A DNA stretch of 64,000 nucleotides from the NCBI GenBank assembly GCA_965232545.1, contig OZ246979.1, forward strand, positions 5,811,287 to 5,875,286. The letters are read 5' to 3'. Positions 1-64,000 of this stretch are shown here, one piece after another (position 1 is the stretch's first letter; the number at the start of each line of letters is the position of its first letter). The translations under genes were made by a program, and so were the position numbers. Below the pieces are notes generated by a model, which saw nothing but the letters and a program-made list of their open reading frames with translations, had not been told where the DNA came from and searched no databases. This stretch comes from Candidatus Poribacteria bacterium (GTDB taxonomy: Bacteria > Poribacteria > WGA-4E > WGA-3G).

Positions 1-723
1 TCACTGATTGAGAAAGGCGAGATCGGTGATGTCGTGCTGATGAAGGCAACCGATAAAGGTGGCCGCAAGGTTGGAAATTCCTTGATGGAGATGGGTACAC
101 ACCTCTACGATTGGCTGCGCCTCTTTGGTGGTGATGTTGAATGGACACACGCACACCTCGTCCAGATGGATGGACGTGAGTCAACCGTTGATGACATCAA
201 ACATACCCAAGAGGTTCACTCCTTTGACAGGGATGCGGGTCTTGTACTCGGAGAGCGAGGACACGCCGCTTTCCGATTCAAGAACGGTATCCATGCCGAT
301 GTGCAGTTCCTCGCGCAACCCGAAACCAACGATGATGCCTACGGCATCGACATTGTCGGTACCGAAGGCAGAATTGCCATCCGAGAGAGCGTCGGCACAA
401 CGATGTTTATCCACAAAGGGCAACACCAGACCCCGGCAGAAGCGTGGGAACCGGTACATCTATCAGCCGAAGACCTTGACGAACAAGGAAACCCACGAGA
501 CAAGGGATCAATACGGTTGCTATTACAACGTCTCATGCTACGCGATCTCGTCGCCGCCATTGAAGGAGACCGGGATCCATTCGCGAGTGGTAGGGATGGT
601 CGAGACTGCCTTGAAATGATTCATGCGACATGGGAATCACATCGGCAGGAGGCTCGGGTATATATGCCGCTTACACCACGCGAACACCCACTCGAACGGT
701 GGCAGAGAGAAGCACAGAATTAA
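1..723 (+). CDS. Gfo/Idh/MocA family oxidoreductase, C-terminal part (5' partial)
   Basis: Frame is open from base 1; GEIGDV...MEMGTHLYD...GTEGRI...DGRDCLEMIHA pattern typical of the family C-terminal domain. Confidence 0.7.
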   Translation, partial: SLIEKGEIGDVVLMKATDKGGRKVGNSLMEMGTHLYDWLRLFGGDVEWTHAHLVQMDGRESTVDDIKHTQEVHSFDRDAGLVLGERGHAAFRFKNGIHADVQFLAQPETNDDAYGIDIVGTEGRIAIRESVGTTMFIHKGQHQTPAEAWEPVHLSAEDLDEQGNPRDKGSIRLLLQRLMLRDLVAAIEGDRDPFASGRDGRDCLEMIHATWESHRQEARVYMPLTPREHPLERWQREAQN

Positions 724-738
724 AAACAGGAGACATTT

Positions 739-1419
739 ATGCAACGTTTGGATATTCTTCATCCGTCAATTGACGACTATCTACTTGATATCACTCCAGA
801 ACGCGATGAGATGCTAACAGAAATGGAGGCACACGCTCGGACGAACCGTTTTCCAATTGTAGGACCCCTCGTTGGGCGCGTCTTGCACCAATTGGTGTTG
901 CTGACGAATCCAACACGAATTTTTGAGATGGGTTCAGGCTTCGGATATTCGGCGTATTGGATGGCGAAGGCACTACAAAAACCGGAAGCATCCATCATCT
1001 GTACCGATGGTTCGCAGGAGAACGCCGATCGCGCAGCGGGTTATCTGGCTCGCGGTGGTATCGCAGATCGCATTGACTATCGCGTCGGCAACGCACTCGA
1101 AATCATTGACGAAACCGAAGGTGAGTTTGACATCATCTACAACGACATCGACAAAGATGGATATCCCGAAGCCTTCCGTAAGGCGATTCCACGGCTCAGG
1201 AGCGGTGGATTGTTTATTACGGACAACATGATTTGGGGTGGGCGCGTCGTTACGCAAGAGCCGGGGAGTCCGCCGGAAGGACTTGATGAGCGGGAACAGT
1301 GGTTCCATGCAGCGACAATCGGAGTCAAAGAATTGACACGGCTTCTCTACAGTTCACCGGATGTATTCACGACGATCATTCCCCTCCGTGATGGGGTCTC
1401 TGTTGCAGTGAAACGTTAA
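739..1419 (+). CDS. SAM-dependent O-methyltransferase (caffeoyl-CoA OMT-like)
   Basis: EMGSGFGYSA SAM motif, FDIIYNDIDKDGYP, ITDN; SD-like AGGAG upstream. Confidence 0.85.
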   Translation: MQRLDILHPSIDDYLLDITPERDEMLTEMEAHARTNRFPIVGPLVGRVLHQLVLLTNPTRIFEMGSGFGYSAYWMAKALQKPEASIICTDGSQENADRAAGYLARGGIADRIDYRVGNALEIIDETEGEFDIIYNDIDKDGYPEAFRKAIPRLRSGGLFITDNMIWGGRVVTQEPGSPPEGLDEREQWFHAATIGVKELTRLLYSSPDVFTTIIPLRDGVSVAVKR

Positions 1420-1472
1420 TTCACATCTTTGTCGGTGAGTTTTGTCCGACTAACTTCGCAGGAATTTACGCT

Positions 1473-2099
1473 ATGAAAGAAGAAGTGACGAAACGCAAAT
1501 CTATTTTCGGGCCCTCGAAAGACGAAATCTGGACAAAGATTGCCGCGGATATAGATGGTGAATTTATTCAAGGTGGCTTCTGGGGGAAGGACGTTCTCAT
1601 TTATAAACACGGTGAGTGGCAGATCCTGCTTGATACTTACGTCGTCTCAACTGGACAATCATCTCATACACTCACGCGAATGCGAGCACCGTTTGTAAAT
1701 AAGGATGGTCTCCACTTCAAGATTTCTCGCCATGGGTTCTTCGGTTCAATAGGCAAATTATTCGGTATGCAGGACATAGAAATAGGAGATCCCTTCTTCG
1801 ATGAGCAGTTTATAATCAAAGGTAACAATCCAGAGAAAATAAAATTACTCCTTGCAGATAAGAACATAAAGGAGTTGTGTCAGAGCCAGCCGAGGATCAA
1901 TCTCAGAATTAAAGATGATGAGGGTCGGTTTGGTGCCGATTTCGCTGAAGGCGTTGATGAGTTGTACTTTGAATGCACCGGCGTTATCAAAGAAACCGCG
2001 TTATTAAAGTCTCTATTTGCATTGTTCTGTCTGATTTTAGAGCGTCTCGTTCGATTAGATTCGGCGTATGCGGACGATCCGCAAGTTACTCTGAAGTAA
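1473..2099 (+). CDS. hypothetical protein (possibly DUF3137-like)
   Basis: 208-aa ORF; SD-like AGGA upstream; resembles uncharacterised soluble domains with a DxxFDxxFxI motif. Confidence 0.5.
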   Translation: MKEEVTKRKSIFGPSKDEIWTKIAADIDGEFIQGGFWGKDVLIYKHGEWQILLDTYVVSTGQSSHTLTRMRAPFVNKDGLHFKISRHGFFGSIGKLFGMQDIEIGDPFFDEQFIIKGNNPEKIKLLLADKNIKELCQSQPRINLRIKDDEGRFGADFAEGVDELYFECTGVIKETALLKSLFALFCLILERLVRLDSAYADDPQVTLK

Positions 2100-2106
2100 C
2101 CATTAT

Positions 2107-2196
2107 AGGACTTACGCAATTTCGCGGTAGGTGCGGTTTCCTAACCGCACTGACTGTGTAGTAATAGGTGTAATTCCGTGACTTTGCGTAAGTCTT
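2107..2196. mobile_element. MITE-like element with AGGACTTACGCA terminal inverted repeats and an internal GTAG REP hairpin
   Basis: aggacttacgca (2107-2118) and tgcgtaagtctt (2185-2196); internal GTAGGTGCGGTT-tcct-AACCGCAC; second copy at 39382-39536. Confidence 0.55.
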
Positions 2197-2494
2197 GCAT
2201 TATAGAAAAGATGTAGATATGGTATCCGCCTCCATAACAGTAACCCAAATTCCGACTGCTGATATTAGAAAAAACTTGACTTTTACCCCTACTTCCTGTA
2301 TCGTCTCTTTAAAGCCATCCGTTAAGCGAATTGAGAACCTAAGCTCCCATCATTACAAGCGATGGAACTACCCTGACCACGAATTTTACCGATGTACCTA
2401 TTTTGCTTGGGAATCTACATCCTAAGCGTATTTCTACAAGAAAACAAACGCATCTTTGCTTCTTACAGTGAAGCGTATCAATAGGAGAATCACA

Positions 2495-3514
2495 ATGTTT
2501 TTGCCAAAAAAATCGTTCTCTATTAAAGCCACTACAGCCTTTTCTATTCTCTGCTGCGTTTTATTCGTCCTGTCCACGCTATCAGTGATGGCACACTCAG
2601 GTGGTGAGGTGACCTCTAAAAAAACCGCAACGCCTATCACGATTGATGGAATGATAGATGAAGCGGAGTGGGACGCGGCATTCCAAGAATCTTCACCCTT
2701 GCAAGATATTGTCCCAGATCCACGCGATCCTAAATACGCCCAAGAGTGGTATCAGATTATCCCCGGCGGCGGTGCGGGTAGCGACACAAACGATGGTGGA
2801 CTCCGTGTCAGTCGCGGCAAATTCGATGACGACGCTGATATGCGGGCGCGCTGGGCAACGCTATGGGACGACGACTATCTCTACTTTGGGTTCGATGTCA
2901 CCGACGATACCACACACCCGTACACCAATGACCTAGCAACCCGTGCTGGAGAGATTGACGGGGTATTCTTGATGTTCGACACCAAACACGATGCCCCTGT
3001 ATTCGAGTTTCCGCACCATGAGTTTGATACGAGACATGTCGCCAATAACAGTGTATATGAGGCGGACGATAATTATTGGATCTTTGGTCCCTTAACAACC
3101 GAAGATAGAAGTGGCGTGTGGTCCCAAGCGTTGGGTGCTGCCCTTGATCCGGAGTTAGGAGACCTCGCTAAGGGACACGTCGTGAGTCAGAAAACAAATA
3201 GCGGCTATTCCATTGAGATGCGTTTGCCTTGGTCGATCTTTGAACCGTTTTTTGGTGCAGCCCTCGCGCCGACAGACGGCTTAGTCATAGGATTCGACAT
3301 CACGATTACAGACATTGATGGGGATGCTCCAGGCACGTATGCAGCTCCGCTTGGTGGCGCAGTCGCTTGGTCAAGTGATTTTGAAAACGACAACAGTCCC
3401 GGTGTACTCGGTGATCTCATCATTTCCAACGAGGTTATCGGCAGCGCAACGTCTGTTGATCCTACGGGCAAATTGCCACTGACATGGGGTAAGATTAAAC
3501 ACGACTATCAATAG
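2495..3514 (+). CDS. secreted CBM9/DOMON-like sugar-binding protein with C-terminal GKLxxTWG motif
   Basis: Signal peptide; ITIDGxIDEAEW, WDDDYLYFGFDVTDD, GYSIEMRLPWS; ends VDPTGKLPLTWGKIK; ATG 2495 follows AGGAG. Confidence 0.75.
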   Translation: MFLPKKSFSIKATTAFSILCCVLFVLSTLSVMAHSGGEVTSKKTATPITIDGMIDEAEWDAAFQESSPLQDIVPDPRDPKYAQEWYQIIPGGGAGSDTNDGGLRVSRGKFDDDADMRARWATLWDDDYLYFGFDVTDDTTHPYTNDLATRAGEIDGVFLMFDTKHDAPVFEFPHHEFDTRHVANNSVYEADDNYWIFGPLTTEDRSGVWSQALGAALDPELGDLAKGHVVSQKTNSGYSIEMRLPWSIFEPFFGAALAPTDGLVIGFDITITDIDGDAPGTYAAPLGGAVAWSSDFENDNSPGVLGDLIISNEVIGSATSVDPTGKLPLTWGKIKHDYQ

Positions 3515-3552
3515 TCAGCATTGATGCTGAACCGCGATGCCTTTCTCTCACA

Positions 3553-3589
3553 AAAAATGAGGACGGAGACACTCTCCGTCCTCATTTTT
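3553..3589. terminator. bidirectional intrinsic terminator
   Basis: 17-bp perfect stem aaaaatgaggacggaga/tctccgtcctcattttt between convergent genes. Confidence 0.8.
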
Positions 3590-3637
3590 CACTTATAAAA
3601 GCGCGTCAACTTTTTCCTCTGCTGTGCCTCTTATTGC

Positions 3638-4549
3638 TCAATCATTTATCGATTTCAAATGTTTTTCAAGGAACGTCTTCGTCAACTCTGGAACCTTCGG
3701 ATCTCTGAACCAGCCGTGCCCGCCACCTTCCACCCTGTAAAGCGTAACCGGGACACCCGCTTCTTCCAACGCATCATGTAACAATACGCTCTGATGATAC
3801 GGAACAAGTTTGTCTTGATCTCCGTGGATAATCAGAATAGGCGAATCGTCTTTGGATACATAAGTGATCGGATTCGCTCTGGCGACGCGGTCCTTATGCT
3901 CCTGAATGGGTCCCCCTACCAATTGTGATTCTGGGGAGTCAGGTGCGTCATGCACCAATCCGTCCGGAAGGCTGTGCGCGTCCATCTGAAGGAAGTCAGT
4001 GGGACCGAAATAATCAACCACGGCTTGTATCCGACTGGACACCTCCAGATTTTCACCTACCTCAAATTCCGCTACATCACCAGTCGTGCCGAGCATGGCG
4101 ACGAGGTGACCGCCAGCGGATGAACCCCACGCCGCAAAGCGGTTCGGGTCAAAGCGGTAGGTTTCTGCATTCGCACGCAGCCAACGCACAGCGGCTTTCA
4201 CATCTTCGATTTGGGCAGGAAACACAGCGTGTTGGCTCAACCGATAGTTGATACTCGCGCCGGCATAACCGGCTTTGAGATATTCCTTTGGGTTGTAATG
4301 TGTCTTGTCTCCACCGCGCCAAGCACCACCGTGTACCCAGATAATAAGCGGTAGGTTTTCTCCCGTGTCCGGCACATACAGGTCGAGTTTCTGTCGTTCG
4401 TGCCCATCCGTAACATAAGCCACGTCGCGATATACCGTTACACCGTCAGGAACTTTCGGAGTCTCAGCGGCACCGCGGCGCTGGGTCAGCACTAAAGTCG
4501 CAACTACGAAAAATAGAATCAGGATAAGCGGGACTATGATCTGTATCAT
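3638..4549 (-). CDS. secreted alpha/beta hydrolase (esterase/lipase, BD-FAE-like)
   Basis: VHGGAW, GSSAGG nucleophile elbow, HGDQD, GGGHG; ATG 4549 overlaps the upstream stop (ATGA). Confidence 0.85.
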   Translation of the reverse strand: MIQIIVPLILILFFVVATLVLTQRRGAAETPKVPDGVTVYRDVAYVTDGHERQKLDLYVPDTGENLPLIIWVHGGAWRGGDKTHYNPKEYLKAGYAGASINYRLSQHAVFPAQIEDVKAAVRWLRANAETYRFDPNRFAAWGSSAGGHLVAMLGTTGDVAEFEVGENLEVSSRIQAVVDYFGPTDFLQMDAHSLPDGLVHDAPDSPESQLVGGPIQEHKDRVARANPITYVSKDDSPILIIHGDQDKLVPYHQSVLLHDALEEAGVPVTLYRVEGGGHGWFRDPKVPELTKTFLEKHLKSIND

Positions 4550-4926
4550 TGGCTTTCGCATTGACTTTCTCCTCCATCATCGGGGGGGGCATCGACTTCC
4601 TGTTGCATTGATGCGACGGACTTTGTGTCTTCGGCAATCATTGCCCCAAGTTCAGTTCTCAGGTTCTGGATTTGAGAAATCTTTTCCGCCATCTTCTCGA
4701 ACATCTGCTGTTTAGCTTTGATGCCTTCGCTGATGAGGAACGCAGTCGCTTCGGAACGACTGTTAAACTGCCCGGAGTCTACGAGTTCGTCAATCCGATT
4801 GAGATCTCCCTCATCAACTCTGACCATCACCACATTATCCCTTTTTCGTTCTTCTCTCCCGTGTTTCTGTTTCCTTCGTCTTTCACGAGGACCTTTACCT
4901 CGCTGTTTCGCATCAAATTCTGACAT
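4546..4926 (-). CDS. ribbon-helix-helix (CopG/ParD-like) DNA-binding protein with coiled-coil tail
   Basis: VVMVRV-DEGDLNRIDELV-...SRSEATAFLISEGI strand-helix-helix pattern; SD GAGGAG. Confidence 0.6.
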   Translation of the reverse strand: MSEFDAKQRGKGPRERRRKQKHGREERKRDNVVMVRVDEGDLNRIDELVDSGQFNSRSEATAFLISEGIKAKQQMFEKMAEKISQIQNLRTELGAMIAEDTKSVASMQQEVDAPPDDGGESQCESQ

Positions 4927-4999
4927 TATTAAATCTCCTCTGTTTCATCAGGAACCTTAATCGCTTCCTTCATAAATATGTCTTTCCTTTAGACGCAGA

Positions 5000-7447
5000 T
5001 TACCATGCACGAATTTTTGACAATTCAGTCTGCTTCTCACACAAACCCGCATAGGTCCCGTCTTTAGCAATCAGTTCCGCATGTGTCCCAATTTCGTCAA
5101 CTTCGCCATCTTTCAGCACAACAAGTCGGTCGGCGTACTTAAGAGTTGACAACCTGTGAGCAATAGCGAATACCGTTTTTCCTTGGATGAGTCGTTCCAA
5201 TGCCTCTTGAATCTTCGACTCTGTTTCGGTATCAACGGAGGAAGTCGCTTCATCCAAGATAAGAACGCGCGGGTTTTTCAAAATTGCGCGTGCGATAGAA
5301 ATACGCTGCCGCTCACCACCAGAAACCCGTGCCCCTCTTTCACCTACCATTGTGTCGTAACCATCGGGGAATTTGAGGATAAAGCCATGAGCATTTGCTG
5401 CCTTCGCAGCAGCAATAATCTCCATCCGAGATGCCCCCGGTTTTGAGTAACCGATGTTCTCCGCTACCGTGCCTTGGAACAGGAATGGATCTTGTAAGAC
5501 GACGCCGACCTGTTGCCGTAACGCCTTAACCTGAATGTCGCGGCTGTCGTAACCATCAATCATTATTTCCCCATCATTCGGGTCATAGAAACGGGTAATC
5601 AGATTGATGAGCGTGCTTTTTCCTGCACCACTGTGCCCAACCAACCCTATCATTTCACCCGGCTCCACTGTAAAATTGACACCATTGAGTGCATTCTTTT
5701 CGCTGTCGTAAGAGAAATAGACATTCCTAAATTCAACAGCACCACGGATATTTCTGAGGGCTACCGCATCGCTTTTATCAGCAACGCTCGGAGGTGTATC
5801 CATAATTTCAAACACACGCTCGGCGGAAGTGCCTGCTCGGATAAACCTTTCATTCATCTGACAGAGGGTAAATACAGGTCTAAAGAACTGCATCATATAA
5901 CTTTGGAACATGAATAGCGTGCCAAGAGTGATCTCGTTTTGGAAGATCTGCCATCCCCCGATTAACCAAATCAAGATAGAACCGGAATAGGTGATAAACT
6001 CCATAATCGGGCGGTAAAGCGTCCCAAGTTTCGCCGCGTTCATCTCACCCGCAAATACCTGATGGGTCATATCGCTAAACCTGTTTATCTCGTAGCGTTC
6101 GCGAGCGAATGCCTTGACAACGCGGACCCCTGGAATCGTGCTCGCCAGAATTGTGCTAATATTCGCATACCGTTTCCATAAAACATGGTACACCTTGCTC
6201 ATCTTTTTTCCAAAAAAGATCGTGAAAAAAATAAGGCACGGAATAGGTATCAACGTCCAGAGTGCCAGTTTCCAATTAAAATAAAACATAATCCCGCACA
6301 TATAGAGGATTGTGAGAGAATCACCCCCAATTTCTTGTATCCCACTCGCGATGAAATCCCTGAGCCGTGATACATCGTGCGTGATTCTCGACATCAAGTT
6401 TCCGGTATCTCGTTCCTGAAAAAAATCAATGGAGAGCATATTTAGATGTTCATAGGTCTCGTTCTGGAGCCGTCTCGTGACATTTTGCCCTACCCACGCC
6501 ATCATATATCCGCGTATCGCCGAGGCTAACATCGAAAACACACGAACACCCGCCATGAGCAAAACGATCCCTATCAGATGCCCGAAACTCCCACCGACTG
6601 GCATGCTGTCGAACCATCCGCTTAAGAAATTTACCGCGCTTTGAAGGTGACCCCAATCTGTTTCCGGAATTGGCAATCCTGTAGTGACAGCATGACCGAC
6701 CGGCACCAGAATCCTGTCAATCAGATCCCTGCTGAGTATCTGCGGGTAGAGCCCGACAAGACGGATGACCATCATTATGAGGAACGCCGGGACGATGATA
6801 TGCAAGAACGGAACGGCGTACTGCATGAGTCGAAAGATGAGTTTCCGCTTCTGAATGCAATTGATACAGACATCTGACCGACGCGGAATAAGCTGACCAC
6901 ACTTCTCACAGCGTCCCTTATTCTCTCCAAAGGACATTCCACCTCGTCCGTGTCCACGTCTACCGCCTGAATTCCCTTCCGTTTGTGGAATTAATCCTTC
7001 CAACTCTGAGACAGCACGACTGAATTTCGGGGTTAACCGTTTTGAATAGCGCGATAGCTCAAAAGCGTTGTCCGTCGTACTCACTTTGAGAATGTTATTC
7101 CCGTACATTTCAAGGATTTCGATATCTTCAACGGATGAGAGTGGCACCTCGCGCATGTGGTGTCCGAGAACACCATTCTGATTGAAAGCGATGAGTCGTC
7201 TATTCGTAATTAACAGCCAATCCTTGCCATAGGTCCCATCAAAACGCAGATCCGTCGAAACAGAAACCTTGATCTCTTCCCCCGTTTGAAGTAATGCTTC
7301 TGCCTGCTCTTTCAGGAGTTCAGGTACATCTTCTGTTGTTGACAGGGGTTCATGCTCCAGCTTCGGGGTGCGTGATCTTCCGTGATAAGAACGCATCCTC
7401 CGCCGAGATGATCTCCCGCTGTCAAAACCTCGCATTGATCCGTGCAT
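5000..7447 (-). CDS. ABC exporter (TMD+NBD) with long N-terminal extension and Cys4 zinc ribbon
   Basis: GHSGAGKST Walker A, VSGGERQR signature, ILDEATS Walker B; CEKC-x10-CINC upstream of the TMD; SD GGAGGA. Confidence 0.9.
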   Translation of the reverse strand: MHGSMRGFDSGRSSRRRMRSYHGRSRTPKLEHEPLSTTEDVPELLKEQAEALLQTGEEIKVSVSTDLRFDGTYGKDWLLITNRRLIAFNQNGVLGHHMREVPLSSVEDIEILEMYGNNILKVSTTDNAFELSRYSKRLTPKFSRAVSELEGLIPQTEGNSGGRRGHGRGGMSFGENKGRCEKCGQLIPRRSDVCINCIQKRKLIFRLMQYAVPFLHIIVPAFLIMMVIRLVGLYPQILSRDLIDRILVPVGHAVTTGLPIPETDWGHLQSAVNFLSGWFDSMPVGGSFGHLIGIVLLMAGVRVFSMLASAIRGYMMAWVGQNVTRRLQNETYEHLNMLSIDFFQERDTGNLMSRITHDVSRLRDFIASGIQEIGGDSLTILYMCGIMFYFNWKLALWTLIPIPCLIFFTIFFGKKMSKVYHVLWKRYANISTILASTIPGVRVVKAFARERYEINRFSDMTHQVFAGEMNAAKLGTLYRPIMEFITYSGSILIWLIGGWQIFQNEITLGTLFMFQSYMMQFFRPVFTLCQMNERFIRAGTSAERVFEIMDTPPSVADKSDAVALRNIRGAVEFRNVYFSYDSEKNALNGVNFTVEPGEMIGLVGHSGAGKSTLINLITRFYDPNDGEIMIDGYDSRDIQVKALRQQVGVVLQDPFLFQGTVAENIGYSKPGASRMEIIAAAKAANAHGFILKFPDGYDTMVGERGARVSGGERQRISIARAILKNPRVLILDEATSSVDTETESKIQEALERLIQGKTVFAIAHRLSTLKYADRLVVLKDGEVDEIGTHAELIAKDGTYAGLCEKQTELSKIRAW

Positions 7448-7586
7448 AAATCAATCCTCCACAGATTAAACGTATAGTTTCTAAATACTTAGTAAACTTT
7501 GGACAATTTTTAAGAATCTCCGTGTGATAGGTTGGATTGTTGGATTGAATAGGAATCATCAATCAGAATTGGTATAAACTTTAGTA

Positions 7587-7636
7587 TAACTTAGTTACAT
7601 GTAATTATTATACAATATTACACGATAGATTATCAA
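7587..7636 (-). promoter_or_regulatory. sigma70-like promoter with downstream palindromic operator for the ABC-RHH-esterase operon
   Basis: Minus-strand TTGATA(7636-7631)-18 nt-TATAAT(7612-7607); overlapping palindromes TTACATGTAA (7595-7604) and TAACTTAGTTA (7587-7597). Confidence 0.5.
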
Positions 7637-7679
7637 GTTAAATTTTCGTTTGCCATTTCATGGTTTCGACATCAGAAGA

Positions 7680-7708
7680 TTGACATCGGTTGAAATTTCG
7701 GATACAAT
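7680..7708 (+). promoter_or_regulatory. sigma70-like promoter
   Basis: TTGACA-17 nt-TACAAT upstream of the 7822 gene. Confidence 0.55.
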
Positions 7709-7821
7709 AATTTGTGTAAGTTAGCCTGCCAGAGTAGAATATCGAAATAAGGAGGTTCGTCCGGATGGCTACAATGTTAAAAACGGCACCCACCAATAAA
7801 CGTCTACATATTTAGGGACGA

Positions 7822-9318
7822 ATGATGGTATCAACCAAACCGTGCTTCAAACGTGTTGTTTTTATTATAATTGATGGGGCACCCTATGAAATTTTCAAAG
7901 CATTAATTGAAAACGGTGATCTCCCGAACATCAAGAAACACGTCGTAGATCGCGGCAGTTTGAATAAAGCGGTCTCCGTCTTCCCATCAACGACGGGACC
8001 CGCCTTTATCCCATTTTTTATGGGATTGTATCCGGGGACGGCAAATATTCCGGGCATTCGGTGGCTCTCGAAATCAAAATTTCATGTCCCTCACCGCTTC
8101 AAACGTCCCGGCATCTGTAGTTATATGGGGCTTGACGGATTGCATTTTGAAGCCGACCTACCTCCAGACGTTCCCACGCTGTTTAACTTCTTCTCACCCG
8201 TAAGCAACATCTACAATCTCCTTGCTCGCGGGTGCCCACCAGCCAAAAACCTAACGCGCCGGATTAAACCCTTTGCTTATACCTACGCACATTTTTCACA
8301 CCGCTGGCGATTCGTCAATCAGATTGCAGTCCGTCAATTACAAAAAGCCGTCGAAGCAAGGGACAAGTTTATCATGTGTCTCTTTCCTGCAGTAGATACC
8401 TTTTCACACCTCACAGAAATACAATCCCCACAAGTACTTCAGACTTACCGAGAGATAGACACTGCCATTGGAGACCTCGTGCATACTTTGCAAAAGGCAA
8501 ACACTCTCCAAGAAACACTCATTCTGATTACCAGCGATCATGGGATGACCGACACGCATACACATATTGATATCCCACAGCATTTAGACGATGGCGGTTG
8601 GCGATGTTTGCACTATCCGAAGGTCTGGCGACAAGGCACCACATCCGCCAGCATGGTATCAGGAAATGGGATGACACATCTCTATTTTAAAAATAACTCG
8701 GATGGAAAGGGATGGGGCGAACGGACACCTTTCGAGAAACTCCACCAAATGGGTGTCATCAGTGCTTTAATTGAATTGGAAGGATTGGGGCTCGTCGCAG
8801 GACAGAGCGAGACTGGAGACATCATCGTCCAAAACCGTATTGGACAAGGAAGAATCTCCTGTCGCTCACTGGATACGGATCACCGAAACCTACAGAATAT
8901 GCCAGCCACTTTTAAGAGCGCAGACTCGTTGCGCTTCTCCTATCGGTTTACTGGGATCGATCCACTCGGCTACGGCACTCACTATGAGAATTTGTCTTCA
9001 CGGGAAACGCTCCGTGAGACCTACAACAGTCCGCATCCAGATGGAATCGTGCAATTGTGGCAGATTTTCAAAAGCGGGCGAACCGGCGACCTTGTCCTCA
9101 GTGCCGAGAGCGGTTATGACCTACGCGCCCGTTATGAAATACCAGAGCATCACGCGACCCACGGCTCCTTGATTGCGGGACACCTGCACATCCCACTTGC
9201 GACAAGTTATCCGATCACCGAGAAGTTCATCCGGTCTGTTGATGTCTTTCCAACGGTTCTAAGCCTGTGCGGACACAATGTCGCAGGGCATTACATTGAT
9301 GGTAGGGTCGTTAAGTAG
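7822..9318 (+). CDS. alkaline phosphatase superfamily protein (nucleotide pyrophosphatase/phosphodiesterase-like)
   Basis: IIIDGA, FPSTTGPA, VDTFSH, TSDHG, HATHGS metal and nucleophile motifs. Confidence 0.8.
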   Translation: MMVSTKPCFKRVVFIIIDGAPYEIFKALIENGDLPNIKKHVVDRGSLNKAVSVFPSTTGPAFIPFFMGLYPGTANIPGIRWLSKSKFHVPHRFKRPGICSYMGLDGLHFEADLPPDVPTLFNFFSPVSNIYNLLARGCPPAKNLTRRIKPFAYTYAHFSHRWRFVNQIAVRQLQKAVEARDKFIMCLFPAVDTFSHLTEIQSPQVLQTYREIDTAIGDLVHTLQKANTLQETLILITSDHGMTDTHTHIDIPQHLDDGGWRCLHYPKVWRQGTTSASMVSGNGMTHLYFKNNSDGKGWGERTPFEKLHQMGVISALIELEGLGLVAGQSETGDIIVQNRIGQGRISCRSLDTDHRNLQNMPATFKSADSLRFSYRFTGIDPLGYGTHYENLSSRETLRETYNSPHPDGIVQLWQIFKSGRTGDLVLSAESGYDLRARYEIPEHHATHGSLIAGHLHIPLATSYPITEKFIRSVDVFPTVLSLCGHNVAGHYIDGRVVK

Positions 9319-9359
9319 ACCGGAATCTCACCACACCAATTTTCAAGCCACTCCCTTCT

Positions 9360-9384
9360 GTAGGAACGATCTCCTAATCGCGAC
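9360..9384 (+). repeat. GTAG-type REP (family A variant)
   Basis: GTAGGAACGATCTCCTAATCGCGAC; stem co-varies with GTAGGAGGGAACTCCGATTCCCGAC at 10937, 45750 and 45884. Confidence 0.5.
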
Positions 9385-9419
9385 TTGACTTTCTGTTTGA
9401 CATATTTTTTTCGGAATTA

Positions 9420-9460
9420 TGCACCTATCCCCTTCTAATTCGCGTCACTATATAGTGAAG
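9420..9460 (+). promoter_or_regulatory. ECF-type promoter (copy 1)
   Basis: TGCACC-15 nt-CGCGTCACTATATAGTGAAG; near-identical motif at 11034 and on the minus strand at 27409. Confidence 0.65.
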
Positions 9461-9560
9461 TGAACGGGTAGGTATTTCTTGAATCTTTTAAGGGTTCCTA
9501 TCCGCGAAACGTCCAAATTGTTACGTCCCTTGATACAAACAGTCTTTCTGGAGAGGTCTG

Positions 9561-10775
9561 ATGAAAATCGATGATGTTGAGTTGATCCAGCGCATCCTTG
9601 CCGGTGATGAGACCGCCTTTGCCAAGTTAATCAGAAAGTACGAACAACAGGTTCACACGCACGCATTGCGGAAAATAGGGGACTTCCACATTGCTGAGGA
9701 CATTACACAGGAGACCTTCCTGCAAGTCTATCAGCACTTGGAAACCCTAAACGATTCGACACAGTTTTCAAGATGGCTTTATCAGATCGTGAATCATCTG
9801 TGTATCGCATGGCACCGGAAAAATAGGCTACAGACCGAATCATTGGAAGAAATCCACGTTTCGGAAATAGAAACAGAACCGTGTTCCCGGTATGTCGCAT
9901 CGGAACGCGAGAAAGTATCTGCTGAAGCGCAGCGCGACCTCGTCAAAAAACTGCTTGCGGAGTTGAAGGAAAGTGACCGAGAGGTTATCACACTCCACTA
10001 CTTTGAAGAGATGACCTCTTCAGAGATAGGGACGTATTTAGGTGTATCTGAAAATACGATTAAGAGTCGGCTTCACCGTGCGCGACAGCAGTTAAAGAAG
10101 TATCAACTCATGATTCAAGAAGCATTAGACATTACAACTGAGGGGAAACACCGTTCCCAAACGCAGATGGAAGGAGAGATTAGCATGGCAGCAGAAATGA
10201 GAGATGAAGCCAAGACCGAAGCACGATTAAAAGAACTGCAGTGTCAGATTGCTAACCTGCAAGAGGAAATTAGGGTTATCGCAGCTGAATCGGGTGCTTT
10301 TCACCCTGATGACATGAAATTTCTTGATCCGGAAAAAAGTGTAGCTCTTAGGACGTTATGTCGTCTCCCCGATAGTGATGAAAGGGCGATCTCGTGGGGG
10401 TATGTCGGTGGCTATCGGACCGCTCCAGGCAAAATGACTGCCCGCGTTGCATTCTGGGGGGATAACATCGATAGTTTCCTAACGAGAGCACCGGACACTG
10501 GAATCGTGAACTTTGCAAGTCTCTTCACAAGTCCCACCATAGTCGCTGTTTTAAGGCAATTAGTGGACGGAAAGAAATCGGTCGCGGATCTGGCAAAAGG
10601 GTGTGGTATCTCAGAAGGTGAAATAGAGAAAGTCGTGCAGACATTAATGGAGGCAACGTTAGTGGCGCGCACAGAAGATAATCTCATTGAACCCAAAAAC
10701 GATGTCGTCTCCTTTTTCCTGAACTTCGTGAGTATGACAATCGTGCATCTTGGGCATATCAAATCTGAGAATTAA
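9561..10775 (+). CDS. ECF sigma-70 factor with C-terminal coiled-coil and winged-helix extension
   Basis: Region 2 (AEDITQETFLQVY...FSRWLY) and region 4 (EIGTYLGVSENTIKSRLHRAR); about 220 extra aa ending in an ArsR-like wHTH (VLRQLVDGKKSVADLAKGCGISEGEIEKVV). Confidence 0.85.
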   Translation: MKIDDVELIQRILAGDETAFAKLIRKYEQQVHTHALRKIGDFHIAEDITQETFLQVYQHLETLNDSTQFSRWLYQIVNHLCIAWHRKNRLQTESLEEIHVSEIETEPCSRYVASEREKVSAEAQRDLVKKLLAELKESDREVITLHYFEEMTSSEIGTYLGVSENTIKSRLHRARQQLKKYQLMIQEALDITTEGKHRSQTQMEGEISMAAEMRDEAKTEARLKELQCQIANLQEEIRVIAAESGAFHPDDMKFLDPEKSVALRTLCRLPDSDERAISWGYVGGYRTAPGKMTARVAFWGDNIDSFLTRAPDTGIVNFASLFTSPTIVAVLRQLVDGKKSVADLAKGCGISEGEIEKVVQTLMEATLVARTEDNLIEPKNDVVSFFLNFVSMTIVHLGHIKSEN

Positions 10776-10873
10776 GCTTGGTTCTCGCTGGCGAGGGTCT
10801 TAGAAAAACCAAGAGGCGGTTCTTTCTAACCTTCGCCACCGCAATGCCATATTTTAGGCAAGCCTTTTGACAA

Positions 10874-11004
10874 ATATAGTAAAATCCGAAAATAAGTTTA
10901 CATTTTGGGAAACCCGCGCCCTGCTTCCTGCCCGCTGTAGGAGGGAACTCCGATTCCCGACTCTTCTCCTATGGGTGTATAAGTAATTACAGGTTCTACT
11001 ATAT
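10874..11004. mobile_element. MITE-like element containing a family A REP
   Basis: atatagtaaaa...ttctactatat inverted ends (10/11 match); GTAGGAGGGAACTCCGATTCCCGACTCTT at 10937-10965. Confidence 0.45.
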
Positions 11005-11033
11005 TTTCTTTCAAACCTACTTTTCCAAAATTA

Positions 11034-11073
11034 TGCACCCTTTTCTTTCAATTCGCGTCATTATATAGTGAAG
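11034..11073 (+). promoter_or_regulatory. ECF-type promoter (copy 2)
   Basis: TGCACC-14 nt-CGCGTCATTATATAGTGAAG. Confidence 0.65.
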
Positions 11074-11175
11074 CGAATCAATAGAATGTCTCTTTGTGTG
11101 CTGTAAGTGCATCTATCAGCGAAAGGTGCAATTGCAGAGACCCCTTGGTAAAAGTAGTCTTTCTGGAGATGTCCA

Positions 11176-11652
11176 ATGAGAGATGACGACGTTGCATTGA
11201 TCCAGCGTATTCTTGCAGGTGATGAGAATGCTTTTGAAAGCTTGGTCAGAAAGTACCAAAAGCAGGTTCACGCGCTCGCATTTCGGAAAGTAGGCAATTT
11301 TCAAACTGCCGAGGACATTACACAGGAGACTTTCCTGCGAGTCTATCAGAAACTCGCAACGCTAAACGACCCAACAAAGTTTTCAGGGTGGCTATATGCG
11401 ATTGTGAATCATCTGTGTATCGCATGGCACCGAAAAAATCGACTACAGACCGAATCGCTGGAAGAAATCCATATTTCGGAAATAGAGGCAGATGTGTATT
11501 CTCGATATGTCGCATCTGAACACGCAAAAATGACTGCTGAGGCGCAACCTGACTTGGTCAGAAAGCTGCTTACCAAGTTGAAGGAAAACGATCGAGAGGT
11601 TATCACACTGCACTACTTTGAAGAAATGACATCTTCAGAGATAGGGACGTAA
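11176..11652 (+). pseudogene. truncated paralog of the upstream ECF sigma factor
   Basis: Close paralog of the 9561 gene over 158 aa; similarity ends at SSEIGT* inside the region 4 HTH. Confidence 0.8.
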
Positions 11653-11697
11653 GAAGGTCTAAGTAATTCTAAAATCTACCATAAAAGGAATCGCTCA

Positions 11698-13209
11698 ATG
11701 TTCTTGGTACTCCTCAAACGAGAGATTCTCGCCCATCTGATAACATTTCGCTTTGTAGTCGCGGTGATTACCTGCTTGCTTCTCGTCGTCATAACCACGC
11801 TTATCAGAATCGACGATTACGAGAAACGATTGGCGGGTTACAATACCGCCAGAAATGCCAATCGTGAAGAACTTTTGTCCACCCGAACCTATTCCCTTTT
11901 AATGCCAAAGGTCGATCGACCGCCTAATCCACTGAGCATCTTTAATGCCGGTATGGACAACCGACTCGGTAATACGTTGCGAATCTATTACACAAATGTT
12001 CCTGTCCTCTGGGACGCTCAAACCCACAGTTCAGGGAACATTTTCATCGATCACTTCTATCGAATTGACCTCATCTTCATTTTTCAGTTTGTGCTTTCAC
12101 TGCTGGCACTGCTGTTCGCCTACGATGCAATTGCAGGCGAACGTGAAACGGGCACAATGCGCCTGACAATGAGCCATTCTGTAAGGCGTGGAAGCATCTT
12201 GACAGCGAAGTACCTCGGTGCGATGACGTGTCTAATTCTGCCGCTTATCATGAGTTTTATCATCGCTTTGATTTGGATAGTCTCAATTGGTTCAATCGTC
12301 TTCAGTGGAGAAGATTTTCTACGAATCGCAGGCATTCTGCTAACTTCGATTATCTATCTTTCCGCTATCTACTTGGTTGGATTGTTTATCTCTACTTCGG
12401 TGCACCGCACCGCCACAGCACTCATGATTTCTCTGTTTGTCTGGGTGGTACTGGTGTTGGTTTATCCTTCTCTTAGCGTGTCTGTGGTTGATCAACTGAT
12501 AAAACCCCAAGGGAGTAGGATAGATTCCAGTTACGATGCGATGCGGCAAATACGACTGGCAGTCAATAAAGAAGAGGTGGAATATCTTAACAACGATCAA
12601 ATCGAAGGCGAAAGTGATCGCTTTAACTTGGATGGGGCTCTTACACGTGGATTACATGTCGGTATCGGTAACAAACGGACACTGATGCGTATAGACTTCA
12701 AAGGGTATGATTGGCAACACATCAGTTCGGAATCTGAAAAATTCATTCCTCACGCCATTCGCTATCATCAATTCTTAACACCCTTATGCCTTGATGCAGC
12801 AGAGAAAATGGGATTGATACGCCTGCCTACACTGGAGCAACTCCGGTTTCGGAGAGCCAGAATCGCTCGGAACCTACTTCGCCTTTCACCCGCGGCGATG
12901 TATAATCTCGCAACACAAGCATGGGCAGGAACAGACCTCTACGGAGTTGAGGATTTTTTTCAGACAGCACGCCAATATCGACGGACGCTGGTCAATTACT
13001 TCTACGATAAAGATGCCTTTTCAAGCAGACAATGGTTCGCCAGTGATAAGGGAGCAATTGATTTAGACGATCTCCCAAGATTTGTCTACCAGCGTGCCGA
13101 TCTCTGGACAAACGCTTCACGGGCACTTCCCGACCTGCAGCTACTACTACTGCTCAACGTTGCATTGTTCCTGTTAACATTCGCAATCTTCGTCAGACAA
13201 GAGATTTAG
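11698..13209 (+). CDS. ABC-2 type transporter permease with large extracytoplasmic domain
   Basis: LKREILAH N-terminus, YDAIAGERETGTMRL, KYLG, multiple TM helices, C-terminal FVRQEI. Confidence 0.8.
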   Translation: MFLVLLKREILAHLITFRFVVAVITCLLLVVITTLIRIDDYEKRLAGYNTARNANREELLSTRTYSLLMPKVDRPPNPLSIFNAGMDNRLGNTLRIYYTNVPVLWDAQTHSSGNIFIDHFYRIDLIFIFQFVLSLLALLFAYDAIAGERETGTMRLTMSHSVRRGSILTAKYLGAMTCLILPLIMSFIIALIWIVSIGSIVFSGEDFLRIAGILLTSIIYLSAIYLVGLFISTSVHRTATALMISLFVWVVLVLVYPSLSVSVVDQLIKPQGSRIDSSYDAMRQIRLAVNKEEVEYLNNDQIEGESDRFNLDGALTRGLHVGIGNKRTLMRIDFKGYDWQHISSESEKFIPHAIRYHQFLTPLCLDAAEKMGLIRLPTLEQLRFRRARIARNLLRLSPAAMYNLATQAWAGTDLYGVEDFFQTARQYRRTLVNYFYDKDAFSSRQWFASDKGAIDLDDLPRFVYQRADLWTNASRALPDLQLLLLLNVALFLLTFAIFVRQEI

Positions 13210-13242
13210 ACTTTGCTCGCGGACTTCCAACGGAGATAGAAG

Positions 13243-14715
13243 ATGATTTTTCATATCGTTAAACGTGAACTCTACGATCATTTGAGTAGCCTCCGTTTCG
13301 CGCTGACAACCTTATTAATTCTAATACTGATGATTGTCAACGCTATCGTGTATCTCGGAGAATACAAGCAGCGAATGGGTGAATATCAAAAGCAGGTGGC
13401 TCGGTCACGTAACGAGTTGAAATCTCGGGGATCGAGCTTGTATCGTTTGACGTTAAGGGGGCCTGGTCACCTCTACAAAAAACCGAGTCCTTTGGCTTTT
13501 TGTGCGGACGGCAGAGAAAAAGTCTTACTTGGCGAAGTCCGCGGCAACACTGCGGGACGGACACGTCGGTGGCGAAGTGGTGATACTTCCTACAAGTTCA
13601 CAGAAACCTGGGGGTTAGTATATCCCCCCAATACCGATCTACTGTTTATTTCAGAGCAGATACCAACGGAAAGAAGTATCATGCCAGCTTATATCAAAAT
13701 CGATTGGGGATTTGTGACAGCAGTGCTATTGAGTTTCATGGGTATCCTATTTACGTTCGATTCGATCTCCGGTGAGCAGGAACGAGGCACACTACGGTTG
13801 ATGCTGGCGAACAGTATTTCACGAAACACCGTGATTTGCGGCAAATTTTTGGGTGCATTTTTTACGATCGCTCTTCCATTTTTGATCGGAGTGATCGTCA
13901 GTACCTCTATCATTTACCTTTCCGCAGTCATTCAATTCAACAACAGCCATTGGATGAGGTTGGGTTCCATTGTTTGTGTCGCGCTAACCTATACCTCAAT
14001 TTTTATTCTGTTGGGACTCCTCGTTTCCAGTTGTGTTAAAGAATCCTCAACGAGTCTCGCAATTCTTTTGTTGGTTTGGACAGTTTGGGTGGTGCTAATG
14101 CCAAACGCGCTGGGTTCCCTCGGGAACCGTTTGCAGCCCCGTCCCACTCCCAAAGAATTTATGGCTCAGGTTCAAGATTCGCGCGAAGATTTGCAGACAC
14201 GCTACTTTGCGAGGATTAAAGAACCACCCCGGCAAGAGATCCCAGCGACAATCGCAACAGCGTTAGGCGCGGAATATGTTAATAAAGACGCTGAGCTACG
14301 CGATCGCTTGTGCTCGGATTACCTTTTTGCCGAACTCCGTCAAATCCAAATTGCTCGCTCCCTTACCCGTATTTCACCAGCAGCGGTTGTGCAGTACGCT
14401 TTTGAAGGGCTTGCAGGCACCGGTTTTTCTCGCCATTTAGACTTCATCTCCCAAACACGTCAATACGCGAAGCAGTTTCGACAATTCCTCATTGATACCG
14501 ATCGGTCAGATCCAGACAGTCCACACACAGTCGGTATTCCAGAGGGCACATCCCAAAAACCGGTGAACTTTGATGCCGTCCCGAAATTTGAGGATCAACA
14601 CCGCTTTGGTACAGATCTTAATGCCGCAATTATCGACTTACTGTTGCTAATTATGTTTCTGTTGGTGTTGTTTGTCAGCACATTTCTCTCTTTTCTGCGC
14701 ATGGAGATTGGGTGA
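13243..14715 (+). CDS. ABC-2 type transporter permease (paralog)
   Basis: VKRELYDH, FDSISGEQERGTLRL, GKFLG, C-terminal FLRMEI. Confidence 0.8.
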   Translation: MIFHIVKRELYDHLSSLRFALTTLLILILMIVNAIVYLGEYKQRMGEYQKQVARSRNELKSRGSSLYRLTLRGPGHLYKKPSPLAFCADGREKVLLGEVRGNTAGRTRRWRSGDTSYKFTETWGLVYPPNTDLLFISEQIPTERSIMPAYIKIDWGFVTAVLLSFMGILFTFDSISGEQERGTLRLMLANSISRNTVICGKFLGAFFTIALPFLIGVIVSTSIIYLSAVIQFNNSHWMRLGSIVCVALTYTSIFILLGLLVSSCVKESSTSLAILLLVWTVWVVLMPNALGSLGNRLQPRPTPKEFMAQVQDSREDLQTRYFARIKEPPRQEIPATIATALGAEYVNKDAELRDRLCSDYLFAELRQIQIARSLTRISPAAVVQYAFEGLAGTGFSRHLDFISQTRQYAKQFRQFLIDTDRSDPDSPHTVGIPEGTSQKPVNFDAVPKFEDQHRFGTDLNAAIIDLLLLIMFLLVLFVSTFLSFLRMEIG

Positions 14716-14781
14716 TTTACAAACACGCTCATACTACTGAAAATTGATAAATTGGCCTACCACAAACAGTCATTCCTTGAT

Positions 14782-14892
14782 TTGACTTCCCTTCCCAAAT
14801 GTGTTACTATTTTAACAATTGACTACAGCGACGCACGGCTCGGAAGGTTTTCTGTGTGTCTTGTAATATCGGTATAATGTGTTTTAACACAT
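14782..14892 (+). promoter_or_regulatory. promoter and palindromic operator of the toxin-antitoxin operon
   Basis: TTGACT-17-TACTAT with TG extension (14782-14810); second TATAAT 14873-14878 overlapped by ATGTGTT-TT-AACACAT (14877-14892). Confidence 0.55.
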
Positions 14893-14904
14893 AAAAGGTT
14901 GGGA

Positions 14905-15243
14905 ATGCGGAACACAGCACCCAGAAAACTACAAGTCTATCGGGACCAAAACGGACGACAACCCTTCACAGAATGGTTTTATGCAATTCAAGATATAAAA
15001 ACTCGAACGAGAATTCGCAAACGACTGGACCGGCTTGAAGATGGGAATTTTGGCAACTGCAAATCTGTTGGTAACGGTGTCTTTGAGCTACTTCTCCACT
15101 TTGGTCCAGGCTATCGCATCTATTTTGCGCAGAGCGATAACACGCTCGTTCTTTTGCTCTGTGGTGGTGACAAATCATCGCAGAAACAAGACATTGCGCG
15201 GGCAAAGAACTATTGGTTGCAATATAAGGAGACACAACGATGA
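14905..15243 (+). CDS. RelE/HigB-like addiction module killer toxin
   Basis: RIRKRLDRLEDGNFGNCKSVGNGVFEL, HFGPGYRIYF, LLCGGDKSSQKQDI. Confidence 0.85.
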   Translation: MRNTAPRKLQVYRDQNGRQPFTEWFYAIQDIKTRTRIRKRLDRLEDGNFGNCKSVGNGVFELLLHFGPGYRIYFAQSDNTLVLLLCGGDKSSQKQDIARAKNYWLQYKETQR

Positions 15244-15638
15244 CAGAACTCAGAACATGGCGCGAGGTCTTAATAGCAGATCTCGCTGCTAATCGAGCTG
15301 AAGCAATCGACTATTTTGATTTGTCACTGCAGGAATACCAACTTGACGGTGACACGCCTTTCTTTCTCAAAGGACTCCGCAACATTATAGAGGCACTCGG
15401 TGGTGTCCCCGAAATTGCAAAACAAACGGGGACGGAGCCGGAAAACCTCCTTGAAGTACTATCCAGCGATGAGCCACCTCGCCTTGATACGCTCCACATT
15501 CTTGCTAACGCACTGGGGGGTCGGCTGTCAATCGAACCGCTGGAGGCTGGAAATCCGAGCCATCAAGTTAAGGATAAGGATTATCCGGCTGCGTCCCGAG
15601 AGTCTGAACGTCCCCCTCTTGAAATTGCTACCGACTGA
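15240..15638 (+). CDS. HigA-like addiction module antidote (HTH)
   Basis: ATGA overlap with the toxin; GGVPEIAKQTG...PRLDTLHILANALG HTH. Confidence 0.8.
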   Translation: MTELRTWREVLIADLAANRAEAIDYFDLSLQEYQLDGDTPFFLKGLRNIIEALGGVPEIAKQTGTEPENLLEVLSSDEPPRLDTLHILANALGGRLSIEPLEAGNPSHQVKDKDYPAASRESERPPLEIATD

Positions 15639-15763
15639 GGACAAACAGAGACGCGATAAGAATAGTGAACCATTGACGATTGATGCTTTTTTCGTGATGC
15701 TCAATAAAAAATTCAAGAAGGTATAACCCTGTACAGATAAACCCCTCAACGTTCAAAGCAACT

Positions 15764-16558
15764 ATGCCGATACCAAATTTCCCCGACAAACATAAATCTC
15801 GCCCTATCGTCACGCCACAGCAACACGTCGCGTACTTCCGTCAGCAAGGTTTCATCCCCGATTTCCCGATTCCTGAGAGTGTCATTTTCTGTTATGAAGG
15901 GAATCTTCTGGATCGTATTACCCGCGTTGAAAGTGTGGAGCAGGTTCATGGGGTAGGCGGAGGCTTCTATCTGCTGACCGAAACCGGTAATCGGGTGGCA
16001 GTTAGCGGCAATAACGGCATCGGTGCGCCGGGTGTGTCAATGATCCTTGAACTTCTGATAGAGTTGGGTGTTAAACGGTTTATCAACGTCGGAATCGCCG
16101 GTGGATTACAAAAGACCGCTCGTATTGGCGATGTCGTCGTTGGCACCAGTGCCATTCGCGATGAGGGCGTTTCATACCACTACTTGAAAGACCCTTCGGT
16201 ACCCGCTTTGCCGTCCGAAAAACTGACAGCCGCTCTTAGGCAAACTCTCGAACGGGAAGGTATACATTACACGCAGGGACCGACATGGACAACCGATGCT
16301 TATTTTCGTGAAACAGTTGGAGAAATTCAGCACTATCAACAGGAAGGGGTTGTTACGGTTGAAATGGAAGCCGCCGCCTTATTCGCCATCAGTACACTGC
16401 GCGGCGTGGACATGGCATCAGGATTCGTCATCAGCGACTTGGTAGCAGAATTGGCGTGGCATCCACAGATCCTCGCCCAAGAAACACATGAGAGTCTTTT
16501 TCGCTTATATCAGGCAGCACGTACAGTTTTAGACGAAACAAATGAAAACCAACACTAA
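15764..16558 (+). CDS. nucleoside phosphorylase (PNP/UDP family 1)
   Basis: GIGAPG, GIAGGL, AIRDEGVSYHY, WTTDAYFRET, VEMEAAAL. Confidence 0.85.
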   Translation: MPIPNFPDKHKSRPIVTPQQHVAYFRQQGFIPDFPIPESVIFCYEGNLLDRITRVESVEQVHGVGGGFYLLTETGNRVAVSGNNGIGAPGVSMILELLIELGVKRFINVGIAGGLQKTARIGDVVVGTSAIRDEGVSYHYLKDPSVPALPSEKLTAALRQTLEREGIHYTQGPTWTTDAYFRETVGEIQHYQQEGVVTVEMEAAALFAISTLRGVDMASGFVISDLVAELAWHPQILAQETHESLFRLYQAARTVLDETNENQH

Positions 16559-16685
16559 GGGAAAGTTTGATATAGCATCAAAACCCAAGCTCGTAATGAA
16601 GTGGAGAGCGACTCGAACACAAGAACCTTCAAGTAGCGTTAACCGCTACTTATTCGCAAGGTAAAATTAAAAAAAGGAAAGGCAA

Positions 16686-17507
16686 ATGCCAATACTGACA
16701 CAGGCACACCGAGAACACTTTGATGAATACGGCTACATGGTCATCGAAAATGCTGTCCCGACTGAACTTTGCAATGCTGTTGTTGACGCGATCTTTGCGT
16801 TCTTAGAGATGGACCCTTCAGACCCAAACGGTTGGTACCGCGCACCTCATAAACCCGGAGCAGGCATGGTGGAAATGTACCAACACCAAGCCATGTGGAA
16901 CGTCTACCAGCATCCACCGATCCATCGAATCTATACAGAGGTCTACGGCACCGAACGGATCTGGGTGCATCCTGACCGAGTCAACATGAAACCCCCTAAA
17001 CACCCCGACTACCCTGAATGGGATCATAAGGGGATGTACCACTGGGATGCGGACACCTCCAAATTACCCATTAATTTCGGCACACAGGGGGTACTATTTC
17101 TGGCTGACACGACTGACAATCAGGGGTCTTTTGTGTGTTGGCCCGGCGCACATAAGTCGCTAATTGACAAAGAGAACCCGTGGGTGCCAGAGATTTCGCC
17201 GGAACATTTCATTCAAGTACCTGCGAAGGCGGGTTCATTGCTCGTATGGCATAAAGCCCTTCCACACGGCAACGGTCGCAATACTTCCGACAAGCCGCGA
17301 CTCGCGCAATACATGAACTTCTACCCAGTCCCCGACCCAATCGATGAAGAACGACGGCAAGAACGCATCACCTTGTGGCGCGAACGAAGAGCATTGGGGC
17401 GAGGTCCCTATCCAGGCGACCCACGAGGGTGGGAAGCGAAAAATTATGGACCCGCAGAACTGACACCCTTGGGACGAAAACTCCTGGGACTCGATTTGTG
17501 GGACTAA
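16686..17507 (+). CDS. phytanoyl-CoA dioxygenase (PhyH) family Fe(II)/2OG enzyme
   Basis: HFDEYGYMVIENA, HWD (HxD) and distal HGNG...R. Confidence 0.8.
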   Translation: MPILTQAHREHFDEYGYMVIENAVPTELCNAVVDAIFAFLEMDPSDPNGWYRAPHKPGAGMVEMYQHQAMWNVYQHPPIHRIYTEVYGTERIWVHPDRVNMKPPKHPDYPEWDHKGMYHWDADTSKLPINFGTQGVLFLADTTDNQGSFVCWPGAHKSLIDKENPWVPEISPEHFIQVPAKAGSLLVWHKALPHGNGRNTSDKPRLAQYMNFYPVPDPIDEERRQERITLWRERRALGRGPYPGDPRGWEAKNYGPAELTPLGRKLLGLDLWD

Positions 17508-18304
17508 TATTTCTTAAGCATCCCCCAACTCGTGGCTAACTTCCCTTGCGGATCTACACCGAGTGCCGCTTGCAACCCATTGTCCATGATTGCCTTAATC
17601 TGATCTTCAGTCAAATCCACGTTGAAAATAGCAACCTCATCGAAAAGACCAAACATAAACTGATGGTGTGCAAGGAAGTCACCCATGTTAACTTCCTGAT
17701 CCTTAGCATTCGTGTCCATCGCTTGATCGGTGCCTTCCTTTGATTGGAGTTTACCATCAACGTAGAGATCGTGGTCCTTTACAGCGTCTGAACCTTTGGG
17801 AAAAACCACGGCCATGTGATGCCACTCCTTATCACACACATTATCTTCTCCGTAATTTTGGCCTCCAGCAACTTCAATCCTTAAATTGCACTCCGCGCCC
17901 CGTAGATGCGCACGGACGTAGTATTTTTCGCCCGTCAGGTTTGGTCCCCATTTCACCCATGAATGCTCTCGTGTATCCCCGGCTTTAAACCAGAAGACCG
18001 TCGTTCTCGGATCTGTGCCACCAATGCCAGCGTAGCCGGTAACAATCAAATTGTCATCTTTGCCATCATAGTCCAGACACTGTCCGAACACACCCTTGGT
18101 ATATTTCGCCCCAGATATCTCCCCGTCTCGATCGTTTCCAGAAATATCCTTGGCGACGGCACCTTTCCCCTCGTCAAAGAGGTAGGCGACCTCAACTGTC
18201 TTCGGATCAAGGACAGCGGTATGGCTGATACTCGTAACCAATAATCCGAAAGCGATAACAATCGACCAAAGCAGTGCAAAACTGATTCGACTTCCAAATT
18301 TCAT
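17504..18304 (-). CDS. secreted LamG-like jellyroll protein with C-terminal GKLxxSWG motif
   Basis: Signal peptide; AYLFDEG, WHHMAVV, LYVDG, GLFDEVAIFN; ends VDPQGKLATSWGMLKKY. Confidence 0.8.
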   Translation of the reverse strand: MKFGSRISFALLWSIVIAFGLLVTSISHTAVLDPKTVEVAYLFDEGKGAVAKDISGNDRDGEISGAKYTKGVFGQCLDYDGKDDNLIVTGYAGIGGTDPRTTVFWFKAGDTREHSWVKWGPNLTGEKYYVRAHLRGAECNLRIEVAGGQNYGEDNVCDKEWHHMAVVFPKGSDAVKDHDLYVDGKLQSKEGTDQAMDTNAKDQEVNMGDFLAHHQFMFGLFDEVAIFNVDLTEDQIKAIMDNGLQAALGVDPQGKLATSWGMLKKY

Positions 18305-18538
18305 ATTTTCCTCCTGTGTCAAAATACGATTCAGATTTCAGACCTAAATCCTATTATTTCAGTGTAGGATGTAGCGTCGCTTGGGTATATCAGCCTATGG
18401 TTTTCTAAAAAGTAGATTGTAACAAAATCTCGCAAAATAGACAAGAAAAAACAGTGATAGCCAGAGTCATTCAATACACCTAATACGCCTTGCATATCTT
18501 AAAAAAAATGACCAAGACAAAAATTTTTGAAAAAAAAT

Positions 18539-18599
18539 TTGACAAAGGGGGAAACGTGTGATATAATATTTACACCGTTAAGTTAGATTACTATGTAAA
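18539..18599 (+). promoter_or_regulatory. consensus sigma70 promoter followed by two TetR-type operator boxes
   Basis: TTGACA(18539)-17-TATAAT(18562) with TG extension; TTTACACCGTTAA (18569-18581) and ATTACTATGTAAA (18587-18599). Confidence 0.75.
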
Positions 18600-18622
18600 T
18601 CATGTAGACAAAGGTTAAAGCA

Positions 18623-19228
18623 ATGGGTACTAAAGAGCGAAGAGCAAGAGAAAAAGAACAGTTACGACGGCAAATCCTCGTCGCGGCACGAGAACTGTTT
18701 GTCAATGACGGTTATGAAAACGTCTCTATGCGGAAGATTGCCAACAAGATCGAATACTCACCAACGACGATCTATCTCTATTTCAAGGACAAGGCAGATC
18801 TTTTAGACTCGGTTTGCAAAGAAACACTTCTGAACCTGTTGAACACGCTTGAGCAACTAAAAAATGATAAAAGCGACCCCGTTGAGACCCTCAGAAAAAG
18901 TGGGCAAGCTTATGTTGAGTTCGGTCTCAAATATCCACAAGATTACAAACTGACGTTTGTCATCCGACCCCAGTTCCAAGAGGGGTTAGGTCTCCAAGAG
19001 GGATCGGTTGGTGAAAAGGTATTCAATTACTTGCGTGAAATGGTGTCTGAATGCGTTCGACAGAAGATATTCCGACAGGTGGATATCGAAACCACCGGTC
19101 AGGTGATGTGGTCAGCGGTTCATGGTGTCACACTGCTCCTGATTGATTTTCCTGACTTCCCTTGGACTGAAAAAGACGAGTTGATTGATACGGTAATTCA
19201 GACAACGATTGAGGGATTGAAGGCATAG
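18623..19228 (+). CDS. TetR/AcrR family regulator with WHG-type C-terminal domain
   Basis: ILVAARELF...GYENVSMRKIANKIEYSPTTIYLYFKDK; WSAVHG. Confidence 0.9.
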   Translation: MGTKERRAREKEQLRRQILVAARELFVNDGYENVSMRKIANKIEYSPTTIYLYFKDKADLLDSVCKETLLNLLNTLEQLKNDKSDPVETLRKSGQAYVEFGLKYPQDYKLTFVIRPQFQEGLGLQEGSVGEKVFNYLREMVSECVRQKIFRQVDIETTGQVMWSAVHGVTLLLIDFPDFPWTEKDELIDTVIQTTIEGLKA

Positions 19229-19274
19229 ATTTAAAACTATTTGGCGAAGGTCGCCATATTTTTTTGGCTATAAG

Positions 19275-19305
19275 TTAACACTGTTAAATTATTTACCTAT
19301 GTTAA
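19275..19305 (+). promoter_or_regulatory. TetR-type operator pair upstream of FG-GAP gene 1
   Basis: Perfect palindrome TTAACACTGTTAA plus TTACCTATGTTAA. Confidence 0.65.
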
Positions 19306-19335
19306 TATCTTATAAAACTCGAATGGAGAAAAAAA

Positions 19336-21054
19336 ATGAAAAAGCGAAATCGATACCACAAACGCATTCTTCCCAGAAAAAAGAGATCAGTAGTCGAACA
19401 CATAGGGAATTATCGACGCATCCTGTTCACAACACTGCTCCTCGGTGTATTTTTATCGGGATTCTTAACTTCGTTTGGCGGAGACGGAGAGCAGACACCG
19501 ACTGCCTCCGCGGAATACACTTTCGATCAGTACGAGATCGTTACCGGCACAGCGAAACGCCAGACCGTTCTGACAGGGTTTCTTCTCGATGGTGATTTCG
19601 CCGAACTTGGTGTAGTGTACATCGACGAGAACGCTGACCGTCGTTTGCGTATCTACGCCTTTGGTAACGATACATGGACACCGAAACTCGACGCGACGCT
19701 GCGTCCCCAAGTGTTGTTCATCGATGTGGCAAATATTAACGGGTGCGACCGACTGATTACATACGAACGCGATCGCCTGAACTGGTTTGATCCAGAATCG
19801 TCGACACATCACGTGCTCGTAGAGGTACCTTCTAACTTCAAACCACCTCGCAGCGGCGAAATCCCTCATGTAGACATCACTCGGGACGTGAACGCCGACA
19901 AGCGCGACGACTTAGTGGTGCCTGACTCAGACGGCTTCTGGGTGTCCATCCAGATGAACGACGGCACGTTCGCCGATCCGGTGAAACTCGGTCCGCCTAC
20001 TGAGATGGAGAGGATCCTTGGAGCAGATGGATATCGATATAACCCCTGGTCGCAAAGCCGCATCTACGAAATCGACTACAACAGAGATGGACGCACCGAT
20101 CTCGTGTTCTGGGACGGAGATCACTTCAAGGTTCATCTCCAAGATGAGAGCGGATTGTTTGCACCAAATGCCAAAACTTTCACAACAGATGTGGCATTCG
20201 ACTCGGACCGACTTTCCTTACTCACTACAGGGAACATGGTAGGAAAGGTGTTGCACTCGTTGGCTGATCTGAACGGCGACGGAGCCGCTGACTTGGTGGT
20301 TTTCAAGCTTTCAGGCACAGACATCTCCAGCAAGCACTCCAGTTACGAGGTGCATTTCGGCGCGCTAACACCCGATGGCGGCACCACTTTCGCACCAGAT
20401 GCTGACATCGCGTTCCAGTCGGACGAGAAAATCCAACTCGGGATGGACCAGCACGACTTCAATCGCGATGGTCAGGTTGACCTAATGATTACGACGATCC
20501 ATACCGAGTGCCTCAAAGGCAGCCTTTGGAAGAGCATCAAGGGGTTCATGGGAGATGACATCGGGCTGGGACTTGAGTTCTACCAAATGGATGAAGGTCG
20601 CTATCCAAATACACCCAACACCACCCGTAGCATCGCGTTGGACGGAGTACCCAGCCATCGCGAACCAGGGTGGGTACCATTGGATGTTGTGCTCCGAGGA
20701 GCAACCCATGAGAGACGGAACGCTCAGCAGAGTTACCCACGCGCGTTCAACGCAACCTTGCGCATTGGGGATGTTACCGGCGACGGTCGTCCGGATCTCC
20801 TCATCGCCGATCACCCACGGATTATGGTTGTTTTCGTCGGCGTACCGGGACCGGAAATATTTGCCCAACAAGCTCAGAGGGTGGCAGTTGCTCTTCCCAA
20901 TGACGAAGAATACACCTATCTGGTGGACCTCAACAAGGACGGGGTACAGGATATCCTTATGCATCACCCATTCACGCTACGAGACGCTCACGGAGCCCAG
21001 AAACTGCCTACGGGAACTGAACCGCATCGGGTGAGGTTGCTGATTGCCCGATAA
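19336..21054 (+). CDS. FG-GAP/VCBS repeat (Ca-binding beta-propeller) exported protein
   Basis: Repeated D-x-N-x-D-G-x-x-D-L motifs (DYNRDGRTDL, DLNGDGAADL, DFNRDGQVDL, DLNKDGVQDI); N-terminal hydrophobic segment. Confidence 0.8.
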   Translation: MKKRNRYHKRILPRKKRSVVEHIGNYRRILFTTLLLGVFLSGFLTSFGGDGEQTPTASAEYTFDQYEIVTGTAKRQTVLTGFLLDGDFAELGVVYIDENADRRLRIYAFGNDTWTPKLDATLRPQVLFIDVANINGCDRLITYERDRLNWFDPESSTHHVLVEVPSNFKPPRSGEIPHVDITRDVNADKRDDLVVPDSDGFWVSIQMNDGTFADPVKLGPPTEMERILGADGYRYNPWSQSRIYEIDYNRDGRTDLVFWDGDHFKVHLQDESGLFAPNAKTFTTDVAFDSDRLSLLTTGNMVGKVLHSLADLNGDGAADLVVFKLSGTDISSKHSSYEVHFGALTPDGGTTFAPDADIAFQSDEKIQLGMDQHDFNRDGQVDLMITTIHTECLKGSLWKSIKGFMGDDIGLGLEFYQMDEGRYPNTPNTTRSIALDGVPSHREPGWVPLDVVLRGATHERRNAQQSYPRAFNATLRIGDVTGDGRPDLLIADHPRIMVVFVGVPGPEIFAQQAQRVAVALPNDEEYTYLVDLNKDGVQDILMHHPFTLRDAHGAQKLPTGTEPHRVRLLIAR

Positions 21055-21083
21055 ATCCATCGGTTATATTTTTTGTCTATCAC

Positions 21084-21114
21084 TTAACACTGTTCATTTA
21101 TTTACCTATGTTAA
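21084..21114 (+). promoter_or_regulatory. duplicated TetR-type operator pair upstream of FG-GAP gene 2
   Basis: TTAACACTGTTCA...TTACCTATGTTAA, near-identical to 19275-19305. Confidence 0.65.
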
Positions 21115-21142
21115 TTTATTGAAAATCCGAAAGGGAACAAAA

Positions 21143-22828
21143 ATGAAAAAGCGAAACCCATTCCACAAATACTGGATTTCCGATGAACTTAGTTCTCTGT
21201 CTCCACGCACAAGGCATTATCAACGAAGCCTGTTTTCCATACTGGTTTGCGGGATCCTCCTGTCGGGCTGTTCAGGTTTGCTCAATAAGGATGTTGTTCC
21301 GATGCCGCACGCCGCCGCTGAGCCGACCTTTGAGCAGTATAAGGTTATCACCAGCACAGCGAAACACCAAACCGTTTTAACAGGATTCCTGCTCGGTGGT
21401 GCTATCGCGGATCTCGCCATGGTAAGCGTCGATGAGAACCACGATCGTTGGTTGCGCGTCTACGCATTCAGCGACGGTACCTGGGGCCCGAAGCTCGATG
21501 TAATGCTGCATCCGCAAGTGTTGTTTGTTGACGTGGCCAACATCGATGGACACGACCGCTTGATTACGTACGAGCACGGTAAACTGAATTGGTTCGATCC
21601 CGAATCGGCGACGGAACGCGCACTGGTGGAAGTCACTATGAAATATAAAGCGACGGGCGAAGCCGGAATCCCGCATATTGATATCACCCGAGACGTAAAC
21701 CGCGACGGCTGCGACGACTTGGTGATACCCGATGTTGATGGGTTCTGGATATCCACGCAATTGCGCAACGGCTCATTCACTGATCCCGTAAAACTCGGTC
21801 CTCCCGAACCATTTCTCGGCGAGATTGCCTTAGATGATACGCGTAGCTACGGCGAGGTCGGTATAACTGCCTCGACCGTTCCTTGGTATCTGAGTCGTGT
21901 CCACGAGGTGGACTACAACCAGGATGGGCGCAGCGATCTCGTGTTCTGGAACAAGGACCATTTCGACGTTTATTACCAAGACGCGCAGGGTCTGTTTTCT
22001 CCTGTCGCTGAGACCTTCACGATTCCCGAAGTGCCATTCGACACTGACGGTGCTTACTCGATCGCCTTCGGATTCGGCGGCGAGAGTTCGTTTTCGCTCA
22101 TCTTTGGATTCAGAGAGAACACGAAGATGAGGGTGCTGCACTCATTCCGCGATGTGAATGGCGATAGTGTTGCCGACCTTGTGATCCTCTCGCTAGAGGG
22201 ACGAAGTCTACTGAACCAGCGCAGCCTATACGAGGTGCATTTCGGTACACCAACACCCGACGGCATCTTGTTCGCACGGGAGGTCAGCACGGTGATCCAA
22301 CCGCAAGGAACCGCTGGTGGATTGCAGCACTCCGGATATTCGTCGGTGTGGTTACAGGATTTCGACGCCGATGGTCAGATCGACATTATGTTCAGAGACG
22401 TAAAGATAGGTCTCGGGGGGATGATGCGTGCCCTCCTCGGCAATTCCATCATGATAGATGTTGAATTCTATCGAATCGAAGACGGTATCTACCCCGACAA
22501 GCCAACTGCCACGCATAAAATTAGACCCCGCATCAACCTCTTTGACAGACAAAACATATTCTTATCGCCGGTGCTGATGGGAGATGTAAACGGCGATAGA
22601 CGCTTGGATCTGTTGGTGGGGAAGAGCCGGGAGGAGCTGCAAGTCTTTATCGGTGTACCTGGGGCCGACCTATTGGCGCAGCAGCCCAAAAAGGTCGCGG
22701 TCACCTTGCCTATGGACGAACGGAATACCCGGCTGGTAGACCTCAACAAGGACAGTAAACAAGACATTTTCATGTATCATCCATCCACTACCGAACCACA
22801 TCGGGTGACACTACTGGTCGCTCAATAA
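21143..22828 (+). CDS. FG-GAP/VCBS repeat lipoprotein (paralog)
   Basis: MKKRN start as in the paralog; lipobox LLSGC; DVNRDGCDDL, DYNQDGRSDL, DVNGDSVADL, DVNGDRRLDL. Confidence 0.8.
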   Translation: MKKRNPFHKYWISDELSSLSPRTRHYQRSLFSILVCGILLSGCSGLLNKDVVPMPHAAAEPTFEQYKVITSTAKHQTVLTGFLLGGAIADLAMVSVDENHDRWLRVYAFSDGTWGPKLDVMLHPQVLFVDVANIDGHDRLITYEHGKLNWFDPESATERALVEVTMKYKATGEAGIPHIDITRDVNRDGCDDLVIPDVDGFWISTQLRNGSFTDPVKLGPPEPFLGEIALDDTRSYGEVGITASTVPWYLSRVHEVDYNQDGRSDLVFWNKDHFDVYYQDAQGLFSPVAETFTIPEVPFDTDGAYSIAFGFGGESSFSLIFGFRENTKMRVLHSFRDVNGDSVADLVILSLEGRSLLNQRSLYEVHFGTPTPDGILFAREVSTVIQPQGTAGGLQHSGYSSVWLQDFDADGQIDIMFRDVKIGLGGMMRALLGNSIMIDVEFYRIEDGIYPDKPTATHKIRPRINLFDRQNIFLSPVLMGDVNGDRRLDLLVGKSREELQVFIGVPGADLLAQQPKKVAVTLPMDERNTRLVDLNKDSKQDIFMYHPSTTEPHRVTLLVAQ

Positions 22829-22846
22829 ACAAAAAGGAGTAAAACA

Positions 22847-23398
22847 ATGACACGCACAATTTTCTGTCTAACCTATATCCTTATCGGGATAACCTTCAGT
22901 TTCTCAGCACAAGCACAAGAAAACGAACTTGCTCAAAACGGTGCGCAGCAAGACAAATTCCTCACGAGTGACTCGACATTTGGCATCGGACTTCAGGGGG
23001 CTACCTCTGAATTTGGTGGAATTAGTTTTCGCTACACTGGACTCGCCCCCATATACTTTCAAACCGTTGGACGTTTTATTCTCAAGGATCAGGATAGCGA
23101 CCACATGTTCGGAGGTGGCATCTCATACGCTATATTTGAGCACCAAGGCAGGTGGCATACATCACGACTCTATTTCACCTTAGAAGGGGGTTGGCAATAT
23201 AAAGAGGAACAGAATGTCCTTACCACGACGTTAGGAGGTGGACTCGCTTTTGGAGGTGAACTTGTGTTCTCACTCGGCGGTATTCCGCTCGGTTTGAACG
23301 TGGAAGTCGGACAAGGATTTGGCAGGGAAAAAACCGACGCACAATCTAAAGGTCTCGCGGGGGTTTTTGTAGGAATGGGTATACATGCCTATTTTTGA
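22847..23398 (+). CDS. putative small outer-membrane beta-barrel protein
   Basis: Signal peptide, alternating Gly/aromatic strands, terminal aromatic residue (GMGIHAYF). Confidence 0.55.
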   Translation: MTRTIFCLTYILIGITFSFSAQAQENELAQNGAQQDKFLTSDSTFGIGLQGATSEFGGISFRYTGLAPIYFQTVGRFILKDQDSDHMFGGGISYAIFEHQGRWHTSRLYFTLEGGWQYKEEQNVLTTTLGGGLAFGGELVFSLGGIPLGLNVEVGQGFGREKTDAQSKGLAGVFVGMGIHAYF

Positions 23399-23468
23399 TG
23401 AAAGCCTTGCCTTATAGATTGAGTCGAATATAATCTCGCCAAAAAAAGGCGTAGCAAAACGTATACAG

Positions 23469-23498
23469 AAAGGCATTGGCACGACAGCCAGTGCCTTT
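23469..23498. terminator. putative bidirectional terminator
   Basis: aaaggcattggc/gccagtgccttt stem between convergent genes. Confidence 0.5.
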
Positions 23499-23699
23499 GA
23501 AACTAAAACTAACAACGCTGAGCATTCCTGACTCACGAAATTTTCATAGCAACTTTCATAGCAACCTCTTAAAAAATCGCCCTAAACCCAATAATGTTCA
23601 TTTACACGCGTCCATTGGCTGTCGTTAGACTTGGTTGTTATATTTGCATGCTAATCAATGCACGCAGGCAATGTTGGATACATTTGACCGACAGTTGAC

Positions 23700-25439
23700 T
23701 TAATTGCCAGCATGTATGCCTGCGAATTGTTTCTGGAATAGGTCGTGATATACACCACCCCGTTGAAGCAGTTCGGCATGTGTACCGGTTTCAACGAGCC
23801 TACCGTCTTTGAGGACAAGGATTTTGTCAGCATCTAAAATGGTTGAGAGTCGGTGTGCGATGACGAAACTGGTGCGTCCTCTCATGAGGCGTGTGAGTGC
23901 TTCTTGGACGAGTGCCTCGGATTCTGCATCCAAAGACGATGTTGCCTCATCAAGAATGAGGATTTTGGGGTCTCTAATAAGCACGCGCGCGATAGCGATC
24001 CGTTGCTGTTCACCCCCAGACAGTCGAACGCCGCGCTCACCAACTTTCGTCTCATACTGCTCTGGGAAATTCATGATGAAATCGTGGGCATTTGCTAACT
24101 TCGCGGCGGCGACGATCTCTTCGTGTGTGACTGCTTCTGGGTCTTCCGCACCCAGACGGATATTGTAGGAGATGCTTTCAGCGAACAGATACGGATCTTG
24201 AAAAACGATGCCGATATGGGCCCGTAGAGACTGGATTTGGATCTCTTGGATGGGAATGGCATCTATCAAGATACTGCCTTGCTGTGGATCATAGAAACGT
24301 GGAATTAAACTGATGAGGGTGCTTTTACCTGCACCACTGGGTCCAACTAATGCGACCGTCTCATCGGGTTCCGCTTGAAAGTTCATTTCTTGTAAAATCG
24401 GTGCCGCTTCGTTATATTCAAAGGAGACGTTGGAGAATTGGACACGTCCCTCAATTTGTTCTATCGGTGTTCCTTCTCGCGATTCTTCCTCATGTTCATC
24501 GAAGAACGCGAAAATACGCCGAGCGGCAACCATGATTGACGGGATTCCGAGATGGAGTTTTACAAGTTGTGACACAGGCGCGTGTACATTGCCAAAATAG
24601 TGTATGATGACAAGAAGCTCACCGATGGTAATCGCATCGCGCAGGACGTAACCCCCGCCTATGAAAAATATGAGACCCCGGGCTAACCAGAATAGAATGA
24701 TGGTGAACCCACCGCCTGCCTGCCGAATGAGTCCGTGTCTAATGCCGATTGCGATGAGCCGTTCGATAAACTGGCGTAGGTTCTTTAAATCATAAAATTC
24801 CTTTCCTAATCCTTTCAGCTCACGAGAACCAGCAATGCTTTCCTGTAGTTTGCTTGACAGGCGTGCGTTCTGTTCTTGGATTTCCTCACCCATTCGACCG
24901 AGCGGTTTATCCAAAACCGCGGGGATGATTATGTTTACGGCGACGAGTAATAAGGAGAGAATACACAACTGATAGTTGATGTATGTAATAATACCGAGTG
25001 TTACAACGAGCATAATACCGTTTATAATATAGTCGCCAGCAAACAAGTTGAATCCTTGCACCGCTGCTGGCGTATCTGATGTGAACGTCGCCATGACTTT
25101 GCCGGTTTGGTGCGTGTCGTAAAATTTGAATCCTAATTTGCGGAGATGGTGGTAGGCTTCAAATTGAATGTCTTTCGATCCATTCTCCGAAACCTTCGCC
25201 GGAAAGTAAGTCGTTCCAAATCGGAAAAAGTACATACCGACCGCAGTTAGAGCATAGAATCCGCAGGTAGGTAGCAACAGTTCAGCGTTTTTTGGGATAA
25301 AGACATCGTCGATCAGAATCTTCCGAAGCCAGGGCCATATAAGGCTACAGCCTGAGTTGCCCAATGCGCAGAAGATAAAGAGCAGTTGGAAGTGCCAATA
25401 CGGTTTTAGATACGACAACAGTCGCAGAATGTCTTTCAT
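23700..25439 (-). CDS. ABC exporter (MsbA-like TMD+NBD), paralog 2
   Basis: GPSGAGKS, LSGGEQQR, ILDEATS; starts MKDILRLL 1 nt after the paralog 1 stop. Confidence 0.9.
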   Translation of the reverse strand: MKDILRLLSYLKPYWHFQLLFIFCALGNSGCSLIWPWLRKILIDDVFIPKNAELLLPTCGFYALTAVGMYFFRFGTTYFPAKVSENGSKDIQFEAYHHLRKLGFKFYDTHQTGKVMATFTSDTPAAVQGFNLFAGDYIINGIMLVVTLGIITYINYQLCILSLLLVAVNIIIPAVLDKPLGRMGEEIQEQNARLSSKLQESIAGSRELKGLGKEFYDLKNLRQFIERLIAIGIRHGLIRQAGGGFTIILFWLARGLIFFIGGGYVLRDAITIGELLVIIHYFGNVHAPVSQLVKLHLGIPSIMVAARRIFAFFDEHEEESREGTPIEQIEGRVQFSNVSFEYNEAAPILQEMNFQAEPDETVALVGPSGAGKSTLISLIPRFYDPQQGSILIDAIPIQEIQIQSLRAHIGIVFQDPYLFAESISYNIRLGAEDPEAVTHEEIVAAAKLANAHDFIMNFPEQYETKVGERGVRLSGGEQQRIAIARVLIRDPKILILDEATSSLDAESEALVQEALTRLMRGRTSFVIAHRLSTILDADKILVLKDGRLVETGTHAELLQRGGVYHDLFQKQFAGIHAGN

Positions 25440-25440
25440 G

Positions 25441-27174
25441 TTACGCCCCCTTTTGCATTCCTGCGAACTGTTTCTGGAATAGGTCGTGATATACACCACT
25501 ACGTTGAATCAACTCAGCGTGTGTGCCGGATTCAACGAGTTCTCCATCGCTGAGTACAAGAATCTTGTCAGCGTTCAAGATGGTTGAGAGTCGGTGTGCG
25601 ATGACGAAACTGGTGCGACCTCTCATGAGGTGTGTGAGTGCTTCTTGAACGAGTGCTTCGGATTCTGCGTCCAAAGATGATGTTGCCTCATCGAGAATGA
25701 GGATTTTGGGGTCTCTGATAAGCACGCGCGCAATGGCAATGCGTTGCTGTTCGCCGCCGGATAACTGAACCCCACGTTCGCCGATTTCACTCTCATATTG
25801 TTCAGGAAATTTCATGATAAAGTCGTGTGCGTTTGCTAACTTTGCGGCGGCGATAACCTCTTCGTGTGTGACTGCTTCTGGATCCGCTGCACCTAAGCGG
25901 ATGTTGTAGGCGATGCTCTCGGCGAATAGATATGGGTCTTGAAAAACAGTGCCGATATGCGATCGCAACGATTGGATTTGGATTGTATTGATCGGTGTGG
26001 CGTCGATAAGGATATTACCGTGTTGGGGTTCATAAAAGCGCGGAATTAGGCTCACCAAAGTGCTCTTACCGGCACCGCTGGGTCCGACTATCGCAATTGT
26101 TTCGCCGGGTTCTGCTTGGAAACGAATCCGTTTCAAAACGGGGTGTGCTTCGCTGTATTCAAAGGAGACATCAGAAAATTGAATGCTTCCCTCAATTTGC
26201 GTGAGAGGTGTACCATCTTGAGGTTCTTGCTCGTGTTCATCAAAGAACGCGAAAATCCGACGAACCGCCGCCATGACGGATGGAATGCTGAGATGAAGGC
26301 TTACGAGAAAGTGCACAGGACGTTGCAGCGCATTGAACCACATGACTACCGCAAAGAGTTCTCCCACGGTCATCGCGTCTCGTAGGACATACCCACCTCC
26401 CACCAGAAGCACCAGGGCATCGCTGAGCCACCAGATGACTAAGATATCCCCCACCTTTTGGATCTTTACCTGTTTGATACGGATTGTCACAAGTTGCTTC
26501 AGAAAGTGATGGATGTTTTTTAAATCGTAGAGTTCTTTCCCCAATCCCTTGAGTTCACGGGAACCGGCAATGCTTTCCTGAAGGTTGCTTGACAGTATAG
26601 CGTTTTGTTCCTGTACTTCCTCTCCTATGCGATTAAGGGATTTGTTTAAAAGGATTGGCATCAAGACGGTCACGCCGACGAGGAGCAGTGAGAGAAGGCA
26701 TAACTGCCAACTAACGTGCATGACGACAGGGATAGTAACAATGAGCAGAATGGTGTTCGTCGGGTAGTCGCTGGCAAATATCTGGAACCCCTCTATCGCC
26801 TTTGGCGTGTCTGACGTGAACAGTGCCATGACCTTGCCGGTCTGCTGCGTGTCGTAAAATTTGAAGCCTAATCTACGGAGGTGATGGTAGGCGGCGAGTT
26901 GGATGTCTTTCGCGGCGTTTTGTGCGACCTTTATAGGAAAGTAAGCGAATCCAAGTGAAAAGAGGTACATGCCGAAGGCGATCAGCATCCAGAATCCGCA
27001 CGTAGGCAATAGTTTATCGGCATCTTTTGCGAGAAAGACATCGTCAATCAGAATCTTTTCAATCCAAGGAAGAACGATGAACCCACTCCAGTAACCGAGC
27101 GTGCAAAGAATGTAAAGCCCTTGGAAATGCCAATACGGTTTTAGGTATGACAGGAGCCGCAGAACATCTTTCAT
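25441..27174 (-). CDS. ABC exporter (MsbA-like TMD+NBD), paralog 1
   Basis: Same motifs; starts MKDVLRLL. Confidence 0.9.
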   Translation of the reverse strand: MKDVLRLLSYLKPYWHFQGLYILCTLGYWSGFIVLPWIEKILIDDVFLAKDADKLLPTCGFWMLIAFGMYLFSLGFAYFPIKVAQNAAKDIQLAAYHHLRRLGFKFYDTQQTGKVMALFTSDTPKAIEGFQIFASDYPTNTILLIVTIPVVMHVSWQLCLLSLLLVGVTVLMPILLNKSLNRIGEEVQEQNAILSSNLQESIAGSRELKGLGKELYDLKNIHHFLKQLVTIRIKQVKIQKVGDILVIWWLSDALVLLVGGGYVLRDAMTVGELFAVVMWFNALQRPVHFLVSLHLSIPSVMAAVRRIFAFFDEHEQEPQDGTPLTQIEGSIQFSDVSFEYSEAHPVLKRIRFQAEPGETIAIVGPSGAGKSTLVSLIPRFYEPQHGNILIDATPINTIQIQSLRSHIGTVFQDPYLFAESIAYNIRLGAADPEAVTHEEVIAAAKLANAHDFIMKFPEQYESEIGERGVQLSGGEQQRIAIARVLIRDPKILILDEATSSLDAESEALVQEALTHLMRGRTSFVIAHRLSTILNADKILVLSDGELVESGTHAELIQRSGVYHDLFQKQFAGMQKGA

Positions 27175-27205
27175 ATCACGTTTTCTTTTTTGGGGACGCG
27201 AATAA

Positions 27206-27248
27206 GGCTTCGGTCTGAAAGGATAAAAATCTCCCACAGACCGAAGCC
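27206..27248 (-). promoter_or_regulatory. 5' leader hairpin of the ABC exporter pair
   Basis: Perfect 12-bp inverted repeat ggcttcggtctg/cagaccgaagcc with 19-nt loop. Confidence 0.45.
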
Positions 27249-27377
27249 GACCGAAAACAGTGGCATCTCAGCCAAGCATATTTCTTGACTGAAAAGACCC
27301 TATTCCCGGTCCCTCTATGCGCGTATTGTTACTACAAACGAGTCCCTAAAAAGTTGCATATTTCCATTTTTTATTTT

Positions 27378-27410
27378 TAGTGACGCGATTTGGAGACGAA
27401 AAGGATGCAT
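27378..27410 (-). promoter_or_regulatory. ECF-type promoter (copy 3)
   Basis: Minus strand ATGCATC-CTTTTC-gtctccaaat-CGCGTCACTA, matching copies 1 and 2. Confidence 0.6.
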
Positions 27411-27449
27411 GATTTTGCAAAAAATCGTAAAAAGTGGAAGATAGGGTCT

Positions 27450-28475
27450 TTATTCTTGCCAAATGCCGATTTCTTGATAGAAACGGACTGCACCCGGATG
27501 AAAAGGGGTGCCTATATCCTTGACGACATTTTTCGGATTGATGGCTTTGCCAGCACCATGCCGTTTCACGACTTCCGCGCGATGCGTATACAAAGTCTTT
27601 ACGAATTCGTAAACCGTATTTTCATCTGCATTCTCAGCGGTAATCAGGTGCATCGCGCCTACGTTCATGCTCGCAAACGGTTCTGTCTGTCCTTTGTAGG
27701 TATTGGCAGGGATCGTTACGGCATTAAAGAAAGGATAATCTGCAAAGAGAGACTGTTTCGCAGCATCGTCGAATGGGATGAAAAAGATGTTTTGAGACGT
27801 ACTGGCTTGGGTAGCGGCTGGTGTTGGGATCGCACCACCGACGAATGCAGCGGCGGCAGAACCGTCTGCTAACAAATCTACTGCCCCGATATAAGTGCTA
27901 TTGATCGGCGTGAAATCCTCGTAGGTGATACCGTGTGCCGCCAGTATCGGTTTAAGGAAATACTCAAAGCCCGCACCTGCGGGTCCAACAACAATCCGTT
28001 TACCGGCGAAGTCGCGGATGCTACGGATATCGGAGGACTGCGGTGTAAGGAATAGCCCAACGTTCGGAGCAAGCGTCATGATGTTACGGATAGCGTGTTC
28101 GGTCGCCCACGCCCCTTCACCGCGCACAGCAAAATAGGAGATTGCGGCGTTAGCGAGTGCAAATTCCAGTTCACCATTCACGACGCGCCGGATGTTTTCC
28201 TGTGTGCCTTTCGTGGCTTCAGCCGTCACTTCCCAGTTTGCGTCTTGGATGTTCCCGTCGACGACCTCGGCGATTGCGGAACCCACGACGAAGAACGCAC
28301 CACCAGCAGGGGCAGTGCCAATGCTGATATAGCGACGTTTTCTGGAATTATCGTTCACTAACTCGGCGGGTGTATCACCCTTCTCGTTTTGGGCGGTGTC
28401 GCGTTTTGAAGCATTATCGCACCCAATTGCGAGTATAACGCAGAGAATCGATAGATAGGACAAGATTGATTTCAT
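27450..28475 (-). CDS. TAXI family TRAP transporter solute-binding lipoprotein
   Basis: Lipobox LAIGC; ISIGTAPAGGAFF, EATKGTQENI, PFHPGAVRFY. Confidence 0.85.
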   Translation of the reverse strand: MKSILSYLSILCVILAIGCDNASKRDTAQNEKGDTPAELVNDNSRKRRYISIGTAPAGGAFFVVGSAIAEVVDGNIQDANWEVTAEATKGTQENIRRVVNGELEFALANAAISYFAVRGEGAWATEHAIRNIMTLAPNVGLFLTPQSSDIRSIRDFAGKRIVVGPAGAGFEYFLKPILAAHGITYEDFTPINSTYIGAVDLLADGSAAAAFVGGAIPTPAATQASTSQNIFFIPFDDAAKQSLFADYPFFNAVTIPANTYKGQTEPFASMNVGAMHLITAENADENTVYEFVKTLYTHRAEVVKRHGAGKAINPKNVVKDIGTPFHPGAVRFYQEIGIWQE

Positions 28476-28531
28476 GAGAGTCTCCTATAGGTTATGGTTA
28501 TTTCGGGCTTACAAAGCTCTCCCATTCCGTA

Positions 28532-29794
28532 TCAATTGAGCGGCACTTCAGGTGGGAATGGACACATCTCTGCCATCGCTGGGAAGATGTGCGTTACATC
28601 TTTTCTGAACACATCTCCACTCAAGATGTCAACGATGCCTCCTTGGTGCTCTGGGTATTCTGATAGGAACCGTGCAAAACTAAATTCCTTAGTGTAGAAA
28701 GCGTAGACGAGTTTCCGAAATGCCTCCATCCCCTTTACAAACGCAGGTCCGAAACTGCCGAGTTGCGTTTCGGAGAAGTCATTCTTATCGAACGCTTCGA
28801 TGATGACATCCGCTGCCATCTCTCCAGATTTGAGTGCCAGAAACAGTCCAGTTGAATAGACGGGATCCAAGAACCCGAATGCGTCACCTACGAGTACCCA
28901 GTTATTGCCTGCGATACGGCTGGCGCGATAGGAGAAGTCTTTTGTGGTTTGGATGGGGAGGAGTTGCTTCGCGCCTTCGAGCCGTTGCTGCAATGGCGCA
29001 CACTTCGCGAGTTCTTCGTCGAAGATTTTTTGGGCATTGAGTTTGCCATCGGCATCTCTTCGATTCTGGAGGAGATAGTCTAATTCACCGACAACCCCGA
29101 TACTCGTGCGGTTATAGGGGAGTGGGATCGACCAGAACCAAGAATCTTTCTCTTCGGTGTGTAGGATGAGTGTCGCGCCTTCGTCGATACCTTCGTCTCT
29201 GTGTCCACCTTCATAGTGCGTGAAGAGCGATGCCATTTTGAGGTTCGGTTCTATCGTATTTAGGTTCAGTTGCCTGCCGATGAGTGACCGCTGCCCAGTA
29301 GAATCCACAATGAGGGTTGCATGGAGAGTTTCACGGGTGCCGTCCGTGTGCTGTATAACAACGCCGGTTGCTGTATCCCCTTCAAAGAGGACCTCTCGGA
29401 CACCTGTTCCTTTGCGGATTTCTACCCCTTTTTCTTCTGCATTGTCCAAAAGCATCTCATCGAACTCACTCCGCAGGACCTGCCATGTGACGGCACTATC
29501 ATGCGGATTGGTTTGAAAGAAGTAGAACGGCGTGGAGGCTTTGCCGGAGCGTGAGTAGAACTGCACACTGTATTTCTGCGGAAAATGGCTTCCCCGCAGT
29601 TTTTCGAGCATACCGAGTCGTTTGAAAGTCCAGTACGTAGCGGGAATCAGCGATTCTCCGATTTTGAATGTCGGTTCGGCTTCCCGTTCAAGCAGCAGAA
29701 CGCTGTGTCCTTGTTCCGCAACGAGTGTTGCCACGGTGCTTCCGGCGGGTCCACCCCCGATAACGATAATGTCGTAGTTGTGGTATGTGTTCAT
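28532..29794 (-). CDS. FAD-dependent halogenase-like oxidoreductase
   Basis: GGGPAG, KIGES, FPQKYS, WFWSIP (WxWxIP), GDAFGFLDPVYSTG. Confidence 0.75.
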   Translation of the reverse strand: MNTYHNYDIIVIGGGPAGSTVATLVAEQGHSVLLLEREAEPTFKIGESLIPATYWTFKRLGMLEKLRGSHFPQKYSVQFYSRSGKASTPFYFFQTNPHDSAVTWQVLRSEFDEMLLDNAEEKGVEIRKGTGVREVLFEGDTATGVVIQHTDGTRETLHATLIVDSTGQRSLIGRQLNLNTIEPNLKMASLFTHYEGGHRDEGIDEGATLILHTEEKDSWFWSIPLPYNRTSIGVVGELDYLLQNRRDADGKLNAQKIFDEELAKCAPLQQRLEGAKQLLPIQTTKDFSYRASRIAGNNWVLVGDAFGFLDPVYSTGLFLALKSGEMAADVIIEAFDKNDFSETQLGSFGPAFVKGMEAFRKLVYAFYTKEFSFARFLSEYPEHQGGIVDILSGDVFRKDVTHIFPAMAEMCPFPPEVPLN

Positions 29795-29802
29795 TCGTTG
29801 AT

Positions 29803-30039
29803 TTATCTATGTGCGTCCATATACGTTCGGAGCACTGTATTTATCTGCGCGTGATAATCTTTTCCTTGTTTCTTGAACCATTCCAAGATGGGATGTTCGA
29901 TCTGAAGGTAATTTTCAGGAACAATTCGCTGAGCATTTTCCCAAAAATTATCATCAAGTTCGGGAATCTCTGATGTATCAATCGCGTCCTCAGGAAGGCT
30001 ATCAATCTCGGAAAGCCGTATTTTTGGGAGTTTCATCAT
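29803..30039 (-). CDS. BrnA-type antitoxin (no adjacent BrnT)
   Basis: IDTSEIPELDDNFW...ILEWFKKQGKDYHAQINTVLRTY. Confidence 0.75.
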   Translation of the reverse strand: MMKLPKIRLSEIDSLPEDAIDTSEIPELDDNFWENAQRIVPENYLQIEHPILEWFKKQGKDYHAQINTVLRTYMDAHR

Positions 30040-30166
30040 AGGGTGTTGACATCTTCACAGAGGCGACGTGTCATTAATTGCGCGACTAATAACCGCTGTC
30101 CCTGTAGCGATTAGCGTGTGGGCACTGAATGCTTTGCGAAGTACATATCTTTCCAAGGATTCAAAG

Positions 30167-30364
30167 TCAATCGGCAGCTTCTTTGTTGTTCTGTTTCGGG
30201 GTTTCGGGCTTCTCTGGCGGTAAATCTGCAAATTTGTACCCCGCCTTCCGGAATTCTTGATCCAATGCTCGGTAGTAAGCTCCCAATTTTTCGGGGTCGT
30301 GGTTAAACCGTTCTGAAATTTCCCTGCGAATTCTGTGAATTTCGTCAAGTTCGTAGTCTGCCAT
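30167..30364 (-). CDS. small helical hypothetical protein (65 aa)
   Basis: SD AGGAGG; DEIHRIRREISERFNHD pattern; degenerate paralog at 31028-31138. Confidence 0.6.
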   Translation of the reverse strand: MADYELDEIHRIRREISERFNHDPEKLGAYYRALDQEFRKAGYKFADLPPEKPETPKQNNKEAAD

Positions 30365-30382
30365 TTTAGGTTTCGCCTCCTA

Positions 30383-30751
30383 TTAGGACAAAACATCAAT
30401 CCTGACATCGCCATCTATCACAACGTCTAAAATCACACGATTTCCCTCAAGCAATGCCATCCCAACCAGGGGACCACCGTCCGTTCGTAGAACAGGGACT
30501 TCACGTTCTTCACCATGCCATAATACTTTTGCACGGTATAGTTCAAGGGCTACTATATTTCCATCACCAAGAATTGCGTAGCGACGACCTGCCCGTCGGA
30601 GACCAATGCGGTTAATTAAATCACCCGGCAGGGTCAAATGACCATCAAACCCTGTGTCAATAACTACTTCAATCTCTTCTCGCCTATGTAAGCCAACAAT
30701 TTCCAATTCAATGATGGCTTCTTGATTATTTGTAATTCTTCCTATAATCAT
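30383..30751 (-). CDS. clan AA (retropepsin-like) aspartic protease
   Basis: VIDTGFDG catalytic DTG and LVGMALL flap-end motif. Confidence 0.8.
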   Translation of the reverse strand: MIIGRITNNQEAIIELEIVGLHRREEIEVVIDTGFDGHLTLPGDLINRIGLRRAGRRYAILGDGNIVALELYRAKVLWHGEEREVPVLRTDGGPLVGMALLEGNRVILDVVIDGDVRIDVLS

Positions 30752-31020
30752 TGTGATGGGTCCGAAACCTTAAAGCCGATCCGGTAGGCAGCTGGAAACC
30801 CGATTCGCAAACCGTAAATGGTCGCATCGGGACGCTTGGCGAGAAGACTATCCGTGGCTACCAAATCTTCATCAGCGATCGCATAGTCCCCTGTTTCTAT
30901 GTCAATCACCAAGAATTTCCCTTTATGCATAGATTCAACTTTGTCCCGTATATTCTGCTGATAGAGTGCTTCACCGCGTACAGCAATAGTCTCAGAGGTT
31001 TTATCAGAGTATGGCATCAT
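30748..31020 (-). CDS. small hypothetical protein (DUF5678-like), coupled to the protease gene
   Basis: GKFLVIDIETGDY...RIG; ATGA overlap with the protease gene; SD AGGAG. Confidence 0.6.
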   Translation of the reverse strand: MMPYSDKTSETIAVRGEALYQQNIRDKVESMHKGKFLVIDIETGDYAIADEDLVATDSLLAKRPDATIYGLRIGFPAAYRIGFKVSDPSQ

Positions 31021-31027
31021 AATTCTC

Positions 31028-31138
31028 CTAACATTTAGCAGGTAGGTAGTGAGCGATCAGTTCGCCGACATCATCATCAAATCGAGCGGAAATTTTTCAC
31101 CAAATTCTGCGAATTTCATCAATTTCATAGTCTGCCAT
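31028..31138 (-). pseudogene. degenerate paralog of the 30167-30364 gene
   Basis: MADYEIDEIRRIW*KISARFDDDVGELIAHYLPAKC*, with an in-frame TGA. Confidence 0.65.
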
Positions 31139-31327
31139 TTTAGTCGTCAACTCCAAAAAAGTTTAAATGTATAGTAGAAACTCGGAATTGATGTTTCAAT
31201 GTAAACGCGATGTGGTGTTTCGTTATTCAACAATTATAAACCCCAAAGATTTAGATGTCAAGGGAAAGCAAATCATTGAACTCCCAACGCACAATGATTT
31301 GCGCGACTACTAACTGAGGTGTGTTGC

Positions 31328-32578
31328 TCATGAGGCTCGTTCATCAATGAATCGGTTTGACTTAAGCTCAGACCTCGGTAACGTTTCAAGTGGGACTGCT
31401 TTGACTATGGCACGTAAACCTAACTCGTCTCGAATCGCAGCGGCGACGGCGGTAGCAGTTTCAGCAGGATTTGGGTGCGTGGATTCAATCTGGATTTCCA
31501 ATTCGTCGAGCGTACCTGTTCCATAGACACGTGCCGAGAACTCGCGCACATCTGGAAACTTGAGGACAATGTTTTCGAGCGTAGCAGGATACACGTTCAG
31601 ACCGCGGATGATAACGGCTTTGTCTAATCGTCCAATAACGCCGCCATCAAGGACACGGCTTCCCCATCCGCATTCACACGCCGCTGATTTCAGCTTGACG
31701 TAATCTCCCGTCCGGTAACGGATAACGGGCATGCCGACGCGTCCTAAATTCGTAATGACTAACTCACCCGCGTCTGCCGGATTTCCAGTTTCTGGATCAA
31801 GTACTTCACAGATGAACTCCTCTTCGTTGAGATGAACACCCGCTTGTGGTTCGCACATAACACCCCATGCGCCGACTTCCGTTGCACCCGCATGGTCGTA
31901 GGCACGCGCCCCCCAACGGCTTTCAATGCGGTGTTTCGTAGCGGGTAGACTCGCTCCCGGTTCACCTGCGTGGATCGTCACCCGAATTGAAGTTTCTTCA
32001 GGTAGATTGATACCATCCTGTTCTGCGACTTCAGCAAGCCGCAATGCGTATGTCGGTGTAGCGATGAGCACCGTCACGTCGTTGCTAAGAATAGCGCGTA
32101 TCCGTTGATCGGAGGTCATGCCACCGTTTGGAATGATAAGCGCACCTAACTGCTGCGCACCGTGATACGCGCTCCAGAAACCGATAAAGGGACCGAACGA
32201 AAAGGCGATCATGAGCCGGTCTGCGGAGGTTACACCAGCGGCGCGATAAATTTCCCTCCAGCATTTTCCCCACCAGTCCCACGATTCTGCTGTATCTAAC
32301 CATCGCAGTGGTGAACCCGTTGTGCCTGACGTGCGGTGGAGACAGGTATATTGCTCCAATGGAAAGGTGAGATTCGTCCCGTAAGGCGGATGCGACACCT
32401 GATCGGTGCTGAGTTCTTCTTTTGTGGTAAATGGGAGTTGCCGGTAGTCCGCCAACGTTTGTACGTCGTTTGGATGCGTGACCCCGGCTTCAGTGAGTTT
32501 GTGTCGATAGAAGGCGTTGGTATCCAACACCGGAGCCAACATCTCACGGAGGCGATAGAATTGTGTTTGTGTATCCAT
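31328..32578 (-). CDS. phenylacetate-CoA ligase family (PaaK-like) adenylating enzyme
   Basis: HRTSGTTGSP, HAGEPG, YDHAGATE, RYRTGD. Confidence 0.85.
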   Translation of the reverse strand: MDTQTQFYRLREMLAPVLDTNAFYRHKLTEAGVTHPNDVQTLADYRQLPFTTKEELSTDQVSHPPYGTNLTFPLEQYTCLHRTSGTTGSPLRWLDTAESWDWWGKCWREIYRAAGVTSADRLMIAFSFGPFIGFWSAYHGAQQLGALIIPNGGMTSDQRIRAILSNDVTVLIATPTYALRLAEVAEQDGINLPEETSIRVTIHAGEPGASLPATKHRIESRWGARAYDHAGATEVGAWGVMCEPQAGVHLNEEEFICEVLDPETGNPADAGELVITNLGRVGMPVIRYRTGDYVKLKSAACECGWGSRVLDGGVIGRLDKAVIIRGLNVYPATLENIVLKFPDVREFSARVYGTGTLDELEIQIESTHPNPAETATAVAAAIRDELGLRAIVKAVPLETLPRSELKSNRFIDERAS

Positions 32579-32581
32579 GTA

Positions 32582-32782
32582 TTAGGTATATCGCGTGTTC
32601 TGGTATTCAGACTTGTAGGTTGGGTTGAATACCTCTGAGACATCAAATACCGCTGAACCAAACATGCATCAATGTCCAACCTCTCATACCCGTCATAGAC
32701 GAAGTGAAACCCAACAACTACTGACTGCTGACCGCTGATTGCTGATTGCTGATTTAGGTATATCGCGTGTTCTGGTATTCAG
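32582..32782. repeat. 29-bp direct repeat flanking a 143-bp REP/heptamer insert
   Basis: ttaggtatatcgcgtgttctggtattcag at 32582-32610 and 32754-32782. Confidence 0.85.
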
Positions 32783-34094
32783 GAGCATAGAATGCCGGAA
32801 GCAAGCTATCAACCTGGAGCAATCCACGTTGCGTCAGTTGAATTTCGTCTGATGCGGCGTTGACACGCAACATACCCTCGTTTTGCAGTTTCTCATAGGG
32901 TTCAGCAAAGGTGTCAAGGATGTCTGCGTCGAACTTCGCTTTGAAATAGGAGGGGTTGATCTTGCCGAGTTTAAGTTGTAGTATCATCTCCCGCGTCAAC
33001 CGTTCCGCTTCTGTTGGCTTCAGGGCTCGATAGACTGGAATCCTATCTTCCCCAAGGTGGCTGAGGTAGTCTCCCCATGAAGGCGCGTTTTGGAAATGGA
33101 TCCCGCTGAGGTGTGAGAAGGAGGCAACACCTGTGCCTATCATATCGCTTCCCTGCCACACGGCATCGCGGTAGACGAACTGACACGGTTTATCCTTCTT
33201 GAGCACTGTATACGCGCTGGATTGTGCGTAACCGGCTTGCTCAAACTGTTCAAAGGCGTATTGGTGCCATTCGCGTTTCAGCTTCCAGTCTGCCACTGGC
33301 AGTGTATCGCCGCCGAGGATGTCTTTAGAGTAGACGGTATTAAATGGCAATTCCAACTGATAGACAGTGACGCTATCTGGATCAAGTTCAATGGTCTTTT
33401 GGACGGTTTCTTGCCAGCTTTCCCATGTCTCGCCTATCATACCAGAGATGAGGTCAATGTTAACCTGATCGAACGCCAACGTCTTTATCCACGGGACAAT
33501 GCGATACACCTCTTTGGAAAGGTGTGCTCTACCGTTTTCAGCGAGGATCTCGTCGTTCAAGTTCTCAACGCCGAGGCTCAGTCGGGTTACACCGATTCCT
33601 TTGATCGCCTCTACTTTCTTTTCGGTCAAGGTGCCGGGTTCGCATTCAAAAGCAACCTCTTCGGCGGTATCCCACGGCATCACCCGTTTCACCCTGTCAA
33701 CGAGAGCCGTCAGGTGTTTAACGCTGATATAGGAAGGTGTCCCGCCACCGAAATAGACGAATCTCAGAGGTCTGCCAGCAATTGCGGGTTGCGCGCTGTA
33801 AAGTTCGACCTCTTTCGCGAGTGCGTTCAGATACGTGTCGATTTCCGAACTGTTTTTATCGGTATAGACGCGAAAATAGCAGAATTTGCACCGTTTGCGA
33901 CAGAAAGGGATATGGAGATATAACCCGAGTGTCGCATCCGAGCGTGGTTGTTCCCTCAGCGCGCGTTGCACTTCGGGTACATCTGACTCGCCCCATACGG
34001 AATACGGTGGGTAGTTGGAGACGAAAACGCTTCCTACGGTTGTGTCTTTTGAATCTATGCCTGCTGTCGCAGGTTCCGGTTTTGTTTCGGGCAT
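32754..34094 (-). CDS. HemN/HemW-like radical SAM protein (class C methyltransferase-like)
   Basis: LYLHIPFCRKRCKFC (CxxxCxxC), YFGGGTPS, RLSLGVEN, NIDLISG; N-terminal extension GSVFVSNYPPYSVW. Confidence 0.85.
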   Translation of the reverse strand: MPETKPEPATAGIDSKDTTVGSVFVSNYPPYSVWGESDVPEVQRALREQPRSDATLGLYLHIPFCRKRCKFCYFRVYTDKNSSEIDTYLNALAKEVELYSAQPAIAGRPLRFVYFGGGTPSYISVKHLTALVDRVKRVMPWDTAEEVAFECEPGTLTEKKVEAIKGIGVTRLSLGVENLNDEILAENGRAHLSKEVYRIVPWIKTLAFDQVNIDLISGMIGETWESWQETVQKTIELDPDSVTVYQLELPFNTVYSKDILGGDTLPVADWKLKREWHQYAFEQFEQAGYAQSSAYTVLKKDKPCQFVYRDAVWQGSDMIGTGVASFSHLSGIHFQNAPSWGDYLSHLGEDRIPVYRALKPTEAERLTREMILQLKLGKINPSYFKAKFDADILDTFAEPYEKLQNEGMLRVNAASDEIQLTQRGLLQVDSLLPAFYAPEYQNTRYT

Positions 34095-34316
34095 TATTGA
34101 TGCTCCTTTATCTTAAATGGCATCGACATTTTCACGATCTGGTTGTGTCGGATGTGGCGCGAACGTTCCTATAACGTGAGTGCAATTTCTATTTTCACTG
34201 CGAGGCGAAATCTGCGATAGGTGTGATGTATTGTGTCGGTTTCCTCTGATTCTTAGTCAAACGCACGTTCAAATAAGTTCACATAATTATAACATTAAAC
34301 CATAGATCGTGCCAAT

Positions 34317-35531
34317 CTATGTTGACCCGAAACAGTACAGGATCCCGTCCTCAGTCCCGATATAGATTCTACCGTCGGAGACGCTCGGTGAGGCGACGAT
34401 AGATGAACCGGTTGCGAATTCCCACACCGATTCCCCAGTCGTAATATCTAAAGCGATAAACAACCCACGAGTTGTCCCTAAAAAGGCGCGTTTGCCAACA
34501 ATGACGGCGGAAGACTCGATACGGGATTTAGCCGTATACGTCCATAGCGATTCACCTGTCGCCTGTGAGAGCGCATGCACCATCTTATCGCGTCCTCCGA
34601 TGATAACGCTGTCTTCCGTGAGAGCGGCTGAAGCGAAGAATGGGAATCTGCGTTTCGGATGCCGATACCGCCACACAATTTCCCCAGTGTCTAACGCAAC
34701 CCCCAATATTTCTGTGCCGTACGTGCCGCAATAAACATGATTCCGTGAAATCGCCGGACTCGCACCGACATACGCACCGAGATTTACCTGTTGCGTCTGC
34801 GTACCATCATCAATGTTGATGACGCGGAGATAACTATCGCATCCGGTGACAATCGCGAAATTGTTTGTCTTACCAGAATCGTTTGCGACCTGCGTCCAGA
34901 CCCCAGGGGTACCATGGACGTAGCCTTCAGTCTCTAATTTCCAGACCAGTTCTCCATTCTCTCGGTTCAGACAGTAGAGGAATCCGTCATACGAACCGAA
35001 CAACACGCGATCACCAACGACATTTGCCGATGAGATGATTTCACCTTCCGTCGTGAACTGCCATTTCGCTGCTTGGGTGTTGATGTCCACCGCATGGAAA
35101 ATCCCATCCCCATCGCCGAAGTAGGCAACGCCGTTGTGAATAGAGGGCGAGGCTTTGATCGCTCCCTCTACCTGATACGTCCACTTTTTTTCGCCGGTTT
35201 GTGCGTCAAGTGCGTAGAGGGTTCCGTTTAATGCGCCAACGTAGACTCTGCCGTCAACGACTGTAGCAGTGGATTCAATCATATCGCCTACCTGAAAAGT
35301 CCAAAGCAATTGCGGATTTTCGGGGAGTTGGGAATCGGCGACACCCGTGAGTTGTGGGTTACCACGAAAACTTGCCCAGTTACCGAAAACTGTGGCTGAG
35401 GTGAGGAACAGTAGCGCAAGGATGGAAAAGACTTTTATTTCTCTGGGATGGTGGACGCTCCGCTGGCGAGGTTGGAAACCTCGCCTCTGAAGCAGGTCGT
35501 TAAATGCGGGTGTATCAGTATGCTTGTTCAT
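34317..35531 (-). CDS. PQQ-like (BamB-type) beta-propeller exported protein
   Basis: NWASFRGNPQLTG; repeated LYALDAQTGEKKW-type tryptophan-docking blades. Confidence 0.8.
   Translation of the reverse strand: MNKHTDTPAFNDLLQRRGFQPRQRSVHHPREIKVFSILALLFLTSATVFGNWASFRGNPQLTGVADSQLPENPQLLWTFQVGDMIESTATVVDGRVYVGALNGTLYALDAQTGEKKWTYQVEGAIKASPSIHNGVAYFGDGDGIFHAVDINTQAAKWQFTTEGEIISSANVVGDRVLFGSYDGFLYCLNRENGELVWKLETEGYVHGTPGVWTQVANDSGKTNNFAIVTGCDSYLRVINIDDGTQTQQVNLGAYVGASPAISRNHVYCGTYGTEILGVALDTGEIVWRYRHPKRRFPFFASAALTEDSVIIGGRDKMVHALSQATGESLWTYTAKSRIESSAVIVGKRAFLGTTRGLFIALDITTGESVWEFATGSSIVASPSVSDGRIYIGTEDGILYCFGST
35462..35485. repeat. family B REP (GCTGGCGAGG...CCTCGCC)
   Basis: Hairpin; related copies at 10787, 36954 and 52706. 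Confidence 0.6.
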
Positions 35532-35636
35532 AGGGGTAATTTAAAAAAACAGATATGTATTTGATTTTCAAGAAATGTTTTGAGATCCAATCTGTGAAGC
35601 CTCAACGGAGGTCAGGTAGACGAACGTGTTGCCTTC

Positions 35637-35710
35637 AGCCCCAGCGGGGCGACATTTGTGTAGCATGTGGGATTCCCCGAATATCCAAGCCCCAGCGGGG
35701 CGACATTTGT
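35637..35710 (+). repeat. two identical 23-bp palindromic direct repeats
   Basis: agccccagcggggcgacatttgt at 35637-35659 and 35688-35710. Confidence 0.75.
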
Positions 35711-35762
35711 AAAGACGTTGCTACCAAATACCGCGAAGAATCCCTAAGTTGACTATGGTATT

Positions 35763-36884
35763 TCAATAAACTTTTTCATAAAGGTTCATAAAATCTCTGG
35801 TATTCAAAGGACGCGGGTTGAACTGTGCTGTCCACTGTGTCGCCGCTTCCTTTGCCAACGTCGGTATGTCTGTCGTTCCTATCGTGTATTGGACAGGATA
35901 ATCCCGAAGTCTGTTCGGCAAATTGCCGATCTGTTTGAGCGCAATAATTCTGTCTGCTAAGTCTCCATCCGGGTACAGTTCACGATAGGTTTCTCCTGCA
36001 ACAGGGCTATTGAATCGGATGACGTGCGGTAACATCAACGCGACGGCAACACCGTGGATAACCTCGTATCTCGCCGTCAAAGGATTGGCACAGGCGTGTG
36101 CGGCACCCAACATCGAGTTTTCAATAGCAAGTCCGGCAAGGTAGGCACCAAACAGCATTTTGCTTCTGGCTGTGGAACCGTTGGATTCAAGACATGCCTC
36201 AAAGTGGGCGTTCAGCAACTCCCATGCGTACCGTGCGAACATCTGGGACATCGGGTTGTGTCTCGTTGAGACGTAACTTTCAACAGCGTGTGCGATCGCG
36301 TCTATACCGGTGATTGCGGCGATCGGTCTCGGCAAGGTTTTGGTGAGCGTCGCATCTAAAAGGACAGTCCCGAATCGTGCTTTTGTATCGCCACACGCCA
36401 TTTTAATGTGTGTATCTGCCTGCGCGATGAGTGCGTAGGACTGCGCTTCGCTGCCGGTACCGATAGTCGTCGGGATACCGATAGACGGGAGCATCGGTTG
36501 TGTTGCCTTGTTTGTGCCCCAGTAATCCTCCATCTTTCCACCGTTCGTGAGCAGGAAGTTTACGCCTTTCGCACAGTCCATTGAGCTACCGCCACCGAGT
36601 CCGATGATAAGGTCTATCGGTGCGTTGGTCTTCGCGACCGCAAGCGCAGCGTCAACATCTTCCGTCGTAGGGTTGGATGTGGTGTCGGCAAAAACGTAGG
36701 CGGCGATCCTTTCGCTTTGCAGTGCTGAGACGGCTCTTGCGAGGATGCCTGCCTTTTCGATACCGGTGTCTGTCACGAGAAGGACGCGGCTACCCCCGCG
36801 TTCGCGGGTCAGTTCACCGAGTCTCTCAATCGTGTTATCACCGAAGATAACCTGTTGGTTCAGTTCGCAATCAAAAGTTTCCAT
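35763..36884 (-). CDS. iron-containing alcohol dehydrogenase
   Basis: GLGGGSSMDCAK, IPTTIGTGSE, DAIAHAVE, AAHACAN...IHG metal ligands. Confidence 0.9.
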   Translation of the reverse strand: METFDCELNQQVIFGDNTIERLGELTRERGGSRVLLVTDTGIEKAGILARAVSALQSERIAAYVFADTTSNPTTEDVDAALAVAKTNAPIDLIIGLGGGSSMDCAKGVNFLLTNGGKMEDYWGTNKATQPMLPSIGIPTTIGTGSEAQSYALIAQADTHIKMACGDTKARFGTVLLDATLTKTLPRPIAAITGIDAIAHAVESYVSTRHNPMSQMFARYAWELLNAHFEACLESNGSTARSKMLFGAYLAGLAIENSMLGAAHACANPLTARYEVIHGVAVALMLPHVIRFNSPVAGETYRELYPDGDLADRIIALKQIGNLPNRLRDYPVQYTIGTTDIPTLAKEAATQWTAQFNPRPLNTRDFMNLYEKVY

Positions 36885-37169
36885 ATATGAAATCCGATAT
36901 GATATAGCACACTTATCGTGCGCGCCAGTGTCTATTTATCAAGCCTATTTTTTGCTGGCGAGGTTTCTAACCGCGCTGCTTTCCGAGGCGTACCAGCAGA
37001 GAATCGTATTGTATAAATCCTTTAAAAGGATACCAAAGTCTGAGGAGGAAAGTCAAGGGAAAGGTGGGTTCTCTGTGGTGGTGGTTTTGTGCCTGTTGTC
37101 GGAATCTCGGATTGGTACGAATGGCGCGGATTAAAGATCTGTGCCATCTGATTAAGCTTCAGTTTGGAC

Positions 37170-37862
37170 AGTTTTCCTACTATAGCAACACCTCGGTTGC
37201 AATAGGCTTCTGCCAATTCAGGCTTCAGTTGTATCGCCTTATTATAGTCTTTGATAGCGAGACTCGTTATGCCTTTCCTGACATAAGCATTGCCGCGATT
37301 GCTGTATGATCATCCGTTGGGTTTCCACTATTTGACTGTCCAAAGAGGGAGACCATAGATGCCAATTTTCTTCATCAATCGGAAAGAATACTTCTAAATC
37401 TTGCTGAAGTTCTTCAATAGTTGTTATCTCTTTAATTTTCTCACTATCGTTTTCTAACACAAGGACTTTGCCGTTTGTATTTTCATCAGTGCATGCAAAC
37501 CAGAGAGCGACCAACGGGCTGAAAGTAAAGTCAATTAAGCCTGTAGCAACTCGATTATGCTGTAAGTGTGCCATGCACTCTAAAGCCGGCAGATTTCTAT
37601 AGGCGGATGGCTATCTTAGTTTAATCTCATCAATGATTTCAAGGAGATAGTTCAGGTACAAATGGCGCAACGAATAAGAAGGAAGATCCGCTTCCGGTCC
37701 TAAATTTTCGGAACTACTTACTAAGCGGCGATAAGCACTACTGGTTACGCGCCATGCTTCACCTTCCTGACCGCGATAGAGATAACTTTTTTTGGGATGA
37801 GTTATGTTGTCTATTTGGTTGATGTAGTCTGCTAAATTAGAGATCTCAATGGGGGTGTTCAT
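37170..37862 (-). pseudogene. FRG-domain/TPR protein pseudogene
   Basis: YLYRGQ...SSAYRR; in-frame TAG at 37611-37613; HLQH...IDFTFSPLVALWFAC; out-of-frame TPR remnant RGNAY...AIKDYNKAIQLKPELAEAYCNRG; left boundary approximate. Confidence 0.75.
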
Positions 37863-37902
37863 GTATTACCGTTTCTATCCTATATTCCTCTGACTATTCT
37901 CA

Positions 37903-37931
37903 ATTATACAACTCAAGAGTGAGTTTGTCAA
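37903..37931 (-). promoter_or_regulatory. consensus sigma70 promoter of the FRG gene
   Basis: TTGACA-17-TATAAT on the minus strand. Confidence 0.7.
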
Positions 37932-37933
37932 TC

Positions 37934-38110
37934 TCAATTTTGAAAAGGATATGGATCTCGAATTTTCACATTTGAATCCGTGAGTGGGTGTGTGGGAATC
38001 AGCTTTTTGATTTCCAAACTTTTCGATCCGAAATTGAGTAATAACCCTATTTCTAACCAATATGCTTTCAAGTAATTGAATATTTGGAAATCGAGATGTA
38101 TCAATACTTC
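37934..38110 (-). pseudogene. C-terminal remnant of a GxxExxY protein
   Basis: EVLIHLDFQIFNYLKAYWLEIGLLLNFGSKSLEIKK; no intact 5' half. Confidence 0.55.
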
Positions 38111-38146
38111 TTGGCAGTTTTGCTATTATCGCTTGGGATTGTTCTG

Positions 38147-38740
38147 TTAGGGTAGGTGACTGCCGCTGCCCGTTTGCGACCAGAAATCTTCAGCAGCCTG
38201 ATGATGGTTCTCATGCAGCCAGCGATGAATTCGCCTAAGAATACGCGGTAATCCCTTTTGCGGCAAATTTTCCGCTTCCCAACTTGCCATCTGTCTCCGC
38301 AGCGAATCATCAATCGGGGTTTCAGGGGTGAGATCTACTTGATGGCAGGCTTGTATCAATTTTCGGTCGTCTGTCGCTAAGGTGTTAGCACCGCTTGCAA
38401 GTGCTGCTTGGACCAGTACTGCATCGGTGATGTCAATCTCCAACGCGTCGGCGATCCGCATCGCCGCGAGTGTCATGGATAGGTCTATCTCAATGATTTC
38501 AATGGGGCCTGCGGAAAATTGCGAAAGTCGTTGCGAGGCGAGGGAGGCATCCACAGCATAGACTTTTGTGAGAATCGCTTTTGCTTCAAGCAGGGCAAGT
38601 GTTGTCGTGAGCCAACGGGTGCTTTCTCGAATAAACGATTCGCAAACGTCAGAAGCGGGGTGGTTGTCAAGTAGAGAGTAGACAATCAACATCGCATCCA
38701 GTCCGCGCGGTGCAAGTCGTTCAGAGGATAAGGTCATCAC
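38147..38740 (-). CDS. PIN domain (VapC-like) toxin with C-terminal extension
   Basis: Acidic quartet LDAM, LLEA, ITDA, ATDD; overlaps the antitoxin stop. Confidence 0.75.
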   Translation of the reverse strand: MMTLSSERLAPRGLDAMLIVYSLLDNHPASDVCESFIRESTRWLTTTLALLEAKAILTKVYAVDASLASQRLSQFSAGPIEIIEIDLSMTLAAMRIADALEIDITDAVLVQAALASGANTLATDDRKLIQACHQVDLTPETPIDDSLRRQMASWEAENLPQKGLPRILRRIHRWLHENHHQAAEDFWSQTGSGSHLP

Positions 38741-38957
38741 CGCTCACCTCAGACAAGTCTAATGCCGAAGTATTCCCTATTTTGAGTTTCTCGGCATAAA
38801 TCTCGTCCCATGTTTGTACCGGGTACGGACGGATGAGAATGCCATCGTGGGTTCTTTCAAGCACGATACCCGATTCCAAACCCAATTCCACCACCCAGTC
38901 CGGGGGCAATTCTATTTTATAATCCGCTTCCAACCGGAACGTTTTCATGGTAGTCAC
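38721..38957 (-). CDS. AbrB/MazE-like antitoxin
   Basis: KIELPPDWVVELGLESGIVLERTHDGILIRP swapped-hairpin pattern. Confidence 0.7.
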   Translation of the reverse strand: MTTMKTFRLEADYKIELPPDWVVELGLESGIVLERTHDGILIRPYPVQTWDEIYAEKLKIGNTSALDLSEVSGDDLIL

Positions 38958-39081
38958 CTCTTCTTACAGCAGATTTTGGAGTTGGACTGCACCCATGCGA
39001 AAGCGGGTTCAGTCCTTCAGGTGGAAAGATAGACATTACAGACTTTACTAATGCCTATCTTTCTATCCAACGACTGATAAA

Positions 39082-39110
39082 AGTATATCGCGGCTTGAGT
39101 CAATTGTCAA
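39082..39110 (-). promoter_or_regulatory. sigma70 promoter of the vapBC-like operon
   Basis: TTGACA-17-TATACT on the minus strand. Confidence 0.65.
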
Positions 39111-39381
39111 GTGTTTTTAACAGGGAATACTAATCGTAAAGGATCGGCATTAGTAATTGAATATCTGCCGGATTCAAAGAAATGCTTACTGGACATATCA
39201 AATTGTTTCCCTGTTTGTCCAAAAGACCGGTATAGATATGGAATAGCTGATGCGGAAATTTGAAATCCGTTGCTGCTATGCCTTCAGATAATTTATGCCT
39301 TCGGACGCATGATAATACATGTAGGGGAATAAACGGAGGTTGACTCAGATACTGGACTGGAGAGGTGTGTTCTAATTGGGT

Positions 39382-39536
39382 AGGACTTACGCACTTCCCT
39401 GGTAGGTGCGGTTTTGCGGCGTACTCGCCCCGGTGAATGCCACACGGCATTCATACCGTTGATTCATGCGATCTGCATTCCCAATCGCACCGAATGCGTC
39501 CAAATAGATGAAATTTACTGATTTTGCGTAAGTCCT
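39382..39536. mobile_element. MITE-like element (AGGACTTACGCA ends), longer variant
   Basis: Perfect 12-bp TIR aggacttacgca/tgcgtaagtcct; internal GTAGGTGCGGTT...AATCGCACC. Confidence 0.6.
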
Positions 39537-39546
39537 GTTGGGTATA

Positions 39547-40320
39547 CTAAATAGACAAGGCGCAAAGGTCATCGGTGTGCCAGTTGACGGTGCGATCGTC
39601 AATCTGCTGGGCACCCCGATTCAGATACCCGTCAATTGATTTGCCTTCAAGCACTCGGACTTCAAACGTATAAGGGGGATCGATTTTCAAGGGGGCAATC
39701 TCGGTAATATTTCGGCAAGCCTCCGCAGCAGTCTTTTGAATCAATTCTCTCGATCGTTCTGGCGAGAGATGCATCGCAAGTTCCTGTCCGAGTCCCTGTT
39801 TGGTTTCAACACCGTAAATGTTGGGAATAAGTTGCTTCGCCTCTGCAACCGCCTTATCGTCACCAGAGATGAAAACCGTTGGGACATTGAAGGTGCCTGC
39901 GAGTGCGGCACGACAACCGAATTCTCCGATCCTTTTCCCATTGAGTTTGTAATATTCAATGGACAAAGAGGAATACGTATGACTTAACGGAGCATTTGGT
40001 GTGCCTGCCATGGCGTGTTGTCCCAAGAAAAAGAGGGCGTCATAGGTCTCGTCAAGATAGTAGGGCGCACAGATAGGACCCCGCGCGATGAGTTTCGCCT
40101 TCGGATGAAATTCAAGTACATCAATCCCGCCAGTCCCATGTCCATCCCAGACCACAATTTCTGCGTCTGCATCCACATCAAGAATACCATCAACAGCCGC
40201 ATTGACCTCCTGCGTCAATAATCCCATAGCAGTCTGTTTCTGGGGACCTTCCTCACGGGTTTGACTGAAGCGGGATACCATCGCAACGCCTTCTAAGTCG
40301 GTTAGAATGTAAATCTTCAT
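39547..40320 (-). CDS. dppA: M55 family D-aminopeptidase (DppA-like)
   Basis: MKIYILTDLEG, DGHG, GQHAMAG, LSHT, SGDD. Confidence 0.85.
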   Translation of the reverse strand: MKIYILTDLEGVAMVSRFSQTREEGPQKQTAMGLLTQEVNAAVDGILDVDADAEIVVWDGHGTGGIDVLEFHPKAKLIARGPICAPYYLDETYDALFFLGQHAMAGTPNAPLSHTYSSLSIEYYKLNGKRIGEFGCRAALAGTFNVPTVFISGDDKAVAEAKQLIPNIYGVETKQGLGQELAMHLSPERSRELIQKTAAEACRNITEIAPLKIDPPYTFEVRVLEGKSIDGYLNRGAQQIDDRTVNWHTDDLCALSI

Positions 40321-40338
40321 GGTCGGAATCCTACTAAA

Positions 40339-41385
40339 CTAAGACACAGTCCAAGTCTCGCCTGCGTTGAGGAGTGCTTCGAGGTTGCCGTCCCCCGTAC
40401 GCTCTTTTGCGGTACGGATTTGGTTTGTTACCAGGTCTTCGTAGCAGGGTTGTCGGACACTGCGGAAGATGCCGATCGGGTCGGGTATATCAGTCGTGTC
40501 ACTCATCCGTGCAAGGAAGTTCGCCAAGGTGGTGTTCTCGGCATACTGATCGTGGACGATGAGATCCTCAGTGGAGTACTCGCTATTTGTCGTGTTGACG
40601 ACTTCAGGTTGGAAGCCGTTCAGGCGGATACCCTTGTCATGTTCTGTTCCGAAAACGAGGGGTTCGTTATGTTCCAGAAGCACCGTGTTGTCAGCCTTTG
40701 TATCTTTTTCCGTGTATTGGAAAAAGGCTCCGTCGTTAAACACGTTGCAATTTTGGTAGATTTCGATGAAGGACGTGCCCTTGTGTTCAAACGCTGACTT
40801 GATAATGGCTCGGAGGTGATTTGGATCTCTGTCCAGTGAGCGTGCCACGAATGTTGCACCGGATGCCAATGCGAGGCTAATCGGATTAAAGGGGGTATCC
40901 ACTGAACCGAGAGGGGTGGATTTCGTCTGTTTCCCTTGCTCGGATGTGGGTGAGTATTGTCCCTTCGTGAGTCCGTAGATACGGTTGTTAAAGAGCAGGA
41001 CGTTGACATCGAAATTGCGGCGCATCAGGTGAATGAAGTGGTTACCACCGATTGAAAGGGCATCGCCATCTCCTGTGATAATCCACACAGAGAGGTCAGG
41101 ATTCGCCATTTTTACACCGGAGGCGATCGTTGGGGCTCTACCGTGAATGGTATGAAAGCCGTAGGTGTCCATGTAATATGGGAACCGACTCGAACACCCG
41201 ATACCTGAGATAAAGACGATGTTTTCTTTGGGGATGCCGAGTTCCGGCATGATACGTTGTGTCTGAGCGAGAATGGAGTAGTCGCCGCAACCGGGGCACC
41301 ATCGCACATCTTGATCGGATTCAAAGTCCTTTTTGGAGAGGGTCGGTACTCCGGCAGGTATGCGTGAGGTTCTTTTGCTTCTCAT
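40339..41385 (-). CDS. korB: 2-oxoacid:ferredoxin oxidoreductase beta subunit
   Basis: WCPGCGD, GIGCSSR, HGRA, GDGDALSIGGNH, NNRIYGLTKGQYSPT. Confidence 0.92.
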   Translation of the reverse strand: MRSKRTSRIPAGVPTLSKKDFESDQDVRWCPGCGDYSILAQTQRIMPELGIPKENIVFISGIGCSSRFPYYMDTYGFHTIHGRAPTIASGVKMANPDLSVWIITGDGDALSIGGNHFIHLMRRNFDVNVLLFNNRIYGLTKGQYSPTSEQGKQTKSTPLGSVDTPFNPISLALASGATFVARSLDRDPNHLRAIIKSAFEHKGTSFIEIYQNCNVFNDGAFFQYTEKDTKADNTVLLEHNEPLVFGTEHDKGIRLNGFQPEVVNTTNSEYSTEDLIVHDQYAENTTLANFLARMSDTTDIPDPIGIFRSVRQPCYEDLVTNQIRTAKERTGDGNLEALLNAGETWTVS

Positions 41386-41415
41386 GATTTGTTTACCGCC
41401 TTTTGGCGTTAGGGG

Positions 41416-43272
41416 CTAAGCATGCCCAATTTCTTTAAGCATTTCGTCAATTTTCGATGCCAGTTCAAAAATGTGGAAGGGTTGCCCTTGTACCTTGTTA
41501 AACCCGACTGCATCAATGAGATAAGTGCTACGGATGAGTTGGCGGAGTTGCCCACTGTTTTGTTCGGGAATTAAAATCTTTTTGAATCTCTGTAGAATGT
41601 CGGCTAAATCTTTAGGGAAGGGGTTGAGATGTCGGAGATGGACGTGTCCTATTGGAAGTCCGTCGGCGATACAGTTTTCTGCTGTGGTTCGGATTGCACC
41701 GTAGGTGCCGCCCCATCCAAGGAGCAGGAGGTCCCCTTCTTGCGCACCGAACACTTCCGTCGGCGGTAACTCATCGGCGATGCCTGCGACCTTTTCTGCA
41801 CGAATTTCCACCATCCTTTGGTGGTTTTCTGCATCGTAGCTGACGTGTCCGGTCACATCTGATTTCTCCAAGCCTCCAATCCGGTGTTCTAAGCCAGCGG
41901 TACCGGGTTTCGCCCACGGACGCGCCAAGGTCTCTGGATCGCGTAGGTAAGGTTCAAACCCGTTGCGGGTATCTGCGCTCACCGCGAAATCAGGTCTAAT
42001 TTCCGGTAGTTCGGAAAGTTGCGGAATCTTCCACGGTTCAGCCCCCATCGCAATGTAAAGGTCGGAGAGGAAGATCACCGGAGTCCTATATTTCACGGCG
42101 ATACGACAGGCTTCGTAGACGGCTTCAAAGCAGTCGAACGGACGTGACGGCGCGATGATAGGCAACGGCGATTCGCCGTTCCTGCCGTAGAACATTTGCA
42201 AGAGATCCGACTGTTCCGTCTTTGTCGGCATCCCTGTTGACGGACCCGCACGCTGGATGTTACAAACGACGAGTGGGAGTTCGGCAATCATAGCGAGGTT
42301 AATCGCTTCCGATTTGAGCGCAAGCCCCGGTCCGCTACTGCCGGTCACGCCGAGTGAGCCGCTAAAGGAGGCACCGATTGCAACGCCAACGGCGGCAATC
42401 TCATCTTCCATCTGCATCGTGACGACACCGAAATTCCGGTATTGGGCAAGTCCGTGGAGAATATCGCTCGCAGGTGTGATTGGGTAGCTACCGTAAACCA
42501 GCGGTAGACCGGATTGATGTGAGGCTGCGACAAGTCCAAGTACCGTTGCCATGTTGCCTTCGATGTTTCGGTAGGTGCCGGGTTCAAACTCGGCGGGTTT
42601 CACGTCATAAGAGACGGCAAATTGCTCGGTAGCTTCGCAGTAAATATTCCCCGCGCGGAGTGCCAGAATATTGGATTCTACATACTCGGGTTTGCTCGCG
42701 AACTTCGCTTTGATCCACTTCATCGTATATTCCATAGGACGATTGTAGAGCCAGAGGATCATACCGAGCGCGAAAAAGTTTTTACATCTGTCGATTTCTG
42801 GGTTGCTTAATTGTGTGGCTTCGAGTGCTTTTCGAGTGAGTTGTGTTAATTCGACGCGGAAAACTTGATATTTTGTAAGTTTATCATCTTCGAGTGGATC
42901 TTCTTCATACCCCGCGAGTCGTAGATTGCGGCGCGCGAAATTGTCTGAATTGACAATCAGGATACCGTTGGGTTTGAGTTTGTTGAGGTGTACTTTTAAA
43001 GCGGCGGGGTTCATCGCGACGAGGACATCGCAGAGATCTCCGGGGGTATGAATCTGTTCGCTTGAGAAGTGGAGTTGGAACCCGGATACTCCAGCTAACG
43101 ACCCGGCGGGTGCGCGAATCTCAGCCGGATAATCGGGTAGCGTGGCGACATCGTTCCCAACGAGGGCGGTGGTCTCAGTCATTTGTGTGCCAATCGTCTG
43201 CGACCCATCGCCGGAGTCGCCAGCAAATAGGATTGTCGCTTCCTCGATTTGCTCTACTGGCTTGCGCATCAC
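41416..43272 (-). CDS. korA: 2-oxoacid:ferredoxin oxidoreductase alpha subunit (gamma-alpha fusion)
   Basis: FAGDSGDG, YPAEIR, YPITPAS, QMEDEIAA, SGPGLALK, QRAGPSTGMPTK. Confidence 0.92.
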   Translation of the reverse strand: MMRKPVEQIEEATILFAGDSGDGSQTIGTQMTETTALVGNDVATLPDYPAEIRAPAGSLAGVSGFQLHFSSEQIHTPGDLCDVLVAMNPAALKVHLNKLKPNGILIVNSDNFARRNLRLAGYEEDPLEDDKLTKYQVFRVELTQLTRKALEATQLSNPEIDRCKNFFALGMILWLYNRPMEYTMKWIKAKFASKPEYVESNILALRAGNIYCEATEQFAVSYDVKPAEFEPGTYRNIEGNMATVLGLVAASHQSGLPLVYGSYPITPASDILHGLAQYRNFGVVTMQMEDEIAAVGVAIGASFSGSLGVTGSSGPGLALKSEAINLAMIAELPLVVCNIQRAGPSTGMPTKTEQSDLLQMFYGRNGESPLPIIAPSRPFDCFEAVYEACRIAVKYRTPVIFLSDLYIAMGAEPWKIPQLSELPEIRPDFAVSADTRNGFEPYLRDPETLARPWAKPGTAGLEHRIGGLEKSDVTGHVSYDAENHQRMVEIRAEKVAGIADELPPTEVFGAQEGDLLLLGWGGTYGAIRTTAENCIADGLPIGHVHLRHLNPFPKDLADILQRFKKILIPEQNSGQLRQLIRSTYLIDAVGFNKVQGQPFHIFELASKIDEMLKEIGHA

Positions 43273-43384
43273 AATCGTCCTTTTTTAGGATAGGCGCGTA
43301 TTTGGAAAGTGCACCTACAAGAGATTAGAAGACAGGTGCATGTTTGGCAACCGCACCTAAGAAATATGAAAAGTTTAGAGGCAT

Positions 43385-43918
43385 TTACGCACCCTCTCTG
43401 GCTTTCAAGGCATCTCGAACCGGTTTCGGTGGTAGCGTTAAGACTTCTTGGAGAAATTCCTCGACGAGACAGGAGATTACGTCACGAATGGATACCATAC
43501 CAATCGGACGATTCTCTGGATCAACAATAGGGACGTGTCGGTAACCACCCCCTGCCATGTGAAGGATGGCGGTGATCAGCGTATCTTCGGGTTGTGCTGT
43601 CTGCGGATCTGCGATCATGAATTCTTTAACGCCAATGTCGTCCAAGTCGCCGACCTGTTTATTGAGAATTTGGTTGAGTACGTCTCGCTCACTAAATATC
43701 CCGCGGAGATAACCGTTTTCAACAACAGGTGCCGCGCCGATGTTGTTTGCTAAGAGCAGGTCTATAGCCTCGTTCGTGCTGGCGTTGATGTCAATCTTAA
43801 TAATCGGACGCATCAAATCTTTTAGCGAAACCTGAATCTCTTGCGCATTCCATGCTCTTAACGCATCGTCTTCGTCCATCTGCTCTAATTCTTCGTCAAT
43901 TGCCAAATCATATAGCAT
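43385..43918 (-). CDS. CBS domain pair protein
   Basis: GIFSERD, HVPIVD, GMVSIRD; likely ATG at 43918, 12 nt after the upstream stop. Confidence 0.8.
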   Translation of the reverse strand: MLYDLAIDEELEQMDEDDALRAWNAQEIQVSLKDLMRPIIKIDINASTNEAIDLLLANNIGAAPVVENGYLRGIFSERDVLNQILNKQVGDLDDIGVKEFMIADPQTAQPEDTLITAILHMAGGGYRHVPIVDPENRPIGMVSIRDVISCLVEEFLQEVLTLPPKPVRDALKAREGA

Positions 43919-43929
43919 GGTTACGCCTC

Positions 43930-44358
43930 CTACGCCTGATTTTCTATAAATATGGCGATATGTTCTAAGATATCGCGAGTTGAAATTATTCCGATGGGGT
44001 ACGCCTCGCCTTGGTCGTCCCAAACACAGAGAGGTAGATGCCGGAAATGACCAAGGTGCATCAGGTTTATTGCAAAGGCAATAGGGTCACTGGCGCGTAG
44101 CGTCTCTGGATCCGCTGTCATCACCTGCTCGACCTTAAATTCCGCCGGCGCGGCGCGCTGCCCGCTCAAATGCTGGAGTAGGTCTCGTTCGGTGATGATT
44201 CCAACTAATTGTTCATCTTCATCAACGACAAGAACACACCCCGTTCCCCTCTCTTGCATCATATCAATGACAATAGAGACAGGGGATCCGACTTGCACGG
44301 TGGTGGGTTGCTTGTAATCCAGTGTGCTGATCGGCAAAGACAACGTTCTTGTGTCCAT
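43930..44358 (-). CDS. CBS domain pair protein
   Basis: GIITERD, FRHLP, GIISTRD. Confidence 0.8.
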   Translation of the reverse strand: MDTRTLSLPISTLDYKQPTTVQVGSPVSIVIDMMQERGTGCVLVVDEDEQLVGIITERDLLQHLSGQRAAPAEFKVEQVMTADPETLRASDPIAFAINLMHLGHFRHLPLCVWDDQGEAYPIGIISTRDILEHIAIFIENQA

Positions 44359-44710
44359 CGTAGCTATTCCTTATACTATAACGTTGGAAAACAGATTTGG
44401 GTTTCTGATTCTCTCACTTAAAAAGGATACCACATTTTTCGCCGATTTGCAAGAAAATCTGCAGTGAAGAATTTCGGCTGAATTTTGTTCTTACAGACTG
44501 TTTGACAGACTGTTTGAAGGTTAGTTATCAGTTATTGGTAGTCAGTAGAAATCGCAGATGCCACTTGCTCTTACAGAATGGCAGTTAGCGGTCAGCAGTC
44601 AGCCCTCAGTCGTCAATAGTTGATGGACGATGAAGGGTCCCCGACTACAACCGCTAAACCTACTCATCAGTGATCAACCCTCCGGATTCAGAGATCCCAC
44701 CTACAAATGT

Positions 44711-45652
44711 TTATACTGCCAATGTGATAGCGCGAGAGGATCGTGAACCCCATCCCGGAACGACAATCGTCCATCTTCCCGCGGGTCCACCTGCTACCAT
44801 CAGCAGCAGATCGTCTGCCGAGTATTGCTGTGTGGTGTCAGCGATGTATTGTCGGATGTCGTCTCTGTTAAGCCCATCCTCTGAAATCGTCTTTGCGTGC
44901 TCGACGCCAATGACGAGTACGGTTTCACCGACACTGTTGCCGGGGGCGGCGATGTTCTGCGCAATTGTGTTGAGGATGCCTTCTGCGGTGTTGTTGCCGT
45001 GGTCGTTGACGGTTTGGGGACCGGCACCCGCGAAGATGGTAACAGTATTATCGTCCGCTTGGAAACCGCGTTCGACATGCAACGGATCCCAAGGACTCTC
45101 TTCCTCTTTTTCAGCGATGCAACAGGTATATTTGCCAGCGTGTCCGAATGCCGAGCGGTCGAGTTCACCGGGCAATCCGCCACCGATATTCGTGCAGATG
45201 AGTCGTAGCGTACGACCGATCGTTGCATTCGCTCGCCATCCTTGCCCAAAGAGGTTGAACCCATCGTTAATGTCTAACTGCTTTCGGATAGGTCCATTCA
45301 CAACGAGTACCGGTGAAACATGCGATGTTGTGACTTGAACACCGTGGAGGTTGAACTGTTCAGATGTCATCGCTTCCACTGCAGTGAGAATAAGCGGTAG
45401 ATATTCCGGTTTGCATCCTGCCATGACAGCGTTAATCGCGACCTTTTCGACAGTGGCTCTGCCCCATTTTGGAGGCACAGCTGCGATGAGTTCATCCGGA
45501 TCTCGGTCTGTTCCGCTAAGCATGCGTTCGACGCGTTCAGGGGTCGGTGGAACGACGGGAAGCCCATCCGTCCATCCGTTCTGATAGCAGACCTCAATAA
45601 GGTCTTCGGTTTCATCAATTTCTAACGCTGCGGACTGCCATTCTTGTGCCAT
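44711..45652 (-). CDS. conserved hypothetical protein (GWTDGLPVVPPT family)
   Basis: GWTDGLPVVPPT, KVAINAVMAGC, NATIGR; SD AGAAAGGA. Confidence 0.65.
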   Translation of the reverse strand: MAQEWQSAALEIDETEDLIEVCYQNGWTDGLPVVPPTPERVERMLSGTDRDPDELIAAVPPKWGRATVEKVAINAVMAGCKPEYLPLILTAVEAMTSEQFNLHGVQVTTSHVSPVLVVNGPIRKQLDINDGFNLFGQGWRANATIGRTLRLICTNIGGGLPGELDRSAFGHAGKYTCCIAEKEEESPWDPLHVERGFQADDNTVTIFAGAGPQTVNDHGNNTAEGILNTIAQNIAAPGNSVGETVLVIGVEHAKTISEDGLNRDDIRQYIADTTQQYSADDLLLMVAGGPAGRWTIVVPGWGSRSSRAITLAV

Positions 45653-45749
45653 GTGGTTTCCTTTCTGTGATTAATTTTGAATATGCCCGTTGAAGTATGT
45701 TACCATATTAGCATAGATTTTTTAGGTTGGCAAGATACTCTTTGTCCTT

Positions 45750-45912
45750 GTAGGAGGGAACTCTGATTCCGGACAATATTGGCTATCGGCGAAGAGGCTA
45801 TCGACTATCGGTAAAGAGGTTTGGGTCTAACAACACGGTCTGTCTTACTGATCGCCGACTGCTGACTGCTGATCGCCATCCTTGTAGGAGAGAACTCCGA
45901 TTCCCGACTCTT
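45750..45912. repeat. two family A REPs flanking heptamer-like repeats
   Basis: GTAGGAGGGAACTCTGATTCCGGAC (45750) and GTAGGAGAGAACTCCGATTCCCGACTCTT (45884); ctgatcg/ccgactg/ctgactg between them. Confidence 0.6.
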
Positions 45913-45935
45913 TTAAAATACATTAGGAGTAAAAA

Positions 45936-46901
45936 ATGAAAACTATGACCCTTCAGAAAATCATTGCGGCGCGGCGCGTCGTCACACAATATTTAAAACC
46001 TACACCTTTGGTCCATTATCCAGAATTATCTGAGCGACTCGGATTTCAAGCATACATCAAGCACGAAAATCATCATCCAACGGGCAGTTTTAAAGTGCGC
46101 GGCGGCATCAATTTCATGTACCACCTCCCGCAAGCACAACGTGAAAAAGGGGTTCTTACGGCGACACGTGGGAATCATGGACAGTCGATCGCTTACGCAG
46201 CGGCACAATTTGGTGTCAAGGCGACTGTTGTTGTGCCACACGGGAATAATCCCGAAAAGAATAGTGCGATGCGGGCGTATGGTGCGGAACTGATTGAACA
46301 CGGTGCCGATTTTGACGAGGCACTTGCATTGTGTGAAACGCTCCAAGCGGAACGCGGACTTTACTACGTTCATCCGTGCATGGAGCCTGCGCTCTTCCAC
46401 GGTGTCGGTACCTATTCACTTGAGATTTTTGAGAGTCTTCCAGACGTAGACGCAATCATTGTCCCTATTGGCGGTGGCAGCGGTAGTTGTGGTGCTATCA
46501 CCGTTTCCAAGGCTATCAATCCGGATGTCAAGGTCATCGGTGTGCAAGCAGAAAATGCCCCCGCTATCTACCGTTCATGGAAGACAGGGGGACATGTAGA
46601 GACCGATTCTTGTGATACCATTGCCGATGGAATTGCGACCCGTGCACCGTTTCCATTGCCGTTGTCCATTATCAAAAAAGGCATTCACGACATTGTTTTG
46701 CTCAGCGAAGAGGAACTTGAGGACGGCATCCGTTTGGCGTTACGGTGGACACACAACTTAGCGGAAGGCGCGGGCGCGTCTCCGATAGCAGCAGCGCATA
46801 AACTCACAGAGACGCTGGCGGGGAAACGCGTGGTGATGGTGATGAGCGGGGCGAATCTGGACACGGAAACGCTCAAGCGAATACTCGGCTACCAGTTGTG
46901 A
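45936..46901 (+). CDS. PLP-dependent threonine/serine dehydratase family protein (no ACT domain)
   Basis: KHENHHPTGSFKVRGG, TRGNHG, PIGGGSG, SGAN. Confidence 0.85.
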   Translation: MKTMTLQKIIAARRVVTQYLKPTPLVHYPELSERLGFQAYIKHENHHPTGSFKVRGGINFMYHLPQAQREKGVLTATRGNHGQSIAYAAAQFGVKATVVVPHGNNPEKNSAMRAYGAELIEHGADFDEALALCETLQAERGLYYVHPCMEPALFHGVGTYSLEIFESLPDVDAIIVPIGGGSGSCGAITVSKAINPDVKVIGVQAENAPAIYRSWKTGGHVETDSCDTIADGIATRAPFPLPLSIIKKGIHDIVLLSEEELEDGIRLALRWTHNLAEGAGASPIAAAHKLTETLAGKRVVMVMSGANLDTETLKRILGYQL

Positions 46902-47602
46902 ATCACGTAGACCGGAGCGGATCCGTCGGTCAATTGAATAGTTGCCGATTCCGCACCTTCTACGAATTCGTTGCGAAGGGCGTTTGTTAAGTCGGGATGG
47001 ATGTGTAGCGATGCCAAGTCCCAACGTAAATTTTCACTCTTTTCGACGACGACGTTGCGGGTTTCCGCAATGACAGAGACGCGTTGCAGTCCGCTGCTTT
47101 TTCGAGTTAATCGCACGCCTGATAGCACGTAGTGGATTGTTTGTCTCGGATCTCGCATTTCGGCTATGTAAGGTTCACCTCTGGACACCCGGTAATGCCC
47201 AAAACGCATCAGTTTGAGATTCCCAAGGAACTGGTCGGTTTCGTATGCTTCTGGACGTGGTAAACCGCCGTAGATGATGATATGTCGGCAGTCATACTGT
47301 TCCATGGCGTAATCCACGGCGAGTTGTCCATCCGTATAAGCTTTGTCTGTCTTTCCTATCCATTCCTGAACGGTCTGCCTTGCTTGTGGGAGGGGTTTGT
47401 GTGGGATCGAATCCATGTCACCAATAAGAACATCCGGGATAAGCGAACTATCCGTATCCCGATTTAATTCATCAAATATGCGGATGCCTCCGTCAGCACA
47501 GATGAGCCGGAAACCCTTTTCCACTGCTGTTTTGATCTCTTGGCGGTAAAAATCGAGATGCCGTGTATCGTAGTAGCCGTTAAGAAAAATAAGTCCTGTC
47601 AT
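46889..47602 (-). CDS. thiN: thiamine pyrophosphokinase-like protein
   Basis: ICADGG, LIGDMDSI, KAYTDGQLA; likely ATG at 47602. Confidence 0.7.
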   Translation of the reverse strand: MTGLIFLNGYYDTRHLDFYRQEIKTAVEKGFRLICADGGIRIFDELNRDTDSSLIPDVLIGDMDSIPHKPLPQARQTVQEWIGKTDKAYTDGQLAVDYAMEQYDCRHIIIYGGLPRPEAYETDQFLGNLKLMRFGHYRVSRGEPYIAEMRDPRQTIHYVLSGVRLTRKSSGLQRVSVIAETRNVVVEKSENLRWDLASLHIHPDLTNALRNEFVEGAESATIQLTDGSAPVYVIHNW

Positions 47603-47689
47603 TTTTTTATTTCCGTCATAACAATACCGCAAGAAACCATTGTAGGGGGTTTTGCTTGGGTGTTTCTTGGTCTTGTGCCTGCCCACACA

Positions 47690-48613
47690 TTACCTATAGT
47701 TTTCCGTCATAACAATATTGTATGATGGAATCAGTTTGGTAGGGTGATAGGAGCGTTTGACACGTTTTAGGGTCTCTAACCCTGAATCGTCCATAGCATT
47801 AACCCATCTGTAGGTGTCCCTCAATTCCTTGCAAAACTCGCGATAGACGAACTGTGCGAGTCCTTTTATTCCAATATCCGTAATCTCAAACAGCACACAG
47901 AATGTATCCGAATTCAGTGGATATCCGAAGGTATAGCCTCTGACTTCTTCATCAATACGGACAATCCTGCCGAGAAGTCCGAGTGCTTTCGCATGCGCGA
48001 TCGCGATTCGGTGTGCCGATCGAGAATCCTCAAGCATTGCGCAATAGACGGTGTCCTCATGTTTCGCAGCACGGACAGCATGCCACGCGTCATAGAGTGC
48101 GAAACACGCCTCGCGGTCAGCGATGCCGTAGGGTCTAAATTTTGCTGACGGATAACGCTCAACAAAGGCGTTATAATCGTTCCTTTTACTCTTGAAGCGA
48201 TTGCCGCGCAACTCACTGAGTGTCCGTGTCTCATAGAGGTATTCGGTCCCCTTCAAAGTGGCGCGGAATCCGTCCTCTTCAAAAAAAATGTGCAGTGCCT
48301 GTGGAACATTTTCGATTCGGGCGATGTGTGGATTCCGATTTGATTCTAACATAAATTGATATGCCGTGTGAATAACATTTTGGTAGGTGTCGTTTTCAGG
48401 ATCGCACGGCATCGGTAGAATCGGCATGAAATAGTCTTCACCCTGTTTTGCGAAGATGCATAGACGTTCCGAGATCAATACCCAATAAAATTGGAAATGC
48501 GCTTTCCACACATAGAGTGGCGCGAAGGCATAGTTGGAAAGACGCGTCCCCATCTGACGCGCATATTCGTCAAAAAGTGGCTTGTCATTAAGGGTTAGCG
48601 GTTGAAGTCGCAT
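47690..48613 (-). CDS. DUF2156 / aminoacyl-tRNA transferase-like (GNAT double-fold) protein
   Basis: EYLY...LxELRGNRFKSKRN, GLAQFVY, WVNAMDDSGLETLKRVKRSYHP. Confidence 0.75.
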   Translation of the reverse strand: MRLQPLTLNDKPLFDEYARQMGTRLSNYAFAPLYVWKAHFQFYWVLISERLCIFAKQGEDYFMPILPMPCDPENDTYQNVIHTAYQFMLESNRNPHIARIENVPQALHIFFEEDGFRATLKGTEYLYETRTLSELRGNRFKSKRNDYNAFVERYPSAKFRPYGIADREACFALYDAWHAVRAAKHEDTVYCAMLEDSRSAHRIAIAHAKALGLLGRIVRIDEEVRGYTFGYPLNSDTFCVLFEITDIGIKGLAQFVYREFCKELRDTYRWVNAMDDSGLETLKRVKRSYHPTKLIPSYNIVMTENYR

Positions 48614-49151
48614 CTGTCAGTTTAAGGGTATGGACAATTTTCACAGTGTCTTGGTAATCGCCGATCAAACTCCAGTTGGCAACTATCTGTGCTCTGACCG
48701 ATTCAGATTCGACGTAATTGATGACGTGGTGGATGTGCTTCTGAAAGGCTTCCGTTTCGAGATGTGCTTCACCAAACGGGCAGAGGGTATCCACACCGAG
48801 CACGACCGCGCTTCCGTCCTCACTGTACATGAGCGCGAACGGATAGAGTTGACAGTCAAGCGGACGGATCGGATAGATGGTGCAACGACTCGTCTCTGGC
48901 TCAAAAAACGGACAGATATAGAAATCGTTGTGCGGTTTCAGTTGGATTTGTGCACTTTTTCCGTCTACCTGTGGACGGAACAACACCGGGTCGGCACCGT
49001 GTGCGATGGCTTTCTCCGTCTCAAGTTCGGTGAAGATGGGGGCGAGCGGACTATCTACCTCTAAAAATCGGCAACAAACATCACACGAGAAACAGACATC
49101 GCTGGGAATGATTTGGTAGAGGGTAGCGTTCGCTGGGTTAGGTGTATCCAT
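48588..49151 (-). CDS. YkgJ family cysteine-cluster (CxxCxxCC) protein
   Basis: CFSCDVCC, CPFF, CTIYPIRPLDCQLYPF. Confidence 0.8.
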   Translation of the reverse strand: MDTPNPANATLYQIIPSDVCFSCDVCCRFLEVDSPLAPIFTELETEKAIAHGADPVLFRPQVDGKSAQIQLKPHNDFYICPFFEPETSRCTIYPIRPLDCQLYPFALMYSEDGSAVVLGVDTLCPFGEAHLETEAFQKHIHHVINYVESESVRAQIVANWSLIGDYQDTVKIVHTLKLTDATSTANP

Positions 49152-49280
49152 CTTGTGTCCTTGAAATATGGGTTTGGTGGCAAACCAACACCTCCGTCCG
49201 GGACGCGATTATAAACCCGAAGCCCGTTTGTAGTGGGGAAACCATTCATTGCCCGTTCTTTGGTTTCTGGGGCATGATTA

Positions 49281-50423
49281 TCAACCCAAAATCTTTCCTA
49301 TTTCATCAATTACAATATGGATTTCCGCTTCCGTTAAACCCGGATGGAGGGGGAGACTCACGACGCGTTCAAATGCCGCCTCAGCGCACGGGAAATCACC
49401 GACACGGTAGCCGTATTGCTCTTGATAAAATTCAAAGAGATGTAACGGGATATAATGAACACTGCATTCAATGTTTGCCTCGCGTAGGGATTCCACGAAT
49501 TCATCTCGATTACCCGAGTGGAGTTGGATAATGTAGAGATGCCACGAATGCGCGTTGGGATTATCGGGTGCCACCGGTGTGCTGATGTGCGGGAGATTCG
49601 CGAGTTCCGTTTGGTATATCTGCGCAAAATTTCGGCGACGTTCATGCTGTTTGTTGAGTTTCATGAGTTGACACAGTCCCATCGCCGCTTGAATATCGGT
49701 CATGTTGTATTTATAACCTTCAGTCGCGATGTCATACCGCCAGATAGAGCGTTGCGATTGGCGCGCCCAAGCGTCTTTATCAATGCCATGGAGCCGCATC
49801 GGGCGGAGTGGTTTGGCGAAGGCATCATTATTGGTAGTAATCATACCACCTTCCCCTGTCGTCAGGTTTTTATTTGCGTAGAAGCTAAAAGCGGATAGGT
49901 CGCCGATGTTGCCGATGTATTGACCTTTGTATTCGGTCGGAATGGCGTGAGCCGCGTCATCAATGAGGACAAGGTTATGGTTTCGGCAGATGTCCTGTAG
50001 CGCATCCATGTCACATGGGAGACCAGCAAAATGGACGGGCATTATTGCCTTCGTGCGTGGGGTTATCGCCTGCTCGATTTTGGTTATGTCGATGTTCAAA
50101 GTATCGGGTTCGATGTCCACGAAGATGGGTTTAGCACCGACATATCGGATCGCCTCAGCCGTCGCTGTGAAGGTATAAGGAGTCGTGATAACTTCGTCGC
50201 CGCTACCGATCTTGGCGACAACAAGGCTTAGATGCAGCGCGGCAGTGCAGGAACTGACAGCGATGGCGTGTTTAACACCGAGATATTCGGCGAAGGCACG
50301 TTCAAATTCACGCACTCTGTTACCTGTGCTAATCCATTTAGAGGCGAGGACTTGGCTAACGGCTTCGATTTCAGTATCATCAATCCACGGACGACTAAAC
50401 GGTATAAAAGGGTTTTTTGCCAT
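49281..50423 (-). CDS. DegT/DnrJ/EryC1/StrS sugar aminotransferase
   Basis: VSSCTAALH, DAAHA, SFYANKNLTTGEGG, SLPLHP. Confidence 0.9.
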   Translation of the reverse strand: MAKNPFIPFSRPWIDDTEIEAVSQVLASKWISTGNRVREFERAFAEYLGVKHAIAVSSCTAALHLSLVVAKIGSGDEVITTPYTFTATAEAIRYVGAKPIFVDIEPDTLNIDITKIEQAITPRTKAIMPVHFAGLPCDMDALQDICRNHNLVLIDDAAHAIPTEYKGQYIGNIGDLSAFSFYANKNLTTGEGGMITTNNDAFAKPLRPMRLHGIDKDAWARQSQRSIWRYDIATEGYKYNMTDIQAAMGLCQLMKLNKQHERRRNFAQIYQTELANLPHISTPVAPDNPNAHSWHLYIIQLHSGNRDEFVESLREANIECSVHYIPLHLFEFYQEQYGYRVGDFPCAEAAFERVVSLPLHPGLTEAEIHIVIDEIGKILG

Positions 50424-50428
50424 TTTTT

Positions 50429-50881
50429 TTAATTTTCCAGATTTTGTTGCAAAATTTGGATCATTGCCTCAAGAGCAAGGGTGTAACTATATGTCCCGAA
50501 ACCGCCGATGACACCAACTGCAACCGCTGATATGTAGGAATGATGCCGAAATTCTTCACGAGCGTAAATATTGGAGAGGTGAATCTCAATGACGGGGAGC
50601 GCAACCGTAGAGAGCGCATCTCGGATCGCAACGCTGGTATGTGTGTAGGCTGCAGGATTAATCAAGATACCGTCAGCCCAGTCGATGTGGTCCCCAATAA
50701 TAGAGACGAGTTCGCCTTCGTGGTTAGATTGAAAAATTTTGAGTGTAATCGCGTGCGGCGATGCGGCTACTTGCCGGTCAAGTGTATTGTTAATATCCGA
50801 TAACGTTTGATGTCCATAGATTTCCGGTTGGCGTTTCCCTAAGAGGTGTAGGTTCGGTCCATGGAGGACGAGAATGTTCAT
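50429..50881 (-). CDS. aroQ: type II 3-dehydroquinate dehydratase
   Basis: GPNLHLLGKRQPEIYG, QSNHEG, INPAAYTHTS, EIHLSN. Confidence 0.95.
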   Translation of the reverse strand: MNILVLHGPNLHLLGKRQPEIYGHQTLSDINNTLDRQVAASPHAITLKIFQSNHEGELVSIIGDHIDWADGILINPAAYTHTSVAIRDALSTVALPVIEIHLSNIYAREEFRHHSYISAVAVGVIGGFGTYSYTLALEAMIQILQQNLEN

Positions 50882-51099
50882 GCGCGTGTTTCCTTTTTAC
50901 TTGGAGTATTACCTTTGCCGTAGAGAGTATATAATGGATAGGAAAAATTTACAAAGTTTTTTCGTTGCTGCTGGCGTTATTGTGTTTTTAGGTGTTAGAT
51001 GGCGGAAGTGAAGGAAGGAACCTTGCTATGAAGGGGAAATTGGGTTTCGCGTTGCTCAACCCATAGGCATCAATTTTAGAAGCAACCGCCTCTTACCGT

Positions 51100-51347
51100 C
51101 GTAGGTTGGGTAGAACGGATGCCACCAAAACCGTAAAAAATCAGAGAAAAACGGAGGTTTCTCCATATACGCTATATTCACCACATACTCAGTGAAACCC
51201 AACGCATTTGTTGTGAAGTTTCCGGGGTTCTAAGGCTATGAAGTTGGGTTTCATTCGGTGTTGCGTGTATATGATGTCGTGTTGGATTTGACGTGTGTTT
51301 GGCGGACTGACATCCGCCTTCCGTAACGCCGTTCTACCCAACCTACG
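51100..51347. repeat. composite palindromic REP element (family C, REPIN-like)
   Basis: Perfect 19-bp IR cgtaggttgggtagaacgg/ccgttctacccaacctacg; inner gtgaaacccaac and gttgggtttca. Confidence 0.7.
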
Positions 51348-51415
51348 GATACCCCACGGAAACCTTAAATTGACACCTACCTGAGATTGGCGAAATTAGT
51401 TATGAATAGATTCCA

Positions 51416-52630
51416 TTACGCGTCAATGGCATGACCAAATTTTTGGCGGTATTCGTCGTGAACCATCTGTTCATAACCCGTCGTTTCCGTGATTGGAAGG
51501 TCGATGGGCATCATCCCCAAACGTGAAGATTCGTATAAAGCGATACACATCTCCACATCTTTCCTGCCTTCGATGCCGTACTCCGGTGGTTCTCCTGTGA
51601 GTGCCGCTCTCGCTGTGGTCATAATCTCTTCGGCGGTTCCGACATTCCAATCGTCGATTGCGTAAGTTCTGAAAGGATTTTCATAGACAATCTCTGGATC
51701 GGTATGCACGACGATTCTCGAAAGGACATCTACACCATCGACCTGATGACGTTCCGTTTCGATTGGGATATCTTTCATTTCACCGTTGTCGAGGACCTTC
51801 AGCGGAAAATCGGCTGTCCAGAAATCAACATCCGTTATCACACCTTTCGTTCCCATAATCTGTCTGTACTTAATCGTTTCCTCTCCGACCTGAGAGGTCT
51901 CATAAATACCGACACCGCCGCTTTCAAATTCAATCAGCGCGTGCCCCCAATCTTCGTAGACTTTGTTGGGCCCGGGAGCGAATTGCTTGGTGATTCCCGT
52001 AATGCGTTTCGGTTCACTTTGGGCATAAAATCGGAGTTGGGACATCCGGTGAACACCCATGTCAATACAGACACCGGAGTGGGAAGTAAATGTTGAGATC
52101 GGGGACTCTATACCGCGCGGTTTTCCGGCACCGTGCACAAATCCTCTACGTCCAAACGGTTCGATAAAGTGCACTCGCATAATATCACCCAGCACACCTT
52201 CCTGAATCAGTTTTATGATGATCCGATCCCCAGGCATCCGAAAATAGTTCTCGGCGACCTCAAAATGGACGCCGTTTTTTCTGCAACTGTCTATGATTAC
52301 ATCGCAACAGGCGAGGGTCGGTGCCATCGGTTTTTCGACGATCGGATGCATCTTGTGTTCAGCGACTATCTTCGCGATGAGATGATGTGTATAGTCGCCA
52401 GTACTGATGTCAACAACGTCGATGTCACTGTGCTTCTCCAGCATTTCCTCGACATCCGTATAGTACGGGAGACCGTACGTTTCACCGACTTCGCGAGCCG
52501 TATCCGCGTCTGCGTCACATACGGCTATGTAATCCAGCTCCCCTCTTTTCGTCAACTCCGCGATTGTTGGCAGATGCCAACGTTTTGCGACCCAACCGCA
52601 ACCTACGGAGGCAATCTTGGCTTTCCGCAT
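51416..52630 (-). CDS. Gfo/Idh/MocA family oxidoreductase
   Basis: VGCGWVA Rossmann motif, VEKPMA, IDMGVH. Confidence 0.85.
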   Translation of the reverse strand: MRKAKIASVGCGWVAKRWHLPTIAELTKRGELDYIAVCDADADTAREVGETYGLPYYTDVEEMLEKHSDIDVVDISTGDYTHHLIAKIVAEHKMHPIVEKPMAPTLACCDVIIDSCRKNGVHFEVAENYFRMPGDRIIIKLIQEGVLGDIMRVHFIEPFGRRGFVHGAGKPRGIESPISTFTSHSGVCIDMGVHRMSQLRFYAQSEPKRITGITKQFAPGPNKVYEDWGHALIEFESGGVGIYETSQVGEETIKYRQIMGTKGVITDVDFWTADFPLKVLDNGEMKDIPIETERHQVDGVDVLSRIVVHTDPEIVYENPFRTYAIDDWNVGTAEEIMTTARAALTGEPPEYGIEGRKDVEMCIALYESSRLGMMPIDLPITETTGYEQMVHDEYRQKFGHAIDA

Positions 52631-52772
52631 TCCTTGTCTCCTTAACTCTTATAGTAAAGTCGAAAAATATGTAGACAGTTGCTCAGCGAAACACCCCTCC
52701 CCGCCGCTGGCGAGGATTGTATCCTCGCCTCTTTAGAGTGTCTAATTAATTCTAAACTTTACTATAATGATA

Positions 52773-53984
52773 TTATTGAAGTGGACGTATTTTCTCAGTC
52801 AATTCTTCGTCAACGGTGATTGCCAGATGCCCCTGGGGTCCAACCATCTTATTTACCATGATCGCCTCAAGTTCTTTATGCTCAAGTGCTGTCAGCTCTT
52901 TGGCAAAAGGACCGTGGATAAAGTCTTTGTACGGACGACTTGTATCCATGAACGGCATGATGTACATCGGAATAACTGCCTGCAACATCGCAGCACGCTT
53001 ATGTGATGTACGGTTTACGCCAGCGCGATGCCAAATCCGAGAATCGTAGACGATGTAACTCCCCGGCGGTGCCTCAACGACATCGGCATCCGGTCCGGTG
53101 TATGGCAATCCTTTGGACTCACGGTACCCATCCTGCCGGGAGGTGTTTCCGTTTACCCATTCTATCGGTGGACCTTGACCGAGTGTATGAGATCCGAGTT
53201 TGAAACAGGTCGCCCCGTTTTCCTTGCGAAATTCTGAGACGCAGAGGTTCCGCTGGACACCCATGACCAAACCATCGACCTTGTGAACCGGTATTCGGTT
53301 GACAACTTCACTGCCGGCAATACCCCAGAGATACGGAAAGTCTGAGTGCCAACCTTGAACTCTCCGTTCACCATCGTCTGGTGTGAGTATCGCGAAACCG
53401 GGGGAGTGTCCAAGACGGATTTCCTGTGTCTGCATGTATTGGCGCATGAGCCACAAAGAGACCGGTTCCGTTGCAATCTTTGCAACCGCCGCCGTCTCAT
53501 TCAGAGGTGGTTTAATTCGCTCGTAGGTTCTCGATTCCCAGCGACCCGTGCAACTCACCCGCTCCAACTCTTCGACAATATCAGGGGCGATGATAGAGGG
53601 AAGGCAGACCCAACCGTTCTCTTTGAAGGATTCCAGATACTCAGACGGTAGATGTGCGGGACCGTGTCCAGCGGAGAACACAGCACCTTCGGTCCCTACG
53701 CTGCCATCACTCGCGAGTAGATCCGCGTTATAACGAAGATAGCAGCCGTTCTCAGCGTCAGCAGATTCGGCTTCAAGTTGGATATCCGTGCCGACGTGAC
53801 GATAAACATTGGCACCTTTGACTGTTTCCCATATCACCTTATCGTCGGTATAATCAAAAGTTACCAGTTCTTTAGTGTCAGACACGCCGAGGAAATCACC
53901 ATCGGCGTTCCGAAGTAGTGTAAAGTGCGCCGACGGCTTTTCAACCCGGACAACGCGTTCCTGAAAAATTTCGTCTCTCACCAT
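52773..53984 (-). CDS. PhyH family dioxygenase with about 135-aa N-terminal extension
   Basis: FKENGWVCLPS, WHSD, WHRAG. Confidence 0.75.
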   Translation of the reverse strand: MVRDEIFQERVVRVEKPSAHFTLLRNADGDFLGVSDTKELVTFDYTDDKVIWETVKGANVYRHVGTDIQLEAESADAENGCYLRYNADLLASDGSVGTEGAVFSAGHGPAHLPSEYLESFKENGWVCLPSIIAPDIVEELERVSCTGRWESRTYERIKPPLNETAAVAKIATEPVSLWLMRQYMQTQEIRLGHSPGFAILTPDDGERRVQGWHSDFPYLWGIAGSEVVNRIPVHKVDGLVMGVQRNLCVSEFRKENGATCFKLGSHTLGQGPPIEWVNGNTSRQDGYRESKGLPYTGPDADVVEAPPGSYIVYDSRIWHRAGVNRTSHKRAAMLQAVIPMYIMPFMDTSRPYKDFIHGPFAKELTALEHKELEAIMVNKMVGPQGHLAITVDEELTEKIRPLQ

Positions 53985-54031
53985 CGGTGTTCGCTCCTGA
54001 ATGATTGTAGAATTCTACGTTTGAATATTAT

Positions 54032-55072
54032 CTAATGAACAACCCCTACCTCTGCGAGCCAAGCGTCCAGCAGTTCCATATTCCCGAGCGTGTCGTCCCA
54101 AGACATCGCCGGTGCTTGCCTATCAGCAATATGTGTCGCAACCGTATCCGCCTCGTAGGTAAACAGATCCCTATCAGCGGTGACTGTCACTTCAGTGGGT
54201 TCCCTGCTCTCGGACGATTCAACGATAAGCTGCGTCGCGGGGAAAGTTGTGTCAGGAGGCAACGGTGTTCTCGCACCTCGGCAAGGCGATGACGGTAGCC
54301 ACGGGTTCGGAATCGTGAGGGTTCCGTCCGTTCCGTAGATGATAACGCTACTTCCATAACTACATTCAACAGCACAAATTATCTCCGCGATAATATCGTT
54401 CTCAAATTTCAGGGAAGCGACTGCGATGTGGTCAACACCTGTAGGACCTATTTTCCCGTTCCCTTTTACGGAGATCGGATCCAGAAACGGCTTGTTCGCC
54501 GCTGCACCTGCGATCTTCCGAGCCATTGAAGCCGTATAGCCTCCGATGTCGAGGATGCCACCGCCTCCCATTTCATGGTTATAGATTCGGCTCTGTGGGT
54601 TGAAACCCGAACGGTAGCCGAAGGTCGCGCGGATGACTTGAACATCACCGATCGCGCCATCTTGTATCAGTTCGACCATTTTTGTGATCTGTGGATGGCA
54701 GCGATACATAAAAGCTTCCATGAGAAACACGTCGTTTTCACGTGCCGCATCTACCATCGCCGCGGCTTCGGCGCGGTTCATACTGATCGGTTTCTCCACG
54801 AGGAGATGTTTTCCGGCTTCAGCACACTTTATCGCCCATTCCGCATGAAGTGGGTGAATTGTGGCAATATAGATAGCGTCGATATCATCGTCCGCCAACA
54901 GATCGGCGTAATCGTTGTATTGGCGCGGGATGCCGAAGTCGTTGACGAGTCTGTCCATCTTGGATTGGGTGCGACTCGCGACGGCAAGAATCTGCCCGGA
55001 GTCTGTAAAACGCATGCCGTTACAGAAGACATAAGCGATGCCACCTGCACCCATAACGCCCCAGTTTAACAT
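54032..55072 (-). CDS. Gfo/Idh/MocA family oxidoreductase
   Basis: WGVMGAGGIA, LVEKP, GGGGILDIGGY. Confidence 0.9.
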   Translation of the reverse strand: MLNWGVMGAGGIAYVFCNGMRFTDSGQILAVASRTQSKMDRLVNDFGIPRQYNDYADLLADDDIDAIYIATIHPLHAEWAIKCAEAGKHLLVEKPISMNRAEAAAMVDAARENDVFLMEAFMYRCHPQITKMVELIQDGAIGDVQVIRATFGYRSGFNPQSRIYNHEMGGGGILDIGGYTASMARKIAGAAANKPFLDPISVKGNGKIGPTGVDHIAVASLKFENDIIAEIICAVECSYGSSVIIYGTDGTLTIPNPWLPSSPCRGARTPLPPDTTFPATQLIVESSESREPTEVTVTADRDLFTYEADTVATHIADRQAPAMSWDDTLGNMELLDAWLAEVGVVH

Positions 55073-55088
55073 GTCTTATTTCCTCCTA

Positions 55089-56282
55089 TTAACCCTTAGC
55101 AGCTTCTGCGCGCTTGCTTGCGAGCGGATGCATAATACCGGCACCGGGGGGCCAGACACCTGGATCTGCTTTGATCCACTCACACAATTTCTGAGCGTGG
55201 GGTGTCAAGGTTTCCCAAATTTCGTGCGGCATAATTCTGCTGAAACCGTGTTGCGAACGCCACGGTGCGGCGTACTCGACATTAGGCAATGCGCGTATTT
55301 CCTTGGAAAGATTAGGGGTTGCCCCGTGCCATGCGCGGTTATCCCGGAATACACCCGAACCTGCTGTCGCACCGACGAGTGTCGAGTGTTTCATCCAATC
55401 GGGTTCGTCGCCCGGTGGCGGTGGGTTCTGTTGCAGTGTATGAGACCCCGGAATCTGACGAATCGGACCGTTCTCCCACGTTAGATCACACATGACAAAG
55501 TTAATGGTGACAGTCGGCGGGGTCATCTCCATAATCATCTTTTGTGAGGGGACATCAAGGTTTCCGTTGTCGTCTCTATGGAGTTGGAGACCAAGGCGTT
55601 CCGCTTGCCGAATACGTGCTTCGGTGAGGTGCTGTGAATCCCTGCCGTCAGAATGCAAGTGTTGGTACTCTACTGCCCCGGGGAGACAGAGGTCGCCGCC
55701 AGAACCCCACACCCGGTAGTCCGAAGAACCGAAGATTTCTGTGACGATAGGGGTCGTTGTCGGCAAATCTATCATGTTTGCCCAAGCGGCATGGTGCAGC
55801 ATCTGTCTTGAAGCGGAAGAGGTGCCGTAACTATAGCGGTGTGGGAGCCGCCCTGTTTCAGTTATGTATTTTCTGTTATCGGGTCCTGGTATTGACAGAA
55901 TGTCGCGTAGTGCTTCGGCACACCCTTCTCTCCAGCGAGCAAGTTGCTCGGCGTTGAGCAGGTCCTTAACGACAGCGAAACCGTCACGATGGAAAATTCG
56001 AGCGATTTTCTCGGTTTCGTGGGGTTCGCAGATTTCAAGTCCACGAATGCCGTTGTGATCGCGTAACTTTTCGCGGAGTGCCTCGACCTCTGGATCGTCG
56101 TAAACACGACGTTTGGGTGAGTTAGGGTCTGCTACGCCGAATCCTCTCTTGCCGGGGAAGAGATTTCCTTCCGCATCGACGGTTTCATTGACAGGTGTGT
56201 TTTCATCCCATCCGACCCGCGTTTCACCGTAGACTTCCATCTCTTCCAATTCTGCGGTGAAGGTGCGTCCGTTGTTACTCAT
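55089..56282 (-). CDS. PhyH family dioxygenase with N-terminal extension
   Basis: FHRDGFAVVKD, LHSD, WHGAT. Confidence 0.75.
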   Translation of the reverse strand: MSNNGRTFTAELEEMEVYGETRVGWDENTPVNETVDAEGNLFPGKRGFGVADPNSPKRRVYDDPEVEALREKLRDHNGIRGLEICEPHETEKIARIFHRDGFAVVKDLLNAEQLARWREGCAEALRDILSIPGPDNRKYITETGRLPHRYSYGTSSASRQMLHHAAWANMIDLPTTTPIVTEIFGSSDYRVWGSGGDLCLPGAVEYQHLHSDGRDSQHLTEARIRQAERLGLQLHRDDNGNLDVPSQKMIMEMTPPTVTINFVMCDLTWENGPIRQIPGSHTLQQNPPPPGDEPDWMKHSTLVGATAGSGVFRDNRAWHGATPNLSKEIRALPNVEYAAPWRSQHGFSRIMPHEIWETLTPHAQKLCEWIKADPGVWPPGAGIMHPLASKRAEAAKG

Positions 56283-56417
56283 AGTCTAACTCCTTACTCC
56301 CACCTACTGCAAGTGGGGAAAATATGTTTTTTCGTGTAGACAGCGAACGTCAAAAGCGAATGACTTTAGAATGGTTTTTAATCTATCATGCCTCATATTT
56401 TTTGTCCAATGGTTAAT

Positions 56418-57780
56418 TGTCACTTACCCCCATTTTTTTCTGAAGGTATGTGTTAAAAGGTTTTTGTTGTTAAAAGTGTGAGAAACTCAGTAGGTTTATG
56501 ATAAAATACCTCCTTACAGCGAAGGTTTGTAAACGGAGTTCACAAAACATGTAAGGAGGTATTTTATGAAAAAGACGTACCCGAAACGGGTAAATCCGGA
56601 ACCCATGCTAACACGTTTTGCGGAAATATGCAAGTCTGTTGCTATGAAAAAACCGATGTTCCGCAACTTCTGCTTCGTCTTGGTCGCGATAAGTGTTGCG
56701 AGAACGTTTCGGATCCATGAGATTGCGTCGCGCTTGCCGATTGTTGTTGCCCGGGAGAAGTCGAAAGAGAAAAGGTTTCTGCGGTTGCTTGAAACCCCGC
56801 TGCCTCTTGATGCGCTCAAAGGTGCTTGGTTTGTATCGGTTGTCGGTTGGTTTTCCAAGAGTGCTAACGATCATCTGTATTTGCTTGTTGATGAGACGGA
56901 TCTGATTGCGGGGTGGAAAGCTTTGGTTGTTGCGATCCCCTTTCGACATCGTGCGATTCCTGTGTTCTCCTTTATCTATAGCGATGTCCAGATCCGCGAG
57001 GGTATCTATAAGAGTCATAACGAGATCATCCGATACTTCTGTGGCTATGTTTACCAAGAGGCTTTAGGCATTGTGTCGAAACACGACCAACGTCCGGTTC
57101 TGGTCTTTGATCGGGGTTTTGCGCGTGCGCGATACGTCATCAAGTTTCTCAAGGCGCGGGATATCCTATTTGTGATGCGTGTGCCGAGGCATGTCAGTAT
57201 TACGCTTGATGGAAGTCTGAAGAAGCTTGATGACCTCGACGTTGGCTGGTATCCGCATATCCTGTATCAGGCGCACGAACAGATACCGCTGCAACTTTAT
57301 ATTATCAGAGACGCAGGCTTCAAAGACCCGATGTATCTGATTTCAAATCGTCTCAGTGGACATCAGATACATCACTGCTATAAACGCCGCATGCAGATTG
57401 AACACGGGTTCCGAGATATAAAGTCGTGCTTCGGATTTAGAAAACTCGTCTTGAAAAAACCGACACAAGTCCGTCTTGATGTCCTGTGGTTGTCTGCCTG
57501 CCTCTCTTATGGATTGCTTTTTATCAGTTATGAGAAGGTTGCCTCTACACATTGGGAGAAAGCCTACAACAGTAATAACAGAAAAAGTTTTTCTGTTATT
57601 ACTGTTATCAAAAACGTTCTCACGGACTTATGGAACCAACACTTTCTTCTCTCCTTTTTCACGCAGATACATCCGAGGGGGGATCCGCTTTCGCAGGCAC
57701 TTGCCAACTAACTTTCTCACACACAAACCTCACGGTATCAACCACAATCTACCCTCGAAAAAAAATGGGGGTAAGTGACA
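56418..57780 (+). mobile_element. IS4-family insertion sequence
   Basis: TIR TGTCACTTACCCCCATTTTTTT at both ends; target duplication TGGTTAAT (56410-56417 / 57781-57788; 10 bp if the ends are GTCAC). Confidence 0.9.
56566..57711 (+). CDS. IS4-family DDE transposase
   Basis: LVDETD, FDRGF, YKRRMQIEHGFRDIK (Y-x2-R-x3-E-x6-K). Confidence 0.88.
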   Translation: MKKTYPKRVNPEPMLTRFAEICKSVAMKKPMFRNFCFVLVAISVARTFRIHEIASRLPIVVAREKSKEKRFLRLLETPLPLDALKGAWFVSVVGWFSKSANDHLYLLVDETDLIAGWKALVVAIPFRHRAIPVFSFIYSDVQIREGIYKSHNEIIRYFCGYVYQEALGIVSKHDQRPVLVFDRGFARARYVIKFLKARDILFVMRVPRHVSITLDGSLKKLDDLDVGWYPHILYQAHEQIPLQLYIIRDAGFKDPMYLISNRLSGHQIHHCYKRRMQIEHGFRDIKSCFGFRKLVLKKPTQVRLDVLWLSACLSYGLLFISYEKVASTHWEKAYNSNNRKSFSVITVIKNVLTDLWNQHFLLSFFTQIHPRGDPLSQALAN

Positions 57781-57876
57781 TGGTTAATTTGCTTGAAAAA
57801 AGGCTTAGAATTTGCTAAGATAATGCCTATTAGATCCGCGAAACAATCTATAACGGATGGTAAACGCACGAGAAAT

Positions 57877-58083
57877 GTCAATAACCCCCGAATAAATTCG
57901 GGGGACCTGTGTGAAGCGTATACCAAACGTCCACTCCACAAGTTAAACTATTTTCTACAGTAATATATCGTAATATCTGTGGTGGTTCACAAAAGTATTT
58001 AGGATACTCCCCTCGTCCTATATCAATGCCGATATTACGATCTGGAAGGGGCAATATACAACCCGAAAGGGAGATTACAAACT
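57877..58083 (+). ncRNA. omega-RNA (HEARO-like) scaffold
   Basis: 11-bp long-range stem 57967-57977/58031-58041; TAGGA-tactcccctcg-TCCTA hairpin whose loop complements ggaagggg (58044-58051); terminal CCC-GAAA-GGG hairpin just before the ATG. Confidence 0.7.
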
Positions 58084-58258
58084 ATGTTTGTTCCGGTGAC
58101 GAGTCAAACAGGTCAGAAGTTGATGCCTACGCGTGCGAATAAGGCGGGCATGCTGATTAAGAAAGGTTTAGCCACGCCTTGTACTGCCTACGGTTTTTTA
58201 GGCCACTCCCTAAAACAAGATTGTGCTATAATACAATCTCACTGAAAGGAGTTATCTA

Positions 58259-58546
58259 ATGGCCAAACGAAGGAAATTCACCTCCGAGTTTAAGACGGAA
58301 CTCGTTCTGGAGGTTCTTAGCGGTGCGACTTCTCAAGCAGAAGTGTGTCGGCGTCATAATCTCAATGAGGACCAACTCTCAAAATGGAAGCAGCAGTTTC
58401 TTGAAAAAGCCCCCTCGCTGTTTGATTCTACTGATAAACCGTCCAGCGAGGTCTCCGAGAAGCGTATCACTCACCTTGAGCATCTCGTTGGGAGAATGGC
58501 CGTGGCGTTAGACATCCAAAAAAAACTATTGACAGGGTTGGACTAA
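58259..58546 (+). CDS. IS3 transposase OrfA (HTH)
   Basis: RRKFTSEFKTELVLEV...VCRRHNL...LSKWK; A8C slippery site near the 3' end. Confidence 0.88.
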   Translation: MAKRRKFTSEFKTELVLEVLSGATSQAEVCRRHNLNEDQLSKWKQQFLEKAPSLFDSTDKPSSEVSEKRITHLEHLVGRMAVALDIQKKLLTGLD

Positions 58547-58548
58547 CG

Positions 58549-59385
58549 TTGTCTGAAAAGCGATGCTTCATTTCGGCATTGCAAAAGGAGCATTCCGTGC
58601 GAGATATTTGTGGCATCCTCGGTGTCAACCGGGGTAGTTTCTATTATCACCGCCAAGAGGATCCGTCCGAAGCGGTCCTGCGATCAGAAATAGAGAAACT
58701 TGCCGGACAGTATCCGAGATACGGGTATAGGCGTATCACGCAGTTGCTACAGCGTCAGGGATACACCGTTGGGACCCGACGCGTCGCTGGGTTGATGAAA
58801 GAAATGAATCTCTTGGTCTCCGTCAAGCGGGTTTCCGGTCACACCACAAAATCGCTTCAGGGGGAGAAACCCTGGACCAACCGGCTCGAAACCCTTGAGG
58901 TCTCTCGTCAGGATCAGGTCTGGGTTTCCGATATTACCTATGTGCGTCTCAAGGGACGCTTCATCTATCTCTGCCTGCTCATGGATGTTTTCACCCGGAT
59001 GATCAGAGCTTGGCAACTCAGTCAGCACTTGACACAATCTCTGACGCTCAAACCGCTGAAAGAAGCATTGGACCACAGCGTCCCGGAGATTCATCATTCC
59101 GATCAAGGCGTGCAGTATCTTTCAAAGGTCTATGTTACCACGCTCGAAGCACATGGCATTGAGATTTCTGTCGCTCAGCGAGGACGCCCTTGGGAGAACG
59201 GGTATGCCGAAAGACTCATCCGAACCCTCAAGGAGGAAGAAGTCCACCTCAATGACTATCAAAGCATTACCGAGGCGAGAGATCGCATCGGACAGTTTAT
59301 CGAACAAGTATATCACCAGAAACGCCCACATTCGGCGTTAGGATATTTGACACCTATGGAATTTCAGCGAAAAACCTTGTCTTAA
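58549..59385 (+). CDS. IS3 transposase OrfB (rve integrase core)
   Basis: YGYRRI, WVSDITY, HHSDQGVQY, ENGYAERLIRTLKEE. Confidence 0.9.
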   Translation: MSEKRCFISALQKEHSVRDICGILGVNRGSFYYHRQEDPSEAVLRSEIEKLAGQYPRYGYRRITQLLQRQGYTVGTRRVAGLMKEMNLLVSVKRVSGHTTKSLQGEKPWTNRLETLEVSRQDQVWVSDITYVRLKGRFIYLCLLMDVFTRMIRAWQLSQHLTQSLTLKPLKEALDHSVPEIHHSDQGVQYLSKVYVTTLEAHGIEISVAQRGRPWENGYAERLIRTLKEEEVHLNDYQSITEARDRIGQFIEQVYHQKRPHSALGYLTPMEFQRKTLS

Positions 59386-60393
59386 CTTTGCGAAATTGTG
59401 GCCCAAATAAGCGTATGCACTTCACCTTATTGGTCTAATGGTATATTCTGTATCAGACTTAACTATGCGACCGAAGACGCATACACGCAAGATATAGTCG
59501 TTGGTGTAGACCCCGGTAGTAAGAAAGAAGGCTTTACCGTCAAATCAGAGGCACACACTTATTTGAATGTGCAAGCAGACGCTCACAGCAAGGTTGGCAA
59601 GAAAGTTGAAAAGCGTCGTGAGTTGCGGAGAGGTCGAAGGTCTCGTAAATGTCCGAATCGAAAACAGAAAAAGCACAATCTATCTAATAGAGAACGTGTC
59701 CCCGCAGGCACGCGTGCGAGATGGGACTGGAAACTTCGGATATTGGATGGGTTGTCCAAACTGTATCCGGTTACACACGTATGTGTTGAGGATATTAAGG
59801 CACGCACTATAAAACGTGCGAAGAGGTGGAATCAATCGTTTAGCCCCCTTGAAGTCGGTAAAAAATGGTTCTATACCGAAATTCGTAAACGGTGGGAACT
59901 GTTAACTTTACAAGGTTGGGAGACGAAAGAAATACGAGATAGGTTAGGTCTTAAGAAGTCCTCAAAGAAGTTAGCAGAAACCTTTGACGCTCATTGTGTA
60001 GATAGTTGGTGCTTGGCGTATCACACGGTTGGGGGTTCGGGTGTCCCTGATAACACAGACTTACTGTGTGTTTCACCGATACCGATAAAGCGAAGAGAGC
60101 TCCATAGACAACAGGAAGCGAAAGGTGGTAAACGCACACGGGTGGGTGGCACTGTATTAGGTCAAGGAAACCTTGTGAAAAATACATTGATTCAGCATGT
60201 CAAATACGGTCTAACACGACTTGCTGGTGTTAACGCAAAGGGTTTGTTTTCGATATACAGTATGGAAAACAAACGATTAACCACAGGGGCGAAGAGGTCT
60301 GATTTTAGAGTGCTCACACGCCTGAACTTTTACTATAGGAGCGGTGTTTCCTCCCCTGAATGAATTCAGGGGTTTCCACACCGAAAATAAGAG

Positions 60394-61566
60394 ATGAGAA
60401 TTCTACACACCGCCGATTGGCACATCGGACAAAAACTCCACGAACGCTCACGACTTGACGAACACAAACAATTCTTGGACTGGCTCCTTGAGACAATCCA
60501 AGCGCGTAAGGTTGAACTCCTCCTCGTTTCAGGTGATATCTTTGATACAGCCCTCCCCTCATCGGACTCGACGAACCTCTATTACCAATTCCTCTATCGT
60601 CTTTATGATAAAACGGATGCATACGCGGTAATTACCGCAGGCAATCACGATTCACCCCGACACTTGGAAGCCCCACGAGAGTTCCTTGAGATGGGCAGAA
60701 TTTACGTCGTCGGACTTACGGATGAACCCGCCAAATGTGTCTTCACCTTCCCGCGTAACAATCCACGGGTTGCTGTTGCTGCTGTTCCATTCCTCTCAGA
60801 AAGCGATCTCCGACACCTTTCGTATGAGACGGAGGCAGATCGAAGTGAACGCTATCGTGAACGGTTCAAAGCGTTCTATGCCGATTGCGTTGCTGCCATG
60901 CCAGCGGATCTCCCCAAAATTTTAATGGGACATCTCTTCGTTCAAGGCGGAAAAATAAGCAATTCCGAGCGGAATGTCCAGATTGGCGGAGCGACCGCTA
61001 CACATGCTGGCGATTTCCCTAAAGATGTCAGTTATGTTGCCCTCGGACATCTCCACAGACCGCAAACAATCAGCGGTGCTGATTATCCTGTCCGGTATTC
61101 TGGTTCACCGATCCCGCTGAGGTTCAACGAAGCCGATTATCGTAAAAAGATGTATCTGCTGGAATTGGTTGACGACGACACGCTCATCCGTGATGAGGAA
61201 ATTGAGATACCCGTCTTTAAAGAATTATGTACCGTTGAAGGTGATGAAGCATCGGTAACATCAGACGCTATGGCTGGGGACTGGAACGGTAAGTATATCC
61301 AAGTCAAACTGCAATTAAATTCCCCAGCAGTCGGCATCGGCGATAAAATTCGGCAAGCATTCAGCGATCGTGGTGGCGATGTTTTAAGCGTTGAACTTGA
61401 ACAGCCGGAGGCGAAGGAAGGACCGAAAATCTCCGTTGAAGACATGAAGCGTCCTGAAGAAATTTTCGAGCAGTTTCATAGAAAAAAATTTGATGGCGAA
61501 CCCCCCGACGACATTTTGATGCAAACATTTAAAGAATTAGTTCAGATGGTTGAGGACTCCGAATGA
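60394..61566 (+). CDS. sbcD: exonuclease SbcCD subunit D
   Basis: LHTADWHIG, VSGDIFD, AGNHDS, LMGHLF, ALGHLHRPQ, YSGSP. Confidence 0.93.
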   Translation: MRILHTADWHIGQKLHERSRLDEHKQFLDWLLETIQARKVELLLVSGDIFDTALPSSDSTNLYYQFLYRLYDKTDAYAVITAGNHDSPRHLEAPREFLEMGRIYVVGLTDEPAKCVFTFPRNNPRVAVAAVPFLSESDLRHLSYETEADRSERYRERFKAFYADCVAAMPADLPKILMGHLFVQGGKISNSERNVQIGGATATHAGDFPKDVSYVALGHLHRPQTISGADYPVRYSGSPIPLRFNEADYRKKMYLLELVDDDTLIRDEEIEIPVFKELCTVEGDEASVTSDAMAGDWNGKYIQVKLQLNSPAVGIGDKIRQAFSDRGGDVLSVELEQPEAKEGPKISVEDMKRPEEIFEQFHRKKFDGEPPDDILMQTFKELVQMVEDSE

Positions 61567-64000
61567 AAATTTGTAAATTGAAACTTAAGAACCTAAATAG
61601 CTTTCGTGAGCCGGTTGAGATCGATTTTGAAAAGTCTCCGTTGGATGATGCGTCTCTCGTGGCAATTACCGGTCCGACAGGTGCTGGGAAGACGACGTTA
61701 TTAGATGCGATTTGTATCGCACTCTACGGGAAAACCCCGCGTTTGACCGGACAAGGCAGCCAAAATCCAAAGCACCTTATCAGTCATGGCGAAAAAGAGG
61801 GATTCGCTGAAGTACATTTTATTGCAAACGGCACCCGTTATCTGGCGACTTGGTCTGCTAAACAATCGGGTTCTCCGAGGGTGCAGTTGCGTTATGCGGA
61901 CGGTGAGAAATTAATCACTGATAAATTGCAGAAGGGTAAATCTCTCGGTTCGAGCCAAAACACAGTGAGTGAAGAGGTAAAATCCATTTTAGGTATCGAT
62001 TTTGATGCCTTCACACGTTCCATCATGTTAGCACAAGGCGAGTTCGCGGCATTCTTGAAGGCAGATAAGGAAGACAGACGTGATATTTTGGAAGCAACTG
62101 CCGGTGTACACATCTATGATATACTCGGAGCAGCATTGAACCGCAAAGTAGCAGAGGTGAAGGCTGCTTATGATGCGGTAATTGACGAACTGAAGGGAAT
62201 TCCAGAAGCTTCTCACGAGCAACTCAAGAATGCCGAGTCAGAACATGACAGATTACACACAGAAGTAGAAACGTTAGGTGAAAAGAATCAGCACATTCAG
62301 GGACAAAAGGAGCGGGAGAGCAAACGTAAAGAAGAATTTGAGGAACTACAGTCCTCGAAAGAACGGCGAGCAGAACTATTAGCGCAACGGCCGGAGATTG
62401 ATGCGCTTCAGGTAGAACTCGAAAACGCGAATCGTGCCCAACGTCTCCTTCCAGATAAACGGGAATTTGATACTGCACAATCGGAATATGATAACTATGA
62501 GGAAGAATTCCGTAACGCGACAATTGAGAAAGGGAAGGCAGAAGCACAAGTTGAAGATCATAAAACCATCTATGACAAGAAAAAGACTGCATATCAAACT
62601 GCGTCTGAAGAACGAGATCAAAAGATGCCGATTTACACTGCAGCAAAGTCTGATGTAGAACGAGCAGCGGAACGATTTTCTGAAGCGGATAAGCGGACAC
62701 CAGAATTGATAGATGTAAATAATCAGATGGATGCACTGGAAAACCAATTAACGGATAGACATACGCAGCAGACTGATTTGCAGACACAGATTGATGACGC
62801 ACAGCGTTTTTTGGAAAATAATCGACTTCCATCAAATCGACAGCAACGTCTCACCCGAACCACCCGTCTTTTGGATCAACTCAAATCTCAAGAAAAGCGG
62901 TTGCAAACGGAGTTGACAAATAGTGCGAGTGCTGAAAAGAAAGTATCCTCGTTAAGAAAGGAAATTGAGAAATTATCTAAAACTCAGGAAGAACATCTTT
63001 CGGAAAAAGCAGCGGCGGAGACAACGTTAGCAGATGCTATGACGCAATTGAATGAACTACTGACTACCGGTACTCACGAGGAATGGGCAGATCGAAAACA
63101 GCAGGCATCTAAGGCACAACCGATCGCACAAGAATATGAGACGAAACAAGACGATTTGGCGGATACCAAAAACCAACTGAACGACTTAAGTGAGACTGTA
63201 GGGACACTGGAGGCTGCACTTGAACAACTCGAAACCGATTTAGCGAGCCAAACCGAAGTGTGTCAGCTTGCAGAAAAAGCCGTTCAAGAGTGCATACAAA
63301 AGCGGGAATCCCTGCTTTTAGCGAATCCAATCAATCAACTCCGACAGCATCTCCACTCCGGAGAGCCGTGTTTGGTGTGTGGTGCAACAGAACATCCATA
63401 CGCCCAGGTTGTCGAACCAGAAAGTGAGGAATTACTACAGAATGCCGAAAATGCTTTAGTCGCTACGAAAGCCGAGTCAGACGCAGCACAAACAGAACTA
63501 CAAACCCTGAAAACGAAGCAGATTCAGACCAGACAGAATAAAAACAACACTGCCGATCAGATTGAGACATGTACAGCAGAGATAGAGACGCTGCAGGAGG
63601 ATACAGCGAAACTTCTCACTGAATGGCAGGCGATTTATCCGGACGCTGATGTTTCGTCAGCGTGGGTATCCGAACAGTTTGGCATTGCGGATACAGTTAT
63701 CACAGACATTACAGAAGCCAAACAAACGTACACACAAGCAGACAATTCTCTTCAGATAGTGTCGCAGCAACTCGAAACTTGTGAGAACGACATCACTCGC
63801 GAGACGAATGCTTTGAACGATACTCAAACACAACTCGAAGGCCTGAACAATACGATTGTGGATTTGCAAGCGGATATTAAGGCTACAGAAACGCGTTTCT
63901 GGGAATCTATGCCTGATACCTTTCACGGCGTTTCACCGAAGGAGGCAGTAGATCAATTTGAAGATAAGATTGAAACGGTGGCATCGCGTGAAGCTGAACT
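61563..64000 (+). CDS. sbcC: exonuclease SbcCD subunit C (3' partial)
   Basis: ATGA overlap with sbcD; MKICKLKLKNLNSF...ITGPTGAGKTTLLDAICIALYG; long coiled coil runs off the window end. Confidence 0.9.
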   Translation, partial: MKICKLKLKNLNSFREPVEIDFEKSPLDDASLVAITGPTGAGKTTLLDAICIALYGKTPRLTGQGSQNPKHLISHGEKEGFAEVHFIANGTRYLATWSAKQSGSPRVQLRYADGEKLITDKLQKGKSLGSSQNTVSEEVKSILGIDFDAFTRSIMLAQGEFAAFLKADKEDRRDILEATAGVHIYDILGAALNRKVAEVKAAYDAVIDELKGIPEASHEQLKNAESEHDRLHTEVETLGEKNQHIQGQKERESKRKEEFEELQSSKERRAELLAQRPEIDALQVELENANRAQRLLPDKREFDTAQSEYDNYEEEFRNATIEKGKAEAQVEDHKTIYDKKKTAYQTASEERDQKMPIYTAAKSDVERAAERFSEADKRTPELIDVNNQMDALENQLTDRHTQQTDLQTQIDDAQRFLENNRLPSNRQQRLTRTTRLLDQLKSQEKRLQTELTNSASAEKKVSSLRKEIEKLSKTQEEHLSEKAAAETTLADAMTQLNELLTTGTHEEWADRKQQASKAQPIAQEYETKQDDLADTKNQLNDLSETVGTLEAALEQLETDLASQTEVCQLAEKAVQECIQKRESLLLANPINQLRQHLHSGEPCLVCGATEHPYAQVVEPESEELLQNAENALVATKAESDAAQTELQTLKTKQIQTRQNKNNTADQIETCTAEIETLQEDTAKLLTEWQAIYPDADVSSAWVSEQFGIADTVITDITEAKQTYTQADNSLQIVSQQLETCENDITRETNALNDTQTQLEGLNNTIVDLQADIKATETRFWESMPDTFHGVSPKEAVDQFEDKIETVASREAE

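Follow-up and report, generated by a model that had tools for sequence, protein, structure and literature searches.

A probable cognate promoter of a Poribacteria-specific ECF sigma factor family stands three times at a locus rich in ABC-type transporter genes

What is governed by a regulatory motif that occurs three times in one stretch of a poribacterial genome, once before the gene of an ECF sigma factor, once before a shortened sigma factor gene followed by two ABC permeases, and once before a pair of ABC exporters? Poribacteria are uncultivated sponge symbionts and, to our knowledge, their gene regulation is essentially unknown. The locus offers a precise promoter-sigma pair that is open to testing. 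An earlier note on the same DNA had interpreted the three sites as promoters of an export regulon switched on by one ECF sigma factor or a family of paralogs. The analysis of the 64-kb window (the whole stretch of DNA under study) and of related loci suggests, with a probability of about 0.8, that each of the three sites is a copy of the promoter cognate to a highly paralogous ECF sigma family specific to Poribacteria.

In an exact pattern scan, ATGCAYC-N14-16-CGCGTCAYTA matches the window exactly three times, at 9419-9450 and 11033-11063 on the plus strand and at 27378-27410 on the minus strand (Table 1), and 100 dinucleotide-preserving shuffles of the window contain no match. All three sites of the earlier note are present, its coordinates being one base out; by its way of counting the spacers of sites 1, 2, and 3 measure 15, 14, and 16 nt, and the CTTTTC that it described directly after the -35 box of copies 2 and 3 is seen in both sequences. 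A mismatch-tolerant scan of the window revealed no extra site with 0-1 mismatches and a single weak site with two (1973-2006), which lies within an ORF, has its CGTC box destroyed, and probably is a chance match. All three exact sites are intergenic and oriented towards the downstream gene, at distances of 110 nt (404-aa sigma), 112 nt (158-aa sigma remnant), and 140 nt (first ABC exporter). Sigma70-type consensus promoters in the right orientation were not found in the three intergenic regions, which counts for a reading of the motif as promoter. The copies are real but not all independent, because copies 1 and 2 are both part of a tandem duplication that extends from the promoter through codon 158 with ~80% nucleotide identity. 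Copy 3 lacks flanking homology to the duplicated unit and is therefore independent of the other two.

Table 1. Features of the locus, with positions in the window and the basis of each assignment.
Feature	Position	Strand	Basis
P1, predicted promoter of 404-aa sigma	9401..9450	+	sequence, orthologous conservation
Perfect 14-bp palindrome TCACTATATAGTGA	9445..9458	.	overlaps end of P1 -10 box
Leader, ~110 nt, sequence-conserved, ends in CTTTCTGGAGA (Shine-Dalgarno region)	9451..9560	+	comparison
ECF sigma factor, 404 aa	9561..10775	+	Pfam, TIGR02937, AF2/Foldseek
P2, predicted promoter of tandem paralog	11015..11063	+	motif, conservation
158-codon remnant of second sigma	11176..11652	+	Pfam, identity to 404-aa sigma
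Deletion junction, 33 nt	11650..11682	+	blastn boundaries
ABC-2-type permease 1, 503 aa	11698..13209	+	Pfam ABC2_membrane_2 + DUF3526
ABC-2-type permease 2, 490 aa	13243..14715	+	Pfam
Toxin-antitoxin pair between permeases and PNP_UDP_1-like/PhyH-like genes	14899-15638		
PNP_UDP_1-like gene and PhyH-like dioxygenase gene	15764..17507	+	Pfam
ABC exporter half-transporter B, 599 aa, tandem paralog of A	23700..25499	-	Pfam ABC_membrane + ABC_tran
ABC exporter half-transporter A, 598 aa from GTG, MsbA-like	25441..27237	-	Pfam ABC_membrane + ABC_tran
P3, predicted promoter before exporter pair	27378..27428	-	motif, orthologous loci

An exact-pattern scan over 185,579 species-representative genomes yielded at least 120 loci, and among the matches listed ~100 belong to Candidatus Poribacteria and ~20 are scattered singletons. 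An association with ECF genes, for which the earlier note had proposed a genome-wide scan, was observed: among the matches listed, the first downstream ORF codes for an ECF sigma factor of one paralog family in 93 of 104 cases. At 29 of 40 further sigma genes of this family, which were chosen without the pattern, the motif is present with 1-3 mismatches. In the Poribacteria sites only, conservation extends beyond the search pattern: these sites share an upstream T-rich stretch with AATT, a TTTT within the spacer, and tAa ahead of TCGCG. A scan of viral contigs gave eight isolated matches whose flanks are not conserved and which served as chance controls. The association between motif and sigma genes is partly due to common descent, because the sigma paralogs were duplicated along with their promoters. 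The motif also precedes genes of ABC-type membrane proteins, in the window and in relatives, and transporter genes do follow P2 and P3, but "export regulon" was an overstatement: ~90% of the exact Poribacteria sites listed precede sigma paralogs, and the regulon would thus consist mostly of sigma genes. Nothing in the analysis specifically supports the detoxification or peptide-export response that had been envisaged.

The bipartite structure, with a -35 box and a CGTC-containing -10 box, and the location before ECF genes of one family agree with the earlier assignment of the motif as an ECF-type promoter. RNA polymerase with a family sigma would bind AATTATGCAYC (-35) and TCGCGTCAYTA (-10, CGTC type), 13-15 nt apart; recognition of the -35 box would fall to the sigma4.2 helix S-x-N/G-T-I-K-S-R, and transcription would begin a few bases past the CGTC box. 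In a class of ~1000-aa sigmas the ATG lies 20-21 nt past the motif with GGAGG in between, so that a start is possible only just after CGTC. The spacer length differs by 2 nt between promoter classes; this variation is wide for one sigma type and counts against a common family promoter. That the motif is instead an operator for a DNA-binding regulator, either the ArsR-like winged helix-turn-helix (wHTH) of the sigmas or a nearby TetR protein, would explain why the -10 box of P1 and P2 lies in a palindrome and why one related locus has a perfect palindrome of 26 bp. The sigma extension is such a wHTH, and proteins with the ArsR-like fold as a rule bind inverted repeats as dimers. This alternative is very improbable, however, as the core is bipartite, asymmetric, variable in spacer length, and strictly oriented to the gene, is common to promoters that have no palindrome (P3 and the TM-type promoters), and in the 21-nt class leaves no space for another promoter downstream; moreover, the co-variation described below concerns sigma4.2 and not the wHTH. 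By sigma class, the palindrome at the -10 box is found in 14 of 25 wHTH-type, 5 of 12 clamp-type, and 0 of 21 TM-type promoters. The palindrome by itself was also considered as a wHTH operator and rejected, being limited to one promoter superclade (that of the cytoplasmic sigma types) and missing at P3; ancestry would account for its distribution equally well.

Each sigma probably reads its own promoter, because base 6 of the -35 box co-varies with a residue of sigma4.2: 95 pairs, which reflect only 2-3 independent events, comprise C/Asn (78), T/Gly (12), A/Gly (4), and A/Ser (1), and no pair departs from this scheme. T/Gly occurs in two separate clades. The family thus appears to contain a natural specificity switch of one amino acid versus one base. 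One nearly invariant motif before dozens of different paralogs might also point to a single master sigma that switches on all sigma genes of the family, in a cascade and not by autoregulation, and loci with a 220-aa ECF sigma likewise have the motif upstream. Yet one master would not yield co-variation of the -35 base with the sigma4.2 of the gene directly downstream, and the 220-aa sigma has a canonical GAAC-N16-CGTCTAA site of its own nearer its start, which makes a master sigma unlikely.

At P1, a T-rich stretch and AATT are followed by the -35 box ATGCACC (9419-9425), a 14-nt spacer, and the -10 box TCGCGTCACTA (9440-9450). The site is kept before the orthologous gene in six other loci, and through it the 404-aa sigma would regulate its own gene. 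The possibility that the ~110-nt leaders contain a structured RNA or a riboswitch was considered and rejected: an Rfam search of the leader gave no match, RNAalifold predicted no consensus pairs on 29 leaders, and two stems drawn by hand were 68.8% paired compared with 67.2% in shuffles, with covariation below the shuffled mean. The 404-aa protein contains Sigma70_r2 (residues 23-89) and Sigma70_r4_2 (127-178; sigma4 127-180) and has no regions 1.1 or 3 according to Pfam. TIGR02937, a superfamily model, reaches 115.4 bits (cut-off 42.9) and is the only NCBIfam model that passes, no equivalog model reaching its cut-off. The sigma4.2 helix, SENTIKSRL, is of the Asn type. Past sigma4 the protein continues with a coiled coil and a C-terminal ArsR/SmtB-like wHTH (~303-397), for which Foldseek found NolR (4omz, TM 0.72), SmtB matched with E = 0.18, and Pfam gave weak HTH_20/MarR_2 matches. 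In the AF2 model the domains are confident and their arrangement is not (pLDDT 60, pTM 0.28), so that it provides no reliable inter-domain contacts between sigma and extension. The ~220 residues beyond sigma4 are conserved over their full length in at least 120 clusters of relatives with at least 70% identity, and all clusters with a named source are from Poribacteria. As the earlier note had stated, no anti-sigma gene is nearby: a scan of ORFs from 5000 to 29800 detected no anti-sigma domain, and the plus strand between the 404-aa sigma gene and P2 has no ORF of at least 70 aa. The fused C-terminal extension offers the best explanation for this absence, and its wHTH would be the likely on-board regulator of the sigma.

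Comparison of the paralogs suggests that the family is a large group of ECF sigmas specific to Poribacteria, for which no prior description was found. Its members combine a near-constant N-terminal sigma2-sigma4 core with differing fused C-terminal modules and have no separate anti-sigma. Besides the coiled coil and wHTH of the window's sigma, these modules include a complete DnaN sliding clamp, a TM helix with PD40, BNR, or WD40 propellers, and a SAICAR-synthase-like domain. Directly after wHTH-type sigmas, free wHTH modules of ~193 aa with a membrane anchor are also encoded. A literature search found no paper on ECF sigma factors in Poribacteria and, in the searchable literature, no description of an ECF-clamp fusion; the accessible text of the ECF classification papers is silent on Poribacteria too, and the supplementary tables of the 2021 classification may conceivably list the family already.

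P2 comprises the -35 box ATGCACC (11033-11039), a 13-nt spacer, and the -10 box TCGCGTCATTA (11053-11063). The gene behind it had been called a truncated sigma. It has indeed 158 codons, but is the remnant of a recent deletion, since the second sigma is full length (391-395 aa) in every relative examined, including one with a 97%-identical 404-aa sigma. The remnant, which shares 77% identity with the first 158 residues of the 404-aa sigma, retains sigma2 and the linker but only the N-terminal half of sigma4 (region 4 stops at profile position 32 of 54 in Pfam) and lacks the sigma4.2 recognition helix and the entire C-terminal extension. In relatives the gene order is 404-aa sigma, 391-395-aa sigma, and two ABC-2 permeases; the motif precedes both sigmas wherever upstream DNA was read (two loci), and P2 itself is kept before the 391-395-aa sigma in four. 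The 33 nt of the junction replace ~770 nt of relatives (11964-12735 in locus L010). Judged by these comparisons, the second sigma gene is the product of a fresh deletion of ~0.74 kb in the source lineage, very recent because a relative with an intact gene (L139) has 96.8% nucleotide identity up to 11651. P2 now leads almost directly into the two ABC-2 permeases, the conserved partners in the operon, and would have to be recognised by a non-cognate sigma, either the 404-aa protein or a different paralog of the Asn type. The permeases match PF12679 (E = 5e-25 and 1e-32) and DUF3526, permease 2 has the same length as in relatives, and a permease pair of the same cluster follows a family sigma in ~22 loci. 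A stand-alone ABC ATPase gene was not found in the 64-kb window, where tblastn with a nucleotide-binding domain retrieved three fused exporters only, and none is called beside the permeases in three syntenic loci; "export" is therefore not established for these permeases. Further downstream, the PNP_UDP_1-like and PhyH-like genes belong to clusters that follow sigma or ABC-2 genes in seven related loci.

P2 arose when the sigma gene was duplicated, and the copy behind it is now broken; the P3 leader has a faint similarity to sigma leaders that suggests descent from a sigma promoter. The similarity of the sites might hence be inherited duplicated DNA and nothing else, with P2 and perhaps P3 as dead relics. 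This is hardly probable: divergence has altered spacers and leaders but not the core boxes, both ABC-2 genes after P2 are still intact and of full length, the deletion is very recent, and the P3 boxes are kept in orthologs although the sequence just downstream differs. P2 as a cognate sigma promoter may rather represent regulon evolution in progress, a recent deletion having left it directly before transporter genes.

P3, which begins 40 nt past the stop codon of the upstream gene, consists of the -35 box ATGCATC (27410-27404), a 15-nt spacer, and the -10 box TCGCGTCACTA (27388-27378), and would drive the two tandem exporters. Each half-transporter is a fusion of a six-helix ABC_membrane domain and an ABC_tran ATPase (type IV, MsbA-like; Pfam); A and B are 70% identical overall and 84% in the nucleotide-binding domains. 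The true start of A may be an ATG 21 codons further in, and the alignment with its orthologs begins at residue 18. With A and B, the NCBIfam models for MsbA and related proteins all remained under their cut-offs and assigned no substrate. Four other loci have exporters of this type behind the motif or behind a sigma of the family. Among orthologous metagenome loci, P3 is found in three, two with ATGCACC and one with ATGCAAC, and is not kept in two more. That one ECF would switch on both systems, as the earlier note had considered, is in question, since the T of P3 at base 6, which elsewhere is paired only with Gly-type sigmas, does not match the Asn-type sigma of the window. With C or A in the orthologs and an Asn-type sigma, control of P3 by the 404-aa protein is doubtful. 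The window may then not be one regulon: Asn-type sigmas such as the 404-aa protein would read P1 and P2, and a putative Gly-type paralog elsewhere in the genome, for example a membrane-anchored PD40-propeller sigma, would read P3. This division is a real possibility, if somewhat short of even odds. T goes only with Gly-type (12/12) and C only with Asn-type sigmas (78/78), P3 and the promoters of PD40-type sigmas have the 15-nt spacer and the T in common, and sigmas of this type occur in many complete Poribacteria genomes; the C or A in orthologous P3 sites, however, indicates that the base is not fixed at target promoters.

Beyond the reading of the sites as cognate promoters of the family, a wider network of many sensors and one promoter can be proposed for Poribacteria, albeit tentatively. 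Dozens of one-component sensor-sigmas would have the same core and promoter and swapped C-terminal modules; Asn with C, and Gly or Ser with T or A, may set sub-specificity, the membrane-anchored wHTH copies may be a new kind of anti-sigma that pairs domain-to-domain, and transporter genes may join the regulon by deletion of a sigma ORF (promoter capture), as at P2.

Compared with known systems, the 404-aa sigma has the same sigma2 and sigma4-only core as SigL, SigW, AlgU, and sigmaE, with 23-31% identity and fold matches; the top Foldseek matches of its AF2 model are ECF sigma structures, and SigL, SigW, and sigmaE are among the matches. It resembles autoregulated ECF (group IV) sigmas in the bipartite motif with a CGTC-type -10 box, here a predicted promoter, upstream of its own gene. 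Common ECF -35 boxes are of the GGAAC/TGAAC type, whereas that of the family is ATGCAYC. Unlike typical ECF sigmas, the family has no adjacent anti-sigma gene (a co-encoded anti-sigma is typical, not universal, for ECF sigmas) and one promoter type for many paralogs per genome. Autoregulation is usual among ECF sigmas, whose target motifs are conserved along with the protein group (PMC7826278). Sigmas of the ECF41, ECF42, ECF56/SigG1, and ECF44/CorE type have an extra domain after sigma4 that is a candidate for activity control (PMC8999054, PMC3426412). The 404-aa sigma, which in Foldseek also matches SigG1 (7qh5), similarly has a fused post-sigma4 domain and no anti-sigma, but none of the family's extensions is SnoaL_2 (as in ECF41 and ECF56), TPR (ECF42), or Cys-rich. 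Finally, in ECF234, ECF257, and ECF258, as far as the accessible parts of the 2021 classification describe them, the sigma gene is conserved beside ABC-type membrane proteins as it is here; those groups belong to different phyla and differ in their partners where these are described, whereas the partners here are an ABC-2 permease pair without an ATPase gene or MsbA-like exporters. In such ABC-linked groups the adjoining membrane proteins could be targets of the sigma or its regulators.

The motif ATGCAYC-N14-16-CGCGTCAYTA occurs at three sites in the window, the three copies of the earlier note, here called P1, P2, and P3 (see table), and at none in 100 dinucleotide-preserving shuffles. A looser pattern again returned just these three sites, and a mismatch-tolerant scan of the window added one weak site. 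When one genome per species (185,579 species) was scanned for ATGCAYC-N13-15-TCGCGTCAYTA, at least 120 loci were found. Among those listed, about 100 stem from Poribacteria MAGs, with three to four loci each in several genomes, and about 20 are singletons from unrelated phyla. Conserved positions outside the search pattern are shared by the Poribacteria sites only: ATGCACC is preceded by a T-rich stretch and AATT, the spacer opens with TTTT, and TCGCG follows tAa. The spacer comprises 13 nt at 19, 14 nt at 33, and 15 nt at 54 of the matches listed.

Sites and genes in the window, and types and loci of related proteins (positions refer to the window unless a locus is named)
Feature	Position	Strand	Description
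Weak site	1973-2006		two mismatches, CGTC box gone, within an ORF
Third ABC exporter	5000-7447	-	815 aa, N-terminal bacterial PH domain
P1	9419-9450	+	exact motif, intergenic, toward 404-aa sigma
P1 palindrome	9445-9458		14 bp, TCACTATATAGTGA
404-aa sigma	9561-10775	+	ECF sigma, Asn-type
P2	11033-11063	+	exact motif, intergenic, toward 158-aa ORF
P2 palindrome	11052-11077		imperfect, TTCGCGTCATTATATAGTGAAGCGAA
158-aa sigma-like ORF	11176-11652	+	deletion remnant
ABC-2 permease pair	11698-13209, 13243-14715	+	downstream of 158-aa ORF
Toxin-antitoxin pair	14899-15638		Gp49/HigB-like toxin, HI1420-type antidote
Exporter pair	27237-25441, 25499-23700	-	ABC_membrane and ABC_tran in each
P3	27378-27410	-	exact motif, intergenic, toward exporter pair
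Clamp-type paralogs			457-602 aa, all three DnaN sliding-clamp domains
Clamp-fusion loci	L026 (576 aa), L022 (457 aa), L055, L069, L080, L104, L118		Pfam DNA_pol3_beta, _2, _3
PD40-type paralogs			~556-564 aa, TM helix and PD40 propeller
BNR-type paralogs			~1000 aa, TM helix and BNR/sortilin-like propeller
WD40-type paralogs			~915 aa, WD40
SAICAR-type paralog	L140 and L141 7952-9523		523 aa, SAICAR-synthase-like (SAICAR_synt) C-terminal domain
Free wHTH proteins	L009 12831-13415; also L073, L098, L117		P0146, P0150, P0167, P0180

In 93 of the 104 matches listed, the first downstream ORF codes for a sigma factor of one family. An ABC exporter holds this place in three of the listed cases (the window and the comparison loci L042 and L130) and a 245-aa secreted protein in four to five. 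Conversely, of 120 family sigma genes whose upstream sequence was long enough, 80 carry the exact motif there; among the remaining 40, which had not been selected by the pattern, 29 carry it with one to three mismatches and nearly always with the AATT prefix. Judged from the sequences, the motif is most probably the cognate promoter of a phylum-specific ECF sigma family that is undescribed in the literature searched. The link to ECF genes seen in the earlier note thereby extends far beyond the window, whereas its notion of an export regulon gives the transporters too large a share, since most sites precede sigma genes. In the class of sigma factors of about 1000 aa, the ATG follows the motif by 20-21 nt with GGAGG in between, an arrangement which predicts that transcription must start immediately past the CGTC box. 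An RNA structure was sought in the conserved leader and none was supported.

In the -35 box (ATGCA-Y-C), base 6 tracks one residue in the sigma4.2 helix (S-x-N/G-T-I-K-S-R) encoded by the downstream gene: C is paired with Asn in 78 cases, T with Gly in 12, A with Gly in four, and A with Ser in one, without exceptions. When the core domains were arranged in a neighbour-joining tree, the T/Gly pairs fell into two separate clades, one of the PD40 type within the membrane-anchored superclade and one of the short clamp type within the cytoplasmic superclade, and hence base and residue changed together at least twice independently. This co-variation favours direct reading of each promoter by the sigma encoded behind it, and it speaks against one master sigma acting on all copies as well as against an unrelated DNA-binding protein as reader of the motif. 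It is also consistent with the rule that ECF sigmas generally autoregulate and that target motifs follow protein groups (PMC7826278). At base 6, P3 carries T and its orthologs C or A, whereas the 404-aa sigma of the window is Asn-type (N165), so P3 may answer to a Gly-type paralog encoded elsewhere in the genome. The earlier idea that one ECF sigma, or a paralog family, controls these genes would then apply to the family, P3 perhaps belonging to another paralog.

At ≥70% identity, the 404-aa sigma has full-length relatives in at least 120 clusters, and those with a source name are from Candidatus Poribacteria. The superfamily model TIGR02937 alone passes its cut-off. In the AF2 model, sigma2 and the wHTH are confident and sigma4 is less so (block pLDDT about 57-78), and the domain arrangement is unreliable (pLDDT 60, pTM 0.28). 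With Foldseek the N-terminal half matches SigL, SigW, AlgU, and sigmaE, and residues ~303-397 match the ArsR-family repressor NolR (TM 0.72); phmmer gave a weak match to SmtB. Paralogs elsewhere combine the constant core with other C-terminal modules, and with the SAICAR_synt and WD40 paralogs the module types exceed the list of main classes. Clamp-fused sigmas occur in many Poribacteria genomes, often with ABC-2 permeases or ABC exporters behind them; for an ECF-clamp fusion, too, no description was found in the literature searched. Directly after wHTH-type sigmas, free proteins of ~193 aa consist of an N-terminal TM helix and a wHTH domain 60-70% identical to the C-terminal module of the sigmas. 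They occupy the slot where an anti-sigma usually sits, and the TM segment they carry is similar to helix 1 of the ABC-2 permeases. None is encoded in the window.

The 158-aa ORF behind P2 shares 77% identity with residues 1-158 of the 404-aa sigma, and the DNA similarity begins just 5' of the -35 box and breaks off abruptly at codon 158. Within this stretch both boxes are more conserved than spacer and leader. P1 and P2 are a single duplicated unit, with which P3 has only the boxes and a few leader positions in common; the three copies are real but two of them are not separate cases. The syntenic loci L009, L010, and L140, all from complete genomes, share the order of a 404-aa sigma, a full sigma of 391-395 aa, and two ABC-2 permeases (501-503 and 490 aa). 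Upstream DNA was read for L009 and L010, and in these two the motif precedes each of the sigmas. Window positions 11001-11649 align with L010 11315-11963, and 11683-12099 with 12736-13152, so that 33 nt in the window stand for ~770 nt of L010. In the closest relative, L139, the 404-aa sigma is 97% identical, the second gene is intact (391 aa), and the DNA is 96.8% identical as far as the deletion junction. Taken together, the alignment with L010, the intact gene, and the high DNA identity indicate that the "truncated sigma" of the earlier note is the remnant of a very recent deletion. Neither the sigma4.2 recognition helix nor any of the C-terminal extension is left in it, and the deletion has placed P2 ~630 nt ahead of the permease genes. 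L139 is missing 123 nt (10878-11000) that lie in the window between the 404-aa sigma gene and P2, an indel amid 94-97% identity. At L141 (12761-13378), a 205-aa remnant ORF is found where the sister contig L140 (12796-15879) has two ABC-2 permease genes. Together, this permease replacement and the sigma deletion in the window show a locus that readily loses DNA between repeated modules.

The -10 boxes of P1 and P2 lie inside palindromes, and the equivalent site in the clamp-fusion locus L026 is a perfect 26-bp palindrome. Such palindromes are confined to promoters of cytoplasmic sigma types. In another class (L017, L029, L032, L051, L058, L127), the family motif is located ~200-250 nt upstream of a second site, of the canonical ECF type (GAAC-N16-CGTCTAA); behind that site come the gene for an ordinary 220-aa ECF sigma and then tadA and dnaX. 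The arrangement may point to a cascade of sigmas, or to a transcript between the two sites that is missing from the annotation.

In about 22 loci, a family sigma of the cytoplasmic type is followed by an ABC-2 permease pair, which is therefore a conserved operon partner rather than a neighbour by chance. Neither the 64-kb window nor the syntenic loci L009, L010, and L140 showed an ABC ATPase gene beside the pair. Further downstream, PNP_UDP_1-like and PhyH-like genes are found repeatedly. The toxin-antitoxin pair, situated between the second permease and the PNP-like gene, is in the same place in L038 and missing in L010 and L009. The MsbA-like exporters behind P3 are tandem paralogs (70% identity overall, 84% in the nucleotide-binding domains) and reach no equivalog cut-off. 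P3 is kept in the orthologous metagenome loci L133 and L138, has one change in L131, and is absent at the orthologous loci L132 and L137. Distant exporters (~45% identity) are found behind the motif or clamp-type sigmas in L042, L080, L118, and L130. The 815-aa exporter has no family motif upstream; its best NCBIfam match, below the cut-off, is a cyanophycin-metabolism-associated ABC transporter.

The family finding is real, and stronger than could be known from the window alone. The Poribacteria proteins probably belong to a known kind of regulator, the ECF sigmas that control their own genes and bear a fused regulatory extension.

Follow-up and report, generated by a model that had tools for sequence, protein, structure and literature searches.

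HemN-like radical SAM enzymes are paired with PaaK-type ligases in the yatakemycin and CC-1065 clusters (C10P/YtkT with the PCL-type ligase YtkN), where they belong to the tailoring of small molecules. Flavin-dependent halogenases of 'variant B' (CndH, PltA, Mpy16, Bmp2, CmlS) act with a carrier protein or an NRPS/PKS partner, and the route to the phenazine D-alanylgriseoluteic acid includes the pair EhpF/EhpG, which Bera et al. reportedly proposed in 2010 to reduce an aromatic carboxylate to the aldehyde. More recently, a 'Halo_AMP' pseudoclass has been delineated among candidate BGCs of sponge microbiomes, defined by an FADH2-dependent halogenase together with an AMP-binding PaaK-like enzyme with best hits to BagE and YtkN (Loureiro et al., bioRxiv 10.64898/2026.08.03.742642). 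These BGCs, which come from sponge-associated Acidobacteriota, Latescibacterota and Poribacteria and have no known product, often contain PQQ-like, rSAM, TonB, GT, TE and toxin-antitoxin genes; genes of the GT4, thioesterase and FtsX-type ABC kinds are common in biosynthetic clusters, also according to this preprint.

The locus considered here lies at 27450-36884 of the window, i.e., the whole stretch of 64,000 nucleotides of DNA from a sponge symbiont, Candidatus Poribacteria, that was analysed. An earlier note had described it as an orphan cluster of six tailoring-type genes in a window without PKS, NRPS or carrier protein. All six ORFs are present and intact (Table 1), their identities have been borne out by Pfam and NCBIfam profiles, the latter judged by curated cut-offs, and strong purifying selection acts on each of them (dN/dS 0.04-0.2). 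Scanning all window ORFs of at least 150 aa, the longest of which has 815 aa, has likewise yielded no PKS, NRPS or carrier protein, nor a flavin reductase or TRAP permease. The label 'orphan' has to be qualified, as similar Halo_AMP clusters have been flagged in the 2026 preprint for the same sponge phyla. The preprint centres on an acidobacterial P450-containing clan, its likeness to the present cluster being one of gene types and phyla, and the Fe-ADH/propeller/HemN-fold radical SAM core and the EhpF/EhpG-like pair described below are absent from it. The cluster also occurs in non-sponge metagenomes, an occurrence that the preprint does not contain. The likeness to the yatakemycin and CC-1065 clusters is again one of gene types; these contain a partner methyltransferase alongside numerous scaffold genes, and neither halogenase nor propeller.

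Table 1. Features of the locus and its surroundings (window coordinates).
Feature	Position	Strand	Size and evidence
Fe-ADH, group III iron-containing alcohol dehydrogenase, cytoplasmic	35763-36884	-	373 aa; PF00465 146.9 bits, PF25137 119.8 bits
BamB-like ('PQQ-like repeat') beta-propeller, secreted, eight-bladed	34317-35531	-	404 aa; PF13570 259.9 bits, PF13360 168.3 bits
Radical SAM enzyme, predicted HemN fold	32754-34094	-	446 aa; Radical_SAM and HemN_C
143-bp insertion at the radical SAM/ligase junction	region 32582-32782, insertion 32611-32753		a perfect 29-nt direct repeat on either side
PaaK-like stand-alone adenylate-forming ligase	31328-32578	-	416 aa; AMP-binding_C_2, AMP-binding; TIGR02155 223.9 bits
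Inserted module: orf90, clan-AA aspartic-protease-like ORF (122 aa), orf119	30055-31261	-	ORFs 30055-31020
Predicted flavin-dependent halogenase, phenol/pyrrole ('variant B') type	28532-29794	-	420 aa; Trp_halogenase PF04820 110.4 bits, FAD_binding_3
TAXI-family solute-binding lipoprotein	27450-28475	-	341 aa; TIGR02122 230.4 bits (cut-off 84.35); lipobox LAIGC
Two paralogous MsbA-like ABC exporters	25441-27237 and 23700-25499	-	outside the conserved unit

Co-conservation, on which the earlier note had made the cluster depend, has been found in Poribacteria, Latescibacterota and Acidobacteriota. Of the 77 eligible loci (Poribacteria, Latescibacterota, KSB1, Acidobacteriota), 67 have the Fe-ADH, propeller and radical SAM genes collinear in this order, with the halogenase gene downstream and co-directional in 24/29 close Poribacteria, 13/14 Latescibacterota and 9/9 Acidobacteriota loci; the KSB1 loci contain no halogenase. 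The PaaK-like ligase is found in 22 of the 23 full-flank Poribacteria group A loci, in 13/14 Latescibacterota and in 0/7 Acidobacteriota. In the closest Poribacteria group, TAXI comes after the halogenase at 19 of the 23 full-flank loci; the other phyla lack it and have an SSF symporter in its place. Because synteny extends over dozens of species-level genomes in at least four phyla, the grouping is beyond chance. The genes form a genuine functional unit. That the six genes could be unrelated neighbours held together only by recent common descent is suggested by the large spacers and insertions in the window and by flanking genes that are syntenic among close relatives only, but this explanation is so improbable as to be negligible, being essentially refuted by an order and strand conserved in at least four phyla between proteins of 44-65% identity, with stop and start codons that overlap. 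Of the six-gene unit in the earlier note, a co-conserved core has thus been retained, while TAXI is an addition specific to Poribacteria and the ligase is missing from acidobacterial versions.

With the exception of TAXI, the six genes are orthologous to members of one tightly packed, translationally coupled Latescibacterota operon, and the window holds what is left, after trimming, of an ancestral operon with ~16 genes; what had been described is a real unit and, at the same time, only the remnant of a larger one. The full operon runs from two large secreted propellers, an EhpF-like adenylase, an EhpG-like ALDH and the Fe-ADH through a secreted propeller, the HemN-fold radical SAM enzyme, a further propeller and a TonB receptor to the PaaK-like ligase (not in all versions), the halogenase, a DUF3311-SSF symporter, a GT4, a thioesterase and an ABC/FtsX system, and 4-bp stop/start overlaps have been found in the operons of L090-L092 and of the P0115 contig. 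Neither the EhpF/EhpG-like pair nor the GT4, thioesterase or FtsX-ABC genes occur within the 64-kb window. Here, the genes are separated by gaps of 175-307 bp in addition to two insertions, so that co-transcription in this genome is uncertain. The 143-bp insertion splits an ancestral junction of radical SAM stop and ligase start, which in its absence reads TAA TAC ATG; a related sequence is carried at the same junction by L001. The second insertion renders the six genes non-contiguous, with three unrelated small ORFs between ligase and halogenase that are headed by a predicted sigma-70 promoter of perfect consensus (31261-31233). One of them resembles clan-AA aspartic proteases at 53.6 bits, below the TIGR03698 cut-off of 57.35, and the module, found in a few close relatives only, is outside the pathway. 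Between ligase and halogenase lie 19 to 5464 bp in the closest Poribacteria loci and 0 to 16 bp in most Latescibacterota. The two ABC exporters, previously noted as following the six genes, adjoin TAXI in just 3 of 23 close relatives and are shifted by ~4.7 kb in L003 and L004; they do not belong to the conserved unit, and the synteny of the flanking M55 peptidase and 2-oxoacid:ferredoxin oxidoreductase genes is similarly limited to close relatives.

The radical SAM enzyme shares with HemN, HemW and the class C enzymes (NocN/NosN, C10P, ChuW) the CxxxCxxC and GGGTP motifs and the SAM-contacting residues, conserved in its family as Y59, H61, E150, R189 and D214. Its segment GSVFVSNYPPYSVW (residues 21-34) had been regarded as part of an N-terminal extension foreign to HemN and HemW; this has turned out otherwise, as the segment aligns with the PRYTSYPTA segment of E. 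coli HemN, which HemW lacks. An AF2 model (pLDDT 87.6) superimposes on HemN (1olt) with a TM-score of 0.78-0.80 over 432 columns, so that the protein is predicted to have the full-length HemN fold including the C-terminal domain. Deviating from HemN, it carries Phe at the position of the fourth Cys (a HemW-like CxF) and has no aligned counterpart of the RNFQG segment. The scores remain under all curated cut-offs, with 190 vs. 325 for HemN, 177 vs. 400 for HutW and 164.3 vs. 205.4 for HemW, and also below those of HemZ and STM4012. By these cut-offs the protein counts as neither HemN nor HemW, and the firm grouping with the heme chaperone HemW that would have spoken against the earlier note has not emerged, the HemN model giving the better score of the two. 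Among its sequence matches in the PDB, the class C methyltransferase NocN ranks second. With orthologues 59-98% identical across phyla, only 25-29% identity to E. coli HemN and HemW, and a dN/dS of ~0.05, the enzyme appears from its sequence to represent an uncharacterised, very conserved family, among whose members no cultured or studied organism has been found. It would be quite improbable, in our estimation, that it serves as a tetrapyrrole enzyme or chaperone of the HemN/HemW/ChuW type amid heme-handling or passively syntenic neighbours: the fold, the CxF motif, a cross-phylum conservation as high as in housekeeping genes and the TonB receptor close by in some phyla are compatible with such a role, whereas the missed cut-offs, the low identity to E. 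coli HemN and HemW, the siderophore-type rather than heme-type score of that receptor (61 bits vs. 317 for the TonB-hemin model) and the strict operon coupling to halogenase, ADH and adenylase, with no heme gene, contradict it. To our knowledge, the chemistry of HemN-like enzymes is not predictable from sequence.

The closest-linked partner of the radical SAM gene is the secreted propeller, which always accompanies it, unlike in HemN, HemW and the class C enzymes. Both genes also form a stand-alone pair, with no halogenase, in L088 and L089, and this pair is the minimal conserved unit. Although it had been named a PQQ propeller, the protein is of the BamB type: its best PDB matches are the designed Cake/Bagel propellers, 3hxj and BamB, and with just short, weak matches to PQQ dehydrogenases its identity as a quinoprotein dehydrogenase has been rejected. 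Its orthologues start with a Sec-type signal peptide followed by a conserved (D/E)W..FRG..LTGV. The Fe-ADH (dN/dS 0.07-0.12) has its GGGSS and His motifs aligned with those of methanol dehydrogenase 8zrl and reaches no NCBIfam equivalog cut-off, the best being ErcA with 243.9 bits vs. 550.

The enzyme previously described as halogenase-like has kept all hallmarks of the variant-B group. Its best PDB matches are 8zop (203 bits), CndH (3e1t), PltA, Mpy16, Bmp2 and CmlS, with E-values of 1e-41 to 1e-59 against variant-B structures, the nearest solved relatives being thioester- or phenol-directed. The catalytic K74 aligns with K76 of CndH, and the GxGxxG-type GGGPAG, W219-F-W-x-I-P224 and GDAxxFxDPxYSxG are invariant among orthologues of 50-81% identity (dN/dS ~0.05). 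By sequence criteria it is thus a genuine-looking flavin-dependent halogenase, which differs from known variant-B systems in adjoining a stand-alone PaaK-like ligase instead of a carrier protein or NRPS/PKS partner and, in Acidobacteriota, in its direct coupling to the TonB receptor and SSF symporter genes. The ligase (dN/dS about 0.06-0.07) aligns over its full length with PaaK1 (2y27), with TSGTTGSP, IRYRTGD and the C-terminal Lys kept, and more weakly with FlxY, BagE/FevW, AjiA1 and NatL2. Unlike PaaK, it scores at about one third of the equivalog cut-offs (224-235 bits vs. 646-700) and has no paa catabolic genes nearby. TAXI matches PDB 1us4 with 128 bits.

In the extended operon, a C-terminally truncated adenylase of 360 aa matches EhpF (160 bits, E 1e-45) and is directly followed by the ALDH gene, which resembles the EhpF/EhpG arrangement; here, no phenazine genes are found and an Fe-ADH, not an SDR, follows the pair. 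Up to four secreted propellers are encoded per operon; in KSB1 loci, four propellers are fused to PF00756 esterases and a beta-lactamase-family hydrolase is encoded as well. The TonB receptor passes the cut-off of the siderophore-type model TIGR01783 (256.4 vs. 223.5). Since the operon holds this receptor, the SSF symporter and other genes beyond the six, readings based on uptake or on a metallophore, absent from the earlier note, have to be considered. A utilisation or salvage locus, which we regard as unlikely, would have the propellers, some of them esterase-fused, process an exogenous ester or aromatic compound that the TonB receptor and SSF symporter (in Poribacteria, TAXI at the same position) take up; in the cytoplasm it would be catabolised or modified, in that ADH and ALDH would oxidise it, the ligase would form a CoA ester, and the flavoprotein and radical SAM enzyme would modify the ring. 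The embedded transporters, the number of propellers, the KSB1 hydrolases and the lack of a scaffold-building enzyme agree with such a locus. The flavoprotein, however, retains the catalytic Lys and WxWxIP of halogenases and not monooxygenase features, the EhpF-like/ALDH pair suggests reduction over oxidation, the translationally coupled GT4, thioesterase and FtsX-type ABC genes fit catabolism poorly, and ring-cleavage or beta-oxidation genes are not found downstream. Rather unlikely is a small metallophore- or cofactor-like halogenated aromatic, made by the cytoplasmic enzymes without an NRPS to serve the secreted propellers. It would leave the cell through the FtsX-type ABC system, with BamB-like propellers of the periplasm binding or using it, and would return via the TonB receptor. 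The operon does combine gene types for making, export and re-import with a siderophore-type receptor, co-encodes four propellers, has the propeller-radical SAM pair as its minimal conserved unit, and includes a PaaK-like ligase of a kind that can build esters or amides without CoA (NatL2/AjiA1 matches; BagE, YtkN); PF00756, fused to propellers in KSB1, is the family of enterobactin esterases. Yet neither a TonB receptor nor an exporter belongs to the cluster in Poribacteria, the window included, a metal-chelating group cannot be inferred and the reading is entirely inferential, and we know of no cofactor use by BamB-type propellers.

Tentatively, and with somewhat less than even confidence, we regard the window as carrying an ancient operon for the handling of a small aromatic carboxylic acid, in a form that is specific to Poribacteria, reduced, and interrupted by insertions. 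In favour of this reading are the cross-phylum synteny with overlapping stop and start codons, the purifying selection on all six genes, the intact motifs of halogenase, ligase and radical SAM enzyme, the EhpF/EhpG-like pair and the GT4, thioesterase and FtsX-type ABC genes of the extended operon, and the gene types reported for the Halo_AMP BGCs. Against biosynthesis, the siderophore-type TonB receptor, SSF and TAXI point to uptake and not synthesis; against this reading also count the KSB1 loci and the minimal propeller-radical SAM pair that lack the halogenase, the Acidobacteriota that lack the ligase, the genes of the extended operon that the window does not have, the uncertain co-transcription, and the conserved operon and window, in neither of which a scaffold-forming enzyme, carrier protein or flavin reductase has been found. 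The enzymes would most likely serve to tailor an aryl acid, a putative substrate that would be activated, halogenated and modified by radical SAM and redox chemistry to a putative product. The acid, probably of phenol or pyrrole type, may be supplied by the cell itself or picked up by the TAXI lipoprotein and would be adenylated by the PaaK-like ligase, probably yielding a CoA thioester, which would replace the carrier protein required by related halogenases. The halogenase, using FADH2, O2, halide and the conserved Lys74, would then halogenate the activated ring, the HemN-fold enzyme would perform a SAM-dependent radical step on carbon, most likely of the class C methylation type, and the Fe-ADH would interconvert an aldehyde and an alcohol group, while the secreted propeller may bind or act on the compound outside the cytoplasm. 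In organisms with the full operon, the carboxylate would also be reduced by the EhpF/EhpG-like pair, and the product would be glycosylated and exported.

All six genes have been recovered on the minus strand where the earlier note had placed them, and its domain calls have been borne out by Pfam and NCBIfam (table below). Every window ORF of at least 150 aa, the biggest having 815 aa, has been scanned for family membership; no PKS, NRPS, carrier protein or flavin reductase has been found among these ORFs, nor any paaABCDE-type gene, in line with the previous statement that PKS, NRPS and carrier-protein genes are lacking from the window. Rfam matches (riboswitch or other RNA) have been obtained neither in the window nor in four operon loci, and the counts of a promoter and terminator scan have not risen above those of shuffled sequence.

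Positions and family matches of the cluster genes and the adjoining exporters, in window coordinates
Feature	Position	Strand	Match or remark
Fe-ADH	35763-36884	-	PF00465 146.9 bits; PF25137 119.8 bits
PQQ-like beta-propeller	34317-35531	-	404 aa; Pfam/NCBIfam
Radical SAM enzyme (rSAM): Radical_SAM + HemN_C	32754-34094	-	HemN_C 27 bits vs cut-off 24
PaaK-like ligase	31328-32578	-	TIGR02155 223.9 bits vs 646.3
Trp_halogenase/FAD_binding_3 protein	28532-29794	-	PF04820 110 bits vs cut-off 21
TAXI solute-binding protein	27450-28475	-	lipobox; TIGR02122 230.4 bits vs cut-off 84.35
Two paralogous MsbA-like ABC exporters	23700-27237		after TAXI gene

The rSAM query has retrieved 98%-identical genes from complete Candidatus Poribacteria genomes, which identifies the window as poribacterial, and the best 80 species-level loci by rSAM, which have been searched by tblastn with the window proteins and family representatives, belong to Poribacteria, Latescibacterota, KSB1, Acidobacteriota (Thermoanaerobaculia, Holophagae) and unclassified MAGs, with rSAM identities to the window of 59-98%. 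Of the 77 loci among these with enough upstream sequence, 67 have Fe-ADH, propeller and rSAM in collinear order within 4.5 kb. Where at least 9 kb of downstream sequence is available, the halogenase follows on the same strand in 24/29 close Poribacteria, 13/14 Latescibacterota and 9/9 Acidobacteriota, and at full-flank loci the PaaK-like ligase is present in 22/23, 13/14 and 0/7 of these groups, respectively. TAXI after the halogenase is confined to Poribacteria (19/23 in the closest group), and window-type ABC exporters occur in just 3/23 close relatives. Because the tblastn maps document synteny across Poribacteria, Latescibacterota and Acidobacteriota, the lack of co-conservation that the earlier note had named as evidence against its pathway has not materialized, and a chance juxtaposition of the six genes is essentially excluded. 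All six are under strong purifying selection (dN/dS 0.04-0.2 against seven poribacterial orthologue sets), with rSAM, halogenase and ligase the most constrained (∼0.05). The ABC exporters have been rejected as cluster members, as have an M55 D-aminopeptidase and a two-subunit 2-oxoacid:ferredoxin oxidoreductase upstream of the cluster (39547-43272), since synteny is found in the closest relatives only (7-9 loci of the closest Poribacteria for the two upstream features).

Regarding the description as six co-directional genes, the common strand holds, but the run is broken by a three-ORF module and by a 143-bp insertion. The module (30055-31261) lies between ligase and halogenase, comprises three small unrelated ORFs (orf90, a clan-AA aspartic-protease-like ORF of 122 aa, and orf119; 30055-31020) and has its own perfect TTGACA-17-TATAAT (sigma-70 consensus) promoter. 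As orf90 has given no PP-binding or other Pfam match at E<=0.1, its candidacy as a hidden carrier protein has been dropped. A 110-nt direct repeat, 70% identical (30271-30380 / 31045-31154), brackets the module, and in Poribacteria the ligase-halogenase spacer is a hot spot for insertions, measuring 19-5464 bp vs 0-16 bp in most Latescibacterota. The 143-bp insertion (32611-32753), with perfect 29-nt direct repeats, parts the rSAM stop and ligase start codons, which would otherwise meet as TAA TAC ATG. The final 29 nt of the rSAM gene are repeated before the ligase start codon (32582-32782 region), related sequence is present at the same junction in L001, the closest genome, and the insertion resembles a small mobile or repeat element whose target duplication is long.

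Further features have been observed around the cluster. The Fe-ADH-to-propeller spacer holds two perfect copies, 51 bp apart, of a REP-like 23-nt sequence containing the palindrome GCCCCAGCGGGGC (35637-35710), of which no other copies exist in the window. Between Fe-ADH and the M55 peptidase (38147-39450) lie a 197-aa PIN-domain ORF and a small upstream ORF without family match (39130-39450), which are probably a toxin-antitoxin-type insertion because they are missing at this position in L001. The N-half (37611-37862) and C-half (37242-37574) of an FRG-domain protein matching the PADLOC candidate defence family PDC-S15 form two adjoining ORFs, apparently a split gene or pseudogene (37242-37862), near a perfect consensus promoter at 37931-37903. 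Three PhyH-family dioxygenases (51416-56282; 16686-17507), two of them interleaved with GFO/IDH/MocA oxidoreductases, may belong with these to a modification block of their own, of sugar or inositol type. Mobile elements occupy 56566-59385 (a DDE_Tnp_1 transposase, 56566-57711, and an IS3-type HTH + rve integrase pair, 58259-59385) and an RRXRR-domain protein comes after them. Two ECF sigma factor ORFs stand near each other (9561-11652), one of 404 aa with a long C-terminal extension carrying an additional winged-helix region, the other of 158 aa with a region 4 that looks truncated. AT skew reaches 0.28 in the final 2 kb (62001-64000), where no tandem repeats have been found.

In other phyla, a larger operon has been mapped from contigs with precomputed gene calls and from the tblastn maps. 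It is compact, with frequent 4-bp stop/start overlaps, and runs from two secreted propellers (∼740 and ∼520 aa) through a 360-aa truncated adenylase, an ALDH, Fe-ADH, the secreted propeller orthologous to that of the window, the HemN-fold rSAM, a 417-aa propeller, a TonB-dependent receptor, a PaaK-like ligase (only in Latescibacterota), the halogenase, DUF3311 with an SSF symporter, and a GT4 glycosyltransferase to a small membrane protein and/or 4HBT thioesterase, an ABC ATPase and a duplicated FtsX permease of ∼1100 aa. The TonB receptor scores above the curated siderophore-receptor cut-off (TIGR01783, 256.4 vs 223.5 bits). The truncated adenylase is a clear EhpF homologue (PDB 3l2k/3hgu, 160 bits, E 1e-45), and the ALDH-family gene directly follows it, as ehpG follows ehpF in phenazine clusters; on this PDB match, an initial LuxE/LuxC assignment of the pair has been given up. 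Bera and colleagues have reportedly proposed that EhpF/EhpG convert an aromatic carboxylate into the aldehyde via an acyl-adenylate. With Fe-ADH next in line, adenylase and ALDH read as an acid-to-aldehyde-to-alcohol module. The extra operon genes (EhpF/EhpG-like pair, TonB receptor, SSF, GT4, thioesterase, FtsX-ABC) have been found nowhere in the 64-kb window, which therefore represents a reduced version.

Other loci vary around the same core. At the KSB1 loci, ligase and halogenase have not been found within 10 kb; four tandem fusions of a PQQ-like propeller with a PF00756 esterase, ∼800 aa each, stand after the rSAM in place of TonB receptor, ligase and halogenase (L081-L083, ∼11450-21330). 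At L088/L089, from the unclassified MAG GCA_023384335.1, the propeller-rSAM pair stands alone amid unrelated genes (8825-11374), which makes these two genes the smallest unit conserved. Halogenase, DUF3311, SSF symporter and GT4 overlap by 4 bp at every junction in the 16-gene versions L090-L092 (∼14850-19150).

The rSAM has reached neither the HemN model TIGR00538 (190 bits, cut-off 324.95) nor the HemW model TIGR00539 (164.3 bits, cut-off 205.4), and it has missed STM4012 (184 bits, cut-off 380) and HutW (177 bits, cut-off 400) as well; its identity is 26% to E. coli HemN and 29% to HemW. In an alignment of family members with both E. coli proteins (from MG1655), the family retains CxxxCxxC, Y59, H61, GGGTP, E150, R189 and D214. 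The N-terminal extension, previously held to be alien to HemN, is in fact a HemN-type N-terminus, since the invariant VGSVFVSNYPPYS.W matches up with the HemN GPRYTSYPTALEF segment, which HemW lacks; VSNYPPYS is aligned to HemN RYTSYPTA with invariant Y and P, and the conserved segment of ∼50 residues is missing from E. coli HemW. Unlike in HemN, the fourth Cys (C71) is replaced in 9/9 aligned family members by Phe, the residue that HemW has at this position, and the RNFQG segment of HemN, which according to Layer and co-workers reportedly carries the SAM2 residues F310/Q311, has no aligned counterpart in 9/9. An AlphaFold model (pLDDT 87.6) matches HemN 1olt with a TM of 0.78-0.80 over 432 columns, and no other structure has come near this match. 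The second-best PDB sequence match is the class C methyltransferase NocN (9p2u; 101 bits, residues 54-253). Class C radical SAM methyltransferases have a HemN-like core, use two SAM molecules and methylate or methylenate a carbon centre; we know of no sequence rule that tells methylases from other HemN-like enzymes. Taking into account the missed cut-offs, the low identity, the motif pattern, and the fold and NocN matches, the rSAM is a distinct HemN-fold family whose chemistry is not readable from sequence. Though its fold is HemN-like, a housekeeping HemN or HemW has been rejected on curated scores, identity and motif pattern, and the firm grouping with HemW that the earlier note had named as contrary evidence has not been seen; a heme-related role, for which the HemN fold and the HemW-like features would speak, is in our view very improbable. 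Protein searches have returned only metagenome/MAG proteins with generic names, and no cultured or characterised family member among them.

The catalytic motifs of the partner enzymes are intact. The solved relatives best matching the halogenase are all halogenases (8zop, CndH, PltA, Mpy16, Bmp2, ChlB4, CmlS, RadH), K74 is aligned to the catalytic Lys K76 of CndH, and GGGPAG (GxGxxG, G13-G18), W219-F-W-x-I-P224 and GDA...DP are invariant among eight orthologues with identities down to 50%; judged by its sequence, the flavoprotein is a genuine-looking flavin-dependent halogenase. The ligase aligns full-length to PaaK1 2y27 with an intact TSGTTGSP P-loop, IRYRTGD hinge region and C-terminal Lys in RSELKSNR, motifs that place it in the ANL/PaaK-like adenylate-forming class. 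True PaaK catabolism is out, with about one third of the equivalog cut-off score and no paa genes, and so is an aryl-polyene or flexirubin cluster (no ACP, KS, KR or DH genes; FlxY 164 vs 520 bits). Fe-ADH has the canonical motifs of group III Fe-ADHs (GGGS dinucleotide, metal-binding His) in alignment with 8zrl and has reached no specific NCBIfam equivalog cut-off. The TAXI protein corresponds to the solute-binding component of a TAXI-TRAP transporter, but no ORF for the adjacent fused TRAP permease exists in the window.

The propeller is very regular and of BamB type, its best PDB matches being designed Cake/Bagel propellers (150-230 bits) and BamB. Propellers of PQQ-dependent dehydrogenases have ∼570-700 aa; at 404 aa, with TIGR03075 below its cut-off (100.5 vs 480 bits) and PQQ alcohol dehydrogenases matching in short stretches only, a PQQ quinoprotein is out, and the former label of PQQ propeller has to be given up in that sense. 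The BamB equivalog is missed as well (TIGR03300, 152.5 vs 285.2 bits), and a lipobox Cys is missing from the signal peptide, unlike in the lipoprotein BamB, so that only the fold class is BamB-like. Its orthologues have Sec signal peptides, and it is predicted to be exported; it is not a quinoprotein dehydrogenase.

Operon structure, conservation and intact motifs are direct observations. The best-supported reading, at somewhat less than an even chance, is tailoring of an aromatic carboxylic acid by the cluster. The PaaK-like ligase would activate this acid and the flavin-dependent halogenase would halogenate it, the thioester substituting for the carrier protein used by the nearest relatives; the HemN-fold rSAM would carry out a SAM-dependent radical step and Fe-ADH an aldehyde/alcohol redox step, and with the full operon the product would also be carboxylate-reduced, glycosylated and exported. 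Of the pathway to a modified small molecule or lipid proposed earlier, the real, conserved cluster stands, whereas the substrate class, the order of steps and the product are what we infer. Against tailoring, a scaffold-forming enzyme, a carrier protein and a flavin reductase are missing, and the siderophore-type receptor, the SSF symporter and TAXI suggest uptake. The same genes and gaps support utilisation or salvage of a compound, which we regard as unlikely, and a metallophore or propeller ligand, which appears quite unlikely. A Na+/iodide symporter belongs to the SSF family, so the symporter of the operon might, speculatively, supply halide and not an organic substrate. The conserved operon could also be an NRPS/PKS-independent route, common to Acidobacteriota, Latescibacterota, KSB1 and Poribacteria, to a small halogenated, rSAM-modified aromatic. 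The cell would produce and export this molecule and then recapture it, either as a metallophore or as a ligand or cofactor serving the four co-encoded secreted BamB-like propellers; this too we consider an unlikely reading.

A 2026 preprint (10.64898/2026.08.03.742642) describes 'Halo_AMP' candidate BGCs, defined by an FDH plus an AMP-binding enzyme, from sponge Acidobacteriota, Latescibacterota and Poribacteria; they often contain PQQ-like, rSAM, TonB, GT, TE and toxin-antitoxin genes, the ligases match BagE and YtkN best, and the product is stated as not known. Halogenase and PaaK-like ligase of the window, 1.5 kb apart, conform to this rule as worded in the preprint abstract, and the general architecture is therefore not unreported. 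Putative halogenase genes in Poribacteria have been on record since 2013, according to citing papers. In the literature searched, we have not found a description of the Fe-ADH/propeller/HemN-fold rSAM core, the EhpF/EhpG-like pair, the fixed 16-gene operon in non-sponge metagenomes or the propeller-rSAM minimal pair, nor a precedent for HemN-like enzymes together with halogenases or PaaK. The feature is real and strongly conserved and is best classed as an orphan halogenase cluster of tailoring enzymes only, inferential in function and partly anticipated by the preprint.

Among sponge symbionts, Poribacteria, Latescibacterota and Acidobacteriota are dominant, and none of their cultured members has the cluster, which may bear on where many small halogenated metabolites of sponges come from. 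It joins a genuine-looking halogenase to a new HemN-fold rSAM family and secreted propellers, and it is without PKS/NRPS, so that it escapes standard genome-mining rules. For heterologous expression the cluster offers a well-defined target, its compact 16-gene versions (L090-L092) forming a defined, clonable unit, and solving it would give function to an rSAM family with thousands of metagenomic members and also to a class of 'PQQ-like' propellers. If the NRPS/PKS-independent route is true, it could be one bacterial source of small halogenated aromatics in sponges.

Follow-up and report, generated by a model that had tools for sequence, protein, structure and literature searches.

The window, i.e., the whole 64-kb stretch of DNA analyzed here, carries between 57877 and 60397 one IsrB element with a nested IS3-family element inside it. 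The features of the element and of its 5′ flank, all on the plus strand, are the following:

57793-57821, plus strand: tentative promoter-like site, TTGAAA-17-TAAGAT with TG before the −10, in single-copy flank
57857-57876, plus strand: predicted 20-nt guide (ATGGTAAACGCACGAGAAAT), in flank that is unrelated among ~80 loci, its length assumed by analogy with DtIsrB
57877-58083, plus strand: omega-RNA scaffold (207 nt), matched by our own covariance model R1 at 57877-58086
58084-58179, plus strand: IsrB codons 1-32 with the PLMP motif KLMPT (open reading frame and Pfam)
58180-59424, plus strand: nested IS3-family element with orfA (58259-58546) and orfB (58549-59385) and a probable frameshift between 58546 and 58549
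59428-60363, plus strand: remainder of IsrB, codons 33-343 and stop (rebuilt protein)
60342-60383, plus strand: far-end subterminal hairpin, whose apex holds the stop codon (core 60353-60372)
60394-60397, plus strand: ATGA, predicted TAM or insertion-site motif, the last bases conserved in all copies

The ATG of isrB at 58084 follows immediately after the scaffold on the same strand, and the product of this open reading frame (ORF), which begins MFVPVTSQTGQKLMPT, matches Pfam RRXRR (PF14239), the IsrB/IscB family. The IS3-family element interrupts the ORF behind codon 32. It lies downstream of the RNA as the original prediction had it (58180-59424), has imperfect inverted repeats (start TGTACTGCC, finish GCACTTCA) and a 3-bp target duplication (CCT, 58177-79 and 59425-27), and carries HTH_Tnp_1 in orfA and rve in orfB (Pfam). 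When the IS was taken out together with one of the two CCT repeats, a 343-aa ORF ending at 60363 was restored. The rebuilt IsrB was 90% identical to Poribacteria proteins, had as its best PDB match DtIsrB from D. thermocuniculi (8DMB; E = 5e-32, a homologue with an identity of only ~30%), and kept all residues invariant in ten diverse IsrBs, including DPG, ED, H..D, and the PLMP-type LMPT. In the DNA runs, 58178 was immediately followed by 59428 in contigs of intact paralogues, and 59424 was the last base in other copies of IS3, confirming the limits of the IS3 element. The cognate IsrB gene is inactivated by IS3 after codon 32, and the RNA gene is intact. The same samples contained several copies of the IS3 element itself.

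Elements of the IS200/IS605 type have neither terminal inverted repeats nor target duplication. The IsrB element is a nonautonomous element of this type, spanning ~57877-60393 and followed by the motif ATGA: it has two similar subterminal hairpins, one at each end (SL1, 57885-57904, and the far-end hairpin, 60342-60383), as well as a conserved tetranucleotide at the insertion site. Within the 64-kb window, no TnpA (Y1 transposase) gene adjoining the element was found.

Upstream of the scaffold, an IS4-like DDE transposase gene (DDE_Tnp_1; 56566-57711) lies on the isrB-sense strand; it occurs in several copies, with a depth 2-4× that of the unique flank and a right end near 57775, and in the DNA runs ~100 nt of single-copy flank separate this gene from the scaffold. 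The minus-strand neighbors at 54032-56282 are ordinary genes, encoding a GFO/IDH/MocA oxidoreductase and a PhyH-family dioxygenase. On the other side, an SbcD/Mre11-like metallophosphoesterase gene (Pfam Metallophos; 60394-61566) has the element's terminal ATGA as its start codon, and the IsrB element sits exactly between this start codon and the gene's former upstream region.

Relatives of the element were sought by protein in species-representative genomes, and the best 80 of the 257 loci found were used, all of them from Ca. Poribacteria with 73-92% protein identity; up to nine or more isrB copies were present per Poribacteria genome. After alignment of the 500 nt upstream of each start codon (~80 loci), identity to the window was ~0.1-0.3 up to 57870 and 0.5-0.9 from 57877 on, overall a rise from ~0.2 to ~0.8, and the higher level continued into the ORF. 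Every aligned copy opens with GTCAAT, GTCAAC, GTCAGT, or GTAAAG at the column of 57877, where the scaffold's 5′ limit reads GTCAATAACC, and the DNA 5′ of this position is unrelated among the ~80 loci. Thus, the sharp onset of conservation beside unrelated flank follows the pattern of a transposon end, the flank supplying the predicted guide, and the 5′ limit given in the original prediction, 57877, is exactly this onset. Covariance model R1 matched 57877-58086 with 215 bits (E = 6e-64), its sole match in the 64-kb window; it also matched each IsrB locus directly upstream of the ORF, with full-length copies scoring 160-243 bits. No IsrB relatives were found in a scan of viral contigs, and no description of this IsrB expansion in sponge-associated Poribacteria was found in the searchable literature.

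The aligned leaders share a nine-helix, two-pseudoknot fold that occupies the 207 nt in the isrB sense. RNAalifold recovered SL1, the long-range helix, the inner hairpin, and the TAGGAT hairpin, while an all-column-pair search with inspection added S1, the two-part SL2, S2, SL4, SL7, and the two pseudoknots. The elements of the fold, with the support for each among the relatives, are the following:

57880-83/57949-52, plus strand: S1 (AAUA/UAUU), which closes the guide-adaptor region; 94-97% paired, 3-4 of 4 pairs changed on both sides
57885-57892/57897-57904, plus strand: SL1, 8-bp GC-rich hairpin (CCCCCGAA / TTCGGGGG) with a UAAA loop; 5-6 of 8 pairs compensatory
57906-11/57937-42 (lower) and 57915-19/57927-31 (upper), plus strand: two-part SL2, with the loop AUACCAA at 57920-26
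57922-25/57983-86, plus strand: adaptor pseudoknot, SL2 loop ACCA with SL4 loop UGGU; 98.9% paired
57958-60/58042-44, plus strand: S2, the nexus stem (CAG/CUG); 99.5-100% paired
57967-77/58031-41, plus strand: S3/S4, perfect 11-bp helix (ATCGTAATATC / GATATTACGAT); 95-98% paired, 4-6 pairs compensatory
57978-81/57988-91, plus strand: SL4, UGUG/CACA stem with the loop GUGGUU; 5 of 5 pairs compensatory, GUGG of the loop conserved
58000-05/58015-20, plus strand: SL5, UAGGAU/GUCCUA stem with the loop ACUCCCCUC; 99.5% paired
58009-13/58047-51, plus strand: nexus pseudoknot, SL5 loop CCCCU with AGGGG of the linker between S2 and SL7; 97.4% paired
58062-58071, plus strand: SL7, CCC-GAAA-GGG, 12 nt ahead of the start codon; 3 of 3 pairs compensatory (CCCGAAAGGG, CCUGCAAAGG, CUCCAUAGGAG)

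Four parts of this fold had been proposed in the original prediction, and all are borne out: the GC hairpin at 57885-57904, the perfect 11-bp helix at 57967-57977/58031-58041, the TAGGA/TCCTA hairpin whose loop pairs downstream (CCCCT at 58009-58013 with AGGGG at 58047-58051), and the GAAA-tetraloop hairpin before the ATG (58062-58071). Five elements go beyond it, namely S1, SL2, S2, SL4, and the second pseudoknot (57922-25/57983-86). The 5′ arm of S2 (57958-60) is followed by six unpaired bases, i.e., SL3 is absent, as are SL6 and SL8, and the 3′ arm of SL7 belongs to the Shine-Dalgarno sequence GGGAG at 58069-73.

The fold was tested on two alignments of distinct sequences, one made with MAFFT (n = 54) and one aligned to R1 (n = 74). 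Standard pairs filled 93.1% (MAFFT) and 96.2% (R1) of the cells, versus 82.3% and 81.6% in shuffles and 29-45% and 32-43% when the partners were slid by 1-3 columns. Moreover, cells changed on both sides numbered 329 against a shuffled mean of 98 (MAFFT) and 542 against 140 (R1), 32 and 38 of the 60 pairs, respectively, showed compensatory change, and 0 of 500 shuffles in each alignment equaled the observed values. Compensatory changes among homologous leaders, which the original prediction had named as a check, are therefore abundant (38/60 pairs, n = 74). For instance, the CAG/CUG of S2 is replaced in relatives by CCG/CGG, CAC/GUG, and GAG/CUC. Since the pseudoknots were left out of R1, the R1 alignment is unbiased towards them; in the adaptor pseudoknot one position is split between A-U (38) and G-C (29), and in the nexus pseudoknot the fifth pair is split between A-U (33) and U-A (28) with 8 exceptions, all other positions of both being invariant. 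Across the fold, G-U pairs far outnumbered A-C pairs (292 versus 56), indicating that it is the isrB-sense strand that folds, in keeping with an RNA that is transcribed together with isrB. The single-sequence minimum free energy (z = −1.8 versus shuffles) is not far beyond chance and not informative alone, and the case thus rests on the comparison with relatives. In the R1 alignment, the SL2 of the window copy has one C·A and one A·C mismatch. Certain relatives and the HEARO consensus have an 8-bp S1, of which the window copy has lost the three outermost pairs, bar one G-C. A pairing of GGG 58048-50 with CCC 58062-64, also suggested by RNAalifold, was rejected, given that the nexus pseudoknot and SL7 both covary.

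Characterized IsrB omega-RNAs start with a 20-nt guide, after which comes a scaffold built from stem-loops and the stems S1-4 (Hirano et al. 2022, PMC9581776), with a core formed by S1-4, SL1/2/4/5/7, and two pseudoknots; they extend to the start codon of IsrB, whose PLMP domain makes contact with the Shine-Dalgarno sequence, and their TAM is NTGA (PMC9581776). In group A (CsIsrB, K2IsrB, and BbIsrB), SL2 pairs with SL4, SL5 pairs with the S2-SL7 linker, and SL6 and SL8 are absent, SL3 being absent as well in subgroup A2 (BbIsrB) (PMC9581776). The window scaffold matches the group-A arrangement and is subgroup A2-like, a likeness that was drawn with the published layout and that here concerns a host from Ca. 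Poribacteria: the helix order is the same (S1, SL1, SL2, S2, S3/S4, SL4, SL5, SL7), both pseudoknots are wired in the same way (SL2-SL4; SL5 loop with the linker before SL7), SL3, SL6, and SL8 are likewise missing, and the 3′ end of the RNA falls at the start codon of IsrB. A difference is that S1 is cut to 4 bp plus one G-C in the window subfamily.

The omega-RNA of D. thermocuniculi (Dt), which belongs to group B1 (PDB 8DMB), is 262 nt long versus 207 nt for the window scaffold. The two elements agree in three places: the opening ~32 bases, the last hairpin of the scaffold, and the hairpin at the far end. The Dt scaffold opens with GTCAACCACCCCTGACTGAAGTCAGAGGCTTG and the window scaffold with GTCAATAACCCCCGAATAAATTCGGGGGACCTG, the common 5′ motif being GUCAAC/U.ACCCC...GGGGCUUG, and the last hairpin is CUCC-GAAA-GGAG in Dt and CCC-GAAA-GGG in the window, both carrying the Shine-Dalgarno sequence. 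The Dt hairpin over the stop codon (L081 2552-2571) has a 20-nt core, CCCCTGAATGAATTCAGGGG, that is identical to window 60353-60372; identity of this far-end core between Poribacteria and the Firmicute D. thermocuniculi is found despite ~30% protein identity. Positions 9-28 of R1, which correspond to SL1, also match this D. thermocuniculi hairpin at the IsrB stop codon (L081 2552-2571). In Dt, however, the pseudoknot partners are swapped (SL2 with SL5, SL4 with the linker), and SL3, SL6, and SL8 are present. Run on the Dt RNA, R1 gave three short, weak, collinear pieces (E = 0.0025, 0.11, and 0.09), which fit the swapped pseudoknot partners of group B; with matches this fragmentary, R1 was rejected as a direct bridge to group B.

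Considering the abutting IsrB ORF, the transposon-end boundary, the covarying helices and pseudoknots, and the motifs in common with the Dt element, we are highly confident that 57877-58083 is the scaffold of an IsrB omega-RNA (OMEGA; HEARO-type RNA) in an IS200/IS605-type element in which IsrB is broken and the RNA gene intact, and the omega/HEARO-RNA layout upstream of isrB that the original prediction recognized is supported by the same evidence. The class is a known one, of which this RNA is an ordinary member, previously unannotated in its lineage, and the understanding of how omega-RNAs work is left unchanged. A seemingly noncoding 207-nt stretch without an Rfam match can now be annotated, and the sponge-associated Poribacteria, with their large IsrB expansion, contribute a compact, group-A-like scaffold.

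A search with the Rfam HEARO model (RF02033) had been recommended alongside the original prediction. For the window copy, a scan of the whole 64-kb window at the gathering score found no HEARO match, and searches of 701 nt and 221 nt at E ≤ 10 returned chance matches on short hairpins only. Among 13 close Poribacteria relatives, 9 matched full-length at the leader coordinates with subthreshold scores of 23-37 bits, the best being L051 (36.7 bits), and one of these nine loci also matched at its own standalone copy (31.5 bits). The HEARO consensus 5′ end (GUCAacuaCCCC...GGGGCuUg), its GGAUGCU...AGUCC hairpin, and its 3′ ...UUAC tail align to the close relatives, SL5 aligning with the conserved GGAUGCU...AGUCC hairpin in L051. 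The validated Dt omega-RNA itself scored 56 bits versus a gathering score of 83; because a proven member falls below this score, a missing HEARO match is a weak test and not a valid refutation, the model being too narrow. RF02033 was built mostly on other, IscB-type members. HEARO misses the IsrB-type omega-RNAs of the Poribacteria lineage, and the 74-sequence alignment and R1 could seed a better family.

Past the stop codon, all copies share a hairpin and then CCGAAGAT(N)1-5 GATGA, with a few GGTGA or GATAA, after which the flanks diverge; in the DNA runs, other copies diverge after 60397. The Dt element ends ...CTTGA, and its measured TAM is TTGA. In the aligned loci, no conserved motif was found 5′ of 57877, placing the insertion-site motif on the far side, which fits the arrangement of IscB/IsrB elements. 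Judged from the sequence, ATGA is predicted to be an NTGA-type TAM and would lie just outside the element rather than inside it. SL1 probably doubles as a transposon-end hairpin, the counterpart of the far-end hairpin that it resembles.

According to the donor-joint logic described for such elements, excision leaves the guide sequence plus the TAM (Meers et al., doi 10.1101/2023.03.14.532601). By analogy with characterized IsrB systems, the RNA would be read in the direction of isrB, starting in flanking host DNA, and the ~20 nt of flank at 57857-76 would form its guide, followed by a scaffold of S1, SL1, SL2, S2, S3/S4, SL4, SL5, and SL7 tied by the adaptor and nexus pseudoknots. The RNA may then bind IsrB and direct nicking of guide-matching DNA with an NTGA TAM. 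Its target would be the empty donor site after excision, consisting of the guide sequence and ATGA, at which recombination could restore the element. Two metagenome pattern scans for the empty donor site gave 0 matches, and the DNA runs holding the locus contained the occupied form only; one odd joint in run X5 (57801 to 60507) has just 20 nt on one side and is not interpretable.

A 12-mer, TGGTAAACGCAC, occurs both in the guide flank (57858-69) and within isrB (60126-37). Self-targeting through this 12-mer was considered and rejected: it is too short and lies at the wrong end of the guide, and its recurrence was judged to be chance (~0.3 expected in 3 kb by our own estimate), the isrB copy encoding a conserved protein motif.

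Transcripts from the promoter-like site at 57793-57821 would start ~48 nt upstream of the scaffold; two promoter-like sites were found versus 1.3 expected by chance, a count no higher than chance level. IscB elements tend to point the same way as the gene upstream of them (Meers et al., doi 10.1101/2023.03.14.532601), a bias that fits transcription starting outside the element. In four metatranscriptomes, a contig identical to 57934-58058 was found together with many sister-copy contigs, and assembler depth was 2,300-3,750 at 58032-58085 versus ~170-490 over the ORF's initial 80 nt, values that come from unstranded contigs, are summed over many copies, and may include DNA. The unique guide flank of the window copy was absent from all RNA runs searched. 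Contigs with the tail of standalone elements were also present in four metatranscriptomes (loose ends at 58078).

Standalone mini-elements without an IsrB ORF were observed at L066:4321-4620 (plus strand) and L060:277-526 (minus strand); both have the full scaffold (R1, 113-116 bits) and carry extra inserted hairpins, and L066 ends with TATTAGGTGA like full elements. Comparable RNAs with no functional nuclease gene beside them are the standalone omega-RNAs (Altae-Tran 2021, as cited in PMC9581776) and the protein-less, PATE-like IS200/IS605 mini-elements (Meers et al., doi 10.1101/2023.03.14.532601), with the difference that the window RNA was orphaned by a secondary IS3 insertion instead of by loss of the ORF. 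Intact IsrB paralogues, near-identical around the IS3 site, co-occur with the locus in the same DNA samples. Given these paralogues and the standalone omega-RNAs, it is plausible that the RNA of the window copy, if transcribed, is used in trans by a paralogous IsrB. A further-reaching reading, which we regard as unlikely, is that the IsrB copies and the orphaned or standalone omega-RNAs form a pool of trans-acting guides, some on captured host promoters, with a role beyond self-maintenance, e.g., in marking or regulating host loci; a captured promoter would be illustrated by the element here, which sits between a promoter-like site and the SbcD-like start codon (the ATGA).

The main alternative to continued use of the RNA is that the locus is a dead relic, an omega-RNA gene by descent that has been untranscribed or unused since IS3 broke IsrB and is now decaying. 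We consider this a real possibility, albeit one that we tend to doubt. In its favor are the split cognate ORF, the two helix mismatches of the window copy, and its standing as the sole tested sequence missed entirely by HEARO; yet an R1 score of 215 bits is mid-range among intact-ORF copies (160-243), and every pseudoknot base is intact. Likewise, the unique flank was found in no RNA run and no targetable empty-site allele was seen in the population (DNA runs), whereas intact paralogues co-occur in the same samples and the standalone omega-RNAs of the lineage imply loading of RNAs onto IsrB in trans.

That the region acts in cis, as a 5′ UTR controlling isrB translation via SL7 with no guide RNA involved, seems very improbable. 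The points in favor of this reading are that SL7 pairs the GGG of the Shine-Dalgarno sequence GGGAG, that this pairing covaries, and that the RNA ends at the start codon. Against it, standalone scaffold copies exist without a downstream ORF, a 5′ flank unrelated among loci and an NTGA end are consistent with guide logic, and the ribonucleoprotein of DtIsrB includes this hairpin together with the Shine-Dalgarno sequence (PMC9581776). Autoregulation could be a secondary effect. Conservation for DNA-level transposon-end function only, through single-strand hairpins and TnpA recognition with no RNA at all, is hardly credible: 57877 is a transposon boundary, and SL1 (CCCCCGAAUAAAUUCGGGGG) resembles the far-end hairpin (CCCCTGAATGAATTCAGGGG), both being palindromic, but such an end needs one subterminal hairpin as opposed to 207 nt with nine covarying helices and two long-range pseudoknots, the ~5 to 1 excess of G-U over A-C pairs ties the fold to the isrB-sense strand, the same architecture is RNA in the cryo-EM structure (PMC9581776), and an end-hairpin role of SL1, although probably real, would be additional to the RNA role.

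Further variants of the element were observed among the relatives. At L021:2001-2500, an IsrB copy with an intact omega-RNA (222.7 bits) has decayed, its ORF stopping early at codon 165. In other relatives the scaffold is naturally expanded, by a 25-nt hairpin exactly at the place of SL3 of other omega-RNA groups (L030:1768-2003), an SL7 lengthened by ~40 nt (L055:1751-2003), and an insert of ~66 nt after SL7 accompanied by a 33-nt insert in the far-end hairpin (L042:1706-1937).

Follow-up and report, generated by a model that had tools for sequence, protein, structure and literature searches.

Positions 57877–60393 of the window, by which we mean the whole 64,000-nucleotide stretch of Candidatus Poribacteria DNA analysed here, very probably form a non-autonomous element of the IS200/IS605 type (ISC1/OMEGA), in which an omega-RNA gene is followed by isrB, the gene for a 343-aa HNH-less RuvC nickase, and which inserted before the ATGA of sbcD and was later split by an IS3-family insertion sequence. 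The combination of 343-aa size and HNH-less RuvC architecture is one that we take to denote IsrB, an RNA-guided nickase related to IscB and Cas9. Three states of the locus are available in public data, namely the empty site, the allele with the element and the allele disrupted by IS3, and this unusually complete natural series defines where the element begins and ends, its guide and its TAM without recourse to experiment. A preliminary description of this DNA had recognised the split gene, but the element ends, TAM, empty site and omega-RNA of the locus had gone unnoticed.

An isrB gene split by an IS3-family insertion sequence

Codons 1–32 of isrB (58084..58179, +) encode MFVPVTSQTGQKLMPTRANKAGMLIKKGLATP, the first part of a PLMP domain, while codons 33–343 and the stop codon lie at 59428..60363 (+), as placed by sequence and fold alignment to DtIsrB, the OMEGA nickase of Desulfovirgula thermocuniculi (PDB 8DMB; Hirano et al. 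2022, PMC9581776). Between them sits an intact 1,245-bp insertion sequence of the IS3 family (58180..59424, +; NCBIfam transpos_IS3, 1.7e-80), bordered by a 3-bp target duplication, CCT, at 58177–58179 and 59425–59427. As found, the 5' frame of isrB continues into IS3 as far as a stop at 58245, so that its product would be 53 aa long, and the list of open reading frames holds a 321-aa ORF (59398–60363) whose GTG start sits within the right end of IS3; for annotation, this ‘start-less’ ORF and the 53-aa stub are one interrupted isrB gene. Deletion of 58180–59427 leaves a 1,032-nt ORF of 343 aa, and the resulting GLATP|YWSNG junction is identical across 12 intact homologues. The reconstruction proposed in the preliminary description, in which removal of a nested IS3 and one CCT copy fuses the frame to YWSNG, therefore holds in all its coordinates.

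The interrupting element carries orfA (HTH_Tnp_1; 58259–58546), orfB (rve/DDE; ending at 59385) and imperfect, TG-terminated inverted repeats (TGTACTGCCTACGG... and TGAAGTGCATACGC...), and an A8 slippery run at 58518–58525 permits a −1 frameshift that would yield a fused OrfAB of 375 aa if made. It resembles other members of the IS3 family in that an A-run allows −1 frameshifting between its two ORFs, and in its HTH and rve/DDE transposase domains, its TG...CA inverted repeats and its 3-bp target duplication; no unusual trait was seen, and its part here is that of the agent of isrB disruption. Exact-protein look-ups returned no record for its orfA or for the PhyH-like gene upstream, and the 64-kb window contains no second copy of IsrB, IS3 or the omega-RNA.

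An ENA scaffold from a public metagenome (L083) carries the same sbcD locus at 99.9% identity over 4,576 bp without IS3, and its uninterrupted ORF matches the reconstruction at 1,032/1,032 nt. An alternative interpretation is that the assembler misplaced a repeat and that IS3 in isrB is an artefact, to which the lack of IS3 at this otherwise identical locus might seem to point; we consider this very unlikely because misassembly would not produce a target duplication, and the TG-starting terminal inverted repeats, the perfect 3-bp direct duplication and the in-frame ORF restored once one CCT copy is removed are together precisely what transposition leaves behind. IS3 entered isrB at codon 32/33 after the IsrB element was in place. 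Because an identical intact allele exists, this disruption is recent and the gene otherwise undamaged, as had been proposed from the window alone.

The reconstructed protein

Sequence comparison, predicted fold and catalytic residues together identify the reconstructed protein as IsrB. Its best match in the PDB by sequence is the IsrB structure 8DMB (E = 5e-32 from the single sequence, 1.4e-38 from a profile), and full-length DtIsrB is 32% identical to it over 297 aa. An AlphaFold2 (AF2) model built from an alignment with 13 close homologues reached a pLDDT of 40 and was discarded; after DtIsrB-side homologues were added, the model reached a pLDDT of 80 and a pTM of 0.79, and Foldseek ranked 8DMB first over the full length (E = 4.7e-24, TM 0.70/0.72), followed by IscBs and then RuvC resolvases. 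Profile and structure searches hence agree with the IsrB assignment made beforehand from size and motifs.

The individual parts of the protein align in the same way. Pfam RRXRR covers residues 3–157 (4e-28), and residues 3–59 align to the PLMP domain of DtIsrB, a region modelled as a beta-sheet and helix with pLDDT > 90, in keeping with the earlier reading of the 32-codon segment at 58084 as PLMP-like. The motif itself is KLMP (residues 12–15), in which L13 and M14 are each kept in 67/68 sequences and P15 in 68/68, with proline at position 12 in 51/68. The split RuvC motifs noticed previously supply D60 (RuvC I, 59509–59511), E153 (RuvC II, 59788–59790), H221 and D224 (RuvC III, 59992–59994 and 60001–60003), which align to D65, E159, H226 and D229 of DtIsrB; the catalytic D and E are invariant in 68/68 sequences and D224 is present in 67/68. 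The Arg-rich bridge helix, likewise anticipated, spans approximately residues 88–106 (KKVEKRRELRRGRRSRK; DtIsrB residues 92–112) and appears as a helix at 88–106 in the model. A predicted TAM-interacting domain covers approximately residues 281–343, with predicted strands at 285–330 (pLDDT 87–91); in it R315 is equivalent to the TAM-reading R323 of DtIsrB and is kept in 67/68 sequences, and Q326 of DtIsrB, which reads TAM position 4, is replaced by T318, a threonine found in 13/14 poribacterial sequences.

Pfam and NCBIfam searches of the 343-aa protein found no HNH domain, and E153 and H221 are separated by 67 residues, compared with 66 in DtIsrB, so that the absence of HNH reported earlier is borne out. 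We considered whether the protein might be an IscB that recently lost its HNH domain, outside the IsrB lineage, given that the NCBIfam IscB model matches it at 85 bits and that IscB structures are its next-best fold matches. That match is below the model’s 175-bit cut-off, however, and covers only the N-terminal half (positions 3–157 of 314), ending at RuvC II, whereas DtIsrB aligns through RuvC II, the HNH linker and RuvC III without domain-size gaps, and the same architecture is common to thousands of proteins of 340–350 aa; a recent HNH deletion is accordingly the least probable of the readings considered here.

As an IsrB, the protein shares with DtIsrB the domain order of PLMP, RuvC I, bridge helix, short REC linker, RuvC II, short HNH linker, RuvC III, P-lock/WED and TI, as well as the catalytic D/E/H/D residues, the TAM-reading arginine and a similar size (353 aa in DtIsrB). 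It differs in that identity is only 32%, the PLMP motif reads KLMP and a threonine stands where DtIsrB has the TAM-reading Q326. The mechanism and domain map of IsrB are taken from PMC9581776, in which six orthologs were characterised, few for what is the smallest known RNA-guided nickase of the Cas9 lineage. IscB, represented by OgeuIscB (7XHT/7UTN) and GstIscB of ISGst5 (Meers et al. [quoted passage not shown]

The omega-RNA and the poribacterial IsrB family

An omega-RNA scaffold of ~207 nt, delimited by a 5' conservation boundary and by covariation, occupies 57877..58083 (+), from a 5' end reading GTCAATAACCCC to the isrB start codon, with one further helix reaching across the ATG to ~58096. 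Its structure, derived from a cleaned alignment of 53 sequences, has ten helices and two pseudoknots, in which ACCA pairs with UGGU and CCCC with GGGG, and its terminal hairpin (CCCGAAAGGG) bears the Shine-Dalgarno sequence. Pairing is kept in 94% of cells across this alignment, compared with 27–44% when partners are slid, and compensatory changes occur at 30 pairs, values matched by 0/500 shuffles; one pseudoknot pair is AU in 24 sequences and GC in 22. RNAalifold on a first, gap-rich alignment of 60 sequences (A3) had given a poor structure and was replaced. The covariance model (R1) scores 229 bits at 57877–58083, its sole match in the window.

Rfam returned no meaningful match for the whole window at gathering thresholds, and HEARO (RF02033) did not match 57500–58300 at E ≤ 10, where only chance microRNA-like matches to a palindrome were obtained. 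HEARO matches the DtIsrB omega-RNA at 56 bits, while R1 recognises only the 5' stem-loop of that RNA. Homology to characterised omega-RNAs rests on organisation because there is no significant full-length RNA match: as in DtIsrB, the RNA lies upstream, ends at the start codon in a Shine-Dalgarno hairpin and contains two pseudoknots, although the DtIsrB scaffold is longer (262 nt) and detected by HEARO. The HEARO non-match concerns the RNA subtype, not the protein family.

The 20 nt directly 5' of the scaffold (ATGGTAAACGCACGAGAAAT; 57857..57876, +) are host flank and form the predicted guide segment, 20 nt being the guide length of DtIsrB (PMC9581776). On the 5' side of 57877 each of ~80 copies has a sequence of its own, which marks a sharp boundary, and in empty sites the guide segment runs straight into ATGA. 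Further upstream, a consensus scan located a promoter-like site (57793..57821, +) that reads TTGAAA-17-TAAGAT and has a TG extension, a hit that alone is not above chance; the same position reads TTGGAA-17-TATAAT in empty-site relatives, and the site is probably the native sbcD promoter, now upstream of the guide and omega-RNA.

A search for uninterrupted copies in public data yielded, besides the intact allele, 257 relatives, the best 80 loci of which all lie in Poribacteria MAGs, with up to nine copies per genome; intact copies in Poribacteria number in the hundreds. Relatives at 73–92% identity, also in the hundreds, are already public as RRXRR domain-containing or hypothetical proteins of Candidatus Poribacteria. 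The suggestion of a hidden, candidate new ortholog can thus be kept in part: the IsrB of this poribacterial clade is uncharacterised, but it belongs to a known, abundant family whose intact copies, this allele included, were already available. The window itself comes from a sponge-associated genome.

These relatives bear on whether, by the time IS3 arrived, isrB was already decaying as a pseudogene or had been domesticated as a nuclease-dead regulator, in which case the reconstruction restores no function. IscB/IsrB copies are mostly non-autonomous and many are decaying, one related copy out of 82 is a truncated 165-aa form, and KLMP replaces PLMP here. We nevertheless regard this as improbable, since none of the four RuvC residues has been lost, the Arg-rich helix and TAM-reading arginine are likewise intact, 78 of the 82 copies are 340–343 aa long, and dN/dS values of 0.07–0.15 against 11 relatives indicate purifying selection on isrB; compensatory evolution in the omega-RNA also argues against it, and copy-specific guides derived from the flank fit homing rather than a fixed regulatory target.

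Element ends, target motif and host genes

Without IS3, 57877–60393 is a probable 1,269-bp IS200/IS605-type element carrying the omega-RNA gene and isrB. Its TAM-proximal end (the left end in TnpA convention; 60353..60393, +) is conserved in 81 copies up to a terminal NTGA and consists of the palindrome CCCCTGAATGAATTCAGGGG (60353–60372), which covers the isrB stop codon, followed by TTTCCACACCGAAAATAAGAG. The DtIsrB element has the same end design, with an identical palindrome over the stop codon and an adjoining NTGA motif. Directly beyond lies ATGA (60394..60397, +), predicted to serve both as TAM and as the motif targeted by the transposase. It is conserved among copies (ATGA in 71, GTGA in 8 and ATAA in 2 of the 81; [A/G]TGA in 79/81), and its ATG is here the start codon of sbcD (60394–61566).

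An exact-pattern search of JGI metagenomes for the empty site gave 0 matches, and empty sites were reached via SbcD homologues. These relatives (SbcD 87–95% identical) are colinear with the window after removal of 57877–60393 and of an IS4-family insertion sequence; they read ...GAAAT|ATGAGAATT, with sbcD called from the same ATG, so that the element inserted directly 5' of ATGA without target duplication. Characterised IsrBs use NTG(A/G) TAMs (PMC9581776), and from the element ends we infer a TAM of this type, 3' of the target on the non-target strand, for the protein described here. In IscB, as predicted here, the TAM is shared with the TnpA target, the omega-RNA takes its 5' guide from the transposon flank, and expression relies on transcription entering from outside the element; the GstIscB TAM, TTCAT, is the reverse complement of ATGAA (bioRxiv 10.1101/2023.03.14.532601), compared with ATGA here, where the next base is mostly A.

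In the homing model (bioRxiv 10.1101/2023.03.14.532601), the intact allele would be read through from the sbcD promoter to give a guide-plus-scaffold RNA and, after excision mediated by a TnpA supplied in trans, the element would be reinstated by recombination. The copy in the window would encode a dead nuclease, its PLMP domain being split; truncation of this domain abolishes DtIsrB activity (PMC9581776). Its untouched omega-RNA might still be loaded by IsrB from other genomic copies. DtIsrB comes from a thermophilic Firmicute, whereas the host here is an uncultivated member of Candidatus Poribacteria whose genome is known from metagenome assemblies only; a clade with a non-thermophile source and a shorter scaffold could be useful for compact nickase tools if activity were shown.

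We tentatively suggest, as a possibility that we rate somewhat below even, that the poribacterial clade pairs its 343-aa nickase with a compact ~207-nt omega-RNA subtype missed by RNA family models, and that an ATGA TAM places its elements precisely on the start codons of co-oriented host genes, creating operons of host promoter, omega-RNA, isrB and host gene. If true, the element would gain transcription in such operons while the host gene is kept intact. For sbcD in the window, insertion at the start codon is proven by the empty sites. In 20/68 copies, in-silico excision leaves an ORF of at least 100 codons whose earliest possible start is the TAM ATG, compared with 2.4% for control ATGA sites.

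The IS4-family insertion sequence is context upstream of the IsrB element (56418..57780, +). A 381-aa ORF (56566–57711) encodes its DDE transposase, with matches to Pfam DDE_Tnp_1 and NCBIfam IS4; its terminal inverted repeats are 31 nt long, and its 8-bp target duplication reads TGGTTAAT (56410–56417 and 57781–57788). In the empty sites (L084–L088) the two sides of its insertion point adjoin directly.

The interrupted isrB gene and its product

The preliminary description had rebuilt an isrB gene in silico by removing a nested IS3, and both the coordinates and the junction were confirmed: the 5' fragment (58084-58179, + strand; 32 codons, MFVPVTSQTGQKLMPTRANKAGMLIKKGLATP) enters foreign sequence and meets a stop at 58245, while deletion of 58180-59427 yields an in-frame ORF of 1032 nt (343 aa), the junction being spanned by GLATPYWSNG in 12/12 intact homologues (342-343 aa). 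The interrupting segment, 58180-59424, carries features that identify it by sequence as an IS3-family element, namely imperfect inverted repeats (TGTACTGCCTACGG... and, as reverse complement, TGAAGTGCATACGC...), CCT on either side (58177-79 and 59425-27), an orfA encoding an HTH_Tnp_1 protein and, in the -1 frame relative to it, an orfB encoding an rve/DDE transposase (NCBIfam transpos_IS3, 1.7e-80); an A8 run at 58518-25 would yield a 375-aa OrfAB fusion. Look-up of the downstream SbcD protein retrieved an ENA scaffold that matches this locus at 99.9% identity across 4576 bp; its 343-aa gene is unbroken and identical to the reconstruction at 1032/1032 nucleotides. An IS3-free allele therefore persists in another public assembly, and its identity to the reconstruction argues that the insertion is recent and the gene otherwise undamaged, as had been proposed; together with the 12 homologues, it answers the search for uninterrupted copies.

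The reconstructed 343-aa protein is an IsrB by sequence and predicted fold. Its top PDB sequence match is 8DMB, the characterised nickase DtIsrB of Desulfovirgula thermocuniculi (5e-32 single sequence, 1.4e-38 profile; 32% identity over 297 residues to the full-length protein, P0121), IscBs in the PDB matching the N-terminal part only. Pfam RRXRR matches residues 3-157 (4e-28), the NCBIfam guided_IscB match is below cut-off and confined to the model's first half, no HNH model of Pfam or NCBIfam matches, and RuvC III follows RuvC II after only 67 residues. In a 68-sequence alignment compared with the DtIsrB domain map (Hirano et al. 2022, PMC9581776), D60 (RuvC I), E153 (RuvC II), H221 and D224 (both RuvC III) correspond to D65, E159, H226 and D229 of DtIsrB, so the catalytic residues align with those of a characterised IsrB; R315 corresponds to the TAM-reading R323, and T318 replaces Q326, which reads TAM position 4 there. 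An initial AlphaFold model built on close relatives alone (pLDDT 40) was discarded; a second from a diverse alignment (pLDDT 80.1, pTM 0.79) again placed 8DMB first in Foldseek against the PDB (E 4.7e-24, TM 0.70/0.72, 351 columns), ahead of IscBs and then RuvC resolvases. The top match in sequence and fold, the aligned RuvC residues and the lack of an HNH match thus bear out the proposed identity.

The omega-RNA

In some 80 copies, the conserved sequence starts sharply at 57877 (GTCAATAACCCC...) and the sequence 5' of it is copy-specific; the predicted guide is 57857-57876. The consensus fold, computed on a cleaned alignment of 53 sequences, has ten helices, with 94% of paired cells pairing vs 27-44% when partners are slid, compensatory changes in 28-30 pairs, and none of 500 shuffles attaining these values. 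One pseudoknot is a loop-loop contact between a stem-loop inside the 5' stem and a stem-loop of the central region, with a covarying pair that is AU in 24 and GC in 22 sequences; the other joins a hairpin loop to the single strand before the terminal hairpin through invariant CCCC/GGGG. Both fit the IsrB design. The terminal hairpin CCCGAAAGGG covaries and holds the Shine-Dalgarno sequence, an arrangement shared with the omega-RNA of DtIsrB (PMC9581776), whose scaffold is 262 nt as against about 207 nt here.

Rfam HEARO did not match the window omega-RNA, either in a whole-window scan or over 57500-58300 at E <= 10; it matches the DtIsrB RNA at 56 bits, below its gathering score. R1, a covariance model built here, scores the window RNA at 229 bits and detects no further copy within the window; in the DtIsrB RNA it recognises the 5' stem-loop only. 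The HEARO miss and this partial match therefore point to a divergent subtype with IsrB-like organisation. Because IS3 sits 96 nt downstream of the isrB ATG, the omega-RNA is intact. Some copies carry hairpin-like insertions of 40-70 nt, within the terminal Shine-Dalgarno hairpin in three loci (L002:5776-6045, L044 and L057) and in a loop after the CUACAGU segment in another (L032). The sole Rfam matches, to microRNAs, were rejected as chance-level and caused by a perfect inverted repeat at 57568-57606, with 19-nt arms (AACAGTAATAACAGAAAAA / TTTTTCTGTTATTACTGTT) around a 1-nt loop, towards the 3' end of the ORF for the IS4 transposase.

Element boundaries and the sbcD locus

All copies share a 3' end with a palindrome across the isrB stop codon (CCCCTGAATGAATTCAGGGG in the window), followed by ...CCGAAGAT...; the element end adjoins [A/G]TGA, with divergence beyond. 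This terminal motif is ATGA in 71 of 81 copies, GTGA in 8 and ATAA in the other 2; an A comes next in 52/81. The palindrome recurs in the DtIsrB element, which adjoins TTGA, its experimentally determined TAM (PMC9581776). The 20-nt palindrome is identical between the DtIsrB locus (L089:2555-2595) and the window (60353-60397), followed by CCGGAAGAT...TTGA and CCGAAAAT...ATGA, respectively; the TAM-proximal ends of a thermophilic Firmicute and Poribacteria are thus near-identical despite 32% protein identity.

Four relatives with SbcD 87-95% identical (L084-L086, L088) lack both the IsrB element and an upstream IS4. With IS4 (plus one duplication copy) and 57877-60393 removed in silico, the window is colinear with these empty sites (...GGTAAACGCACGAGAAAT|ATGAGAATTC... 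in the window, ...GGTAAACGTACGAAAAAT|ATGAGAATTT... in L084), so the element is exactly 57877-60393, or 1269 bp without IS3 and one CCT copy. It is inserted directly 5' of ATGA (60394-60397), without target duplication, and the locus has three allelic states: empty, filled and IS3-disrupted. The ATG of the abutting ATGA is the start codon of sbcD (60394-61566, +).

The putative TAM next to these elements very often coincides with the start codon of a host gene in the same orientation. When the elements are excised in silico, its NTG begins an ORF of 100 codons or more in 34/68 copies and is the first possible start in 20/68 vs 2.4% of 1796 control ATGA sites, counts in which copies are partly non-independent and gene starts are ORF-based, not annotated ones. 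In the window, just 30 nt separate the isrB stop codon from the sbcD ATG (60364-60397), and the element end (AAGAG) takes the place of the native sequence immediately 5' of that ATG. Expression of sbcDC may now depend on isrB read-through and coupling and, in the window, also on transcription that crosses IS3 or originates in it.

The window has a putative native sbcD promoter at 57793-57821, TTGAAA-17-TAAGAT, a match that does not by itself exceed chance in a consensus scan of the window; its counterpart in L084 is TTGGAA-17-TATAAT. It would now be directed into the guide and omega-RNA, in agreement with published work in which IscB-type omega-RNAs depend on transcription from outside the element. 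A complete IS4-family element (56418-57780; 31-nt inverted repeats, 8-bp duplication TGGTTAAT) lies about 5 nt upstream of the putative -35 hexamer (57793-57798) and 96 nt upstream of the omega-RNA, so the interval between the PhyH-like gene and sbcD took three insertions. In a further relative, L087, sbcD has a different DDE_Tnp_1 element upstream of it.

Proposed mechanism and family context

[quoted passage not shown] PLMP domain truncation abolishes DtIsrB activity (PMC9581776); by analogy, the IsrB protein of the window copy is probably inactivated. Since standalone omega-RNAs function in trans with IscB (PMC9581776), the window omega-RNA could still be used by IsrB from other copies.

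A protein search with the reconstruction gave 3099 matches, the best 120 of which share 76-90% identity and have lengths of 329-375 aa (mostly 340-344 aa), those named being from Candidatus Poribacteria. A genome search (one genome per species) found 257 relatives; among the best 80 loci kept, up to 9 lie in a single genome. Our literature search found no paper tying Poribacteria to IsrB or IscB. Novelty is modest, since the family is known and this uncharacterised member was already public under generic names; of most interest beyond that are its compact, divergent omega-RNA and, as a partly checked pattern, the repeated placement of these elements on host start codons. The dN/dS of the reconstructed gene against 11 relatives is 0.07-0.15, and 78/82 isrB copies encode 340-343 aa; poribacterial copies appear to be maintained, functional genes. 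Other decayed family copies do exist, since isrB is shortened to 165 aa in one of the 82 (L023, OX639992.1).
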